A stretch of 64,000 nucleotides of DNA, taken from positions 27,404,001 through 27,468,000 of the forward strand of contig OZ281495.1 in assembly GCA_965637545.1 (NCBI GenBank), given 5' to 3'. This DNA is from Phallusia mammillata (Eukaryota). Made by a program: the position numbers and the translations under genes. Within the stretch, counting starts at the first letter, position 1. The number at the start of each line of letters is the position of its first letter. Below, piece after piece: positions 1 through 64,000 of this stretch. The notes beneath the pieces are model-generated. The model was not told where the DNA came from. It searched no databases and worked only from the letters and a program-made list of their open reading frames with translations.

Positions 1-389
1 ATTTACAAACCACACTACCGGCTATTTTAACAAATAAGGTCATGTTTCATGCAACAAAGCCTGGTGATGGCGCAAAAGAGCATTTAACTAGGAAAATGCA
101 AAATAGGATAAACTCGGCAAATATGTATTCATCGGAGCAAACATATTTACAAAGCAGAACGACCTTTATCGACACGAACAGAAAACACATTAGCTAGGCT
201 CTCTAAACAATAAGTAACGAACTACTAGCGCAATCTTAATTTAGAAAAGCATAAAAGAATTTTCTTTAGTACACTGTTCACTTTTTGTCTATCTAATAAT
301 AGCAAATTTCCAAACACATCGCATATATTGACTTAACTATTGAGAATGTGTTGTGCAGTCATTTAGGTCATTCATCAATAGTAGTTTTT

Positions 390-1220
390 TCAAAAATTCC
401 TCCAATTATGACATGCAACATACTCGTGGATGTAATGAGCCATCTCATCGCTGTTATTCATTGAACCAGACCGTGAAAGATCCGGCATGCTTCTTGTGGA
501 GGAAGATATTGCGGATGTACCAGTCGGAATTGCCGACAGTATGGCTGATACAAAAGTTGAAAAGCTATTACTTGTTTTAGTTAGTTTAGGCTTTATGTGC
601 TTGTGCTTAGGGTCGCAGCATAGACAAACGCCATTTTTGTATGGACCAATTTTGACGGCATGTGTGTTTCTTTCTCCCATAGCATTACACGCTGTTTGAG
701 CAAGGTAGTCATTCCGAAACTCAACATTCAGTACAACCTGAAACGCAACATAAATTGATAAATTATCACAATGACTACAAGCATACGCGTGTTACATCAC
801 TGACGATTACAATGAATACCATACTTGTGCTAAATCATCAGTTGCCAGTGAAGCACCGCCCAAGCTAATAATAGCAGAACATTTTTTGATGTTTCCAAAT
901 CGATTCGCTGTGAGCTTTTGCTTCATCTCTTTGTACAAATCACAAACCATCTTTGCATCATGACTGTGGCAAAACCAGATTAAACTGACTTTGCCACACT
1001 GCTTATGTGTTAGTGCAATGATTTTAACTTCTTTTTTCAATTTTTCGTCAGGATTAATTCCGAACATGCAGTTATTTTTCAAAACTCTATCCACGCCTGG
1101 CTTAAATGTAAGATCAAAAACAGTTTCTTTAATAGTTTTATTGCTTCCTTCGAAGTCTGAAGGGTTGCTGCCTCCTATTCCCGGCACATAATATACATGG
1201 GCATTTGGACAAGTTCCCAT
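390..1220 (-). CDS. Alpha/beta-hydrolase-like family, subfamily A copy A1 (exons 1220-825 and 737-390); C-terminal tail truncated by an apparent 1-nt frameshift
   Basis: Exon 1 MGTCPNAHVYYVPGIGG...WFCHSHGAKMV...LATDDLAQ is 396 bp. An 87-bp phase-0 GT..AG intron (824-738) follows. Exon 2 reads VVLNVEFRND...CLCC...AHYIHEY...WRNF*. Adding one T to the T-run near 392-396 restores a tail homologous to A4, ending at TAG 337-339. Confidence 0.8.
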
Positions 1221-1401
1221 TATTCTTAAAGGAACAAAATTAACCAACTCTGCAGAAAAAAGCATAGTGTTAACAATTTCGCAAGACATTTAAAATTCAA
1301 CTACCCTCATCCACCAAACAAACAATGATAGGCTACATTGAAACTTTAACATTATTTGCAACCAGACACAATGCGAAAGTGAAATATTCACAAAACTAAC
1401 T

Positions 1402-1969
1402 CTACACATCTGTTACGGCATTATGAGTGTCTTCTGTTTTTTTCATTATGCTGTTTACAACATTCACATTGGCCATTTTTCACCGGTCCCATTTTAAAAC
1501 ATTGTTCGTTGTGTGTCCCCAATTGAATTTGCTGTTTTAGGTCGTTTTCACATCCACATTAGGTACGACCTAAGTAACAAAAAGTATTGTACAACCGTGT
1601 TACAGAAAACAGTAGTAAGGAGGTACATCTTTATTACGTGTCCACACCATAGGTTTTTAATTTAAAGCGAAAACGATGTTTAACGTTTAAAATGTTTACC
1701 TGCAATATTGGCCACGGCCAAGGTCACTGCACCTAAAGTGATAATCGCCATTTTGCTGCGGATTTTCTCTGCGTCTTTGATACACTTACTGAATATATCG
1801 ATGATTTGATAGACTTTGTAAACATTTAAAGCTGATCCAATTCGTAATCTAATCGAAAACGTGTTTCTCGCAATCTCGGGGCTTTAGGCCTTGCGTCTAC
1901 CTTTTCATATCCACCCAGTCCTAAACCTACCACAGTTTTGAAATTCCTACACAACTTACTGGTAGTCAT
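1402..1969 (-). pseudogene. Subfamily B pseudogene (B0)
   Basis: MTTSKLCRNFKTVVGLGLGGYEKVDARP...DQL* matches the B3 N-terminus. The HSHG segment is deleted. A donor is present at ~1699 and an acceptor at ~1570. The exon 2 remnant (MGPVKNGQCECC) is frameshifted and deleted. Confidence 0.8.
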
Positions 1970-4900
1970 GATGTGAAACACAAACGATAGACTTAACACA
2001 CCACTCGTAGATGAATCATAAAACCTTCGCGCACGTATACCCCATATAGCAATGAAAGTGAGTTTACAAAGCACATATAGTTTACCCACATTTATATATT
2101 TGCTCACTTACCTCTTTAAACACTAAAGGTTCACGGAAAGGTCATGCGCTTTAGGCTTTGGTTCTTGTTTATTCACGTCGTCAAACAAGGTACCAGGCAA
2201 AAATATGGTACCAGGCAAAAAATATACCAGGCAAAAATATGGGGCGACGATTCACCGATGGGACGTAAATTTTTCCTTATTGATGAAATTCCCTTGCAAG
2301 TAAAGCGAATAACTGCGACGATTTAGTGTTTTTTACTCATTAATTCTGCGACTTGTAATCTATTTTCAAAAAAATTGCTGAAAAAATAGCAATATCGGTC
2401 GACCAATATTTGCTAACACGCTGAACTCGAAGTATCACGTTTAATATTGAACAGCAACATTTGATCCCACTTACGCCTCGTGAAACATCACAGAGCCATA
2501 AAAAATCTTTTGGGGGTTTAATTTATCCTTTTCTTGAAGGTAGCATATACGCCTTAAGACAACTCATTTACTACTAAAATCAGCAGGTAGCCACGTTGGG
2601 CCGTGCTGAGGTTTTACTTTGCTGTTATTTGAGTTGGAATAAGCACGTCACATTGATTAGGAGGCTTATAATATTGTGCGAAACAATGTTTTGTACCAAA
2701 ATCTTGTCAAAAATCAAAATTTTAAGACCAAACTGGTTTTGCAGCAACAACTGTCGTTTGTTATAACAATTGTTATTGTCGACAAGCTGGTATTTTTGTT
2801 GTTTTTGTTTAATAATTAAGTAATGTGGGTCAAGTTTTGTCTAGTATTTTCACTATAATTGTGCGCGTTAAAAGTAGACTGTCTAAGAATGAAAACTGAT
2901 TTCCCAGTCACAAACAGAATGGCATTTATATATTTTATCTGGCATCTTCAGTTCCTACAGAACCACAGGATAAAACATAATAAAAGATGAATAAAAGTAA
3001 TGAAACACAACAAAGTAAAGTGCAAAACCATTATGCTTACACTGCCACTTAAAACAATATGGCGATGAACATTACAAACTGTGCACACTTTACAACTCTA
3101 TTAACCGTAATGTTCAGACAAATGTTAGTAAACGTCTCTATGGGGTTGTTCACCAGAACCAAAAATTCCGCTAGGTGTCAATACCTTCCGGTCATACAAT
3201 GCGCTGGTTTATGCTGGAGACAATAGAAAAAAAAAACATTTTTCGGCAAGCTCTGTCGTTGTTTGGGTTATATTTCTTGGGTCCAAATGTATGTTACCAA
3301 TAAATGGACTACGTATTATTCTTGCTACCTAAGACAACTTTATATAAACTGCAGGTTTACAGTTTCTACAAAAAATCTAAATAACTCACTCAATAAATAC
3401 GCTTTTTAACGGGTTTTTTGTCCTTGGTTTAATAAAAATTTAGCACGTTAATGCTAGATGACTTGCTGCAAGCCTATTGTATTTGTTGCCAAATAGGACT
3501 TACGTACCATTTCAAACCGTCGTTTTCAAAAATCGTTCACTAATTCCAAGACAATTTTGCGTTTGATATTTAGCAAAAAACAAACAGTGGGTGTTAACAG
3601 ACCAGACTCCCCGGGATTAAAGAGAGTGGAAATTAATTTAAATATACAAGCGAGATAATTACCACCTGCAAAGGTATTCAAAAATATGCGTTAGATAAAC
3701 GACAAAAAAGGACATAATAAAGACACGCATTCGGACATATCTCATTAGGTGTTGGCATTGACATATTCCTTTCTGTTTAAACTGAAGATCTGCTTATGCA
3801 CCCAACTGTAGAATACCCCACCATCCACCAATTGTCTCAAAAGGATTTATCGCAGCCATACTGGACGGCCAATACTTAGTTACAATGTCGTCCAAATGTT
3901 GTTGTGCGTAATTGGATACGCAGGTTCCTCATATTTCCTATGACATGTTACGGTGCTTTGAGCCCAAACACACGAAACCCAGCACCCTCGTTTTATTCAT
4001 TAACAGAAAACAGCACAAACATAAAAGTGAAAGGTCAACGCAGAAATGTTTATTAAAAAATCCGTGCTTGGCTCTCCCACGCATGGTTGTATTAACTTCG
4101 CAGAAGCGTTCTGGTTGTATTAAGTTCGCGGAAGCGACAGCAAGAAATGTCAGCACAATTTGTTGGACAACATAGGAAAAAATGGACTGATTTCATCTAA
4201 AGTTGATTTAAAACTGAAAATGGCGTCGTGAGTTACTTGATCTAATTATCACTCTGTTTCTTCTGCCTTTTAGCAATGTCATTTTACTTCGCTGTTCTGA
4301 AACACGAGAAACAGTTTAAGATCAAACACACGGGCAGTGAAATTGTTTCTTTTTTGGCAAACGTATGTGACTATAGTGACGACACTGATAGTCACTAACA
4401 AGACTGAGAAAAGTACAACAATAATTTGTATTGTCAGTAAACCTGTCTAAAACCGTGGGCATATACAGAACTGTAAACAAATTGCGGTACTTTACTGCCC
4501 ACTAGCGAGTACTTTCTAGTTGGACAAATTGCGCTAAGTAGTACGTTAAACTCCTATTTTCGATTAGCAATATTGTGCGCAGGTGGCAAAATAAATGTAT
4601 TAAATCAAGACCAATTAGCACCCAAAGTTACGTTAGAAGTTTACACAAACATACGACGTCACTCAAGCACCGATCAAACACATGTGCTCGCCAACAATGA
4701 CCTAGTTCTCTTGTAAGGAGGTTGCTTGAAAAACAGTCTCGAGAAAATCCATTACCAAAGGTTAATTTCAAAGACGTCGAAGGAATAGGTGTTGGTTTTT
4801 ATAATCGAGGCAACGCGCTGTAATGCCAAGCCGACGCAGTGATTGCGTTTAAAACAGAATTGGGTAAACAAAAGCCATAAAGTAAAAACGGTGGTAATAG

Positions 4901-6311
4901 AAACCAACAAGCGCAAGGCAGAAAACAACAACAACAGAAACTGAATGATGGAACGAAATAATATTATTAACATATTGTGACAACAAACAGTGGCAAAAAG
5001 AAATACAGTAAACAGAATTAACATTACTCCATAAGATTTATGCAAAATTGTATGATAACAAGACCCTCTTAATAATGAAAAAAGTTTTACATATCTTGCC
5101 TAAAACAGTAATACCACTACAATATACATAGACTACAAAAAGTGAGAAATGTCCCTCTAATTCCATAAATGTAGACGACTTGTCGTTTTAGTTTCAGGTT
5201 CTACGTCAATTCGTCCATGCTATGGTCACAGCATCGGCAAGAGCCATTTTGGTATGGCTCAATTCCGAGAACAGTCTCAATTCCAACTTTGTTTAGCAAT
5301 AATTAGTGAAGTGCACGAGCGAAGATTGCATGTTTAACCAGTAAAAGCTACAATGTTTAAATAACACACAAAATACCTAACAGAGTACTTTGTAACCATT
5401 AAACTCTATTAAATATTATTATCTCTCGCCGAAATCTACAGGCAAGAAACAAAGCAAAAAAAACATATTTTCGTTTAAGCTATATACGTGTAGAACATCA
5501 AAAGCGCATATTTTCGCGAAGAATATAAATATTTATCAAAATGGTCATAATTGACAAAAAATGCAACAAAAAATGAAAAGCATCAGCAATAACGTAGAAA
5601 ACATAAAAATGTATTTGCATTCGAGATGTTTAAAGGTTCAACGCAAAACAGTCAGATTTCGGTTTTGCGATTTAGTAGCCACGGTTTTGGAAAATATTCT
5701 AAACAAAAACCCGCAATGCAAAACAGTTGTCATCAACAGCGCGTGCATGTGAATCTATCTTAATGAGATGATTGATATGTTAGGCAGAAACTAGAGTAGT
5801 CAATTGATAATTTGCCCTGAAGTTTAATTTGTCCTGAAGTTTACATTTTCAGTTATATACGTGTCTTGAACATAAAAAGCGCATTTTTATAATTGCGGCA
5901 AGGAGTTAAAAACTGTATCTCACTGTTTAAATTCAGTAAGCGGCCGAATCACATTTGCCAATTAAAAAAAAATGTAAAAAAACTCGAGTAGTGACGCTCG
6001 AGAGTATTGACGTCAGAAAAAGAAATAATGTAAGCGTATACGTGATAAACGTACACATATTGATAGTTACAAAGCACAATAGTAACGTTACAACATACGC
6101 CGTAACTAGGCTGCAACAAAAAGCATCGGCTAAAAACAAAAAGTGTTTACATTCGATATGTCCATAGGTTAAATACAAAACAGTTAGATTTCGGGTTTGC
6201 GATTTAGTAGCCACGGTTTTGGAAAATATTCTAAATAAAAAGTCACATTTTGAAACAGCTGTCATCAACAGCATCTGCATGTGAATGTATTTCAATGAGA
6301 TGGTTGATGTG

Positions 6312-6695
6312 CAGGGTTGCCATACCGTCCTTATTTCTGAGATTTGTCCTTATTTTGAAGGACAATGTCTTAAAAAAATGTATTGTCCTTATTTCTAAGA
6401 AATGTCCTTCTTTTTGACTTACGTAATTATTTTGTCTTATTTTTAACAATCACAAGTCAAATCCCTGCTACAAGTAAAAGTAAACCAAGACCCGAGCTGT
6501 CGTGAGATGCACAAAGTTTTTTTTTAACAAACAAGGAGTTGCTGGAACAAACTCTTTCTGGCCAAACATTTCGCATGTGATATGTCATGGCTCGTATAAA
6601 TGAAAAGATCTATTCGAAAACGTTTGTATCCTTTCGTATGGAAACTTAGTTTTTCGGGTGTCCTTAGTTTCGGCTCCGTGACGATGGCAACCCTG
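6312..6695. mobile_element. hAT-type MITE (TIR CAGGGTTGCCAT) inserted in the last codons of A2
   Basis: 12-bp perfect TIRs; 8-bp TSD TTGATGTG / TTGATGCG. The paralogous empty site is in A3 at ~14905-14925. Confidence 0.85.
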
Positions 6696-7564
6696 TTGAT
6701 GCGTTAAGCAGAAAATAGAGTAGTCAATCGATAATTTGCACTTTAGTCTTTTTCTCCACTCACGGCACCAAACATCATTGTTGACGTAATATGCTGTTTC
6801 TCTGCTGGTTGAACTGGATGAAGAATTTGATGTGCTCTTTTCTGAAGCCTGGGATGAGATATCAACGCTGATAGATGCTAAGACCCTGACAACTCGACCC
6901 ATTTTTTTGTTTATAGTTTTGAATTCAGGGTTTATCGCTTGATTTGAATCACAGCATTCACAAGAGCCAGATTTGTATGGTCCGATTCGAAGGACGGTCC
7001 GTCCGCACCTTTGTCCGTAAAGGTTGGACCCTCCGACTGCCACGTTGTCGTTTCTGAACTCAACATTGAATACCACCTGAAATACAAAGTAATTTTCATA
7101 ATTGTAATACTGATGGATCACAAATTAATACATTATAAAACACATTTAACTGTCATATATACCATACTTGCGCTAAATCATCAGTTGCAAGTGCAACACC
7201 ACCCATGCAAATAATAGCTGAACAATTTCGGATTGCTTCGAAATGTCCTGCTAGTAGATTTTGCTTCATCTCTATGTACGAATCACAAACCATCTTTGCA
7301 CCATAACTGTGGCAAAACCAGAACAAACTAATTTTGCCACATTGCTTGTGATTTGTGCAAACATTTTTAATTTCTTCTTTTAATCCCTTGTCAGGAATCA
7401 ATCCGAAATTGAATCTACTTGGGAAAATTCTTTCAACCCCAGGATTAAACTCAAGACCAAAAACAGTTTCTTTTATGGTTTTGAAGTTTTCTTTAAAAAA
7501 CTAAAAAGTCTTTGCCTCCCAATCCCGGAACATAATAAAGATGAGCTTTTGGACAAGTTGTCAT
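6585..7564 (-). pseudogene. Subfamily A copy A2, disrupted (exons 7564-7168 and 7076-6585)
   Basis: Exon 1 is 397 bp versus 396 in intact copies, a +1 frameshift near 7495-7510 giving an early TAA. The catalytic His motif AHY has become AYY. The 3' end is interrupted by a MITE. Confidence 0.8.
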
Positions 7565-7767
7565 TATAGCAGAGAATAGCAGCTGTAAATACCTATGTAT
7601 AAGACATGAAAGTTTTTTTTTAGTTTGACAAATTAGAACATTAATAACTTAGTATTTGCTACAAAATAATTGCAATACACCAAAACTATTTAATAGTACA
7701 CCAAATATACGAATAAATTAATATAACAACATCACAAATGTAAAAGCATATGAGCCAATAAATGATA

Positions 7768-7819
7768 AGCTGCAGACAGTGCACACTGTTTCGACCTATA
7801 AGGTCTCATCAGTGCAGCT
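7768..7819 (-). ncRNA. Type I hammerhead ribozyme (inverted copy)
   Basis: Exact reverse complement of 8064-8115. Confidence 0.85.
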
Positions 7820-8063
7820 GGTGACGAGAGATCGGCCGCATTGGCTAGTGTAGCCATCAAACGGCACTCCAGTTTGTGGTGAGCAACAGGGTACAACCCC
7901 ATACATCACCCAGTCTGTGCGATGCCACAACTGGGCATACAGCACAAATGAAACTGGCTCACAGTGGCCAAGCAACTGCTTGGGAACCACAGTGAAGTCG
8001 GCTCAGTGTCACAGTATCAATGTAAAAGCCAAAACTAGCCAATGCGGCCGATCTCTCGTCACC

Positions 8064-8115
8064 AGCTGCACTGATGAGACCTTATAGGTCGAAACAGTGT
8101 GCACTGTCTGCAGCT
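8064..8115 (+). ncRNA. Type I hammerhead ribozyme
   Basis: Stem I AGCTGCA / TGCAGCT; core CTGATGA; stem II GACC-TTATA-GGTC; GAAA; stem III CAGT(GTGC)ACTG; cleavage triplet GTC with predicted cut after 8108. Confidence 0.85.
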
Positions 8116-8132
8116 TAACATCACAAATGATA

Positions 8133-9063
8133 TTACACTTCGGTTGAAATATTTTCAATGTATTTTGCCACACAAGAACAGTTGTCACCTAAACCGACAT
8201 CTAGTTCCTGTCTTAACTTAATTCTCCAGGTTCGACAGGCTAGATAGTCACCGATAAAGTGCCCACCAGGCTTACTTGCGTGCGAAACCATGCCAAAACC
8301 TTTCCAAATGTTCCGCACATTGTCCAGCAAAGACTGTTCTGTTTGTTGATCATTAGGTTCAGCGGTCTGCTCTTGCGCAACCTCATCACGACAACATTCA
8401 CATAGGCCATTTATAACCGGTCCAATTTCTACAGAAGAGTGATTTTTGTGTGTTCCCATACCAACCAATGCTGCTGATTTGGATCTAATGTCATTTTTAC
8501 ACTCTACATTAAGGACAACCTGAAACAAAAACAATAAAATTTTACTGTGGTAGGACAGAAATACACAAAAAAACTCCATCACGTATAGTTTTAAATAAAA
8601 TAACAGATATGTTTTTATATACTGGTTTATTGGTGGAAAACGTTTTTACCTTTGCAAGACTGGGTTCAGCAAACGTCACTCCACCCAAAGTGACGACCGC
8701 CATTTTGTTTCGGATTTTATCTGCGTCTTCTTCTGAAATGTCTTTGTTAATCTCATTGATGTTTTCTACGAGCATTTTTGCCCCATGACTGTGGGCGAAA
8801 AACACCAAACCAATTTTGTCGCAAGTCTGTTTCAATAGCGTTTTTATCAGTGATTTGATAGAATTGCTAAGATCTTCGTCAGCCGAAGTTTCTCCAAACA
8901 CACTAACGAAGTTACTCTTGTTTGTTAAAATCTGAAGTTGATCCGATTCGTAATCTAATCCAAAAATTGTTTCTCGCAATCTTCGGGCATCAGGTCTTGC
9001 GTCAATCTCATCATATCCACCAAGTCCCAAAATTACGACAGTTTTGAAATTTCTACACAGCAT
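8133..9063 (-). CDS. Alpha/beta-hydrolase-like subfamily B copy B1, intact, 266 aa (exons 9063-8650 and 8519-8133)
   Basis: LGLGG, FFAHSHGAKM, VVTLGG | VVLNVECKND, CECC, GHFIGDYLAC. The 130-bp phase-0 GT..AG intron gives no stops after splicing. The start could lie further upstream, as the frame is open to 9195. Confidence 0.85.
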
Positions 9064-9507
9064 GGCAGCTACTTTTACAACTGAGCTAAAGGAACAGTTG
9101 ACCAAATTGAGTTCTTCTCGTAAAAAGAACATATTCGCACACTCAGACAATGTACAAACATGCATTGTTTGTTCACACGGCGCCGAAAGCAACAAAACTT
9201 TACCGATTTGAACTAATGCACTTGTTGCATCACAAGTTTTGTTATTTCAAGTCGTATACTCGCCATAAAATCGTTGACACCCTGCATGGTGCTACGTGCA
9301 ACCTGGGTTTAAACATTAAGTGCATGGAAAATTTTAGTGTCACCTGATCCAACGGAAAGTTACATAAAAGATACAGCAGGCCTTTTTTGCAAAGTTGCAT
9401 TGCTGCAAACAATCAGCGCCGCTGCATTTTGCAGGTTATGATTTTTTTCAAAAAAAATCTGTGTATTAAATTTAACTATCTGTTTGTCACATATTAGCAC
9501 AAGATCA

Positions 9508-10440
9508 ATGTCGACATTGTGCAAAAAGCCGATGTGTTTTATGTGGCTGGCTTGGGTTGAATACGTTCTTGTGATTACGAAAGCAACTTATCGAGTCCGT
9601 ATTTGGTCTTCATTTTGAGCCCAAGTCCAAAATATTTACAAACAACAACTGGGGTTTTACAGGCAAAGATAAGAATTTGATTGCGGATATCAAACATACC
9701 GCGTTGGATCATCGTCATTGTAAACATATCAGCATGGTTTGGTTCTGCCACAGTCATGGAGCAAAGGTGGTCTGCGATGCGCACAAAGAGCTACAAGGTA
9801 GACAGGAATTTGACAAATATGGAACAGTTCTGCCATCATTGGCATCGGTGGCGTTTCGTTGGCAGATAAGAAATTGGCAAAGGTATCAAACAAACCAGCG
9901 ATAAAGCAGCGCTTGTTCTGCATGTGGTCTATGTAATGTTTGTTTGTTTTTTGTTCTGAGACAACTGAAAACCAACCATTGTGTTGTTGATAAATGCATT
10001 TCTTGAAAATTTCCCACAGCACACCAAATTATTACAATAAATAAGCTTTTTTGTTTCTTTGGTCACCCATTGAAATGTCCATTTTGCATAAAGGTTACGC
10101 TTAACGTCGAGCATCAAAACGATGATTTTTCACAAGCTGCCTCTCATCTGGTCGGCAACAGAGATAACGCAGAAGTGTTGACTATCGGTCCGTACAAAAA
10201 CAAAGTGTGAGAATGTTGCAAAGGTTCACAATTCAATGAAATAAAAGAAGCCGAAACAAATGTCGGGCTTGGCATTTCTAGTGCTTTTGTTGCATGTTTT
10301 AAACATATTTCTCCTTCATGTTTCGAAAACGAAAAGGTACATGTGATTAAAAAATATATGGCATGCAAGAAGTGGCATATCAAGGTAAATGAGCTTCTTC
10401 CGCTGAGTCAAAGCGTCTGTGAAAACAATATCATTCAGTT
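9508..10440 (+). pseudogene. Subfamily C pseudogene (C1)
   Basis: MSTLCK start followed by a 1-nt frameshift, a TGA and deletions in exon 1. Donor at 9883, acceptor at 10093. Exon 2 has a TGA in the CxCC motif. Confidence 0.85.
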
Positions 10441-11307
10441 TTTCGATTACTCAAGTATTAGATGTGTATAGAAGAAAACATTCATTAATTATTTAGAAAC
10501 TAAAATGGTTTACTCTATACCAGGTGTGGCCAACACGTCGATCGCGATCGACTGGTCGATCGTCTGCTTATAACTGGTCGATCTTACTAAATTATCCACA
10601 ACTAATCAAAAGCGTATTCATTTGAAATCTTTTTTAAAATTAAATTTTAAATACCACACAGCACTTCTCTTTATGTAACAGCCGTGATTTTGGCATCAAA
10701 TTATGTCGTAACAAACAGAGTGTTTGCGTTAATGATGCAGATGCAATTGATTGAGGAAATGCAAAAGTTAAAATGCAAAAGCATTTTACAGTTAAGGCTG
10801 TCTTTGATAGGATACACGCCTGATTATGAAAAGTTGGTAAACCATGTGATGACTTAAACATCCCACTGACTACTTTGATAAAAAATGTAGCCTACACATG
10901 CGACTTTTCATTGTCACAAGAACCAAATGATGCTTGACTTTTGCGGACTTTCGCATTTTGTAGTATTGTGGCCCAGTTATGCGGTTATATATGCATTAAA
11001 TTCTTTGTGAGATTTTGTGCCGCTGTATAGGTTTGCTTCTGTTTACATTTGCATTCGTTCTAACTCAAACTTGTATATTCCCCGAAAAAACAATTCAAAC
11101 AATATTGTTTTTGTTTTAAATTGCACTTGTAGACGGCCACGGTCCAGTAATTACGCGAAAATTGTTAGGTGACAAAGCTGTACTAATGTCGTATTGGTGA
11201 CAGTAACCACTGTAGCTCTTTACCGCTGCTTGGTGGTTTACATTTATGAAGCTGCTTAACACTGTAGGAAAAATCTGTATCTTGTTTATGGACTAAAAAG
11301 TAATACA

Positions 11308-11425
11308 GGGGCAGGAACTTGGCCGAATAGTCTGGCGCGCCTGACCCACATACAGACATAAAAAAAACCTTGATTAGGATTCGTCCCCGGGAGTGTCCTT
11401 GGTTCGAACCACGTGAAAAAAAATA
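11308..11425 (+). mobile_element. tRNA-derived SINE-like repeat (with an extra 3' half at ~11500-11530)
   Basis: A-box-like TGGCCGAATAG, B-box-like GGTTCGAACC and an A-rich tail. Similar copies occur at 12405-12519(-), 21841-21955 and 59893-59998. No acceptor stem. Confidence 0.55.
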
Positions 11426-12404
11426 AAAATAAAAAAATAAAAAAAGTGATAGGGTAGGAATTTGGACGACAGGTCCCCGCGCCTTACCACATAGAGACAT
11501 GCGTCCTGGGTTCGAACCCCGTGAAAAATAATAATAATTATACAAAGTGATACGCTTCGAGTTTTTTGTACGATTAATTGCCATGTAGTTAAGAATCACT
11601 AGACAAAATACTCATTTCATGGTTTGCATCAACGCAATCATAAACAGTGCAAACAAAAAAATACAAGCCGTAATGTATACATCAACAGTCAATGTTCATG
11701 TCGTAATTATTGTACTTATATAGCGTGTACAGAGAGCAAGTTTATTGTCGCGAAGGAAGGTCAAGTTTTGCACGCTTCAGTACTTTTCTTTTATGAGAGT
11801 TGTCTTTAAACAATTAAAAACAGTGGCAGAAAATATTCTATAAGGGTATACTATGCTTCCAACTGTAGAATACACCACTGCCCGTGAGTTGTCTGAAAAG
11901 TATTTATGGTTAGCAACAGAGGACGGTCAACAATCAGCTACAATGTCGTCCATATTTTGTTGCGTGTATAGCAATTGTATACTCAGGTTCCTCATTTTCC
12001 CCAAGGCAAGCAACGGTACTTCGAGCCCAATCACCCGAAACCCAACGCCGTCGTTTGATTCATTAACGCGAATAAAGCATAAACATAAAAGTGAAAGGTC
12101 AAAGCAGAAATGTTTAACCGAAGATACGTGCTTTGTTTCATCATTTATGGTTGTTTTATGTTCGTAGTATCGTTCCCACAACAGGAAATGTCAGCGCAGT
12201 TTTTTAGACAATATATATTTAATAAAGAAAAAATAACTGGACTGATTTGGATACAAAGTAGGTTGAAAATTGTAAACGGTAGTGAAAGTTAAATGTTCAA
12301 AACTCTTTTTGTTTCACTTGCTTTGTAAAAATGTAATTGTAATTGTAAATGTAACTGTATAAAACTGTAACATACAAGACCGTTAAACTGTACCAAACGA
12401 CCTT

Positions 12405-12519
12405 ATTTTTTTCTCACGAGGTTCAAGCCCAGGACGTGCTCGGGGACGAATCCCAATCAGGGTTTTTTATGTCTGTATATGGGTCAGGCGAGCTGGACAA
12501 TTCGGCCAAGTTCCTGTCC
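12405..12519 (-). mobile_element. tRNA-derived SINE-like repeat, inverted copy
   Basis: Reverse complement matches 11308-11425, including A-box, B-box and A-tail. Confidence 0.55.
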
Positions 12520-13972
12520 ACCAAGTTCATTTAGTTAGTAAGTATTTTATCTCACCAATGTACTTGTACAATTCTAAACTTTGTTCTACTCGAAAAAGTA
12601 AGCTGAAAAGGTTAGATATGAGTCACAAAACTGGACGCAAGTTGCACATAACAGAGTGATAAAACCGAAGACCAATTAACATTTGAAGTTACACAAGAAG
12701 TTTGCACAAATAAACCACGTTCTCACGTACTGACCGACTCAAGTGCTCGCCCGCAATGATCCAGCTCTCTTGTTAGGAGGTCGCTTGGAGGAAAAGGGAA
12801 AATCAATGTGGCGCAGAAAAGATGTTGCTTTGTATAATCAAGATAGGCCAAGTCGTTGCGTTAGAAGCAGAAGTGAGTAAATAGAAACAATGAAATGAAT
12901 GTAGAGGTTATGAAGCCCAAAAAGCGCAAAGCAAAATGAAACCAAAGTAACACAGAAACAAAAAGTGGAAAAAAGGAAGACAATAACATTTCGTGACAAC
13001 AAACAGTTACAAAAACAATGCAGCAAATAGAATTAATATTGCTCGCAACGCATTTGTCATTAGTCAAAAAGACGCATTTAATTTTGTTTGTGTTTTTTCC
13101 GTAGGTTGCCCACCCTTGCTCTAAATCACTTTTTGGGAGGTGAACAAAATAATAATGCTTCAAAATTACAGTTATTGTGCCGTGTTTTGAATTTTCTGTG
13201 GTACGTAATTAGACGGAAAAGACACATTTCGCCCTTCAAAAACTGATCCACTGTGAAAATAGGTCTCGGCCGAATAATTTTATCAAAGTGGAACTTTGGT
13301 TCATCACTATCCAAAACTGAAACAAGTTCATTAAAAGTTGCTTTTAACAAAAACTAAAAACCCACCTTATAAGTTACAATAATCAAATTTGAATTTATTA
13401 ACTTTCATGCCACAATCGAGCTAAATTTATTCTATTCCTGGACAAAAATCTTGGCCGATTAAAATTAAAACAAGAATTAGTGATAGTCAGGAAGGGGGTA
13501 TACGTTGAACCGTGTAAGTTAGAACGTTATCACATTCGGAAAAATAACGAACCAAATACTCATCAAACATACATAAACATAAAGCCTCTTTACTACCTCA
13601 AAACCCGCAAACCGATTACCCAATTTACCGAAGGAATTTCCAAATTCATGTTCAATTGCACATGAAGGGTTAGGTTTCATTAAACTTTTAATACAATACC
13701 AAGCAGGGAGCACTTAACTGGGGGCCGAAACCGAAATGTCGGATGTCCCTCATAAATCTTTGCAGGAAGAGAAGGAAAATAAAAGTCAACTTTTAACTGC
13801 TTTTCCTTTTAGTCGATTTATCTGACTGTGTTCTTGCACAACACACCATTTAAATCTGATTTATCTTTTTGTGAAACAAATCAAAATTTCAACAAAAATC
13901 TTTAGTTTACACTTGAAAACTAGTCAACACGTACACGTCAATACATGTAATATAAGTTAATTGAGTTTACAC

Positions 13973-14060
13973 CAGCGATTCCCAAACTGGGGTCCGCGGT
14001 CCTTTAAGGGTCCGTGAGGCAATTTTTAGGGGACCGTTTGGGAAAGTTTGGGAACCACTG
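13973..14060. mobile_element. 88-bp hAT-type MITE
   Basis: TIR CAGCGATTCCCAAACT / AGTTTGGGAACCACTG; perfect 8-bp TSD GTTTACAC. Confidence 0.85.
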
Positions 14061-14349
14061 GTTTACACAGATTGCCTAAAACAGCACTCACCAGCATTTA
14101 CAAGTACATAATGGAGCAAACAGCAAAGTATTTAAAAAATATACATTTTCAGTTATACGTGTCTTGAAAATAAAAAGCGCATTTTCATAATTGTGGCAAA
14201 GAGTTAAAAACCGTATCTCACTGTTTTAATCCACTAAGCAACCGAATCTTATTCGCCTCATCAATAAATGTTTGTTAGAAAACAAACTGGTGTGGTGACG
14301 CTCGAGAGCAGTGACGTCAGAAAAACAGAAATAATGTAAGCGTATACGT

Positions 14350-14650
14350 CAGGGGTGTCCAAAGTGCGGCCCGCGGCGGCATTTTAAGTGGCCCGCAGAT
14401 GCTTTTTTCAAATTGTGCCCGCCATCGTCCGGATTAGGTGTTTATGATTTGGCGACTTGCGACTTCACGTAAAAGCCTTCCATGGAACTTTTTCCCGGTA
14501 AAAATGAAATGTACATCGTTCTGACGCAACAAAGTTCCACAATTTCTTAAATCCCGTATATTTGTGTTCTAATTCTACAAACACGTTGGCCCGCGGGCGT
14601 CTTCACTTGGTAGAAATTGCCCCCCATTAAAAAAAGTTTGGACACCCCTG
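14350..14650. mobile_element. 301-bp hAT-type MITE
   Basis: TIR CAGGGGTGTCCAAA; perfect 8-bp TSD GTATACGT. An empty paralogous site lies at ~6035-6045. Confidence 0.9.
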
Positions 14651-14897
14651 GTATACGTGATAAACGCACACATATTGATAGTTACAAAGCACAATAGTAA
14701 CGTTGCAAAATACGTCGTAATTAGGCTGCAACAAACAGCGAAAAGCATCGGCAAAAAACGTAGAAAGCTTAAAAGTGTTTACATTCGAGATTTCCAAAAG
14801 TTAAATACAAAAGTGGCCACGGTTTTGGAAAATATTCTAAATAAAAACCCACATATTAAAACAGCTGCCATCAACAGCGTGTGCATGTGAATGTATC

Positions 14898-15757
14898 TCA
14901 ATGAGATGGTTGATGTGTTAAGCAGAAAATAGAGTATTCAATTGATAATTTGTCCTGAAGTTTTATTCTCCAGTTACGGCACCAAAGATAATTGTTGGCG
15001 TAATGAGCTGTTTCTCTGCTAGTTGAACTGGTTGAAGAATTTGATGTTCTCTTTTCTGAAAACTGGGACGAGATCTCAACGCTGATAGATGCTAAGCCCC
15101 TGACAACTCGAGCCATTTTTTTGTTTATAGTTTTGAATTTAGGGTTTATCGCTTGATTTGAATCACAGCATTCACAAGAGCCAGATTTGTATGGTCCGAT
15201 TTGAAAGACAGTCCGTCCGCACCTTTGTCTGTAAAGGTTGGACCCTCCAACTGCCACGTTGTCGTTTCTGAACTCAACATTGAAAACCACCTGAAATACA
15301 AAGTAGTTTTCATAATTGTAATATTGATGGATCACAAATTTAACTGTCACATATACCATACTTGCGCTAAATCATCAGTTGAAAGTGAAACACCACCGAT
15401 GCAAACAATAGCTGAACAATTTCGGATTGCTTCGAAATGTCCTGCTGGTAGATTTTGTTTCATTTCTGTGTACGAATCACATACCATCTTTGCACCATGA
15501 CTGTGGCAAAACCAGATTAAACTAATTTTGCCACATTGCTTGTGATCTCTGCAAACATTTTTAATTTCTTTTTTTAATATCTTATCAGGTTTCAACCCGA
15601 ACTGGCATCGATTTGGCAAAATCCTTTCAACCTTTGGATTAAACTGAAGACCAAAAACAGTTTCTTTTATGATTTTTAAGATTCCTCTAAAGTCGGAAGG
15701 GTTTCTGCCTCCCAACCCCGGAACATAATAAAGATGAGCTTTTGAACAAGTTGTCAT
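14898..15757 (-). CDS. Subfamily A copy A3, intact, 262 aa (exons 15757-15362 and 15290-14898)
   Basis: MTTCSKAHLYYVPGLGG...WFCHSHGAKMV...LAQ | VVFNVEFRND...CECC...AHYANNY. The intron is 71 bp, phase 0, GT..AG. Confidence 0.85.
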
Positions 15758-15913
15758 TATAGCAGAGAATATCAGCTTTATATACCTATGTATAAAACAA
15801 GAAGGTTTTTTTTCATTTGACAAGTTAGAACATTTGATACCACTTAGCACAAAATAATTGCGACAGTACAACAAATAAGCGAATGAATTAAAATGACAAC
15901 ATTACAAATGATA

Positions 15914-16840
15914 TTACACTTCCGTTAAAGTCTTCCCAAAGTCCTTTGCCACACAAGAGCAGTTGTCACCTAAACCGACCCCTAGTTCCCCTCTCAACTT
16001 AATTCTCCAGGTTCGACAGGCTAAATAGTCACCGATAAAGTGCCCACCAGGCTTAAATACGTGCGGAAGCACCCTAAAACGTTTCCATATGTTCCGCACA
16101 TTGTCCAGCAAAGACTGTTCGGTTTGTTGATCAGTAGGTTCAGCGGTTTGCTCTTGCGCAACCACACCACGACAACATTCACATAGGCCATTTATAACCG
16201 GTCCAATTTCTACAGAAGAGTGATTTTTGTGTGTTCCCATACCAACCAATGCTGCTGATTTGGATCTAATGTCATTTTTACACTCTACATTAAGGACAAC
16301 CTGAAACAAAAACAATAACATTTTACTGTTGTAGGGCAGAAATACACAAAAAGGAAAATTTCCATCACGTATAGTTTTAAATAAAATACCTAATATGTTT
16401 TTGTTTATTGTTGAATACGCTTTTACCTTTGCAAGACTGGGTTCAGCAAACGTCACTCCACCGAGAGTAACGATAGCCATTTTGTTTGGAAGTTTTTTAG
16501 CGTCTTCTTCCAAAATCTCATTTCTTATCTTGTTGATGTTTTCTACGAGCATTTTAGCCCCATGACTGTGGGCGAAAAACACCAAACCAATTTTGTCGCA
16601 GGGCTGGTCCGATAGCGTTTTTATTAGTGATTTAATAGATTTGCTAAGGTCTTCATCAGCTGAAGTTCCCCGAAACGCATTAAACAAATTACTCTTGTTA
16701 GTTAAAATCTGAAGTTGATCCGATTTGTAATCCAATCCAAAAATTGTTTCTCGCAATCTTCGGGCATCAGGTCTTGCGTCAATCTCATCATATCCACCAA
16801 GTCCCAAAATTACGACAGTTTTGAAATTCTTACACAACAT
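15914..16840 (-). CDS. Subfamily B copy B2, intact, 266 aa (exons 16840-16427 and 16300-15914)
   Basis: Same motifs as B1. The 126-bp intron is in frame and stop-free, which explains the continuous 330-aa ORF in the track. Confidence 0.85.
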   Translation of the reverse strand: MLCKNFKTVVILGLGGYDEIDARPDARRLRETIFGLDYKSDQLQILTNKSNLFNAFRGTSADEDLSKSIKSLIKTLSDQPCDKIGLVFFAHSHGAKMLVENINKIRNEILEEDAKKLPNKMAIVTLGGVTFAEPSLAKVKAYSTINKNILGILFKTIRDGNFPFCVFLPYNSKMLLFLFQVVLNVECKNDIRSKSAALVGMGTHKNHSSVEIGPVINGLCECCRGVVAQEQTAEPTDQQTEQSLLDNVRNIWKRFRVLPHVFKPGGHFIGDYLACRTWRIKLRGELGVGLGDNCSCVAKDFGKTLTEV

Positions 16841-17280
16841 GGCAGCTACTTTTACTGAGCTAAGGGAACATTCGACTACATTGACTTCTCCTCGTAAAAA
16901 GAACATTTCGCACGCTCAGACAACGTACAAGCATGAATTGTTTGTTCACACGGCGCCGAAAGCAACAAAACTTTACCGATTTGAACTAATGCACTTGTTG
17001 CATTTCAATTTTTGTTATTTCAAGTCGTATACTCGCCATAAAATCGTTGACACCCTGCATGGTGCTACGTGCAACCTGGGTTTAAACAATAAGTGCATGG
17101 AAAACTTTATGAGTGTCACCTGATCCAACGGAAAGTTACATAAAAGATACAGCAGGCCTTTTTGTAATGCTGCATTGCTGTAAACAAGCAGTGCCGCTGC
17201 TGCATTTAGCAGGTTATGAATAAAAATGTCTATGTATTAACTTTAACTATGTGTTTGTCACATATTAGCACAGGATCAAT

Positions 17281-18267
17281 ATGTCGATATTGTGCAAAAA
17301 AGCAGATGTGTATTACGTTGCTGGCTTAGGGGGAATAAGTGCTCGTGATTACGAAGGCATTTTACAGCAACTTATCGAGACCATATTTGGTCTTCACTTT
17401 GAACCTAGCACCAAAATATTTACAAACAACACATGGGGTTTAATATGTGATGATAAAAATTTGATTGTGGATGTCAAAAATACCGCTTTGAATCATCGTC
17501 ATTGCCAACATATCAGCATGGTTTGGTTCTGTCACAGTCATGGGGCAAAAATGGTCTGCGATGCTTTCAGGGAGCTGCAAGGAACACAAGATTTTGAGAT
17601 GATTCACAGAAGTTCTGCCATTATTTGCATCGGTGGTGTTTCTTTGGCAGATAATACATTGGCAAAGGTAACAAATAAAACAGCGATAAAACTTAAACTG
17701 GTTTTGCATGTTGTCTGTGCAATGTTTGTTGTTGTTGGTTTTGCAAAAAGGTATAACTGAAATATTTATGTTGTAAATAAATGCGTTTCAAATAAATCTT
17801 ACAACAGAACACTAAATTTTTAAACATGTTATCAAATTTATAAACATGTCATATTAAATATCAAAATGCTACACTTGCAACAAGTTTGCCTATCATTAAT
17901 TAAATGTTTATTTTGCATTAAGGTTGCGCTCAACGTCGAGTTCAAAAACGATGATTTCTCACAAGTTGGCTCGCATGTGGTCGGCAACAGAGATAACGCA
18001 AGAGTGTTTATTATTGGTCCGTACAAAAACAAATTGTGCGAATGTTGCCATGGTTCACGATCCCCTGAAATACAAGAAGCGAAAACAAACGTCATGTTTG
18101 CTCTTTATAGTGGGTTCTCTGCCAGTTCCAAACAGAGTTCAGCACCAAGTTTCGGAAACGAAAAGGCACATATGATTCAAGAATATATGGCATGCAAACA
18201 GTGGCGTATCAAGGTAAATCAGCTTATTCCGCTGTGTCAAAGCGTCTGTGAAACCCATCCCGTTTAG
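17281..18267 (+). CDS. Subfamily C copy C2, intact, 243 aa (exons 17281-17667 and 17923-18267)
   Basis: YYVAGLGG, WFCHSHGAKMV, IICIGG | VALNVEFKND, CECC, AHMIQEY. The intron is 255 bp, phase 0. Confidence 0.85.
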
Positions 18268-19464
18268 CTTTCCAAAAACTTAAGTCTTAGATGTGTATAG
18301 AAGCATGCATTCAACGTTTTCCTCGGATACAAAAAATAGTTTGCTCCATGTCCATAATTCATAGCGTCTGTTAAACACATCCATATAAGATTTAAGGAGA
18401 TTCAAATGTTAGATGTAAATAGAAGAGAGTGTACATCATTTTCTTGAGACAAAAAATGGTTTACCATGTAGCAACAAATTTGTTTCCACTTTGTTTGTGG
18501 AGCCGTTGTGGTGGATTAGTTTGGTAACAAAAACGTATCAGTCATATTTCGAAAGCAACCAAGCGGCAAATAAAAAAGAAACCCTGGAAATATCTTATTG
18601 TATCATGTTTGTACATATGTATTGTATCATGTTGTACATAGTTTTCTGGCTCTTGCAATTGATAGTGTTGTTGTTAGTGAATTTACATATGGAGCAAATA
18701 CAATTCTTGGCAGATTTTGCGCTGCTTTATACGTTCGCTTCTGTGTCAATGGCAGTTTTTCTGTCGCAAACTTTTTATGAGTCGAAAACCTTCAAAAGCG
18801 GATCATACAAGTCCTGTAAAAAACTTTATCCGGAAACAGATATGCTCGTGTTAAACAGCAGAAAACGCCACTGAGCATCAAGGCTCATTTGACTAACAGT
18901 GATGTTATTCCCAAGGTTACCAAAACACCTTTGAAAAAAACATTTTTGGCTAAAAACGCTGCAACACTTTATTTTAACCCTTTGCAACATCCTTTAAGCA
19001 AAATTTTAAAACACAAATGTAGTTGGTTATGAGGTTTCTTCTATCAATTTATCAAACCCTTTGTAAAACCTCGTCTAAGTGATATCGAAGCAACAACGTG
19101 GAATACTTTTTATAATTTTTGAAACGTCTATCAAAATCATGCGAATCGGTTTACTTAATGCAACGTAAAAGGAAAGCATTTATTTACCACGGAAATGATT
19201 TATATCATGTTTGTTTGATCTTTCATTGAACTTGCCAACAAACAAACCTTGTCTTTGAGTTCAAACCTGCATATCAAGTTTGATCTGTGAAAATGTTTTT
19301 TTTGTGTGTGAAAGAGATTGATGAACTGCTTTTTTTTTGTAATAATTTAAAAATGTAAATTCAAATGCGTAAACACAAAGTATTGAATAATCGGTACAAT
19401 GACAACAAATAAACATTCTAATTAGCAATTACCGAATACAAATCAGCAGCGATCAACTGTTATT

Positions 19465-19910
19465 TCCCGGAACAAAATAAAGATGTTTTTTTGGGTACGT
19501 TGTCATAATAGCAGAGAACAGCAGCTGTAATGTAGCCTACAGGACAAGAATGCTTTTTTTAATATGACAAAATTAGAACAATAGTATAGTGCATTTGATA
19601 CGGAATTATTTTGGTAACCTCAAAATTTAGAGAAGGTTGTTTGGGTGCGAGATCTTCAACGCAAAACCTATCTATCCCAGGTATATTCTAATACTCAAAG
19701 CTATCTCCCTAATTGGCGTTCGAATTCGCCGGTGTAAAAATAAATTAAAATATTAAGTTAAAAAATGCGATGTTATCTTCAAGAAGCCGTCTTAACAGAA
19801 GTCGTGTTAATGTGTAGCCTATATTCAGTTCGCGTTTTCTTTCGAAATATTCTTGTTAATCTTCTCGATGTTTTTACAACTATTTTTACCTCATGACTAC
19901 ACAACATGGC
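19465..19910 (-). pseudogene. Tiny remnants of subfamily A (19465-19506) and B (~19840-19910) 5' ends
   Basis: Minus strand ATG ACA ACG TAC CCA AAA AAA CAT CTT TAT TTT GTT CCG GGA with A-type upstream sequence. A further AAMLCS..KIVV remnant sits with the B/C intergenic sequence upstream of C3. Confidence 0.6.
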
Positions 19911-20338
19911 AGCCCTTTGACAACTAAACAAAAAAAATATTCCACTAATTGCAATTTTCTCGTAAAATGAACATATTCGCACACTCAGGCAATGTACAAA
20001 CATGCATTGTTTGTGCACTCGGCTCACAAATCAATAAAACTTTACCGATTTCAACCAATGTACTTGTTGAATTGCGATTGTTGTTATTTAATGTCGTATA
20101 GTCGCCATAAAATCGCTGACACTCGCATAAATTTGGTTTAAACATTAAGTACAAGGCAGGTTTATGGGTTTCACCTGACCCAATGGAAAGTTACAAAAAT
20201 AATACTGTAGGTTGGGCATCTTGTGTGGGATGTTGCATTGCCATGAACAAGTAGCTCCGCTGTTGCATTTCGCAGCTTGTGATGTAAAAATTCGTTACAA
20301 TTTTTTTTGTGTTTGTCACATCTTAGCGCAGGATCAAT

Positions 20339-21293
20339 ATGTCGACATTGTGCAAAAAAGCAGATGTGTATTACGTTGCTGGCTTAGGGGGTATAAGTGC
20401 TCGTGATTATGAAGGCATTTTAAAGCAACTTATCGAGACCATATTTGGTCTTCTTTTTGAACCTAAGGCCAAAATATGTACAAACAATAGCTGGCTTTTG
20501 TCTCAAGATAAAGATTTGACTACGAATATCAAAAAGATCATTTCGGTTCATCGTCATTGTGAACATATCAGCATGGTTTGGTTCTGTCACAGTCATGGAG
20601 CCAAGATGGTCTGCGATGCTTACAAGGAGCTACAAGATAGACATGATTTTGACCGGATACGGAACAGTTCTGCCATAATTTGTATCGGCGGTGTTTCGTT
20701 GGCAGAAATGGATTTGGTTAAGGTAACAAACATTTACTACTTAACTTTACTTTTAAGTTAAAATTCAGCTACATTACAATTGTTTTCATGAACGTGTTTC
20801 AGGTTAATTTTCCTGAATACAAGATAACCTTCCATTCACATATTTAAAATGTCATGTTTTTATGGTGTAAATTTGTAAAACAATGCAGTTGAACAACATT
20901 GTAATTGTTGCCTTGCAACGCATTGACTCTACCCTTACTCGTATTTAGGTGGTCTTGAACGTCGAGTACAGGAACGACCATTTCTCACAAGCTAGCTCTC
21001 ATCTTCATGGCAACAGAGATAACGCAGTGGTATTCGAAACTGGTCCGTATAAAAACAAAATGTGCCAATGTTGCAGTGGTTCACAAGACCCCGGAATAAA
21101 ATATGCCGAAACCCAGATCAGTACTGGGCTTTTTTGTAGCTTGTCTGCCAGCTCCAAGCAGAGTTCGGCATCATCTTTCGACTACGAAAAGGCGCATATT
21201 ATTCAAGAATATATGGCATGCAAAACGTGGCGTATCGAGGTACAACGCCTTCTTCCGCTAAGTAAAGCCGACTGTGACATGCATTTTCAATAG
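20339..21293 (+). CDS. Subfamily C copy C3, intact, 242 aa (exons 20339-20722 and 20949-21293)
   Basis: Same motifs as C2; 226-bp phase-0 GT..AG intron; no stops. Confidence 0.85.
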
Positions 21294-21840
21294 CTTCACG
21301 AGAACTTAATGTTAAGTGCAGAAGTTCTCAACCGGGGATTATTTTGTATTAGACGTAAATATACTTCGTTTTGGTGGATTACTATGGTAACAAAGCGCTT
21401 ATATTTGTGTCAGGTATTTGTGTTTGTTTCTAAAGCAGTCAAGCGCTATAAATAAAATAGAGGTTAAGAAATATCTTGCGTGTTGTATTATGTTGTGAAT
21501 AGTTTGCTGGATCTTGCAATTTTTAGTGTTTTTGTTTGTGTATGCGCTTAATATATAGACCAAATGCATTCTTTGCTTTTGTGCCGCTTCATAAGTTTGC
21601 TTCAGTTTACATTTGCATTTGTTCCATCTCAAACTTGTATACTCCTAATAAAACGACTTAAACAATGTTGTATGTGTTTTAAATTGCACTTGTTGTTCTT
21701 GTCTGTGCCGATTTCGTATTGGTGCCGGTAAACAGTGTAGCTCTTTATCGCCACTTGGTGTTTTACGTTTCAAAACCTGCTTAGCACTGTCGGCAAAATA
21801 ATCTGTAACCCTTTTATCGTCCAACAGATATACAGACATA

Positions 21841-21955
21841 GGGCAGGAACTTGGCCGAATGGTCTGGCGCGCCTGACCCACATACAGACATAAAAAAAAT
21901 CTTGATCGGGATTCGTTCCCGGGAGCGTCCTGGGTGTGAGCCCCGTGAAAAAAAA
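21841..21955 (+). mobile_element. tRNA-derived SINE-like repeat
   Basis: TGGCCGAATGG A-box, degenerate B-box and A-tail; matches 11308-11425. Confidence 0.55.
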
Positions 21956-22210
21956 TGCAAAGTAAAATGCCTCAAGGTTTTCTATCAGTTTTATTTTTAT
22001 GTGGTTAGAGATCACTTGACCAAATACACAGTTCATGGTTTGCACAAACGATACCAAAAACAGTGCACACAACTTTACAAACCGTAATGTTCAGCCAAAT
22101 GTTAGTAAAAGTCTTCTACAAAAAAAATCTAAATAACCCACTCAATAAATACGCTTTTTAACAGGTTTTTGTCCTTAATTTAAAAAAAATTCAGCACGAT
22201 AATGCTTAAT

Positions 22211-22446
22211 CAGTGGTGGGCAACCTTTTTTGTACTGCGCACCGTTTGTAAAACTGAAATTTTGTCGCGGACCGGCCTTCAAAAAACTACAAATATTTAG
22301 GAACAAAAAACACATAAATTAGTATATAATTACCGGGAAGTACGGGCAATATGTTTTAAAGCATCTGGTCTAAAATAGTATACGGTCCGGTAACAAACTC
22401 CTCGCGGACCGGTATCGGGCCGCGGACCAAGGGCTGCCGACCACTG
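22211..22446. mobile_element. hAT-type MITE (same family as 29524-29756, opposite orientation)
   Basis: Ends CAGTGGTGGGCA / TGCCGACCACTG. An empty paralogous site lies at ~3445-3465. The TSD is not clean. Confidence 0.7.
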
Positions 22447-23606
22447 TGCATGCTAGATGACTTGCTGCAAGCTCATTGTATTTGTTGCCAAATAGGACTG
22501 ATGTACCATTTCAAACTGTCGTTTTAAAAACCCGTTCCCAAAATCCAAGGCGAGACGCCCCGGATTAAGGAGGGTGGAAATGAATTTAAATATATAAGCG
22601 AGATAATTACTGCCTGCAAACGTTTTCAAAAGAAATGAGTTAGATAAAAGACAAAAAAGGGTATGCATTTAGTTTTGCAAATTAAGCTTTTTTGGATTAC
22701 TTCCAGCCCAGTTTAGGAAGTAATACATTCATCACAGCAATACTGGCAAAAAAGTTAAAATGTGCGTCCGCCAAAATAATTTAATGAGAACAAGCTTCCG
22801 CAAAAATCGTGTCTGAACGGCTAAAGTTGGTGCATGTATCGTTAGTCAAGGCCTACGACAAAAAAAGGTATTCACAGCTTTTGTTTCAATTCAAAAATGA
22901 GTGCATAAAACACAACTTGTGTCCTCTTACATGTCAGTATATACACGTTGGCGCTCAAAGAAACTATTTACTCAGTCATACAAACATACAACATTGTTAC
23001 TGGAGCAACTAACATTTGCAACAAAACCATTCCAAAAATAGCAGTTTTTCAGGTACAATTGAGAACTTTCGAGAATAGTTTAGTAGGGGAAACATTTGAA
23101 ATGCAACGGAATAAGTCGATATTTGTGTTTTACGTCAAAATTTTTTACCCATCAACAAAGATTGCAAGGTGGCGGTAAGGAGTAACATAAATTCACTACT
23201 AGCAACTGCCAAAACAACGCAAGGCTTCAATTCAGGGCAAACAGGCTGGTGGTGCGCTAGAGAGTTTTAAACTTAGAAAAATGGGTAGGAATACAAAACG
23301 TATAAAGCACAAGCGTACAAAGCTAAGCAAGAATGCTTACAAAGCAGCACAAAAGCAATCGATGCACTTAGTAAACACGTTGATTAGGCTACAATCTAAC
23401 GACACAACCTACCGCATACAAATATTTACATAAAATCTTAAACCTCTGATTGTGTCACATAAATGCCAAACGTTTTTAAATTGTTGCAAAATTTAACTCA
23501 AAATCAAATTTGGCATTGTGACGAACGATCGGGTATTTAAAATAAGTGAGTTAAAGCAAAAAAAAATCCAACCATATCACTAGCACAGAGATGTACAAAA
23601 TAAATG

Positions 23607-24534
23607 CTATTTAGAATGAGTTGTACAGGAATTTTTCTCAATTCGTAGTATTTTCTTTAACAAAATTCTCCATCGTTTGCACGTAAGATATTCGTCGATG
23701 TAATGAGCCATTTCATCGTTTTGCATTGAACTAGTTGACGAAGAAGATGGCACACTACTTGAGACAACTGATGACAATGAGGAACTGAATCCTGGTGTTG
23801 AGGATGTTGAAGAGGACCTTACAGATATCGAGGCACCCTGAACACTGATGGACAAGCCTTTGGTATATCCTCCGACGCTCTTACACGTCAGTTTTAGTTC
23901 AGGGCAGTTGTCCTTACGTCCAGGATCACAGCACATACATGAACCATTTTTGTAAGGTCCAATTTTGAGAATTTCCCCGGATCTATTTCCTATCAGATTG
24001 GAACCTCCTTTTGCAAAGTTGTCATTCCTGAATTCCACATTGAGTACAACCTGAAACACATTGTAGTTTGAATAAGTCAAGCACCGATGCGTGACAAACT
24101 ACAGCGCATCATTTACGTCTTGTACAATAAAAGCATACTTGTGCTAAATCATCTGTTGCCAGTGAAGCACCACCAATACAAATAATAGCAGAGTATTTTT
24201 GGATGTTTGCAAAATCTTTTGTTGTTGTATTTTGTTTCATCTCTGCGTACGAATCACAAACCATCTTTGCACCATGACTGTGGCAAAACCAAATTAAACT
24301 GATTTTCCCACACTGCTCATGTTTTTGTGCAGTGGTTTTAACTTTTTTCTTTAACTCTTCGTCAGATTTAAGTCCGAAGGTGCAGTTATTTTGTAAAACT
24401 TCTTCTACCCCAGGTTCAAATTCGAGATCAAAGACAGTTTCTTTCATAGTTTTCCAGCTTCCTTTGAATTCTAAAGGATTGCTGCCTCCTAATCCCGGCA
24501 CATAATATACATGGGCATTTGGACAAGTTTCCAT
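23607..24534 (-). CDS. Subfamily A copy A4, intact, 279 aa (exons 24534-24139 and 24050-23607)
   Basis: All motifs present; 88-bp phase-0 intron; long Ser-rich segment before AHYIDEY. Confidence 0.85.
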
Positions 24535-24722
24535 TATTTTTAGAAGAACATAACTATTAACTTCTGCAGAAAAAGCATTTTGTTAACAATAACATAGGAC
24601 ATTTAAAGCAAACATTCAACTAACTTCACCCAGTGAATAAAAATAACACTCAAAACTTAAACGTTATATGCAACCAGAAACAAATACGAAAGTGAAATAC
24701 TCTCACAAAATCAAAACCAATT

Positions 24723-25679
24723 CTACACATCTGTTGAGTCATTAAAAGTGTCTTCTATCATACATGAGCAATTTTCACCCAAACTGACATCTAGTTCTTG
24801 TCTCAACTTTACTCTCCATTTTCGACAAGCGAGATATTCGCTGATAAAATGTCCTTCGGGTTTAGCCGAGGCAGAAAACATGCCAAGAGCACGAGGAATG
24901 TTTCGAAAATAGTTCAGCAAAGTATATCCTGTTGGTTGAGGTTCAACAATAGGTTTTTCGATATTTTCATCATGTTTTTTACAGCATTCACATTGGCCAT
25001 TTTTGATCGGTCCCATTTTAAGACAATGTTCATTGTGTGTCCCCATACCAATTGTGGCTGCTGTTTTTGATCGAAAGTCATTTTCACAATCCACATTAAG
25101 TACGACCTACATAACAAAAAAGATAGTGTACAACCATGGTGCAGAAAACAGTAATAAACAGGTCTCTGTAACGTATCCACATACGTTTTTAATTCAATGC
25201 GAAAAACATGTTTTAAAATATATACGTCGTAGCAGTAAAAACTGTTTTACCTTTGCAATCTTAGCCTCGGCAAATGTCACTCCACCCAAAGTGACGACCG
25301 CCATTTTGTTTTGAATTTTTTCTGCGTCTTCTTCAGAAAATTTTTCTTTAATTTCATGAATGCTTTCCACAAGCATTTTAGCTCCATGACTGTGAGCAAA
25401 AAACACTAAGCCAATTTTGTCGCAAGTCTGATCCAATAAAGTTTTAATCAAGGATTTGATAGACTTGCTAAGATTTTCATCAGCTGAAGTTCCTCCAAAC
25501 GCACCAGCCAAACTGCTGATGTTGGTTAAAATTTGAAGCTGATCCGATTTGTAATTCAATCCAAAAATAGTTTCTCGCAATCTCCGGGCATCAGGTCGTG
25601 CGTCCATCTCTTCAAATCCACCAAGTCCCAAAACTAATACAGTTTTAAAATTCCTACACAACTTACTAGCAGTCATCAT
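24723..25679 (-). CDS. Subfamily B copy B3, intact, ~270 aa (exons 25679-25251 and 25106-24723)
   Basis: LGLGG, FFAHSHGAKM | VVLNVDCEND, CECC, GHFISEYLAC. The intron is 144 bp, phase 0. Confidence 0.85.
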
Positions 25680-26492
25680 GTACAACCCGAACGACAAACT
25701 TGTCGTGATAACGAACCACTGGGAGATGAAAAAAATGAGTTTAAAAAAGCACAAAGTTACCCATATCTTTATATTTGCTCACTTAACCCTTCAAACAAGG
25801 TTCACGGAAAGTAAATGCGCTTTACGCTTCGGCTCTCGTTTAATTACGTCGTCAAGCATGGAAAGATTTTTTGCCACCAACAACTGCTTGAAAGGTTTAT
25901 GGTAGCAATATACAAGTCATCCAATATTTGCCAACAAGCCGAACTCGAAAGATTACGTTTGATATTGAACAACACTTGATCTCACTCACGCCTCGCCAAA
26001 TATCGCAGAGCCATAAAAGCCTAATTGAAGTTTTATTTATTGCTCCATACACACTTTTGGAGGTAGTAACGCCTTGAGATAACACGCCTTGATTACTGAT
26101 GAAATTAGCAGGTAGCCACGTTAGTCCGTGCTAAGGTTTTACTTCGCTGTTATTTCAATTGGTTTTTGCATCAGCAATTAATAATTGTTATCGATGACAA
26201 GCTGGTACTTTTTTATTGTTTTTGTTAAATAATTAAGTTGTAACAAGTAATCAATCAAGTATTGCTGCGAGGAAATTGCTGTTGCCTCGTGAGACTCGTG
26301 TCATGACTCATAACCCCGAAAGTCGAACCTTTGTTTTATACTCACAACGCTTCGCAATGAGTTGAGATTTACATGTGCAGAACAAACGTTATTGTGACCT
26401 TTATTGCCTTCTTTTCTTGTTTATTTCTGCATAAATAGTACCGAATTTAACCGTTCAAATAGATAGGGTCAGCTATTTGCAATGGCCACTAG

Positions 26493-27167
26493 TAGGGCTG
26501 TTATCAAACAAATAATTATTTGATTATTTGAAATTTTTAATTATTTGAAAATTTATCAAATAATTTTTTACTCAATTTCAAATAATCAAACAATTTTTTC
26601 CTGTGCAGTAAACCTGAATTTAGGTGCAAAATCAATTGATTTGGACACATTGGTGACATTTTTATAAAATAGAGCGTAAACAAAGCACTACAACATATGT
26701 TTTCAGCCTCATATAACCCTTTTCCCAAAATAATTTGGACTAAAGCATATGATAATTTATATTTGAGCTTATAGTTTGGTATTAATTACACCTAGTAACA
26801 TTTAAGGTCATTCAAACAAGTGATTAAAATGTTAAAGACCAAAGTTTAATTAACTAAGTGTCCACGAGAAATCTGTTAAAATAATGTGAAACAAATACTT
26901 GAGGAGAATACATGGCTCAGCCAAATTACGGAGAATAACTAAAGCATGTCTGTGCCATTTTTTTAAAAAAAGGTTTAGCATAGATTTAATGACAAGGAGC
27001 ACAACCACATTGCCGTTTTTGCTTAATAACTTTGAAATATCGTTATTCTTTAATGGTTCTGGGCCTTACATCGTTCTATTTTAAAATTATTTGAATTATT
27101 TGATTTGAAAGGAAAAAATTATTTGATTATTTGAAAAATTCGAAATGTTTGTTTGATAACAACCCTA
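26493..27167. mobile_element. 675-bp MITE, hAT-like
   Basis: ~20-bp TIR TAGGG(C/T)TGTTATCAAACAAA with subterminal TTATTTGA repeats; imperfect 8-bp TSD GCCACTAG / GCCACTGT. Confidence 0.7.
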
Positions 27168-27658
27168 GCCACTGTGGCTCCAGCTGATCCATTTGTGTTT
27201 TCGTCGTTGTCATTTGAATGTAGCCTACATAACTGCTTACTATGCGCGTGAACGAAATAAAGGAATTGAATGGAATTGTAATGTGGATCAAAGCTTTTGT
27301 GCGCCTTAAGAATTGACTGAGTAAGGCATTTTCTAAAAGCTTACAATGTCAAAAGAATTTGAATCATGCAAAAAAATCAACGACGGTTTACGTTGTTGGT
27401 TAGGCCCAACTTTCATAAAAAATCGCCACCACTAACACCCGTAAGGCATTTTGTTCTGGCGAATTCAAAAAAGTTTTGAACCAAACACCGAAGTTTTTTT
27501 CAAACAAAAGCCGATTTACATCCAATGATAGTTTTAATTACGGGTATCAAACCTACTGCTACAAACCACGGACACTGTTAAATAACCCCGTTCAAAATTT
27601 TATGGCTGCTTTAAATCTCATGATGTTTTTGTTACAGTGCCTGTACAGCAGCAACAGT

Positions 27659-27840
27659 ATGTCGGAAATGTATAAAAATGCCATTGTGTTTTACGTGGCT
27701 ATGGGCTGTATGCCACCTCCCAATATATTTCAGCTTCAAATTTTGACCAGGAAAAAGCGCATGCGATTAGCGAAGATATGGCATGCAAAAAGTGGCGTAT
27801 CAAGGTACGACACCTTCTTCCGCTGAGCGTCTGTAAAATA
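27659..27840 (+). pseudogene. Subfamily C remnant (C4) with a large internal deletion
   Basis: MSEMYKNAIVFYVA start, as in C5, joined within ~80 bp to the C-terminal MACKKWRIKVRHLLPL segment. Confidence 0.75.
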
Positions 27841-28374
27841 AATTCGTGTTAACTTTACGAAAACTCAAGTTTTAGATATATATGTAAGAAAGCATTCAAC
27901 ATTTTCCATAGTCACAAAAAAGGATTTACCCTATAGGGTTGCTATATATAGCAACGGCAGTCGTATTTTTAAATTAGTTTGGTAACAACAACGTCCGTTT
28001 TATTGAAAAGCGGCCAAGGGGAAAATTAGACAGAAACGTTGTGAATCCTTGTGCATCGTATCATGTTGTCCAAAGTTAGCTGGCTTTCGTAATTCGTTGT
28101 GATGTTGTTAGTGTGCGCTCAATGTATACATGGAACAAACACCATTTTTTGTGTCGCATTTGTATTCTTCCTATCATTTCCTTTAGTTGTGACGAAAACT
28201 TAAAGTCAAGTGCAAAAGTTCTCAACTGGGGATTATTTTGTCTTAGATGTAAATAAAAAAAAAAAAACATTTAACATATTCCTAAGAGATAAAAATGGTT
28301 TACTATCTAACAACAAATTTCATTTTGGTGGATTAGTAGGCCTATGGTAACAAACTTGTATATTCCGTGTAGAC

Positions 28375-28744
28375 CAGCGGTTCTCAACCAGTGGGCCATG
28401 GCATTAAGAAGAAGTGTAAATTAATTTGAATTAATCTATTTACGGTAGAAAGTTACTTTTCTGCAACCCGGTCTGTTTATGATGTAACAAACTACTTTGT
28501 GATTACAATAAAGCCAGATAATAGCAGCATATCCATATTACTCGGTCATAACTGAAAGTGCTTGTGATTTTTTTGCATTAAGTTATTTTGAACTTATAAT
28601 CTGTTTCAAACATGTTCTGCAGTGTTTTTTGGTTTGAACCTATTTTATAGTTATAGTTTTTATACTTTCATAAAAAATTACTGGGCCACAGAATTTTTGT
28701 GCAATGAAAGTGGGCCACGAATGAAAAAAGGTTGAGAACCACTG
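28375..28744. mobile_element. 370-bp hAT-type MITE
   Basis: TIR CAG(C/T)GGTTCTCAACC; perfect 8-bp TSD GTGTAGAC. Confidence 0.9.
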
Positions 28745-29523
28745 GTGTAGACGGTCACGGTCTGGTAATTAGGCAAAAATTTTTAGATGGCAAAGCCTTG
28801 TCTGTTCCGATGTCCGATTGGTGGCAGTAACCACTGTAGCTCTTTACCGCTACTTGGTGTTGGCACACCTTGTGTTCACTGCACCTTGTTTCAACTCCTC
28901 CCCTGTCTTTGCCTTTTTACATTTTAATCACTGTAAGCTGCCGCAAAAATCGTGTCTGTACGGCTAAACTTGGAGCATGTCCATTCATCGTTAGTCGGTG
29001 CCCCGGACAAAAACTGTATTCACAGCTTTTACTTCAATTCAAAAATTAATGCATAAAACACAACGTTGCGTCCCCTTATATGTCGGCCCGTACACTTGGT
29101 GCGCCTTAGGAAACTATCTACTAAGTCACAGTCCCCAGAAATAAAGTAGTCACAGTTACTTCAACAAGACTGCAAATTAAACTTAAAAAATGTGGAATTT
29201 GAAAGATTTTTTTTTCCAAAACGCTTTGACACTAGTATAAATAACAACAAAACTTTTGGTTTAACCATATCTTTTAAAAACGTACACATCGCTTCCTCAC
29301 TGCAAACTGTACGCATACAAACATATCTCCGTTACTGGTGCAACTAACATTTGCAACAAAACCATTCGAAAACAATTTAGCAGTTTTTCAGGTACAATTG
29401 GGAATTTTCCAGTATAATTTTGTAAATAAACTTTTCTTCAACGAAAAAGATTGCAAGTTGGTAAGAGTAATATAAGACACACTACTAACACTTGCCAAAA
29501 CAACGCAAGGCCTTAATTTAGGG

Positions 29524-29756
29524 CAGTGGTCGGCAACCGCCGGTCCGCGGCCCGGTACCGGTCCGCGACGAGTTCGTTACCGGGCCGTATAATTTTTCAG
29601 GTTAAATGTTTTCAAATATTTTGCCCAAATATCCCGGGGATGATAAAAAAATGATGCGTTTTTCTGGAAAAATATTTGTAGTTTTTGAAGGCCGGACCGC
29701 GATAAATTTTCAGTATCAAAAACGGACCGCAGTAGAAAAAAGGTTGCCGACCCCTG
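29524..29756. mobile_element. 233-bp hAT-type MITE
   Basis: TIR CAG(T/G)GGTCGGCAACC; perfect 8-bp TSD ATTTAGGG. An empty paralogous site lies at ~23230-23245. Confidence 0.9.
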
Positions 29757-30643
29757 ATTTAGGGCACACAGGCTGGTGGTGGCGCTAGAGAGATTATAAA
29801 CTGAAAAGGGGTAAATATGCAAAACGTAGAAAGCACAAGTGTATAAAACTGAGCAAGAATACTTACAAAGCAGCACAACAGCAACATATGCGCGTAATTA
29901 ACACGTAAACTAGGATACAAATTACTAACACCATCTAACGCGTAAAAATATTTACATAAAATCTTTAAACCTTCAGTTGTGTCATATATAATCACAACGT
30001 TTTTAAATTGTTATTGTTACAAAAGTTAACTTACAATTCAAATTAGGCATTGCGAAGAACGATCGGTTATTTAAAAAAAGTGAGTAAAAGCAAAACAATC
30101 TGACCATATCACTATTACAGTGATGTACAAAATATATGCTTTTAAGAGTGAGTTGTACAGGAATTTAAGCTACCAATTCGTAGTTTTTGCTTTAACATAA
30201 TTCTCCACTGTTTGCACGTAAGATATTCGTCGATATAATGAGCTTTTTCATCGTTGTTTCCCACTGAACTACTTGAGACAACTGATGACAATGAGGAACT
30301 GAATCCTAGTATTGAGGATTTTGAGTGCATGGGAGGTTGCAGACGCCGAGGCACCCTGAACACTGATGGACCAGCCTTTGAAATATCCTTTAAAGCTTTT
30401 AGCCCTTTGTTTTAGTTCAGGTCGAATGTCCCTACGTCCAGGATCACAGCACATACAAGAACCGTTTTTGTAAGGTCCAATTTTGAAAATTTTCCCGGAT
30501 CTATTTCCTATCAGATTGGAAACTCCTTTTGCAAAGTTGTCATTCCTGAATTCCACATTGAATGCAACCTGAAACACATTGTAGTTTGAATAAGTCAAGC
30601 ACCGATGGGTGACTAACTACAACGCGTTTATTATACATTAAAC

Positions 30644-31715
30644 CAGTGGTTCTCAAAGTATGGGTCGCGACCCAAACATGGGTCGCGCAGGGTCAAAAAA
30701 TGGGTCGCGCTATGGTGATTCAATTCTGCCCAAACGAACTATTACTACATTAAGTAAACACAAACGAATTTACCTAATGTAGTAGTAGTAGTAAAGTCGC
30801 CTCACAAAGTCGACTACGTTGTACAGTAAAATGAACCGATCATTACAACCAGGGAGTCGAACCGGAACTGAACCCGAACCCGCGAACCTGTTTGAGCGGT
30901 TAATTTCATTAAACCCGAACCGAACCCGAACCGCTAATTACGATTTTCCAAAAACCCGAACCGGAGTTGAACCCCATATTTTGTTTGGCGTTGGACCCGA
31001 ACCGGAACCGAACCAGTAAAAAATGCAGTCTGTTTTATATTTTGTGATATTTTTAAGAAACAGCGCAGTGAAGAATACGCGAGATAACACTTATAGGGCG
31101 TGTCAAAAATAACAGTGCACGGGCAAATTTTTTTTAAAGTTTGATAAGGCCAGACAGATGATTTTAGAATTAAATGAAAACAAATAAAAATTTGAACCGG
31201 TTTAAAAACCGCAAACCGGTTCGAACCGGATAATTTGCCCAAACCGGAACAAAACCCGAACCCGAAAATAAACATTTTTAAAAACCTGAACCGAACCCGA
31301 ACCCTTAAAAACAAAACCAAGTGAACCCGAACCGAACCTGAACCCATATGACAAGCGGTTCGACTCCCTGATTACAACATACAGATAATAGCCTTCTATT
31401 TTTACTGTTACGCACATGTCGATTGTAACGTCATAGCACGGGAAATCATAGGACAAGTTAATCTTGCATAACTGAACGGGAGATGTAACAGTTAGCGTTG
31501 AAGGATGAGTATGTATTCGTACAAGAAAACATTTTTAGATTTGGGATTCACTTCAATCAATCGAACGAATCGACCTCATTAAGCCTGCAGCCATTTTGAC
31601 GAAAATTGCAGTCCGTCCCGTTAATTATTACATTTTTTGATGTTTGAGGCTTGGGTCGTGAGATGTTCATAAAACCCAGATTTGGGTCGCGGTCAAAAAC
31701 GTTTGAGAACCGCTG
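30644..31715. mobile_element. hAT-type MITE (outer element)
   Basis: TIR CAG(T/C)GGTTCTCAAA; perfect 8-bp TSD CATTAAAC. Confidence 0.9.
30850..31370. mobile_element. hAT-type MITE nested in 30644-31715, with GAACC(C/G) subterminal repeats
   Basis: TIR CAGGGAGTCGAACCG; perfect 8-bp TSD ATTACAAC. Confidence 0.9.
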
Positions 31716-32329
31716 CATTAAACTATGCATTAAATACCCATCTTGCGCTAAATCATCAGTTGCCAGTGAAGCACCAACAATGCAAATAATAGCACAACAT
31801 TCTTGGATGCTTTGAAAACGCTTTGCTGGAACATTTTCTTTCATCTCTGCGTACGAATCACAAACCATTTTTGCACCATCGCTGTGGGAAAACCAAATTA
31901 AACTGATTTTGCCACATTGCTTATGTTTTTGTGCAATGGTTTTAATTTTTTTTTTCAACTTGTCATCATCGCGTCCGAAGACGCTGTTATGTTATTTGGC
32001 AAAATTATTTCAACGCCCGGTTCAAATTCGAGATCGAACACAGTTTCTTTTATGATTTTCCAGCTAACTTTGAATATTAAAGGGTCACTGGCACCCAATC
32101 CAGGAACAAAATAAAGATGGGCGTTTGGGCAAGTTGTCATGATTTTAAGCACAACAGAAATATAAACCTCTGTATAAAACAAAAATATTGTTTCAAATTG
32201 TGAAAAATGCATTTTAAACCAAAACTCAACTAACAGCACACATTAAATGTAAAAAAAGTTACAACATTATAGAACACGTTAAAACGGCAACAATATGTAC
32301 AAGTACGCGCAAAAGTTATGAATAACTCT

Positions 32330-32960
32330 ATCCATCTCATGGGTCGACACATCATACATGAGCAATTTTCACCCAAATTTTCGTCTCAACGTTACTCTCC
32401 AGCTTCGACAAGCGAGATAACGTGAGGAATGTTAAGTTCGTTTTAACAATCCATATATACAGGTGCATCTCTGTAACGTATCCACACTATTGGTTTTTAA
32501 TTAAATGCGAAAAACATGTTTCAAAATATAGACGTCGTACCATCGTACCAAACTTTTTTTACCTTTGCAATACTGGCCTCGGCAAACATCACTCCACCCA
32601 AAGTGATGACCGCCATTTTGTTTTGAATTTTCTCCCCGTCTTCTTCAGAAATGTTCTCTTTAATTTAATGAATGCTTTCTTCGAGCATTTTAGCTCCATG
32701 ACAGTGAGCAAAAAATACCAAGCCAATTTTGTCGCAGGGCTGATCTAATAATGTTGCAATCAATGATTTGATAGACTTGCTAAGGTCTTTATTAACTAAA
32801 GTTCCTTTAAACGCACCAGCAAAACCGCTGATGTTTGTTCAAATTTGAAGCTGATTCGATTCCTAATTAAATCAAACGATCGTTTCTTGCAATCTCCTTG
32901 CATCAGGTCTTGCGTCAATCTCTTCAATCTCCCAACATTACAACAGTTACCGAACGGCAG
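32330..32960 (-). pseudogene. Subfamily B pseudogene (B4)
   Basis: Degenerate B3-like exon 1 with frameshifts; exon 2 mostly deleted; upstream 32960-33440 nearly identical to 25690-26150. Confidence 0.75.
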
Positions 32961-33549
32961 ACATAACGAACCACTGGGAGATGAATCATAAAATATTTGC
33001 TCACGTACACCACATGCAGCAGTGAAAGTGAGTTTAAAAAAGCACAAAGTTACCCATATCTTTATATTTGCTCACTTAACCCTTCAAACAAGGTTCACGG
33101 AAAGCAAATGCGCTTTACGCTTCGGCTCTCGTTTAATTACGTCGTCAAGCATGGAAAGATTTTTTGCCACCAACAACTGCTTGAAAGGTTTATGGTAGCA
33201 ATATACAAGTCATCCAATATTTGCCAACAAGCCGAACTCGAAAGATTACGTTTGATATTGAACAACACTTGATCTCACTCACGCCTCGCCAAATATCGTA
33301 AAGCCATAAAAGCCTAATTAAAGTTTTAATTATTGCTCCATACACACTTTTGGAGGTAGTAACGCCTTTAGACAACACGCCTTGATTACTGATGAAATTA
33401 GCAGGTAGCCACGTTAGTCCGTGCTAAGGTTTTACTTTGCTTTTATTTTTTACTTTACTTTTTTTTACACTGTTAATAACACCGTTTAAAATTTTATGGC
33501 TGCATTGAATTTCATGATGTTTTTGTTACAGTGTTTATAAAGCTGCATT

Positions 33550-34522
33550 ATGTCGAAAATGTGTAAAAATGCCATTGTGTTTTACGTGGCTGGCTTAGGA
33601 GGGATAAGTACTTCCAACTACACGGACGTACTAAGACAACTCAACGAGACCATATTTGGGATCCAGTTTGACCCCCAAACCAAAATATTTCCCAACAAAA
33701 GCTGGCTCTTGTCTCAGGATAAAAATTTGACTGCAAATATCAAAGATACCGCTTTGGGTCATCGGCATTGTGAAAACATCAGCATGATTTGGTTATGCCA
33801 CAGTCACGGAGCCAAAATGGTCTGCGATGCTTACAAGGAGCTACAAGATAGACAGGAATTTGACCGGATACGGAACAGTTCTGCCATAATTTGTATCGGT
33901 GGCGTTTCGTTGGCAGAAAAAGAATTGGCAAAGGTATCAACCAAACTAGGGATAAAGCAGCGCTTGTTCTGCATGTGGTCTATGCAATGTTTGTTTTTTG
34001 TTACAACTGGAATACGTGTTGTTAATAAATGCGTTTCTTTAAAATCTTCCACAGCATTTTTTTTAGCTTGGGTGGCCTATAAACATCTTGATGGAGCCAA
34101 ACAAAATCACAGATTTTTTAATGCGACACTTGCAAGAAGTTTGCCAATCTTAGTTTAAATGTCTATTTTGTATTAAGGTTACGCTTAACGTCGAGTTTCA
34201 AAACGATGATTTTTCACAAGCAGCCTCTCATCTGGTCGGCAACAGAGACAACGCAGAAGTGTTAAAAATCGGTCCGTACAGAAACAAAGTGTGCGAATGT
34301 TGCGAAGGTTCACAATCCCCTGAAATAACAGAAGCGGAAACAAACGTCGTACTTGGCTTTTCTAGCGCTTGTATTGCCAGTTCCAAACAGAGTTCAGCAT
34401 CAAGTTTCAAGTACGAAAAGGCACATGTGATTAAAGAATATATGGCATGCAAAAAATGGCGTATCAAGGCAAAAATGCTTCTCCCGCTAAGTCAAAGTGT
34501 CTGTGAAACCCATTTCGCTTAG
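33550..34522 (+). CDS. Subfamily C copy C5, intact, 242 aa (exons 33550-33933 and 34178-34522)
   Basis: FYVAGLGG, WLCHSHGAKMV | VTLNVEFQND, CECC, AHVIKEY. The intron is 244 bp, phase 0. Confidence 0.85.
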
Positions 34523-36904
34523 CTTTTCGAAAACTCAAGTCTTAGATGTGTATCGAAGCAAGCATTCATAAATTTCCTCAGAAACTAAAATTCGTTTACT
34601 CTATACCAAAAATTTTGTTTCGACTTTGTTCATTGAGCAGTTTTGGTGGATTAGCTTGGTACCAAAACGTATGGGCTATTGTTATTCTAAGAATCTCTTG
34701 TGTATTTTATCATGTTGTATATAGTTTGCTGGATCTCGCAATTTGAGGTGTTGTCAGTGCGTGAATGCGCATACATATGAACCAAATACGATTCTTTGTT
34801 TGCTATTGTGCCGCGTTGTATGTTTGCTTCTGCATACATTTGCATTCGTTCTATCGTAAACACGTATAGTCCTAATATAGCGATTCAAACAATGTTGCTA
34901 ATTTATTGTTGGTGGCCAACAAGTCATGTTAAAAACCAAGTTGGAAATATGCAATCAACTGGTCAAAACAGTAACAGATAAACTTTTTATTACCAAGCAC
35001 AAAAACAAATTAAAATTTATGATATTGTTTGGAACCAGCCTCAAAGAGTGTATTAGGTCATTTTATGAGTACCTATGCTTTCTGACTATGAAGTTATTAT
35101 GTATAATTATTGAAGTACATGAAGCCCTTAATTCCTAAAACCATGTAACATTACTTAAACACAGCAAAAAGACACAAGCAGAAATTTAAAAATGCATTTA
35201 TTGTTATAATATTTTAATATAATGGCCCTTCCAAAAATTTCTATGCTGAAAAGCCACTGCATAATTATCGTAAAAACGTCCATAAAAGTTAACACTACTT
35301 TTCTGAACAAAGTTGTTACGGAATTAGTTTGGTAACTTACAAGTTTTAACAAAGTTTTGGACCTGCAAGTTTTGTGTAATTGTTATTACGACCAATCCAA
35401 ATTTGAAAGTGTTTGTTTTTAACTTTTTATAACTTTTTTAAAAATTTGGCAACAAAAATGGAAAGGCTGTGTTGTCGAAATGAAAACTTATTAAGATATA
35501 TTAGTAATGGGGTCATTTTAGTTTAATTAAAGGATTATTTCATCTGAAAAAAATTACTTTAAATAGATTTTATTACGGTTTTGCTTGACAGCCATTGCTT
35601 GCAAAAAGGATATAAGTTAACTACGTTGCTTGTTTGAACTTTATTTTGACCAAAGCAAGGTATAAATGTATCGATTGGTTTCTAGACTTTTTTTAAAAAA
35701 ACATGAAAATGTTGGGCTTTATTAACAGCATAGGTGTGTATTAAGACCCAAGTTTATTTTTTAAACTGTCATCCCACAGAAACAAAACTTGTAAACGTCC
35801 TCAAAATCTGATGGACATTTAATATCAACCTCTGCAACCATTAAGTAAAATTTGGCCTCAAACTCGTAAATGGATTTTCAGTTATACGCAATAGTTTAAG
35901 GAACCTTATTACTTGCAGGTACCTCAATTGTTAACGGAGGCTACCTCCTTAAATCGTAAAACGGTCCAAGATCCTGCACAAACGATTTATCGCTAAAACC
36001 AAGTTACAACGGTGACTTCACCACTGGCCAAATAATATATATTATGAAGAATAAAACCTCTGCTGTTAAATCACGACACGACACGATACGGAACAACGGT
36101 ACAAGGGTAGTACAACGGCAGCAAAAATCGCGCACACTTTACCGGGGCCAGCTTGGAGAACTGATTTTCCAACCACGAGGAAAAACTACGTTACACGCAT
36201 CTAGTAAAATATCCAATAACAACGCGCCACGGGAAATCATTGAAGCGGGGATGCGTTCGAATTTTACAGGTGTTAAAATAAAAAAATGATTGAAAAAGGG
36301 TGCAAACATAACACAAGAAAACAAAAACGGAAAAACGAGAAGTGAAAGGAAAAACGTGAAAGGAAAATGTCTAAGCAAATTATACAAGAAAACAAAACAA
36401 ACCGACATTATAAAACATAAAAACACATAAATTAGTAGATAAATTACATTACTGTGGAAAACAGGGGCAACTAGAAGGGTGGCTTAGCACATATTGCCCT
36501 TGTTTATACACCATAACCTATTTTAAAACATTATTACATTTCATACATTTATTTTATATTGGGTGCTATATTAGCCCCTTCTTGCATAACCTTGGTTGTT
36601 TCTGCAAGCAAAACTCATTGATGTCACACATGCTAAGTTGTAAATAACACATGCTAAGTTGTAAATAATGCATTTCAAGAGATAACTGTAAGAAAGTTTG
36701 GGTTTGTAAGGTCAAACACAGTGATTGGTACTGTGCATTAGTTAACATGCTGTATGGAGTACTACAAACTATTCAAATTTCATTTTATTCATACATTTTT
36801 CATAGTGTTTTTTATTTATGTTCTATTTTCAGGAGAAAAAAGGCTAAAACACAACAACAAGCTCCTATTAATGGCAAACTGCCCACGATTGTAGAGGAGT
36901 AGTC

Positions 36905-37290
36905 GGGTAAATGATAGGGCTACAGGGTTGAACACAACAATCAACACCTATACATGGCACACTTTACAAGCTGTCCAAATGTCATTCAACTCAGACATTG
37001 TTTAAAAAATTGACCCATTTTGGAGGGTTAGCGGGGTAAATGTTGGGGCCACAGGGTTAAACAACAACAATCGACAACTATAAATGGCACACTCTATAAG
37101 CTGTGCAAATTTCATCCAATTCGGACATTGTTTAAAAAATTCACCCATTTTAGGGGACCAGAGGGATAAATGTTGGGGTTACAGGGTTAAACACAACAAT
37201 CGACATGAATAAATGACAACTGTACAAGCTGTCCACATTTCTTTAAATTCCGACACTGTTAAAAAATGTCACTTATTTTAGGGGGTTACT
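36905..37290. repeat. Tandem repeat, ~3 x ~129 bp
   Basis: Units start at ~36905, 37034 and 37164 (GG(G/A)TAAATG..GGG..ACAGGGTT.AACA.ACAATC...). Confidence 0.8.
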
Positions 37291-39902
37291 GATGGGGTTC
37301 TACACTTAAAAGTATAAAATATGAAACCACCATGACCCAAACAGCAGTCCTGTAAATTTTATCCAAATAGGCCAATGTTTAAATTCTGACCACTAGAGGT
37401 GACATCTGCAATATTCGTTAACGCTTATGTGACGTCGTAAGGCTGTTAACACCCCTTGTGCCCCTTCGGGGAAGGGGACCCATAATAACTATATATAAGC
37501 GTGAGAACAAAGGTGCGAACGTAACAGTGAATAACGAAAGTAATTGAAACTGGTTCACGTTACAAATTCACATTTGGGAAAGTGGAATGGTAAGTAAAAC
37601 TTTTGTCTGATTTTCAATACATGTTGTTACATACTGCAGTTGAAATAACTTATCAAAGAACAACAATAAGAGTTAATTTAGAGTCAAAGCTGTTATTTGT
37701 TAACAGAGAGCTCTTGCCAGGTCTGTTTGCTTCACAATTTGTTTGTTTGTCTTCCTGAAGCTAACCAAATATGCCTTGCACTGAACTTAACAACCAAAGT
37801 TAAACAAAACAGCACTCCTGTTTAAGGTTCAACAAAATACTTAATATGCCTTGCAAAAGTATGGTGAAATGATTTAACTGTTTGACTTTTTGTTAGGCTT
37901 TAGCTGATATTTACATACGACATGTCAAAGATTATGTTGATCATTAACACACTTTTATTTTAATGGTTATTGTAAGAGGATGTCAATTAGAATTGTTTAA
38001 TCACTGATAAACGACTGCAGTTTTAAAATTTAGGATTCCTGAAATTTAGTATGCACATGTAGGCTAATGTTCTGTCGATATGGGAGGGACTTTAAAATGT
38101 CCTGTTAAAACACTACTTAAAAAAAATTTCGGGGATGTTCAAAAATAAACACAGCTGTAATTTAATGTTGACTGTTCTTGTGAAAAAGCCATACGGAGCA
38201 GAAACGACAGTGTTGAAATTTTGTGGATCCAATAAACAATATTGTTGTATTCGCCACTCACACGGTCACGCCGTCATTCGAATAAAGTAGAAAGTTCACA
38301 CGGTAGTGAAATGCGGTACGAAGCAATCATGGGTATCAATAATTAATCATGCGTAAAATGTAAAGGACGCTAGTATTACGGTTACAGCAATAAAAGATGC
38401 GGTAACAAAAGCAAAATTACAATAACACAACAGATTTTGTTTCACAAACAATTACACAAAGATCATCGTGAATAATTCAGTTTCATGTCCAATGCAAGTC
38501 CAAATTTTGTGGACCGTTTATGTCGGTTACACGGTAAATGCAGTTTTATGCGAATTGACATAGACCTGTCCATGTTATTCTCGATCGTACTAAGTTGTGT
38601 TGACTTGGTACACTGAGGCTTTCGCTTCTATGTATTTTAGTTAGGAAGTCCAAAACCCCTTTTAACTAGGCCTACCATACTTCCATCACCCAAAAAGAGG
38701 ACACATTGTTTAAAAGAACATAAAAAAGCTTATTTTAGCAAAACTAAAAAATGAGTTGATTTGTTTTGCTTGGAAAAACACGGTTTACAATTCAAAATCA
38801 CTGAACCGAAAATACTTTTTGTCTTCATGAAGGACACGGTCGCTAGATCAACGAGGTTGAATGCGCTAAAGGTTGCATGAGGTGTATCGGATTGCGACTC
38901 GGACCGTTTCAGCCCACTGTGTGCTCAAGTAATAGGCCAACCTACAAAAGCGCAGAATCAAGTTCTTATTATTTATTTTAGGCTACCAATAGCCTTTAAA
39001 CCATTTGAGATAACATTTTGCCTTTAACGTTGACAAACAATTGGGTCCTAGACAGTCTGCGATTGGCTGTAAAACCACGTTGGACAGCTGATGTTTGGAA
39101 TTACAGCGCAAATTTTGGCATAGTTGTTTGAATACCCAACGAATGATGCGCTGCACTAGGGCACATGAATATCAAAACTTAACTGAGAAATTGTGTAATA
39201 ATTTTTTTCTGTATCTTTAAAGTTGAAATGCGTTAGTGCAATTGCCCAATATATTATTTTTACGTAGCCTAGGGTGTGTGCGGTTTACATTCGAGAGCGT
39301 CTTAATTTAGTTATTTTTTATTTTTTGATACCTTAACATGCGGCTAGCAATCGAGGGCGGCGTACAAGTATAGTGTGTGCTCAAAGTAAGCGTAAAGACA
39401 AACGAACCTATAGTGTAAAACATTATTACGCGATGTTTTAAGTGACCTCTTAAAAGAGTCTGCCATGATGACCAACGCGATTTGGGGGGCATGAAAAAGA
39501 CCAATGCGGTTGGAAGAACGTTACAAAATAGGCGAAGGATTCAGCTGCGTTGCAAAGGTTGAGGTTCAAAAAAGAACAAAAAAGCAAAAGAAAAACAATG
39601 TATAAATCGTTCAATGACCCTTAAATGTAACAGCGTTAGTTATGGACCGCAAATTGAACCACCATTTGTAAGCATATTGTACCTATTGTGCAAATTAGGC
39701 TTTTATTGCTCTTAACTTTGTTTCGCAAGGCGTAAGCGAGGTCAAGTACGGTAGTTCGATAAGCTAACGGTAAACTTCGAGTTCGGCGTGTTGGCAAATA
39801 TTGGCTGACATGCATTACTTCCATAAACTGTTCAAAGAGTGGTTAATAACTAAGAATCCTAACAAATGATCGAGTTAAACTGCAAAGAAATATATTGCGA
39901 TA

Positions 39903-40330
39903 ATGTCACAATCTAATAAGATCTGCCCCAATGCTTGCCTTTACTTTGTCTCTGGAAGAGGAAAAAACAATCCAGATGATTTTAGAGATTCCTTTAAAAC
40001 AATGAGAGATAGCTTGTTTTGACTTGAACTTCAAATCAAGTGAGGCACAGACATCGAAAAATCGCTGCCAACATGGAATAAACACCGACGTGGAATTGAC
40101 GACTGAGATACAAACAAGGGTTTTACACTTACAGGGGTTCACCAACACTGTAAAAAGTACGTTAGTCTGGAGTGGTTTTGCCATGGTTACGGGGCTACTA
40201 TGGGTTGTCAAGCTTACAAGGAACTAAAAGATGATTTAAAGCCGGGAGAAGATCTTCCAATCTTCAACAAATCAGCAATTATTTGTATTAGCGGGGCTTC
40301 ATTTGCAGCAGAATCACTGGCAAAGATTCA
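39903..40330 (+). pseudogene. Subfamily D exon-1-only pseudogene (D0)
   Basis: MSQSNKICPNACLYFVSG start, frameshifts, donor lost; intron-like sequence follows but no exon 2. Confidence 0.8.
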
Positions 40331-41134
40331 TTGAGTGTTGGAGCTAAAGTAGCCAGACGTCACGAATTTCCTGGACTTTTAAAAAACACTCTTAATGTCC
40401 GGAATTTAGCATTTTGTTGTTGACACTAATGTTTTACTTTTTAACTGTTTTCTGTGCTGTTGTGATTTACGATGCTGCCTACATATTAAGCAAAACAACT
40501 GATCAGCTTGAATTAAACGGCAAATAGGTGAATTTTCTGCATTTTGAAGGCCAACGAAAGCCTGTTAAAGGGACCGGATCGCCCCAAAACTATCAATCAG
40601 TTTGGTGTCGCAAAAGATTTTTTTACAAACTGTCAGGAATTTTGCGGTAAGGAAGACTTGAAGGCATTGATTATTTTTATTGTTGTTGATCTACACATGC
40701 AACGCAATAATGCTCACAAGTAAACTAAAATCACAACGTTTTGATATTCATGTCGTTGTGAGAGTTCGGTTGTGTTGCAAAGTAAAAGTTTCAAAAAAGG
40801 AACACTTTTGACAACGGTTTTACATAAACCATAAATTAAACGACGTTGTTAGCTTTGAACCAAGTGTGAACAAGTTAGGTTTTTTTTGGCTCCTAACAAT
40901 GTTTGGCGAGGCCTTAGTTAGTGAGATCCAGTGTTGTTCAATATCAAACGTACATGATACTTTGAGTTCCGAGTGGAGTGTTGGCAAACATTGGATGACG
41001 TGTATATTGCAGCCATAAACCTTTCAAGAGGTTGATGGTAACAAGGATCTTAGAAATCCTGGAAGTTATTGTGCAAGCCGACTGAGCTAAACAGCGAAGA
41101 AATATATTCCAGCTAAACAGCAAGAAATATTACA

Positions 41135-42438
41135 ATGTCAAACTCAAAGAAGATCTGCCCTAATGCTTGTCTTTATTTTGTTCCTGGATTGGGAGGAAAC
41201 AATCCAGATGATTTTAGAGAGCCTTTTGAAAAAATTAGAAACGGCATTTTTGGCGATGACTTCAAACCAAGTAAGAAACAGATATTGAACAATCGCTGCC
41301 GATATGGAATATACACAGACTTGGAATTGACGACTGAGATTAAAACACTTACAAAGGTTCACCAAGACTGTAAAAAGTACGTTAGTCTGGTGTGGTTTTG
41401 CCATAGTCACGGGGCTACTATGGTTTGTCAAGCTTACAAGGAACTAAAAGATGATTTAAACCCCCAAAAATATCTTTCAATCCTCAAAAAATCAGCAATT
41501 ATTTGCATTGGTGGGACTTCTATTGCAACGAAATCAATGGCAGAGGTAAATAAGTCCATTGAATTTGCAGCTAAACGGTAAAAACAGTGTAGGGAAAACT
41601 TGATATACACATGCAACTTAATCATGCTCACAAGTAAATTAAAATCATAATGTTTTCATTATCATGTCGATGTGTTGGAAAAAAATTAGGTTTTGTGTAC
41701 AAATGACGTATATTGTTTAACAAAAGCTACGAAAAGCAAATATGGCTTTGCACCATGGCTTGACTCGACTAAGTGTTTCGATTTTGTTAGGTTGTATTAA
41801 ACGTTGAATTTAAGAACGATGACATTGCCAGAACTGGGAGAAATCTCTACGGTAGTGAAGATGGTATGTTACAGCAGATTGGTCCACTGAGAGATGGAGT
41901 ATGTACATGCTGCGACATCGGGAAAAGAGCGCAGAATAATACATCCAAGCGTAGGGGGGTTACGTCTACTTCTTCGATGCCTTCTTCCTCTGCTTTATCT
42001 GGCACTTCAGTTGATGGTCCCGAATTTTCTGGAACTGGGAACAACTTTTCTTTGTTTGCCTGTTGCACAAATTTTAACTTTTGTGGCGAATTGTACTGTT
42101 GTACGTGTTGCCCAAAAAAGTCATGTTGTGTGTGTTGTCAGAGAATTTGCTGCTGTTGTTGTAAATCGAATTGTTGGTCGGCTGATCAATCTACGGTTTA
42201 CGAAACGAGATTTACTACAATAACAGCAGAATCTCAAAGCGCTATACAACGGGCAGCTACAGTTGTATGATCTCTGGGCACATTGTTTGTTCCTCAAAAT
42301 AATGAAAGTGCTGCTCATTACATTGACGAATACATTTCATGCGACAACTGGAAAAAAACAGTTAAATTGCTTTTGCCGCGACCGAAAAGCAAAACATGCA
42401 AAATACACTTTAAACGATCTTCTGTTTCACACATTTAA
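41135..42438 (+). CDS. Subfamily D copy D1 (exons 41135-41545 and 41791-42438) with one in-frame TGA at 42268-42270
   Basis: All motifs and the Cys-rich insert are present. The frame continues past the TGA through AHYIDEY to TAA 42436-42438. Probably a nonsense allele or young pseudogene. Confidence 0.7.
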
Positions 42439-43479
42439 GGCACAAATGGAAAATTGTTTTTTGCTGCACCGTATTTAATTGCGACTAGGTCATCATGTTT
42501 GTTTCGAATTTATGTATATTTTAGTGATTCATTTTTATTTTTTGGTGAGCTTGGTGCTTTAGGGATAACGTTACTGTTCGTACGTTTCTTCTGTTTATGC
42601 ATTGTTTTTGATTCATTAGAAATCGATTATAGTTTACTGATGATTGTTGTGCAGTATTTTGTCATTTTATTGTATATAATCCGAACGTGTTTATTATCTT
42701 GGATTTCATTGAAACGAATAATTAGCATATTAATTACTTTGTTTCACTAATTTAATTGTTTTGCTTTTGTAACAAAAGTTTACAAAAAACTGTCAAAAAA
42801 TGCGTTTTTTTAAACTGCCAAGGCATTTTTACGTATTCTTGTGTTCGGTAAAAGGCATTAATTTTTAGGCTTAGTGTTTGCTCAATGTAACCGAAAATTT
42901 AACAAACTAATAAAGTAAAACATTTGGACACGATGATTTTAGTTACCTCTAAACATACCATTAAGACTAATGCGATTTGAAGAACGTTAATAAAAACAAA
43001 CACAATTAAAGAGTTGTGTTGCAAAGTGAAAGTTCCTAAAAAAACACTTCTAACAAGAGTTTTATATAAACCATAAATTAAACCACGCTGTTAGCTTTGA
43101 ACCAAACAAGTTAGTTTGTATGGGCCTCAACGAATGTTTGACGAGTCGTAACTAGGCAAACAACAGGGGAGCAACGGCGCTGAGCGGAGCAACAACAGCG
43201 GTGCAACAGCGTTGCAATGGGGGTAAATGTTGCTAATTTCTATGCAACAGCAACTAGAGATTGTTTTGAGCGGTACCATACGCTTCAAAATTACAAACTG
43301 TGACTTTTTACAAACAATAGTGTATGGTTTTTGTTTATTTTATAATTGATGCAACAAGCTTGGTTTGGTAAAACAAATAAGGCTATTTTGGCATTGGCTA
43401 CACAAAAAAAAGCCACATTTGAAGTGTCTATACAAAGCAAAATCATTTGAACTGAGGGATAAAACCTTCAAGATCTTAT

Positions 43480-44735
43480 TTTGTATGCATTGGGGTATTT
43501 GGAAAAGATATTTTGGGAAAATATTGGATCTCGAAGGTTTAAACGAATTAGATACAGTATTTTCGGCGTTAACTTTAAATCAAGTGAGGCGCAGATATTG
43601 AAATATCGCTGTCAATATGGAATAAAGACTGACGTGCAATTGACGACTGAGATTAAAACACTTACAAAGATTTACCCGCGCTGTGAATAGTACATTAGTC
43701 TGGTGTATTTTGCCATAGTTGCGGTGCTGGTATGGCCAGTTAAGCTTACAAGCACTAATCAGCAACTATTTGCTTCGTTGTGTATTTATGTGCAGCGGAA
43801 TCATTGGCAAAGGTAAGAGTTCATTGAGATTTGCAGCTAAACTAGGGTTACCACATGTCAGGAATTTCCTGGACATGTTCGGAATTGGAGCGTAAAATCT
43901 GCTTTCGGAAATATTTTTCAATAACAATCTTAATATCCGGAATTTTAGCATTTTCCTGTGGGGCACTATTGTGTCCCTTATAAAGGTTCACATGTTTTTG
44001 ACTATTTTTTGTACGGTTGTGATTTACGATGCTGCCTACATATTAAGCAAAACAACTGACCAGCTTGAATTAAACGGCAATTTGGTGAACATTTTTTGCA
44101 TTTTAAAAGAGTTTTGCACTATGGCTTGACTCGACTAAGTGTTTCGATTTTGTTCGACCTTTTCAGTGTGATCTTTTTAAGGTTGTATTAAACGTTGAAT
44201 TTGAGAACGATGTCGTCACCCAGGCTGGTGAAAAGTGTAGGTTACAACAAATTGGACCACTAAAGGATAGAATTTGTACGTGTTGCAACGGAAGTAAAGG
44301 AACATCGAAAACTACAAGAAATAGGGATATCTCATCTGGAATTACGTCCACTTCTTCTTCGATGCCTTCTTCCTCTTTTTGATCTGCAGTTGAATGTCCA
44401 GTCTTTTCTGCAAACAATTTTGCCTGTTGCACAAATTTGAACCTTTGTAGCGAACTGTACTGTTGTGCTTGTTGTCCGAAAATCACGTGCTGTCCATGTT
44501 GTCCGGGAATATGTTGCTGTTGTTGTAAATCGAATTGTCGGTCGGTTGATCAATCTACGGTTTACGAGGCGAGATTTACTACAGTAACAGCAAAAGCACA
44601 AATGTTTTACATGGGGTAGCTACGGTTGTATCGACTGCCACCACTTTTTTTGGTTCCTCGAGATAACGAAAGTACTGCTTCTTATATTGAGGAATAAATT
44701 TTATGCGACAACTGGAAAACGGTAGTACAGTATGA
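43480..44735 (+). pseudogene. Subfamily D pseudogene (D2)
   Basis: Degenerate exon 1 (donor ~43812); exon 2 from 44182 with the Cys-rich tract and frameshifts. Confidence 0.8.
43845..43975 (+). mobile_element. MITE-end-like segment in the D2 intron (TAGGGTTACCA...), shared with the D4 intron (~61510-61650, reverse) and partly D0
   Basis: Terminal sequence resembles CAGGGTTGCCA at 6312 and TAGGGTTGCCA at 63827; absent from the D1 intron. Confidence 0.5.
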
Positions 44736-47451
44736 TCTTTTGTTTCACACTGTGAAGCCCTAATGGACAACTTGTTTTTTCTGCACTGTTGGCTGTTAAA
44801 TCCCGGTTTCTAATTTATGTATATTTTAGTGTTTTTTTTTAGTGTTTTTGTGTGTTTTAAGACTTTGGGGATAACATTACTGTTCGTACGTTTCTTCTGG
44901 TTATGCATTGTTTTTCATTCAGTAAAAATCGATAATAGCTATTGCTGAATATTGTGTAAAAGTTATAATGCTTACATTATATTGCATGTAATCAGTTGCG
45001 AACGTATCTAACATCTTGTATTTATTTAGATTGTTCAAATATTAACATATTTACTCCGTTTAACTGATTGAAACTCTTGCTTTTGTAACGAAAATTTTCA
45101 TTAGCTGTATACAAAAGCAATTTTAAACTACCTAGCTGTCCGAGCATTTTTACGTATAGTATTGTCTTCTAAGTCTGCCGGTTATTTTTATACCAGTACC
45201 AAACATTTTTACGACGCAAAATCCGAAACACCAAGGAACAGTAAAGAGCTGCACTGGTTAGTCTATCCAGATCTGAGGCTACTAAGCAGAGACTGTACAC
45301 TGCGTTTTTATAAAGATTGGTTCTGCTGGTACGCGCCCAATTTAACTGCGGCGGGCGCATAAATGCGCCCCGACACATGCCTGGTTCTAAACAGCGATAA
45401 AAATCGTATTAGAGCGGATATTTTTTACAACTGGGGTGCGTTTGAAAGCTTATGCATATTAGCTTCAATTTATTCGAAAAAAATGATATGTTAGTATTTG
45501 AAAAAAATTAATTACACCAAGGAGAAAGTCAAAATTCAGAAAAAACGTGTTTTTTTCTAATTTATGTTTTGCAGCCATTTTTTGTTATTTTACGCTTGGT
45601 TGATTACCACACAGCTGTTTGGAGTTTGTTTCAGGGCTCTGTAAGGGCGTTGTGGCGATCTTTGTTTACAATTTGATGTGTGTTCAGCTGAATTGGGCTT
45701 GAAAGTGGGTAGTTTTGGGCAGTAAATTTGCCTTGGTTTGCTTGATTATACTGCTGTATCAGTCAGTTTAGCTTTACTATTCGTGGTGAAAGCAGTTATT
45801 TATCAAGAAAACAACTGTTGTAGAAGCATTTTGACTTAGGAAGTTTGTGGTTGCTGACCAATATTTTGATTATATCTGGTCCTCAACTGCATTTACATTG
45901 CCAAATGGTAGGATTTGGCCTCATGAATGGACAACAAATACAGAAGAATCAGGGCAAAGTACCTTGGGAATGCTTGGAATTGTGTTTTTTCTGCTAACTT
46001 CTGTGAACTGTGTTTCAAACTTGCACATGTTGTGGTGTAATGATACATAATAAACATCCCATGTACAAACACTTGTAAATGAATTATGTGTGTACAGGTA
46101 TTTAGTAAACGTTTGAATAAGTCCGTAAATTGTCAAGATTGCCACAAATCATTATTGAAAACAAGTTTCATACGCTCAAAAACATTAATTTTATCCTTTA
46201 CTACAGAAAAATAAGAAACTAAAATTGATCATTATGACGTCATGAGCTAATTAATGACGTCATCGAAAAAACACACATCAAGTTTTGTAAGGAATTGTTT
46301 GTAAAACAACTTGGAACTAATAATTGTAACTAAAAACACCGATAAACTGCAATTTTATGGAAAAATAGAATTGAAATGACGTCATTTCGTAAGTGATGAC
46401 GTCATCGAAAATTTTTTTATCTTCAATTTGATTCTGTTGATTGGTAGATCAACTAGACTACTTGTGAAAACATATTGAACAAACAAACTCTCCGCAGGCG
46501 GAAACAAAAAAGCAGAGGTGGCGATTGAATGTATGAAATTTGCTACCAAGTTGTCGGATGTGCATGTATGACGAAAATAAACCATTACCAACGTATATAG
46601 ATCATATTTGCTGTAATGAATGCAATAATTAAAAAAGACCAGGCTAGGCCTTACACTTTTCAAATACTTTATCATCTTGCTTTTTGTTGTGGTACTTGTG
46701 TTTCATTTTAAATAAAATGAAGATTTTTACACAAACGTGATTTTAGGTGTTATTATTAAGCAGCTTAAACTAACCAACTTTATAGGTGTTGATCCCAGAT
46801 ATATTAGTTTGATAATGATCAGGATGAAACTGGGCCTATACCTCCATGGGCCGGATGGGTGTTTTACCTTTATATCTTTGAAAAAGTAGTCTAGTTGTTT
46901 AAACAACCATCAAAATCCGCTTGAAAAGCCTATGTCTCACGTAAACAAAACAAAAAGATATCGCCCCTTTTATGTCGTCGCTAAACGGGCAGTGTGCAGT
47001 CTCTGTTAATTGGTCTATGGTTTAACCAAGACAGTTACCGCGGATCAAAGTGATATTTTCTGAGCATTAATTTAGGACTTTCTGCTACCGACTAAAAGTG
47101 CGATTCACAAAATCAAAGTTGTTCATCAAAAAGATTTTTAATGAATATACTAAGGGCTTTACAAAAAAATTTGAGTCGATTTATTTAACAACTATTGCTC
47201 AGAAACAATTTAAGTTGTAAAAAGGTTGCACAAAAATTGTTTCAAATATGACAGCATCCTTGCAAACTGCAAGAATCGGCAAACTGTGTACAACATGATA
47301 CAGAGCAGCTCTTTGCTGCCGCTTGGTGTTTTGGATTTCACAGCGTAAAAAAATACTCGGTACACAAAAGCACCAACAAGAAATCACAAAAATATACATA
47401 GTGCAGAAAAAACAAGTTACCCATTAGGGCTTTACAGTGTGAAAGAAAAGA

Positions 47452-50400
47452 TCATTTAATGTGTGTTTCGAATGTTTTACTTTTCGATGGTGGTAAAAGC
47501 GCTTTAGCTACCGTTTTCCAGTTGTCGCATAAAATGTATTCCTCAATGTGATGAGCAGCACTTTTGTCCTCAAGGAACAAAAAAAGTGGCGCAGTCGATA
47601 CAACCGTAGCTACCCGATGTAAAACGTTTTGTGCTTTTGCTGTTACTCTATTAAATCTCACCTCGTAAACCGTAGATTGATCAACCGACCGACAATTTGG
47701 GTTACAACAACAGCAGCATCATATTCCCGGACAACATGGACAGCATGTGATTTTCGGACAACGCTTACAACAGTACAGTTCGCTGCAAAAGTTAAAATTT
47801 GTGCAACAAGCAAACAAAGAAAAATTGTTTCCAGTTGCAGAAAAAACTGAACCACTAACTGCAGAGCCAGATAAAGCAAAGGAAAAATGCATCGAAGAAG
47901 AAGTGGACTTTCAATCAACAAATAGAGGTGCCCTGTCTGAGTCTGACGTTAGCGACAACCAAATGTTCCTGTTTTTCCATACACTTCCGGATGATGTCCA
48001 GCGTCGATCTGTCCGTGACACGTGACTGCCATTCAAGAAGTCATACGCTGCCGACCACGATATCTTCGCCCCTCCACCTTCCCGGTAAGCACCAGATGTT
48101 CCAATTGCTTCTTAATCACGTGGCCGAGAAATCGAACCTGTCTCGTGACGATAGTCCGCATCAATTGTCTTGTTGTTCCAGCCCACTGCAGCACCGTGTC
48201 ATTTCGCACTTTCTTCGTCCAGGGTATGCCCATCATTCTTCGCAGAAACCACATTCCGCTTCCTCCAGGCGATTCTCCGTCGTTTGGCTGATGGTCCAAC
48301 ACTCACAGCCCCATACGAGACACGGCCACACATAGCATTTCAAGAGCCGAAATTTGGTTGTAATGCTGATCGAGCGAGAGGTCAGAACGCTTTACATGTT
48401 TTTGTAGGCAGTCTTTGCATTCCAATGCGCCTGCGAATATCTATGTCGCACTTTCCTGTCGATGTTTACGTGCTGCCACAGTACTGGAATTGACTGACCT
48501 GATCCAGCACTCCCTTCACTGTGATGTAGCACGGCGGCGTGGAAGGCTTGTTGGAGAAAACCATCACAAACGATTTTCTTTTGTTGATGGTAAGCGCTTT
48601 CATTTCACTTTTCTTAACCGTCTTGTTCATCATGTTCTGCAGCTTCTCTTCTGTGTCGGCGATAAGTACAGTGTCATCGCCGTATCTCAGGTTATTGATA
48701 TTCACCCCGTCAATGATGAAACTTTTCAGATCTTTGATGTGGCCCATTATCATTTCCGTGTAAAGAGAACAGGTCTGGTGACATGATACACCCTTGCCTC
48801 ACTCGGCGTTCGATGTTTACCTACTCACTCAGCGCACCATCTATCCTAATTGTTGCCTGCTGGTTCAAGTACATTTTCTTGATCAATTCGATGTCCTTCC
48901 CGTCGATATCCAATGTCTCCAGCATTTCAATCAACGGTTCGTGCCTTACTTTATCAAACGCCTTGACATAATCGATGAAACGGGCACATATATCACGCTG
49001 CATTTCAATTGCTCGCTCTTTTATCATCCTCAAAATAAAGATGGCGTTCCGCGTACCCTTATCCGAAGTGAACCCGTACTGCTCTTCACTTCTCCAGTCG
49101 TTCTGCCTCGGATGCTGTTAATTAGAATCCGAATGACAAGCTTCGTGATGTGACTCATGAGGCTGATGGTTCTATGTTGCTCACATTTTGTGGCACCCGG
49201 TTTCTTTTGTAAGGTGATGAAAACAGATTTGCACATCTCCGCTGAAAAATGACCTTCATCGTAGATTCGATTCGCTGGCTCTGTTATCGTTTCGACTCAA
49301 AAATAGGCAAGAGTTTCGATCATTTCCATTGCGATCCCGTCCGCGCCAGTTGCTTTGCCTCTCGATAGACTCTGTATGGCTCGTTCGGCCCCATCTTTAA
49401 GTATCAGACTTCCTCCAGTCTTCTTAATATTAGGCCGTGGTCTTCTGTCATCAGCAAACAGTTCTCCTATGTACCCTGTCATCTCTTCAGGATCTCGTCT
49501 TTCTCCATAATAATGGTACTGTTATTCGCCTCAATACAGCTGAAGGTTCAACTTTTCTGCCGCCATATTACTAGCCGTCATTCTTCGTGCACCCGCTGTG
49601 GGTTATTGCATATCAGGAGCTCAACATTTCGGACTGTAAATGTTTTCTTCTAATTAATACTTGTCGCGGATTGTTCGATCCAGCCGCCTGTACTCCGGTG
49701 ACTTCCTTTTAAGCTTCCGGCGTTTGTTCATCAGTTCAAGGATTTCCGGTACCATACAATCATGATTTGCGAAACGGGTGACCGTTTGTACCACTTTCTC
49801 TGCAGCTTTCGTCATTACATGCGCCAGTACACTAATCTCTAAGTGTCTTCTCCGTTGTCATTCAATAAACAACCCCGTACCATCGTCTGATATTGGCTTT
49901 TTACTGTGTCGTCCTTCCACAACATATTCAGATCGAGCTTTGGAGCTTCGCTTTGATGATCTTCTTTAGTTTAAGCCTCATGGTAGCTACTAGAAGTACA
50001 CGGTCAGTATTGCAATCAGCGCCCGCGTAGCCTTTTACAATCAGGATTGAATTTCGGAAACTTCGGTTGATCCTGTGACGTGCACTGTTTCAGCGCCTTG
50101 TCTAGATCGTCATAGAAATCATCCAGTTCCTTCTCACTACTGCTGCTCGTCGGGGCGTAAACCTGCACTATTGCGATGTTGAAAGGTTCGCCACGCAGGT
50201 TCACCATGATCACTTGATCTGAGATGATCCAGTAGCTCATCAAGCTATCTTTCTCCGGGCCCGAGTAAACGATGGTAGTGTCACCGTCTTTCCTGATAGC
50301 GTCAATCTGATTTCACTGACTCCTAAGATTTTGATATTGACTCTGCACAAGGAGCCCCAGTTCCCTCCCGCCGGAGCTTTTGTCGAGGCTTGCTCCTCTA

Positions 50401-50880
50401 AATCCGCTCAGATCCCCTACCGAGGTAGGTTTTTGTAGCTTTCGTTAAACAACTCATGCCATTTTTACTTCCATATTTCCATCACTTTGGCATGATAAAC
50501 CAAAACTTATGATTTTAGTATTTTTACTTGTGATTAGAGTTACATGTGTAGATCAACAAGAAGGAAAGTTACAATGTATCCCAGTTTCCCTTCACTATTT
50601 TTACCGTTTAGCAGCAAAATTCAATTGACTATTTTATCTTTGCCAGTGATTCCGCTGAAAATAAAGCCACACTAATGCAAAAAAATTGTCTAGATTGTAA
50701 GATGCTGATTTGTCTAAAATTGAAAGATATTCTTCGGGGTTTAAATCATCTTTCAGTTCCTTGTAAGCTTGACAAACCATAGTCGCCCCGTAACTATGGC
50801 AAAACCACACCAGATTAACGTACTTTTTACAGTGCAGGTGAACCTTTGTATTCGTTGTAACCCCAGTCGTCAATTCCACG
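47452..50880 (-). pseudogene. Subfamily D pseudogene (D3) split by an RTE LINE
   Basis: The 3' half of exon 2 lies at 47452-47910 (AHHIEEY, Cys tract with TGA). An exon 1 fragment lies at 50634-50880 (WFCHSYGATMV) with its donor lost. Confidence 0.8.
47927..50430 (-). mobile_element. Degraded RTE-clade non-LTR retrotransposon (AP endonuclease + reverse transcriptase)
   Basis: Fragments: IVQVYAPTS (APE), KCEQHRTISLMSH, FIDYVKAFDKV, INNLRYGDDTVL (YADD equivalent), FLRRMMGIPW...FLGHV...GRRYRGRQR. Many frameshifts; locally higher GC. Confidence 0.9.
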
Positions 50881-51439
50881 TGAGCAAATATTTGACAACA
50901 CGCCGAACTGGAAGTTGAAGGTTAATTATCGAACTACACTTGAGCTCGCTCACGCCTCGCCAAACAACGTTAAGAACAATAAAAGCCTTTTTTTCGAGGT
51001 ACACTATGCTTCCAGTGGTGGTTCAATTGGTGGCCCATAGCTAACGTTGTTACATTTTAAGGCCCTTTAACGATTTATTTATTGTTCCTTTTTGAAACCT
51101 TAACCTTTGCAACACAGCCCAATCCTTAAGCCTACTTGTACTTGATGTTTGCAACGTTCTTCCAAGCGCATTGTTTACTTTACATGGCCCAAAATCGATT
51201 GACCATCATGGTAGGCTACTTTTAGAAGTCACTTAAAACATCGGATAATAATGTATAGGAGGGGTAAAAAAGTCGATAAGTAAAACTTGAGCTTGTGGTC
51301 AAGCTAGAATGTTTGGAACTCGTTGCAGGGCAGAACCGAAGATGGCTTGTAAGGCTTGCAAAAATGTATAACGTGCATAACAACAATGTAAATGTATAAC
51401 GTGCAAAGTTTTCAAAAACCGTAGAAACGTACACTATAC

Positions 51440-52323
51440 CAGGGGTGGGGAACCTATTTAGTATCGCGGGCCGCATAATTTGCACCACATTTTCGGGCTG
51501 GCTAAAAATTATTTTATTTTCAAGTTCCGTGTAAAAATCCCCTAAGCACACAAATGGTTTTCTATTTCATCGCTCCAGATTTCATTTTTCCTTTGATGCT
51601 ACATGTTTGCAACAAACAAGGCATATATTGGTGTATCACTTATTTCGACTAAAAATAAGAGATTGTCCATTCTTTCTGGAACACCCGAGGTCCATTATGC
51701 TGATTGTTTTGTTTTTTTCAAGAAAATAATTTAAATAACAATATAATCCACGCTAATAGCTATAAAATCAATTTTAAACTAACACTACATGGCAATTAAT
51801 TTGTTACTGCAAGGAGAGGCAATCGAGTGAATGTTACGTCTTAAATATAGCAAGTGGTTGAAAGTATAGCAAAAATGTTGGTAGAGCTAATAACACCATA
51901 CGTTTCAGCTGATCCAAAAGTGCTTAATTTTCGATAGGTGACGTAAAGAGCTGAATTATTTATTTAGCGGCTATAAATGGGTTGGGTTGGGAAATATTTA
52001 CATAAAACTTTTACATTTGTAACTATTTTTGGGGGTTAGTTTTATTGAATTTTAAGTGCTAATACCTTACCCCAACCCTAATAGCCCTAACCGTTAGCAT
52101 TTTTTGAGATATACCGTTTTGAAAATTAAGCACTTTTGGATCAGCTGAAACGTATGGTGTTAGTAGCTCTACCGCAAATGTTGGCGTCATAATGTGGAAG
52201 GGAAAGATTACCTGTAATGTCGAAGTCATTTGTACATAAACATCTTATTGCCATATGCCATGTTATTGTTTTATTGTTAATATGCCATGTATAACTGTAC
52301 TTCAACAAAATTCCCCACCCCTG
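51440..52323. mobile_element. 884-bp hAT-type MITE containing a nested fold-back element
   Basis: TIR CAGGGGTGGGGAA; TSD CACTATAC / CACCATAC. Confidence 0.8.
51880..52173. mobile_element. Nested element with ~53-bp near-perfect terminal inverted repeats
   Basis: 51880-51932 is the near-exact reverse complement of 52121-52173; similar flanks AAAAATGTT / GCAAATGTT are a possible 9-bp TSD. Confidence 0.65.
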
Positions 52324-53158
52324 CACCATACCAACACTTGATAAAATAATTGCAGGCCAAAAAAGCCATGGTTTACAAACTAAGGTAAATTTTAATCAAA
52401 AACAAACATAACTGTCAAATTACGGATTTTGGTTCCACAATAAAACCGCTGATCTAGTGGTTCTGAAATTACGAACGCCAGATTGTTCTGGTAGGAAAAC
52501 AAAAACAAATTAAAATGGCACTTTTGAAGACTGGATTAAATCTAAAACGCACAATGGAACAGTTTTTGCCAAAAACAAATATAGCGGGTTAGGAGAAAAA
52601 AAATGCTCAAATTGATGAGAAAATACGCAATGAGAGTAAGTTCATTATATAAGAGCTGATTGCTTCACAAAATAACTTTGCCGGTCACCGATTAGTTCAA
52701 AGAAAGTAAAAAAAATTCAAAACCAGCAAACAATTATGCATTTTTGCGTCCTTCTGGTTTACTTTCTTTAATATCACATTTCATGATCGATTTCCCCAAA
52801 TGATTATACTACGAAACGAAAAGAAATAATAGCGAAACGTTTACACTGTTGTGTACAAAGTTTGTAACGTGCCTTTGCGAAGCGATGGTTTAAACTTAGA
52901 AACTGGAAACAAATTAAAATCTCAGATGCAATATCGAAAAACGTTGAAATAAATTCATAATTTTCAAACTCGCGCATAGACTTCCGGATTTCTACTACCC
53001 TGTTTGTGGATGGGCAGGTCTATATACACGTACATATTTTGAGATCCTTTCCATATTTAATGTAGACAAAAATACTATAACCTAATGGCTAGCGACATAG
53101 ACTAAGGTCGTTGGTTAAAATGCATTCTTCAAACACACGAGCCCAGCAGTCGCTGTAC

Positions 53159-54121
53159 CTGTAGTTCATTGTCATGTTAAAAACATTGTCATATTCGGTC
53201 AGTTTCATCCGGCGAGGCTCCCGCACAGCTATTGGTGATTCCATACAACGCCAAACGTAATATTGATCCAATCGTCTGCATAGGGAAACGTTAGAGCTCT
53301 TATTGTTTTGGAATAAAACCCGACCAATTTATAAACTGTGTAGTATATTGTAAATCACGAGTCACCAGAGTCTCAGTACGACAGGTGAAGACAACAGTCG
53401 CATATAATAACAGACTGAAATATTAACAACACTGAAGTCATCAACCGAATTCCGAATCATAATTACATTTTCAAAATCAGCTGAAAAATATTTCTGATTA
53501 GACCAAACGTTGTATTGTTTCATAACCTTTCCTTTTTATTCAACCGGCAAATATAAACAAAATCTGACGTTTCGACGTCTCTTAAGATGCGTCTTCATCA
53601 GGGTAATGTCAGCTACCCTCACGGTCGTTCTTATAACACCAAACGGGTGAAGACGAAAAAGAGACAGGCGTAAAAACAATGACATTACCCTGATGAAAAT
53701 GTTATAGTGTTGGTTCTAATTAGTAGTCCTAAAGCGGCTGGTTTAAAAAATAGTACTCGTTTAGTTTGCTGGGTTTTTTTCTTACCTTGTTGTGGGCATT
53801 CTGGTAGGTTTCAATTCGTTAAAGTGAAATACAACAGCTTTTGCGTTTTTTTCATTGATCTGTAAATATTTCGATTAATTGTATACTTGCTTATTGCTGT
53901 ATTAAGCCGCTATTTTGTTTAACATTACTGTACAGTACGTTAGATAAAGTTGTTTTGTTAGTGTCACATTTGTCAGTGAAATTCTTTCAACGTGCATATA
54001 CCTTTGTTCTGTTCAGTGTGACTTGGCAATTGCCGCACTCATACGGCATGGAATCAAATTCAATTTTTTTGCCAAATTGAACTTTTTTGCCAAATGGTGC
54101 ATCCCAAATTATAATTATGAT
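53159..54121 (-). CDS. GT10 alpha-1,3-fucosyltransferase-like gene, partial: exons 54121-54002, 53859-53786 and 53275-53159
   Basis: Phase-compatible GT-AG exons splice to IIIIIWDAPFG...ECGNCQVTLNRTK/INEKNAKAVVFHFNELKPTRMPTTR/RLDQYYVWRCMESP...DNVFNMTMNYR. This matches the GT10 N-terminal motifs ILLW..PFG, ADAVVFH, Q.WV...ESP and FNWTM.YR. The TM exon and C-terminal exons were not found. Confidence 0.8.
53566..53601 (-). ncRNA. Degenerate minimal hammerhead core (Penelope pLTR-like remnant) in a fucosyltransferase intron
   Basis: CTGATGA-A-GACG...CGTC-GAAACGTC followed by AATAAA; no stem I pairing; partial inverted copy at 53679-53697. Confidence 0.45.
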
Positions 54122-54171
54122 CTGAAAATCAAATTAAACAAACAAACGGTTGAATACATAATAGTGTAGAA

Positions 54172-54359
54172 CAGTGGTTCATAACCTGTGTTCCTTGCTG
54201 CACCCCTTTCAAATCACCAACCAATTTTCGCACCACCCTGGGTTTTTGTATTTATATAGAATACACCTAACCAACCTTAATGATTCAGCATCTCCGCACC
54301 CCTAGGAACGGTTCTCGCACACTTTGAGGGTGCGTGCACCCCCTGGTTAAGAACCCCTG
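54172..54359. mobile_element. 188-bp hAT-type MITE
   Basis: Ends CAGTGGTTCATAACC / GGTTAAGAACCCCTG; TSD GTGTAGAA / GAGTAGAA. Confidence 0.75.
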
Positions 54360-55993
54360 GAGTAGAACGAACCAATTACCAAACAGCTTAAAATGTATAA
54401 ATTAGGGTTCGGCCTAAATTTCCGTTGTTATTGTTAAAAAGTAAACAGTATAAGGTGTTACATGTCAAAAAATCCAAAGCGCAACATTTTTAAAATTGAA
54501 AACTTTAATAGTTTTTTTGCTTGTTTGTAGGTATAGCCTACTTTGTTAGTTGTATTCTTTAGGGCCTCATCTAATGGATCTTGCTCTGTTCAAAAGTTGT
54601 GTGAAACCCATTGAACGGAATTCGTTGAGTGTCTGGCCTACAACAAAACACAGCACATAGCAAAATGATATACAAAAAATATACAAAAACACAAATATCA
54701 AGAATTAATTAGGTAGCCGACCACTCAAAACTTAATTAAACAAAGGTTAAAGCATCAAGCCAATAAATGTTAAGCTCCAGACAGTGCACCCTGTTTGCCG
54801 TTGTATGACTATACACTATAGCCAAAAACTTACATAACGGAATTTAATTAAGATTATTTGCATCCACAAAAGTTTGAGCACATTTTTGCACATTTACTCA
54901 CGTTTTTAAAGTTCCATTTTTCTTCCATAGCTAGTTTTATGTAAACAAGCACTGTAGCAGTCAGCAGAATCAAAAGAAACAACCACTTAAAACGACAAAA
55001 TTCCATCTTGTTCTAGCGGTCTAGCTATGTACAGCTATTTCAACTGTAAACGATTCGCAATATTTCTGGTTTGTTATTTCCAATGTAAGTGACTAGTAAC
55101 TGAAAATGTGTCTTTTAAACTAGTAAACTATCATCCAGCTGCACGCCCAAACAAAAGGTCTACAAAAATTGTCTGTTGGTAAGCGAAAATAAAGAAATTG
55201 CAAAAAAGCTTAATAGTCAAAACCGTTAAGACAGTCTAGGCAAAACCTATACACGTGAGGCAAAACCTATAAAAACGTGGTTCAAGTACAAAGAAAATGA
55301 ATACACACCACTATATCTGTTTAATGATTGACGAACGCGTCAATGCCTCAAGTTCAGGAATAAACGCGTTTGTCCCCAAACCGCTTGCGTTTTATTACTA
55401 GTTAATTGCTTTTATCTGTAACTTTTTCTGTTGTGTGGCACCAAGTTGCCTATCTTCTGTGGCTTTCATTTTAGCTGATGATGCCACCAGAAACTGCCGA
55501 AACGTTCACTCAATTATTGCCCTGTATCTTCTTGCTAAGAAGGTTTGTAAATCGTACAGAAATTAGAAAACGCATTTTTTGTACATTATTAGATATTTTT
55601 TGTTATGTTTTCTTCGTTGCTTCGTAACATCGTGTTGCATCGTTGCTTCGTAACAAAATACTGTGGCTTATTTCCTGCTCCTGAGAGTCGCCGTGGCACA
55701 AACGCCGGGATACAAAGCAAGTTTAGGGTCGTCATTTGACCCACAAGAGCAGAGACTACAAAAAGAAACGGGTTTCCTCAGCTCGGCAAGTACGCTGTGA
55801 ATCGCATTGATGCGAATCGTTGTTACCTGGAGCAAACCACAAAAGGGAATTGCAGCGTGAAAAAATTAAGCTGTTCGGCCACGAGCGAGAACGTACAACA
55901 ATGATGCTAGTTTCAATGGCGCTTTGGTTCCGATTTGCTTCGTGGACCCCACTTTATAAACGCCGAGTCATATTACATTACGAAATGCAAAAT

Positions 55994-56869
55994 TTAGACA
56001 TAAAAGTCAGACGACCCAACATGTTTTGGAGCCGGAAAAAAACAAGGTTCACGGTAATGGATGTCGCATATCCTTTTCTTTGAGAGTGACAGCAGTTCTT
56101 GCACTTTTTTTCGCCAATTTTTGCATTTGAGATACTCCCATATATAATGGGCCTTCCTAGCAGACTGGTCCGTTGATCTATGGTTTTTGGATCCAAGGGC
56201 GCTTGGGAAACCAACTGAAAATCCTTGAGCAGTTCCTCCTGCCGCTTCGTTTGTATTTTGTAGCTCGGGTTCAATGGATTTGTTATTGCAGCACATACAA
56301 TACCCGTTTTCGATTGGGCCAATGTTGAAAATGTTACCGTCACGCTCTCCAATCATGTATGACCCACCTCTCGCATACTTATCATTTTGAAATTCCACGT
56401 TGAGGCAAACCTAAAGTAATCAATTTTATCTATTTCCCAATTACTTGAAAAACCTACTAATGTGAAAACACTTTTGCTTATAAATCGTCCAATAAGTAGT
56501 TTGGTTCATTATTTCATTAACTTGTGTTATAACAGATAAAGTTGAGATTACCTGCGCCAAAGATTCAGTTGCAGTAAAAACTCCCCCAATGCATATAATC
56601 GCCGAACTGACTCTCAAATTTTCGAAGTTTTCGGAAGCTCTATCAAACTCTGCATATGCTTCACAAACCATCTCATTCTTTAGCGAATTGTCCGACTTTA
56701 ATCCAAAACGGCAGTTGTTGTTTAAAATTGACATTACAGTCGGTTTAAACTCCAGACCAAATATCGTGTCGACGATGTGGTTAAAATGAGGACTGAAAAA
56801 AGAAGAGTCAGTTCCTCCCAATCCAGGAACAAAATATATACTGGCGTTTGGACACAAATGCTTGGACAT
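55994..56869 (-). CDS. Divergent A-like copy (A6), open frame of 244 aa lacking the HSHG nucleophile (exons 56869-56552 and 56410-55994)
   Basis: MSKHLCPNASIYFVPGLGG...SLKNE/MVCEAY shows a ~26-codon in-frame deletion relative to A4. The 141-bp intron and exon 2 (NVEFQND, CMCC, AHYIWEY) are intact. Confidence 0.75.
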
Positions 56870-58501
56870 GTTTCGAACATCCACAGTACAAATATTTTGG
56901 TGAACACCAAACTTAAACACGTTCTTTCGCAAGCATAATTGGATCCAATTAGCTTTCAACAGGTCAATGAAGAATTGTAAAACAAAACATTTTATACACG
57001 AGTTTAAGCATGCCAAAAGTATTAAGCTGAAAAATACTTGTAGTTCAGTGAAAACAGTTTCGTCAGAAATTTTATGTTTAGTTTAAAAGGTTCAATTATT
57101 TATTTTTGTGTCGCACTCGTTTTTTAGACTTCAATCTGGCTAAACATTTCTTTTCTATCAGCAATATCAGCTTCACTGCGCAAACGAGGGAAAATGAAAA
57201 GAAAATAGTTGCAACACTGGCGCTAAGTTATTCACCTGCTGCTTTTGAGTGGTTCTAATATGTTACCTTCACGAATCAGCGCATCGGTTCACTTGGTTGT
57301 GTGGCGAATTTTTAGCACTTTCACCGTTTGTAATAATGAGCTGGTTAACTCCTTTATTTTCACACACCTACGTGCACTTATAATCGTTTTGTTTGAAGCG
57401 TTGCCTATTGGGTATCCTGGCGCTTAACTCTGTTATTATTGTTGTGTTTAATTGGTTTGTTTTGCCAATCATATTTTCACCATATCATATTTCCACGGCA
57501 TATATCTTGTTTTACCACACACTGTATATATCTTGTTTTACTACACACCATTCACCTATTTGTTTTATATTGTAATAGTTGTCTTTTCTCCGTTTGTATG
57601 ATCGCCCTTTCCCCGCCACTAATTTACGCTTGATTGTTGTATCGTTACCCGGGTGTGCCTTTGGTCGTCACGTGATTGTTTCTTCCACGTACGTGGCCGC
57701 GTCGCACGTGCGAGTAAAATAATGAAGGTCAGTCTTCCTCTGGGCGCCGTGCGAGTTACACCTGTTGGTTTCTGTTCTGTGTTGTACTGGCGTTTACTGA
57801 TTATTGAGCGCAGCGTATTGAAGTTGGAAATACGTGTTGTTTTACGCCAGTGTATTTTATCGCTTTTACTTAAACAAGGCGCCCATTAGTGAAACCAGTT
57901 TGTGGTCTTTCTTTGGCTTAGTGGTGAGCCGTTATTGCAGGGTTCGGGCCGTTTCCGAATTAGGGAGGCAGTTTTGGTTTTAAAGGTACAGAATTAGGCT
58001 TAAGGGGTTGATTGGAATTTAATATCGCCACTTGAAAGATCTCTTAGCCGAATTCCCAAAGCTGCCGAAATAATTCCGTAACAGTTGCATCAGAAAAGGA
58101 CGTTACGCCGATGGTTGCTGAAAAAAAAAACAACTCTACGACAAAGTCAATGCCGTTGGTTTTTACACTGAGTCAAGCATTTGTTGGACTGCCATGATGC
58201 GAGTGAAACACACAAGCATGGCTAACTAGGTTAGAATCACTGCAGATTTCTACATAAATAAAAGTTTGAGTAAAAGAAGATAAAACGAGCTGAGATTGAT
58301 TAACACCTGTAGAGTGCAATAAAAAATGTGTCATAAACAAATTTAATTAAAGATACTCTATTTGGGCTTCAAATTTGGACTAAAAAAACTAGAACATTTT
58401 AACAAGTTATCCACGAAATTGCCGTAAACTACAATACTGCAAACTTTCCATGAGTGTTGACTTCAATTCTGTTTTTGTTACAGTGCTTACACAGCAGCAG
58501 C

Positions 58502-59381
58502 ATGTCGGAACTGTGTAAAAATGTCAGTGTCTTTTACGTGGCTGGCTTAGGAGGGATCAGTGCTTCTTATTACGAAAACGTTTTGAAGCAACTCAACGAA
58601 TCTATATTTACTCTTCAGTTTGAGCCTAAATCCAGAATATTTGCCAACAATAGCTGACTTTTGTTTCAAGACAAATTTTGACACCAAACATCATAAAGAC
58701 CGTTTTGGATCATCACCATTGTAACCATGTCAGCATGGTTTGGTTCTGCCACAGTCACGGAGCTAAGATAGTCCGTGATGCCTATATGGAGCTACAAGGT
58801 ACACAGCAATTTGATCAGATTCGGAACAGTTCTGCCATCATTTGCATTGGCGGAGTTTCGTTGGCAGAAAAGCATTTGGCAAAGGTAATACCAACTGGCT
58901 ATTTAAGTCGGTAAAATTATTTATACAAAAAGAAAACTTCAATTCGCCTTTAAAACTGTCAAGTTTTTATGTACAAACACGGTTAGATGGTATTCGAGAT
59001 TTTAAGACCTTGGATTAAAGTTCACTCTACTATAAACCCTCGTATTTAGGTTGTTTTAAACGTCGAGTATAAAAACGATGATTTTGCACAAGCTGGATCA
59101 ACAGAGATATTGCAGACGTGTTTGGAATCGGTCCGTACAAACACAAATTGTGCGAATGTTGCAATGGTTCACAGTCACCTGAAATGAATAGAGCCGAAAC
59201 GGGGGCAAGCATTGGACTTTCTTGTGGCTCGTCTGCCAGCTCCAAACATAGTTCACCTTCATTTTTCGACCACGAAAAAGCACATTTAATAGAAGAATAT
59301 CTTGCCTGCAAAAAGTGGCGTCTCGAACTACAAGGCCTCCTTCCGCTTAGTCAAAGCGTCTGTAAAACACATTCTTATTAG
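58502..59381 (+). pseudogene. Subfamily C pseudogene (C6)
   Basis: TGG->TGA at 58655-58657 and a nearby 1-nt deletion; exon 2 (59050-59381) is 13 bp shorter than in intact C copies. Confidence 0.85.
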
Positions 59382-59892
59382 CTTTACCAAAACTCAATGT
59401 TTGCATTTTGCAACTTTGACACGCATTGTAGCAAAATATAAACAAAGAAATGTATAGGTAGCAGATGCCTTACGAACCTTCAATCTAGTGTACTGTATTA
59501 TGTTGTACATAATTTTCCTGTAGTTTGTAAGGATGCTGTCATATTTGAAACCATTTTTGTGCAACCTTTTTACTCCCTTTAACTTGTTTCTGAGCAATAG
59601 TTGTTAAATAAATCGACTCAAAATTTATTGTAAACCGCTTGAAGTATATTCATTGAAATTACTTGGATAAACAACCTTAATTTTGTAAATTGCACATTTA
59701 GTCAGAAGCAGAAGGTCCTAAAATAATGCTTAGAATAGATCACTTTGATCTGTAGTAATTGTCTTGGTTAAAGTAACCAGTGCAGCTCTTTACTGCCCCT
59801 TGGTGTTTCGGATATTGCAGCGTAAAAACACTTACCGGTACCGGTATAAAAATAACCGGCAGACTATTACCGAAGACAATTATAGGTCAAAT

Positions 59893-59998
59893 GGACAGAA
59901 AGTTGGCCGAATGGTCCAGCGCGCCTGACCCATATACAGACATAAAAACCCTGATCGGGATTAGTGTCCTGGGTTGGAACCCCGTGAAAAAAAATAAA
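59893..59998 (+). mobile_element. tRNA-derived SINE-like repeat (extra 3' half at ~60060-60100)
   Basis: TGGCCGAATGG, GGGTTGGAACCC and A-tail; matches the other copies. Confidence 0.55.
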
Positions 59999-60511
59999 AA
60001 ATAAAAACAAGACAATAATACGTAAAATGAACAGAAACTTGACCCTGACCGAGATTTGTCCAGGGAGTGCCCTGGGTTCGAACCCTGTGAAAAGAAAAAA
60101 AAAAAAACAGTAATACGTAAAATTCTCTTACAGCTCGGTAACAAATGTTTCTGTATACAGCTATTTCAAACTTTCGTTACAAAAGCAAGCTTTTTAATCA
60201 GATAAACAAAGTAAATAATTTAATAACTAATCATTTTGAAATAATACAAGATATTAGATACGTGCGGTAACTGATTACATGCGAAATGATGACAGCTTTA
60301 TAACCTTTACACAGTAATCACCAATAAGCGGTTTCTACTGAATAAACAACAATACATAAACAGAAGAAACGGTCCCCTTAGTCTTAAAATACACAAAAAC
60401 AATAATAAGAAATCACTAAAATATACATCTGTTCAAACGAACGCGATTAAGTGGCCAACAGTGCAGAAAAAACACGTTGTCCATTGGGGCCATTTAGTGA
60501 GAAACAAAAGA

Positions 60512-62090
60512 TCATTTAAAGTGCGTTTTGCATGTTTTACTTTTCGATCGCGGCAAAAGCGATTTAACAACAGTTTTCCAGTTCTCGCATAAAATGTATT
60601 CGTCAATATAGTGAGCTGTACTTTCGTTATTTCGAGGAACAAAAAAAGTGGTCGCAGTCGATACAACTGTAGCTACCCGATGTAAAACGCTTTGTGGTTC
60701 TGCTGTTATTGTAGTAAATTTCGCCTCGTAAACCGTAGATTTATCAACCGACCCACAATTTGGTTTACAACAACAGCAGAAGCATTTTCCCTGACAACAT
60801 GGACATGCAATTTTCGGACAACACGTACAACAGTGCAGTTCGCCACAAAGGTTAAAATTTGTGCAACAAGCAAACAAAGAAAAGTTGTTCCCAGTTGCAG
60901 AAAAGACTGGACCATCAACTGAAGAGCCAGATAAAGCAGAAGAAGAAGAAGGCACCGAAGAAGAAGTAGACGTAACCCCAGATGAAATACCTCTACTTCT
61001 TGTATTTTTTGGTGTTCCTTTACTTCCGTTACAGCACGTACAAACTCCATCCTTTAGTGGACCAATGTGTTGTAACCTACCCTTTCCACTCCCGTATAAA
61101 ATTCTCCCAGTCCTGGCGACATCATCGTTCTCGAATTCAACGTTTAAGACAACCTTAAAAAGATCACACTGATATGGTTGAGCAAAATCGAATTAAGCCA
61201 TGGTGCAAAACTCCATTTGATCTTCGTAGCTTAAACATCTCACGTCATTTCTGTACAAAATCTATTTTTTTCCACCACGTGGTGGAAAAGCCATATACAT
61301 GGCATGATAATCAAAAGGTTGTGATTTTAGTTTACTTGTAAGCATGATTAAGTGGTATGTGTAGATCAACAAGATCGAAAATTAATGCCTCCGAGTTTTT
61401 CCTACCGCAAAATTCCTGTCGGTTTGAATAAAATCTTTGGCGACACTAAACTGTTGGACTGATTGACAGTTTTAGGACGATCTGAACCGTAAAACCGTAC
61501 AGAAAGCAATTAAAATGAAACCTTAGTGTCCCACAGAAAAATGCTAAAATTCCGGACATTGGGAGTGTTTTAGAAAAATATTTCCGGATATAGATTTTAC
61601 GCCCTAATTTCGGACATGTCCATCAATTTCATCACGTCTGATAACCCTAGTTTAGCTGCAACACTCAATGGACTCTTACCGTTGCCAGTGATTCCGCTGC
61701 ACATGAAGATCCACCGATGCAAATAATTGCTGATTTGTTGAAGATTAGAAGATATTCTCTGGGGTTTAAAACATCCTTTAGTTCCTTGTAAGCTTGACAA
61801 ACCATAGTCGCCCCGTAACTATGGCAAAACCACACTAGACTAACGTACTTTTCACAGTGCTGGTGAACCTCTACAAGTGTTTTAATCTCAGTAGTCAATT
61901 CCACGTCAGTTTTTATTCCATATTGGCAGCGATTTTTCAATATCTGTACTTTACTTGACTTAAATTTCACGCCAAAAATACTGTCTCTGATGCTTTTAAA
62001 AGGCTCTCTAAAATCATCTGGATTGTTTCCTCCCAATCCAGGGACAAAATAAAGACAAGCATTAGGGCAGATCTTCTTCGGATTTAGCAT
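60512..62090 (-). CDS. Subfamily D copy D4, intact, 350 aa, Cys-rich (exons 62090-61680 and 61153-60512)
   Basis: YFVPGLGG, WFCHSYGATMV | VVLNVEFEND, CTCC, Ser-rich then Cys-rich tract, AHYIDEY. The 526-bp phase-0 intron splices to an open frame (5' part of exon 2 translated by hand). Confidence 0.85.
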
Positions 62091-63826
62091 AATAATATTT
62101 CTTGCTGTTTAGCTCGGATTTTTTTCTTTGCTGTTAAGCTCGGTCGACCTTCACACTAACTTCCAGGATTTGCTAAGATTCTTTGTTACCAGCAACCACT
62201 TCTTTGGAGGTTTATGGTACCAACTTAGGTCGGCCAATATTTGCTAAAACGGTAAAGTTGAAGTTTCAGATTGAAATATCGTAAATCATTTACTCTCGCT
62301 TACGCCTCGCCAAACATCGTTAAGAGCAATAAAAGCCTTATTTTTGGGGGTCCGGACCCCCCTTTTCAAAAGGTTGTGCGTAAATTAAATAGGCCCAAAT
62401 CGTTTAGTTTACCGCTACATAATAACAGGCAGTCGTTATCTCAAAGCCGCGAGGTTTTAATCCCTTGTATTCGCTTGTTATGTAACGCCAATTGTGACGT
62501 AACAAGGATTGGAGTTTTATGCGCTAACAATCGGAAAGTTACATTCCGACTGGGACGCTGGTGGTTAACTGCACTAAATGCAACGTATCAACCTGTTTTG
62601 CATTTTAAAAATGTAAAATGAGTAAAAAATGGATAAAAACGTTTAATGTTGTATTGTTTCGACCCGCCAAACACGTAATCGTTTGTCACGAACATTAGAT
62701 CGATGTTCATTGAATTTATGCCTTCTACAGTTACCAACTTTAGTGCATTATTGACATTGTGCAACTTCAGTCCTTCAGAATCTGTTCCCGGTGTTTTAAG
62801 CAACGATGTCGATTACCTGACGCTTATCGCTTATCTTGCAGCTGCAGTTTTGCTGAGTAAGCTAGATGGCAGCGGCGAAATCAGGAAACTACAAAGCTGT
62901 CGCGAAAATTATTTGTTATTTCTGTCAATTGGACGGATAGAGAAACCGCCCAAGTCGAATGTTGGATTAGGTTTCGGTCTTTTTTCGGTCAAAAAGTTGG
63001 CATCGTAAATAAGATTATTTAGTTACTACTTTTGTAACCGAAATTAGTTGGGTGATCCCGAAAATGGCCTAAGATTTTTGGGAAAGGAGGTTATCTTTTA
63101 CTAAATATAGTAAGCTTACCCAACCCTAACCACTATTATAGCGGGATCAACGCCCCTAACTTGGTATATACCAGGTCACCCTGCACTAACGGCTTGACGC
63201 TAAAGCCAAAGTTGAGATGGTCACACCGAAGAGGGCCTTAACTAAAACATGTTTAATAAAATATGCAAAGACAATAACGTTGGATTACGACAGTGGGACT
63301 TTCAAGGTTCCAATACAACACAACTGAACACAAAGCCACCACGTTTCCAAGCGCACACAGAGCACTGCCAAAAACACGAGGCCCAAGCGAGAACCTCGCA
63401 CGAAGTATGGCAGTCCTAAAGTTAAGTGATCTTGGCGGGGCGCGTCGACGTCCGAATCATTGGTGCGAGACAATAATTAATTAGGGAAAGAAATGTTGCG
63501 GCACGTGAGAATGTGTCATTTGCCAAATTACGGTAAGCCGTAAATACAAACATAAATAATTTCAAGTAAACACAAAATGTGCATGTATTTATAAATTAAA
63601 TATTATTAAATTGTAAACAATGTTAAATATCAACAAAGAATGTGGGAAATCAATAGAAACATAACAGTGAAGATACAGTAACAAACCATAGTAAACATTA
63701 ACTAACTTATTACAAGTGCACAAATAGGACAAAAAAGATTTAAACAATCAGTGATGTTGTACAGTAAAACAAACAATATAACAATGTGCGTACGCGCTCA
63801 TTACACTTTGTTTCTTTTGTCTAGTA

Positions 63827-63960
63827 TAGGGTTGCCATACGTCAGGATTTTCCCTGACATGTCAGGGAATTTAGTGTTTAAATCTGCGTCAGGGAGAAAT
63901 GTTAAAATGTACTTAAAAGTCAGGAATTTAAGAAAAAATATACACATATAGGCCTACTAT
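63827..63960 (+). mobile_element. Left end of a MITE (TAGGGTTGCCATAC...)
   Basis: TIR-like start related to 6312 and the D-intron elements; the other end is not seen in the window. Confidence 0.4.
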
Positions 63961-64000
63961 GAAATAATGTTCCAACGGAGAAAGTTTCTAGTAGTTAGCT

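Follow-up and report, generated by a model that had tools for sequence, protein, structure and literature searches.

A tandem gene array of Phallusia mammillata that probably encodes an unnamed, sea-squirt-restricted family of small alpha/beta-fold serine hydrolases

The array of related genes described here, located in a window of 64,000 nucleotides of Phallusia mammillata DNA (contig OZ281495.1), probably represents a sea-squirt-restricted and unnamed family of small alpha/beta-fold serine hydrolases that lack a signal peptide and would operate by the mechanism proposed below. A tblastn search with subfamily exon peptides, together with a six-frame motif scan of the whole window, places 23 loci between positions 393 and 62090 (Table 1); the large array reported in the first-pass annotation is real, although its count of about 24 has to be lowered to 23. 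These loci sort into the four subfamilies proposed there (A, B, C, and D), to which one divergent A-like copy (E1) must be added. Both exons are fully open in 10 of the 23 (A1, A3, A4, B2, B3, B4, C3, C3b, C5, and D5), the number of intact or near-intact coding sequences that had been anticipated, whereas one is open but without the nucleophile elbow (E1) and 12 carry stops or frameshifts or are reduced to fragments. E1 is a pseudoenzyme or a decaying copy.

Along the first 34 kb, the repeated unit is a three-gene cassette, A(-) B(-) C(+), multiplied by segmental duplication. For example, the segment 8117-10484 is 83% identical to 15898-18313, and 6695-7740 is 86% identical to 14909-15910, the copies including the spacers and not the genes alone. 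The array thus grew by tandem and cassette duplication. Identity among subfamilies is 30-45%, and pairs inside each subfamily give dN/dS values of 0.31-0.58, the array genes being under purifying selection. The family shows a strong local expansion with fast gene death in P. mammillata. The check for transcripts over the genes was negative, since four RNA contig sets of this species cover only a repeat (21750-22470) and no part of the three intact genes compared, but these sets are small and absence of cover in them is not evidence of silence; in fourteen RNA runs, a fraction of 0.00-0.01 of the sampled words is present. Across the whole window there is no Rfam match at gathering thresholds, and a tRNA scan found none.

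Table 1. Loci of the hydrolase array, with positions in the window.
Locus	Position	Strand	Exon 1	Exon 2	State
A1	393-1220	-	825-1220	393-737	open, two exons; C-terminus short
B1	1454-1972	-			broken B-type: stop, frame change, partial exons
Exon-2 fragment	5189-5323	-			2 stops
A2	6588-7564	-			broken A-type: exon 1 frameshift and stop; Tyr at catalytic His position
B2	8136-9063	-	8650-9063	8136-8519	intact, 266 aa
C2	9516-10435	+			broken C-type: frame changes, stops
A3	14901-15757	-	15362-15757	14901-15290	intact, 262 aa
B3	15917-16840	-	16427-16840	15917-16300	intact, 266 aa
C3	17281-18264	+	17281-17667	17923-18264	intact, 243 aa; Ser86, Asp139, His212
C3b	20339-21290	+	20339-20722	20949-21290	intact, 242 aa
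A4	23610-24534	-	24139-24534	23610-24050	intact, 279 aa; long Ser-rich linker
B4	24726-25676	-	25251-25676	24726-25106	intact, 269 aa
C-type exon-2 fragment	27703-27837	+			
A5	30145-32140	-			broken A-type: both exons frame-changed; elbow SHSDG
B5	32353-32925	-			broken B-type: 4 stops in exon 1; exon 2 as remnants
C5	33559-34519	+	33559-33933	34178-34519	intact, 239 aa
D1	39903-40331	+			D-type exon 1 with 3 stops; exon 2 not found
D2	41135-42414	+	41135-41545	from 41791	D-type; exon 1 open; in-frame stop in exon 2 at 42268-42270, upstream of the His motif
D3	43538-44739	+			broken D-type
D4	47452-50891	-	50703-50891 (remnant)	47452-47883 (remnant)	broken D-type
E1	55997-56890	-			divergent A-like; both exons open; HSxG elbow segment deleted
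C6	58496-59375	+			broken C-type: both exons frame-changed
D5	60515-62090	-	61680-62090	60515-61153	intact, 350 aa; elbow CHSYG; Cys-rich insert between CxCC and His

Wherever the ends of a locus are readable, exon 1 closes on ...LA[QKET], followed at once by GT, and exon 2 begins with V.[LF]NV[ED] right behind a pyrimidine-rich tract and AG. This corresponds to a single phase-0 GT..AG intron of 71 to 526 nt at one homologous position, and the two-exon structure with a common phase-0 intron that had been read from the sequence is present in every readable copy. In B3, the 126-nt intron is in frame and without a stop, so that a read-through ORF of 330 aa results. The proteins measure about 240-350 aa. 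Their N-termini are short, with the first beta-strand beginning no more than about 10 residues from the Met, and none has a hydrophobic signal peptide. The Ciona proteins, which were annotated independently, begin at the same place. All of this bears out the earlier statement that a signal peptide is missing; the proteins are probably intracellular.

The motifs listed in the first-pass annotation (GLGG, [C/A]HS[H/Y]G, I(C/T)(I/L)GG, NVExxND, and [A/G]HxIxxY) all appear in the alignment of the window proteins. The elbow reads [A/C]-H-S-[H/Y]-G-A in the intact copies, with the exception of A1, where CHSHG has become CHSHD (Gly to Asp). Also, six or seven cysteines, CxCC included, are as invariant in the family as Ser, Asp, and His, being placed at the N-terminus, ahead of the elbow strand, in CxCC, and behind the His. 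A hypervariable linker of 30-120 residues, predicted to be disordered, separates the conserved CxCC hairpin from the catalytic His, with many Ser residues in subfamilies A and C and a cysteine string in D.

With the exon pieces, the read-through ORF, and the 37 alignment members, all Pfam and NCBIfam models stay below threshold, and consequently a substrate class is not transferable from a known family. The sub-threshold Pfam matches belong mostly to the alpha/beta-hydrolase clan, with DUF900 first (6 members), then Cutinase, Lipase_3, DUF676, PGAP1, and Thioesterase, and the protein language-model neighbours are of the same kinds. A family search of 1.84 billion representative proteins with HMMER (E ≤ 1e-3) gave 14 matching clusters, where the only named members are three "uncharacterized" genes of Ciona intestinalis; at this threshold, those representatives contain no family member from other annotated animals and no matching bacterial protein sequence. 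A word-indexed protein search gave 0 matches with the 330-aa B3 ORF and, with the family alignment, 3 proteins, all of them already known members. Moreover, full-text literature searches with the Ciona locus names and accessions, and for tunicate-specific hydrolase arrays, found no paper on the family. The check for orthology to a characterised animal hydrolase family therefore returned only the uncharacterised Ciona relatives, which agrees with the earlier description of the genes as unrecognised and indicates an enzyme family that nobody has described.

The fold was addressed with an AlphaFold2 model of P0006, a Ciona homologue whose identity to the window proteins is only 20-28% (model pLDDT 79.7, pTM 0.81). 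In this model, strand 98-105 leads into Ser106 and helix 107-117, as in a nucleophile elbow; Asp160 comes after strand 151-157, which is the next-but-one past the Ser strand; and His249, in a region with pLDDT of 67-92, lies just ahead of the last helix (251-268). A Foldseek search of the PDB with the model gave 52 matches at E ≤ 1e-3, and the 50 listed are all alpha/beta hydrolases (APT1, cutinase, LipA, and 1vkh among them). The best structural match is Bacillus subtilis lipase A, followed by cutinases, LCAT, and APT1, with a VIA-align Z of 12.4-12.5 to LipA and Lip_vut1 over 158 of 179 residues (model 11 to 270); overall, Z values of up to 12.5 over 158-171 aligned residues place the model in the alpha/beta-hydrolase clan (CL0028). 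Also, the family profile matches the yeast serine hydrolase 1vkh (E 3.6e-4), with the G-x-G oxyanion loop and the HSxGA elbow aligned, the latter to GHSVGA of 1vkh; the profile alone found this entry, a PDB sequence search with a single family protein giving 0 matches.

The AlphaFold2 model of B3 has a mean pLDDT of 58.9 and falls below 50 in the C-terminal half, in part because the in-frame intron was read through. It is confident in exon 1 only, where strand 84-91, Ser92, and helix 93-108 repeat the same order. With this model, Foldseek returns a mixture of Rossmann-like folds at E ≥ 5e-3, and taken by itself the model is therefore not decisive; VIA gives the same list of alpha/beta hydrolases as for P0006, with Z about 8. 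Profile match, homologue model, sub-threshold Pfam matches, and canonical conserved residues thus agree with the first-pass annotation on the alpha/beta-hydrolase fold and on the Ser-Asp-His order, and the modelling shows the strand-Ser-helix elbow, the order of the triad residues, and, together with the alignment, their invariance.

A comparison with known families shows LipA and Lip_vut1 (PDB codes: 1i6w, 1isp, and 6nkc; Lipase_2) as the nearest structures, with an rmsd of 3.2 Å and an alignment that begins in the first strand and ends in the last helix, both LipA and the new family being small and lid-less. In place of Gly-x-Ser-x-Gly, LipA presumably also has the Ala/Cys-His-Ser-x-Gly elbow of the family, and its first strand would likewise be followed by a G-[LI]-G-G loop. 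However, the similarity is structural only: identity is 14-15%, and Lipase_2 (PF01674) matches none of the 37 members even at E ≤ 5. Unlike LipA, the new family comprises animal genes with an intron and proteins without a signal peptide, and has the invariant CxCC hairpin, the disordered linker before the His, and the conserved cysteines.

The commonest sub-threshold Pfam matches are to putative serine esterases of the DUF676 (PF05057), DUF900 (PF05990), DUF726, and PGAP1-like kinds. Listed DUF900 scores are 12.1-13.4 bits (gathering 20.5), the best E value for this family is 0.0055, and the best DUF676 match has 16.3 bits (E 0.0073; gathering 20.3), all below threshold and spanning the elbow region only. 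Together with fungal-lipase-like proteins, these families are the structural neighbours in AFDB clusters and the Atlas, and they provide the nearest predicted structures (TM by query 0.53-0.57). Families of the DUF676/DUF900 type are themselves uncharacterised and give, therefore, no function.

Cutinases, APT1, and SOBER1 (PDB codes: 1cus, 1fj2, 6qgq, and 6avv) are the top Foldseek matches in the PDB (E 9e-5 to 1e-3), with VIA Z values of 10.8-12.2 and 10-16% identity. All of these are compact hydrolases whose active site is exposed; APT1, a cytosolic enzyme, strips acyl groups from cysteines, whereas cutinases, in contrast to the new family, are secreted and disulfide-bonded. The Cutinase model (PF01083) gives weak matches in two members, reaching 21.4 bits in the distant member P0003 against a cut-off of 25.9. 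The Abhydrolase_2 Pfam model has no match in the family, and the likeness to thioesterases is one of fold only (Foldseek E 9.4e-5; VIA Z about 11 for the related PA3859 and SOBER1). With respect to class-3 lipases (Lipase_3, PF01764), to which the motif order had been compared at the outset, superfamily and motif order are indeed the same and some AFDB neighbours are fungal lipase-like, but LipA, cutinases, and DUF676/DUF900 proteins are structurally nearer. No window protein matches Lipase_3, the best score in the family being that of P0003 (21.7 bits against a cut-off of 22), and the family is much smaller and without a lid.

Based on these comparisons, the proteins would act like lid-less minimal lipases or esterases of the LipA, cutinase, or acyl-protein thioesterase type. 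The His of [A/G]-H-x-I-x-x-Y, together with the Asp of the N-D past the NVE strand, would activate the Ser of [A/C]-H-S-[H/Y]-G for attack on an ester or thioester carbonyl, with the oxyanion hole formed by the G-L-G-G loop and the residue next after the Ser. The linker would probably set location or partner and not chemistry, and the invariant cysteines form a separate structural unit, which may be a metal site, a set of disulfides, or a place of acylation.

Another reading, which we consider unlikely, is that the proteins have the alpha/beta-hydrolase fold but act mainly in non-catalytic binding or as scaffolds, in which case the function would be carried by the cysteine unit and the linker. 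The cysteines being as invariant as the triad, the hypervariability of the linker, the open frame of E1 without its elbow, and the CHSHD of A1 would all be in line with such pseudoenzymes. Nonetheless, wherever the Ser, Asp, and His positions are covered, the three residues are invariant, also in all intact members, which represent at least four sources. Only one replacement of the Ser is seen, a Cys in P0013; Cys is the usual alternative nucleophile to Ser, and this is the swap that selection on catalysis predicts. Moreover, P0011 and P0014 have lost all the family cysteines and still keep the triad. These observations argue for the serine hydrolase reading.

As for the origin of the family, the Ciona intestinalis members (LOC100183761, LOC100185416, and LOC144745994; XP_002129320.1, XP_078496027.1, and XP_078488667.1) are true relatives, with profile E values of 1.4e-13 to 1.5e-10. 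Like the window genes, they have the HSHGA elbow, the N-D, CxCC, and AH[FY]xx[DE]Y, as well as two exons, a phase-0 intron that falls between the same two codons, and a tandem layout. On the other hand, they form a separate clade with 20-28% identity to the window proteins and their G-L-G-G loop is degenerate. Their copy number is also lower, at least 3 in tandem at one locus and one gene elsewhere, as against 23 loci in the window. The tandem genes of Ciona sit amid a choline-transporter-like gene, a TSP1-repeat gene, and APC.

This arrangement bears on the proposal, quite unlikely in our view, that a bacterial lipase or toxin domain was transferred horizontally into tunicates and domesticated there as an effector that evolves fast and would act, for example, in immunity. 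Many of the nearest AFDB predicted structures are bacterial, including RHS, PAAR, and WapA C-terminal domains and DUF676 proteins, and so are most language-model and Atlas neighbours; the absence of the family from other annotated animals at the search threshold, the single intron per gene, and the turnover of tandem copies by birth and death, with its numerous pseudogenes, would also be in line with a transfer. However, the 1.84 billion representatives hold no bacterial sequence match, the intron and the tandem layout are common to Ciona, beside ordinary host genes, and a secreted effector would need the signal peptide that the family lacks. Also, DUF676-type folds occur in eukaryotes too. 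Since the intron is common to Phallusia and Ciona, any transfer would be ancient, before the split of both lineages. An elaborated form of this proposal, which we hold to be just as doubtful, would be a tunicate-only family whose ancestor was a bacterial lipase domain of the DUF676 or polymorphic-toxin type, acquired before the ascidian radiation, to which the animals added the cysteine cluster (a metal site or multiple S-acylation sites) and a hypervariable targeting linker next to the catalytic His, and which diversified by birth-and-death tandem duplication into intracellular or membrane-tethered effectors such as de-acylases or immune lipases. Finally, that the copies are cargo of transposable elements and not a host gene family is very improbable and was rejected: many copies, many of them dead, would fit, but the subfamilies are old and selected, duplication proceeds by local cassettes with spacers, the Ciona genes lie in tandem among host genes, and no transposase adjoins, the sole reverse-transcriptase remnant (48466-48753) lying in a G+C-richer stretch flanked by the exon remnants of D4.

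For the sea-squirt serine hydrolases proposed here, the fold and the likely chemistry would be ordinary, the novelty being the family itself. To our knowledge, minimal lipases have not been described in which an invariant Ser-Asp-His set is joined by an invariant cysteine set and the catalytic His is immediately preceded by a hypervariable disordered segment. The family alignment is usable as a Pfam-type seed for a new alpha/beta-hydrolase family, and the genes constitute a defined candidate for a tunicate-specific lipid or acyl-protein biochemistry.

A recurrent peptide pair is visible among the six-frame ORFs of the window: an N-terminal peptide of ~130-140 aa with G-L-G-G, [C/A]-H-S-[H/Y]-G and I-C-I-G-G, and a C-terminal one that opens with V-x-L-N-V-E and bears N-D, G-P, C-x-C-C and [A/G]-H-x-I-x-E-Y-x-x-C. 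A motif scan and tblastn against the window, using one exon pair per subfamily (A to D) as queries, place these peptides in an array of 23 loci. In all copies with readable ends, exon 1 finishes in L-A-[QKET] directly followed by GT, and exon 2 starts at a V codon immediately 3' of a pyrimidine-rich tract and AG, defining a single phase-0 intron of 71 to 526 nt at one homologous position. The tandem array with a shared phase-0 intron and named motifs described in the first-pass annotation is therefore borne out almost to the letter. Both exons are open in 10 loci (A1, A3, A4, B2, B3, B4, C3, C3b, C5 and D5), E1, a divergent A-like copy, has an open frame but misses the segment bearing the nucleophile motif HSxG (the elbow), and 12 of the 23 are broken or fragments. 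Also, the B3 intron (126 nt) is in frame and stop-free, the gene reading as a 330-aa single ORF; this is probably accidental, since the introns of the sister copies B2 and B4 contain stops.

Coordinates of the array and of other features in the window
Feature	Position	Strand
Hydrolase array	393-62090	
B3 intron	16301-16426	-
Cassette duplicate, 83%	8117-10484 vs 15898-18313	
Cassette duplicate, 86%	6695-7740 vs 14909-15910	
Cassette duplicate, 86%	25163-26155 vs 32468-33448	
Cysteine-string insert, D2	42000-42270	
Cysteine-string insert, D3	44386-44739	
Cysteine-string insert, D4	47452-47883	
Cysteine-string insert, D5	60620-60955	
Hammerhead-like motif	7769-7818	-
Hammerhead-like motif	8065-8114	+
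G+C-rich stretch	48000-50000	
Decayed reverse-transcriptase ORF	48466-48753	-
Transcribed repeat (putative)	21750-22470 (approximate)	
Similar copy of this repeat	10978-11434	

The family stays below the cut-off of every Pfam and NCBIfam model. The weak Pfam matches among 37 members of the wider family are mostly concordant, with DUF900 in six, Cutinase in two, and Lipase_3, DUF676, PGAP1, Abhydrolase_8, Thioesterase, DUF1749, LIDHydrolase and Hydrolase_4 in one member each, all falling over the elbow. Against the PDB, the profile of these members finds the yeast serine hydrolase YDR428C (1vkh; E 3.6e-4), the family G-x-G loop after the first strand aligning to H-G-G and the H-S-x-G-A elbow to G-H-S-V-G-A. 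In Foldseek, the AlphaFold2 model of the Ciona homologue P0006, built on the wider alignment (pLDDT 79.7, pTM 0.81), matches 52 PDB chains at E<=1e-3, with all 50 of those listed being alpha/beta hydrolases. In VIA-align, B. subtilis lipase A and Lip_vut1 score best (Z 12.4-12.5), the alignment of 158/179 residues running all the way from first strand to last helix; cutinases, LCAT, PA3859 and SOBER1 reach Z 10.8-12.2. Matching Swiss-Prot models comprise APT1, Culp1, EstA/EstB, cutinases and kynurenine formamidase, and the AFDB cluster and ESM Atlas neighbours are DUF676, DUF900, DUF726 and 'fungal lipase-like' proteins, together with C-terminal domains of bacterial RHS, PAAR and WapA proteins. 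The B3 model, run on the read-through protein with its in-frame intron included, is confident in exon 1 only (pLDDT 80-92), where the order is strand, helix, strand, helix, strand 84-91, Ser92, helix 93-108 and strand 121-126; this poorer model gives the same kind of matches at Z ~8. The agreement among Pfam, profile and structure matches makes the assignment to the alpha/beta-hydrolase fold solid.

In the P0006 model, strand 98-105 leads into Ser106 and helix 107-117 comes next, Asp160 is found after strand 151-157 and His249 before helix 251-268, so that the predicted arrangement is the canonical order of nucleophile, acid and histidine. The corresponding residues of the intact C3 protein (243 aa) are Ser86, Asp139 and His212. 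The three are invariant in all members that cover them, the sole change being a natural Ser-to-Cys replacement in the metagenome protein P0013 (elbow A-H-C-H-G-A), which is what one would expect of a catalytic nucleophile. Triad order and invariance thus support, with the 1vkh and P0006 matches, the initial alpha/beta-hydrolase reading. The window proteins are probably active hydrolases, and would work as lid-less serine esterases, lipases or thioesterases inside the cell; they carry no signal peptide. P0014, a distant member, is alone in having a signal-peptide-like hydrophobic N-terminus, which suggests that some proteins of the wider family may be secreted.

Beside the predicted triad, column statistics of the alignment reveal a second invariant set, formed by cysteines: in C3 numbering, one four residues after Met, one ten residues before the elbow His, the C-x-C-C following the G-P turn, one eight residues after the catalytic His and one at the C-terminus. 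Of the full-length members, the two that diverge most (P0011 and P0014) jointly lack the first two and the whole CxCC hairpin (P0014 also the one after His), although both retain Ser, Asp and His, indicating that the cysteines behave as a single unit, which can be separated from catalysis. Cysteines one and two are placed at, or slightly ahead of, the N-terminal ends of strand one and the elbow strand; if the strands pair in canonical sheet order, this would be the sheet edge away from the active site, where a metal site or a cluster of disulfides or acylated cysteines could plausibly lie. Moreover, the segment between CxCC and His is disordered in the AlphaFold2 model (203-243 in P0006) and wholly different between subfamilies, being short in B, Ser-rich in A and C, and in D a long cysteine-rich string with CC, CxC and CCCC runs over ~40 residues. 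The D insert has no Pfam match and is reminiscent of multiply S-acylated cysteine strings. This variable linker would set the location or target of the enzyme, and the D proteins might be tethered to membranes through acylated cysteines.

Relatives are few. The B3 ORF has no match in a word-indexed search of 5.8 billion proteins or among PDB sequences, and a HMMER search of 1.84 billion representatives with a profile of the window exon pieces yields just 14 clusters at E<=1e-3. Those with a name come down to three genes of Ciona intestinalis (LOC100183761, LOC100185416 and LOC144745994), each an 'uncharacterized protein', and the rest are ORFs without a name, from Logan assemblies or from contigs of marine metagenomes; the same search finds the family in no other annotated animal. 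At ~6.72 Mb on Ciona AP043574.1 (L005 6417-11221), three tandem copies, one partial, have as neighbours a choline-transporter-like gene, a gene with TSP1 repeats and APC, and a fourth gene (LOC100185416) is on another large contig. The Ciona intron occupies the same codon boundary (M-V-K, GT...AG, V-T-R-N-F-F-F), which makes the family and its intron at least as old as the Ciona split. Run DRR090687 contains one contig with a B-like gene bearing this intron and another with an A/C-like exon 1. A maximum-likelihood tree built on the exon-1 domain places these proteins within the B clade (support 93/93) and the A/C/D clade (85/95), respectively, which implies that the B versus A/C/D split predates the window species. 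The Ciona proteins group apart in this tree, in one clade with P0013 (96/92). The contigs carrying P0013 (L007-L009) are eukaryote-like marine metagenome contigs of G+C 0.39.

The structural and language-model neighbours are mostly bacterial, which counts toward horizontal transfer, as does the lack of family members in other annotated animals. On the other hand, no bacterial protein matches the family by sequence in the HMMER search, DUF676-type folds occur in eukaryotes too, and the intron and tandem layout are common to Ciona and the window. The evidence on a horizontal origin points neither way, and any such transfer would be older than the split of the window species from Ciona.

The left 34 kb of the array consists of several copies of a cassette A(-) B(-) C(+), with spacers duplicated along (see the table), and to its right lie the D copies, E1 and a further C copy. 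Within subfamilies, dN/dS of intact copies is 0.31-0.58 at dS 0.2-1.1 (Nei-Gojobori), so these copies have evolved under purifying selection since duplication; members of different subfamilies are 30-46% identical in amino acids, with dS saturated. An inverted pair of type I hammerhead-like motifs sits within a 389-bp insertion between loci A2 and B2. Each scores 22.8 bits (Rfam Hammerhead_1, E 0.0056), below the gathering score of 34, and was therefore missed by the whole-window Rfam scan at gathering thresholds. Between exon remnants of the D4 copy, G+C rises up to 0.46 versus ~0.37 elsewhere; the reverse-transcriptase ORF scores 29.4 bits to RVT_1 (cut-off 29.6). No tRNA is detected in the window.

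Regarding transcription, 14 RNA runs labelled as the same species contain 0.00-0.01 of the sampled words of two window stretches. Contigs of four of these RNA runs leave C3b, A4 and B4 uncovered within 20300-25700, the only covered part being a repeat with summed word depth up to 1254; at 16-34 million letters the contig sets are too small for this to indicate silent genes. Many RNA contigs continue from it into unrelated sequence, and it looks like a dispersed, transcribed repeat. Indirect support for real genes comes from the Ciona homologues, annotated by NCBI as two-coding-exon genes, and from P0011 and P0014, uninterrupted ORFs spanning the intron position on short contigs. These contigs look like cDNA, because the ORF is unbroken there and one of them terminates in AATAAA followed by adapter-like sequence.

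Finally, with no Pfam or NCBIfam model passing and only uncharacterized Ciona genes as named relatives, the original description of the family as unrecognised holds. Restricted to tunicates and so far without a name, it adds a new family to a superfamily that is itself very well known, and is unusual in its cysteine unit and variable insert: solid and new as a family, and ordinary as a fold.

Follow-up and report, generated by a model that had tools for sequence, protein, structure and literature searches.

A cysteine-rich insert between the predicted catalytic Asp and His of a Phallusia mammillata alpha/beta hydrolase: a possible membrane-anchoring cysteine string

The window analysed here, a 64,000-nucleotide stretch of contig OZ281495.1 of Phallusia mammillata (positions 27,404,001 to 27,468,000, forward strand), carries, together with its flanks, a tandem cluster of a two-exon gene that extends over ~135 kb (contig positions 27.34-27.48 Mb). 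The genome that carries it is 240 Mb in size with a GC content of ~37% and holds at least 46 matches to exon 1 of this gene, several of them broken; only one match, weak and short, lies outside the cluster, at ~27.52 Mb. The gene copies belong to the types A, B, C and D; among the D copies of the window, D4 alone is intact. Its features are given below in window positions.

60512-62090, minus strand: D4, intact two-exon gene
61680-62090, minus strand: exon 1, 137 codons, delimited by open reading frame and alignment
61154-61679, minus strand: intron, 526 nt, GT..AG, phase 0
60512-61153, minus strand: exon 2, 213 codons and stop
61818-61820, minus strand: codon of Ser91, in the nucleophile elbow
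61124-61126, minus strand: codon of Asp147, in the ND that follows the strand (VVLNVEFENDD)
60875-61030, minus strand: Ser/Thr-rich linker upstream of the tract, exon-2 residues 42-93, fast-evolving
60755-60874, minus strand: cysteine-string tract, protein residues 231-270, 16 Cys in 40 residues (40%)
60629-60754, minus strand: conserved segment after the tract, ~42 aa, with FTTIT and PQS motifs, present in D copies only
60611-60613, minus strand: codon of His318, in the AHYIDEY motif

With a GTAAGA donor at 61679 and a TTTTAAG acceptor, the spliced gene encodes a protein of 350 aa with 29 Cys. Exon 1 carries the first strand with the GLGG oxyanion loop and the nucleophile elbow CHSYGA, while exon 2 contains, in this order, the Asp147 strand, a CxCC motif, the D-specific insert and the His318 motif. 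The coding frame of exon 2 has no stops, as against 4 and 16 in the other two frames. A further intron that would remove the tract was considered and rejected, since the four stop-free D-type second exons lack any GT..AG pair that would keep the frame and combine a GTRAG donor with a pyrimidine-rich acceptor.

The same layout recurs throughout the family. Exon 1 encodes ~135 aa and leads from the first strand through GLGG to the elbow (C/A)HS(H/Y)GA, the HS of which is invariant in 14 aligned cluster copies; in a distant relative (P0006), a Cys replaces the nucleophile Ser. Exon 2 starts with VVLNVEFxND and continues through IGP, an invariant CxCC and a hypervariable stretch to AHYIxEYxxCxxW and a C-terminal CxxH. 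In the family-wide exon-2 alignment the ND is invariant and the His near-invariant, and the loop between Asp and His is hypervariable in all subfamilies. These proteins reach the threshold of no Pfam or NCBIfam family, which leaves the family an orphan; the nearest Pfam entry is DUF900, matched at the elbow by three members at sub-threshold E values of 0.05-0.08.

A profile of 14 exon-1 sequences was searched against 1.84 billion representative proteins and returned only 8. Logan assemblies of public runs supplied four of these, and two are from JGI/ENA metagenome records. An mRNA-like contig encodes one full-length protein of 258 aa, and a Logan contig from run DRR090687 has the intron at the expected place. 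Another is the product of Ciona intestinalis LOC100185416 (P0008), a gene for which we found no mention in the literature; its longer isoform, P0015 (F6QS40_CIOIN), has 297 aa, and the shorter P0008 is 84% identical to it. D4 exon 2 and a B-type read-through open reading frame gave no match in word-based protein searches, and for the Ciona protein such a search returned its own isoform only. The family consists of sea-squirt-specific, small esterase/lipase-like enzymes.

Structure prediction was carried out with AF2 on two targets, the paralogue L010:841-1647, whose 57-nt intron can be read through in frame, and D4 exon 2 by itself; in the alignment used for modelling, the first 15 residues of nine exon-2 rows were misplaced. 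The paralogue model reached a pTM of 0.76, with low confidence only in the intron-coded stretch, in a short stretch at residues 169-174 and in the variable loop. In a VIA structural search with this model, the best 50 matches were all alpha/beta hydrolases (Z 9-11.5), with 155-195 residues aligned over model residues 5-266, and they included LPLA2, minimal lipases, cutinases, TesA, APT2 and LYPLAL1. Foldseek, of which the VIA search is independent, and the ESM Atlas agreed weakly, at lower scores. In the model, the nucleophile Ser86 lies between strand 78-85 and helix 87-101, the acid is in the ND right after strand 153-159 (VVLNVEY), and the His stands at the start of helix 244-247, before the last helix. 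The host protein is thus predicted to have an alpha/beta-hydrolase fold with Ser, Asp and His at the canonical topological positions, and the hydrolase triad of the original prediction is sound at the level of topology.

In fold and order of the triad the family resembles minimal alpha/beta hydrolases such as B. subtilis LipA, cutinases, APT1/2, the LPLA2/LCAT core and DUF900, with which it also shares a GLGG-type oxyanion loop and an AHSxGA-type elbow. Unlike them, it has its own invariant CxCC, C and CxxH and the hypervariable Asp-to-His loop. The first strand of the paralogue model begins at residue 4 (residues 4-13), which leaves no room for a signal peptide, and both the Ciona protein and the mRNA-like contig P0007 have the same start point as the cluster proteins. 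We infer from this that the D proteins are cytosolic.

The D4 tract begins with FACCTNF and closes with KPNC, and its Cys residues follow the pattern CCx5Cx4CCxCCx4CxCCx3CxCCCCx3C. CC and CCCC runs dominate, with 7 CC steps against 3 CxC. Three Phe, one His and several Leu/Ile are found among the other residues, and Lys or Pro follow the Cys runs. In the four stop-free D copies, 14-17 Cys fall within ~33-40 residues, preceded by an FSLF or VSLL lead-in. A comparison of all 280 open segments of 60 aa or more, taken from the six frames of the window, gave 10-17 Cys per 40 residues for the four D copies and at most 7 for all others. A Cys-rich module between the catalytic Asp and His had been predicted for D4 and was found as described, unique in the window to D copies.

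The tract lies between the invariant Asp147 and the near-invariant His318 and ends 80 residues before the C-terminus. According to the family-wide exon-2 alignment, tract and conserved segment together form an insertion of ~85 residues that is absent from the A, B and C types. The original prediction assigned the module to the lid region, a putative assignment; the insertion follows the acid residue within the loop that is hypervariable family-wide, where the shared, Ser-rich variable region ends, and stands directly before the His motif. The module is therefore a D-clade-specific insertion, as had been proposed. Second exons of the A, B and C types encode 114-147 aa and those of the D type 199-213 aa, so that the former are shorter by 66-99 aa, close to the ~70-110 aa originally estimated for the proteins that lack the tract.

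The original prediction described the module as CYSTM- or metallothionein-like and proposed an HMM search with the Cys tract alone. When run with the tracts of three D copies, this search found no Pfam family even at E 10, the CYSTM and metallothionein families included, and NCBIfam gave no match either. A feature-based search of the ESM Atlas with the tract yielded no usable match. Sequence matches in the PDB were L32 zinc ribbons at E ~0.09, which corresponds to chance, and the best match elsewhere in the own genome (on C8, E 0.04) was not a Cys string on reading. A genome scan with PF00131 was silent, but because its control was silent too, it carries no information. CYSTM (PF12734) is a C-terminal tail of small proteins. 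The D4 tract shares with it the Cys runs, which are associated with membranes in CYSTM, but is internal, and neither this position nor the empty Pfam search supports membership. Membership of the metallothioneins is likewise unsupported, the Cys pattern being unlike both of the metallothionein motifs considered below.

In the AF2 model of D4 exon 2, which covers half a protein and rests on a shallow alignment, pLDDT is below 50 over exon-2 residues 45-177, which take in linker and tract and the greater part of the segment behind them. This argues against an autonomous folded domain. Structure prediction, also proposed originally, thus supported an alpha/beta-hydrolase core for the paralogue but no autonomous fold for the tract. 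Low confidence of this kind would be equally expected for a lipid anchor and for a metal-dependent fold. Lipid anchoring and metal binding, both among the roles first suggested, are the two sensible readings.

The tract has the make-up of a cysteine string, with at least 12 Cys in a few dozen residues, hydrophobic residues alongside and a host without a signal peptide. We tentatively read it, as the likeliest of the explanations considered here, as a putative multiply S-acylated cysteine string that may well serve as a membrane anchor. This reading draws on the vicinal Cys, the hydrophobic lead-ins, the basic residues and Pro after the Cys runs, the flexible linker, the cytosolic host and the predicted disorder. 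The D proteins would be cytosolic minimal alpha/beta hydrolases with the triad Ser91-Asp147-His318, in which the long Asp-to-His loop gained three parts: a linker that is Ser-rich and flexible, the cysteine string of 40 residues, and the conserved segment with its ~42 residues. The short hydrophobic lead-ins (FSLFACC, NFNLC) would provide a weak initial membrane affinity, DHHC acyltransferases would then S-acylate many of the tract Cys, and the multiply lipidated string would fix the enzyme on the membrane. In the alpha/beta-hydrolase fold, the Asp and His loops are located at the active-site edge of the sheet, and an anchor placed there would accordingly hold the catalytic face toward the bilayer. 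Such an orientation would suit membrane-embedded esters or thioesters, with lipids and lipidated proteins as putative substrates.

Alternatively, the tract could be a metallothionein-like metal-thiolate cluster for Zn, Cu, Cd or another metal, which would store, buffer or sense the metal and could gate the active site. Phallusia mammillata belongs to a family that accumulates metals, the invariant CxCC, C and CxxH outside the tract could bind Zn, and apo metal-cluster peptides, too, typically give low AF2 confidence. Like the 12-Cys domain of ascidian metallothioneins, the D tract is short, very Cys-rich and found in an ascidian; its Cys density of 35-40% is at or above their 27-31%, and its CCxCC start resembles the alpha domain of vertebrate metallothioneins (PMC8476144). 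However, ascidian metallothioneins are free proteins of 38-45 aa with the motif [CxC]x5[CxC]x2Cx2Cx2[CxC]x4[CxC]x3-6CC (PMC8476144), whereas the D tract is an insert in a 350-aa enzyme and contains aromatic and hydrophobic residues. In a regular-expression test, this motif matched 0/4 of the stop-free D-type second exons, and the motif of the vertebrate alpha domain likewise 0/4. Classical metallothioneins avoid Phe, His and Leu/Ile, all of which occur in the tract. The preponderance of CC and CCCC over CxC, the lack of a Pfam metallothionein match at E 10 and the finding of nothing similar elsewhere in the genome also count against a metal cluster, which we regard as unlikely.

The state of the remaining D-type copies bears on whether the tract has a function at all. 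They are given below in window or contig positions.

Window 41135-42417, plus strand: D1; exon 1 at 41135-41545, exon 2 from 41791, tract at 42055-42180 (17 Cys)
Window 44182-44739, plus strand: D2 exon-2 remnant with three stops, tract at 44419-44544
Window 47455-47907, minus strand: D3 exon-2 remnant, 5'-truncated, tract at 47686-47814 with a stop inside it
Contig 27392015-27393579: L002 copy, intact, exon 2 85-88% identical to D4
Contig 27348287-27349481: L003b copy, intact, ~50-55% identical to D4
Contig 27369120 and upstream: L004 copy, exon 2 intact, exon 1 broken
Contig 27345989-27347619: L003a copy, exon 2 split and with a stop
Contig 27471386-27471808: L001 copy, exon 1 only, without a D-type exon 2

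The persistence of the tract in D1, D2 and D3 that the original prediction had noted stands for the tract sequence, but all three copies have stops, and D2 and D3 are pseudogene sequence. D1, in which an in-frame TGA (42268-42270) separates the tract from the His motif, is likely a recent pseudogene. Outside the window, the same 135-kb cluster holds three more stop-free D-type second exons, two of them with an intact first exon. Altogether only 2-3 of 9 D-type copies are intact in both exons, the others having stops or being split or partial. All D copies form one clade in the exon-1 tree (support 97/98), which is most simply explained by a single origin of the insert.

The four stop-free second exons have stayed open over ~200 codons, although dS exceeds 1 in the deepest pairs, and all of their indels are in frame. 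Pairwise comparisons of D copies, based on small counts, gave dN/dS values of 0.20-0.42 for the tract and, among the four stop-free second exons, 0.19-0.31 for the segment that follows it, compared with 0.7-1.0 for the Ser linker in deep pairs (small counts throughout). Invariant positions in these four exons comprise 10/16 Cys but only 5/24 other tract residues (Fisher p 0.018). Purifying selection acts on the tract, and the D branch has gained and kept a 40-residue stretch with 40% Cys in the loop beside the active site. Among the invariant residues other than Cys are GEL, in the motif CGEL, and their invariance suggests a particular structure or binding partner more than a generic lipid anchor.

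These data make it rather improbable that the tract is a functionless expansion by TGT slippage in a tolerant loop of a decaying, fast-duplicating cluster, with D genes that are silent or being lost. Such an origin would fit the use of TGT for 13/16 tract Cys codons beside a TCT-rich Ser tract, the hypervariability of the loop in all subfamilies, the breakage of D1, D2 and D3 in the window and of L003a, L004 and L001 outside it, and the lack of an RNA match in the runs examined. It is at odds with second exons that remain open at such divergence, with a dN/dS in the tract below that of the adjoining linker and with the preferential invariance of the Cys positions. The closure of the other two D4 exon-2 frames and the lack of a plausible in-frame intron removing the tract likewise speak against it.

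D4 sequence was found in only two runs (72% of the words), which at first sight seemed to lack the intron; we rejected these runs as RNA because they have contigs that cover the intron, which indicates genomic DNA. None of the words of D4 and its L002 paralogue occurred in 12 same-species runs guessed to be RNA, a weak negative given that these runs are small. A D-type relative or orthologue was found neither in the protein word search nor in the profile search of 1.84 billion representatives nor in JGI metagenome contigs, where the D-type alignment gave 280 pattern matches, 0 of them confirmed. The lack of a transcript and of an orthologue in these searches and the high share of broken D copies are the main weaknesses of the anchor reading.

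A redox-sensing or disulfide module, whose oxidation would switch the hydrolase or its location, would fit the redox activity of vicinal and clustered thiols and an insert between two catalytic residues, but it is very unlikely, as the cytosol keeps thiols reduced and neither the Pfam and PDB sequence searches nor the AF2 model revealed a known redox motif or fold, thioredoxin-like or other.

The membrane-anchor reading has parallels in known systems. Although the original prediction knew of no precedent for the architecture, this was too strong a statement, since ABHD17A/B/C are alpha/beta hydrolases that require a conserved, palmitoylated Cys cluster to reach the plasma membrane (PMC12562545). 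This cluster consists of five N-terminal Cys, and in ABHD17A the palmitoylated cluster and adjacent hydrophobic residues are needed for plasma-membrane targeting and activity (PMC12562545). Like these ABHD17 (FAM108) depalmitoylases, D4 is an alpha/beta-hydrolase-fold protein, as modelled, with a multi-Cys cluster of its own. Unlike theirs, the D string is internal, between Asp and His, and has 14-17 Cys whose acylation is putative; no sequence relationship was detected, and members of the family have no Pfam abhydrolase match. D4 is an analogue of ABHD17, not a member of that family. By this analogy, the architecture is a variation on a known theme, the Cys-cluster-anchored alpha/beta hydrolase, in which the anchoring of D4 itself is putative.

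The cysteine string of CSP has 12-15 Cys, and its palmitoylation targets the protein to membranes (PMC4447612). The D tract resembles that of CSP-alpha/DNAJC5 in its dense Cys run with interspersed hydrophobic residues and in its presumably cytosolic host, a likeness by composition and not by alignment. The host of the CSP string, however, is a DnaJ co-chaperone and that of the D4 string a hydrolase, and tract searches found no homology. ABHD17 and APT enzymes have a terminal anchor, and we know of no case of an internal cysteine string this long between two catalytic residues. If the string is acylated, D4 would be a natural alpha/beta hydrolase anchored via an internal loop beside its catalytic residues, would carry a very long cysteine string outside the CSP family, and would offer an entry to an uncharacterised tunicate hydrolase family. 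If it binds metal instead, D4 would represent an enzyme-embedded metallothionein-like domain in an ascidian.

Ciona offers a further, independent hint. P0015, its only homologue, has a Gly/Ala/Val-rich hydrophobic segment of ~45 aa at the site of the D insert, with a 19-residue Kyte-Doolittle mean of 2.1 as measured on P0008. Two different membrane-seeking sequences at one loop site suggest that the loop attaches the enzyme to membranes, and the Ciona segment, judged from its sequence, suggests recurrent membrane targeting at the Asp-to-His loop. As a speculative extension that we consider improbable, this loop would be a slot for interchangeable membrane-targeting cassettes, the cysteine string of the D proteins and a Gly/Ala/Val hairpin in Ciona, and the D string would serve as anchor and substrate at once. 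By removing the acyl groups with its own thioesterase activity, the enzyme would itself time a cycle of membrane binding and release, with the anchor at the active-site face and not at a terminus. A comparison of the Ciona and Phallusia mammillata cassettes could show how membrane-targeting modules arise in a tolerant loop. The two species also differ in the size of the family, with more than 40 first-exon copies in the one sea-squirt genome and a single gene in Ciona.

The hydrolase family encoded by the array keeps a set of Cys and His residues outside the variable loop. The CxCC motif is invariant across the family (CTCC in the intact D-clade copy D4, window 61028-61045), as are two further Cys residues, one N-terminal and one ahead of the elbow, while a near-invariant Cys lies four residues past the EY of AHYIxEY (60587-60589 in D4) and a C-terminal CxxH is kept in most subfamilies (60521-60532 in D4). 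Taken together, these residues are candidate ligands of a structural Zn ion in a presumably cytosolic enzyme.

Ciona intestinalis has a sole member of the family, LOC100185416, for which a literature search returned no mention in papers. In both its shorter (P0008) and longer (P0015) isoforms, the Asp-to-His loop contains a hydrophobic segment of ~45 aa, rich in Gly, Ala and Val, between CSCC and AHF. The Kyte-Doolittle mean over 19 residues, measured on P0008, reaches 2.1, and the segment may form a monotopic membrane hairpin.

The catalytic elbow is altered or missing in some family members. In P0006, a distant family member encoded on metagenome contigs (L007-L009), the nucleophilic Ser is replaced by Cys (AHCHGA), and a matching second exon with the motifs NYYFLND, CKCC and GHYAHDC is located ~1.7 kb downstream. 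The following array member is likely a non-catalytic or decaying copy:

Window 56441-57016, minus strand: member lacking the HSHGA-elbow segment of exon 1, with exon 2 intact at 55997-56410.

Two paralogues were found in which a stop-free, in-frame intron leaves the entire gene as a single ORF; if the intron were retained in either, an extra peptide would be placed directly ahead of the Asp strand:

Window 15917-16906, minus strand: intron of ~140 nt, ORF of 330 aa.
L010:826-1647 (a separate paralogue-bearing locus), plus strand: intron of 57 nt, ORF of 273 aa.

Fragments of D-clade genes, and a block lying between two of them, were identified within the window or a short way beyond it:

L001:3395-3808 (C2:27471395-27471808, a short way outside the window), minus strand: orphan D-type exon 1, 93% identical to that of D4, with no D-type exon 2 downstream.
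Window 47900-50000: GC-rich block (46% vs ~37%) with several plus-strand ORFs of 100-135 aa.

The GC-rich block has the exon-2 remnant of the broken copy D3 on one side and a D-type exon-1 fragment (~50700-50891) on the other; a mobile element probably inserted here and divided D3 in two.

A second open frame and short repeated elements were observed at or near D4, each with a counterpart elsewhere in the array:

Window 60706-61050, minus strand (as D4): 114 codons spanning the Ser linker and the Cys tract, with a Leu/Val-rich peptide.
Window 41894-42223, plus strand: similar ORF overlapping the broken copy D1.
Window 59900-60110 and 11183-11599: tRNA-like GGTTCGAACCC box followed by A-runs.

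The TGT/TCT richness of the sequence most likely accounts for the open frame over the linker and tract. ARAGORN made no tRNA calls in window 59000-61000; the short repeats, which lie directly 3' of D4 and also elsewhere in the array, look like SINE copies.
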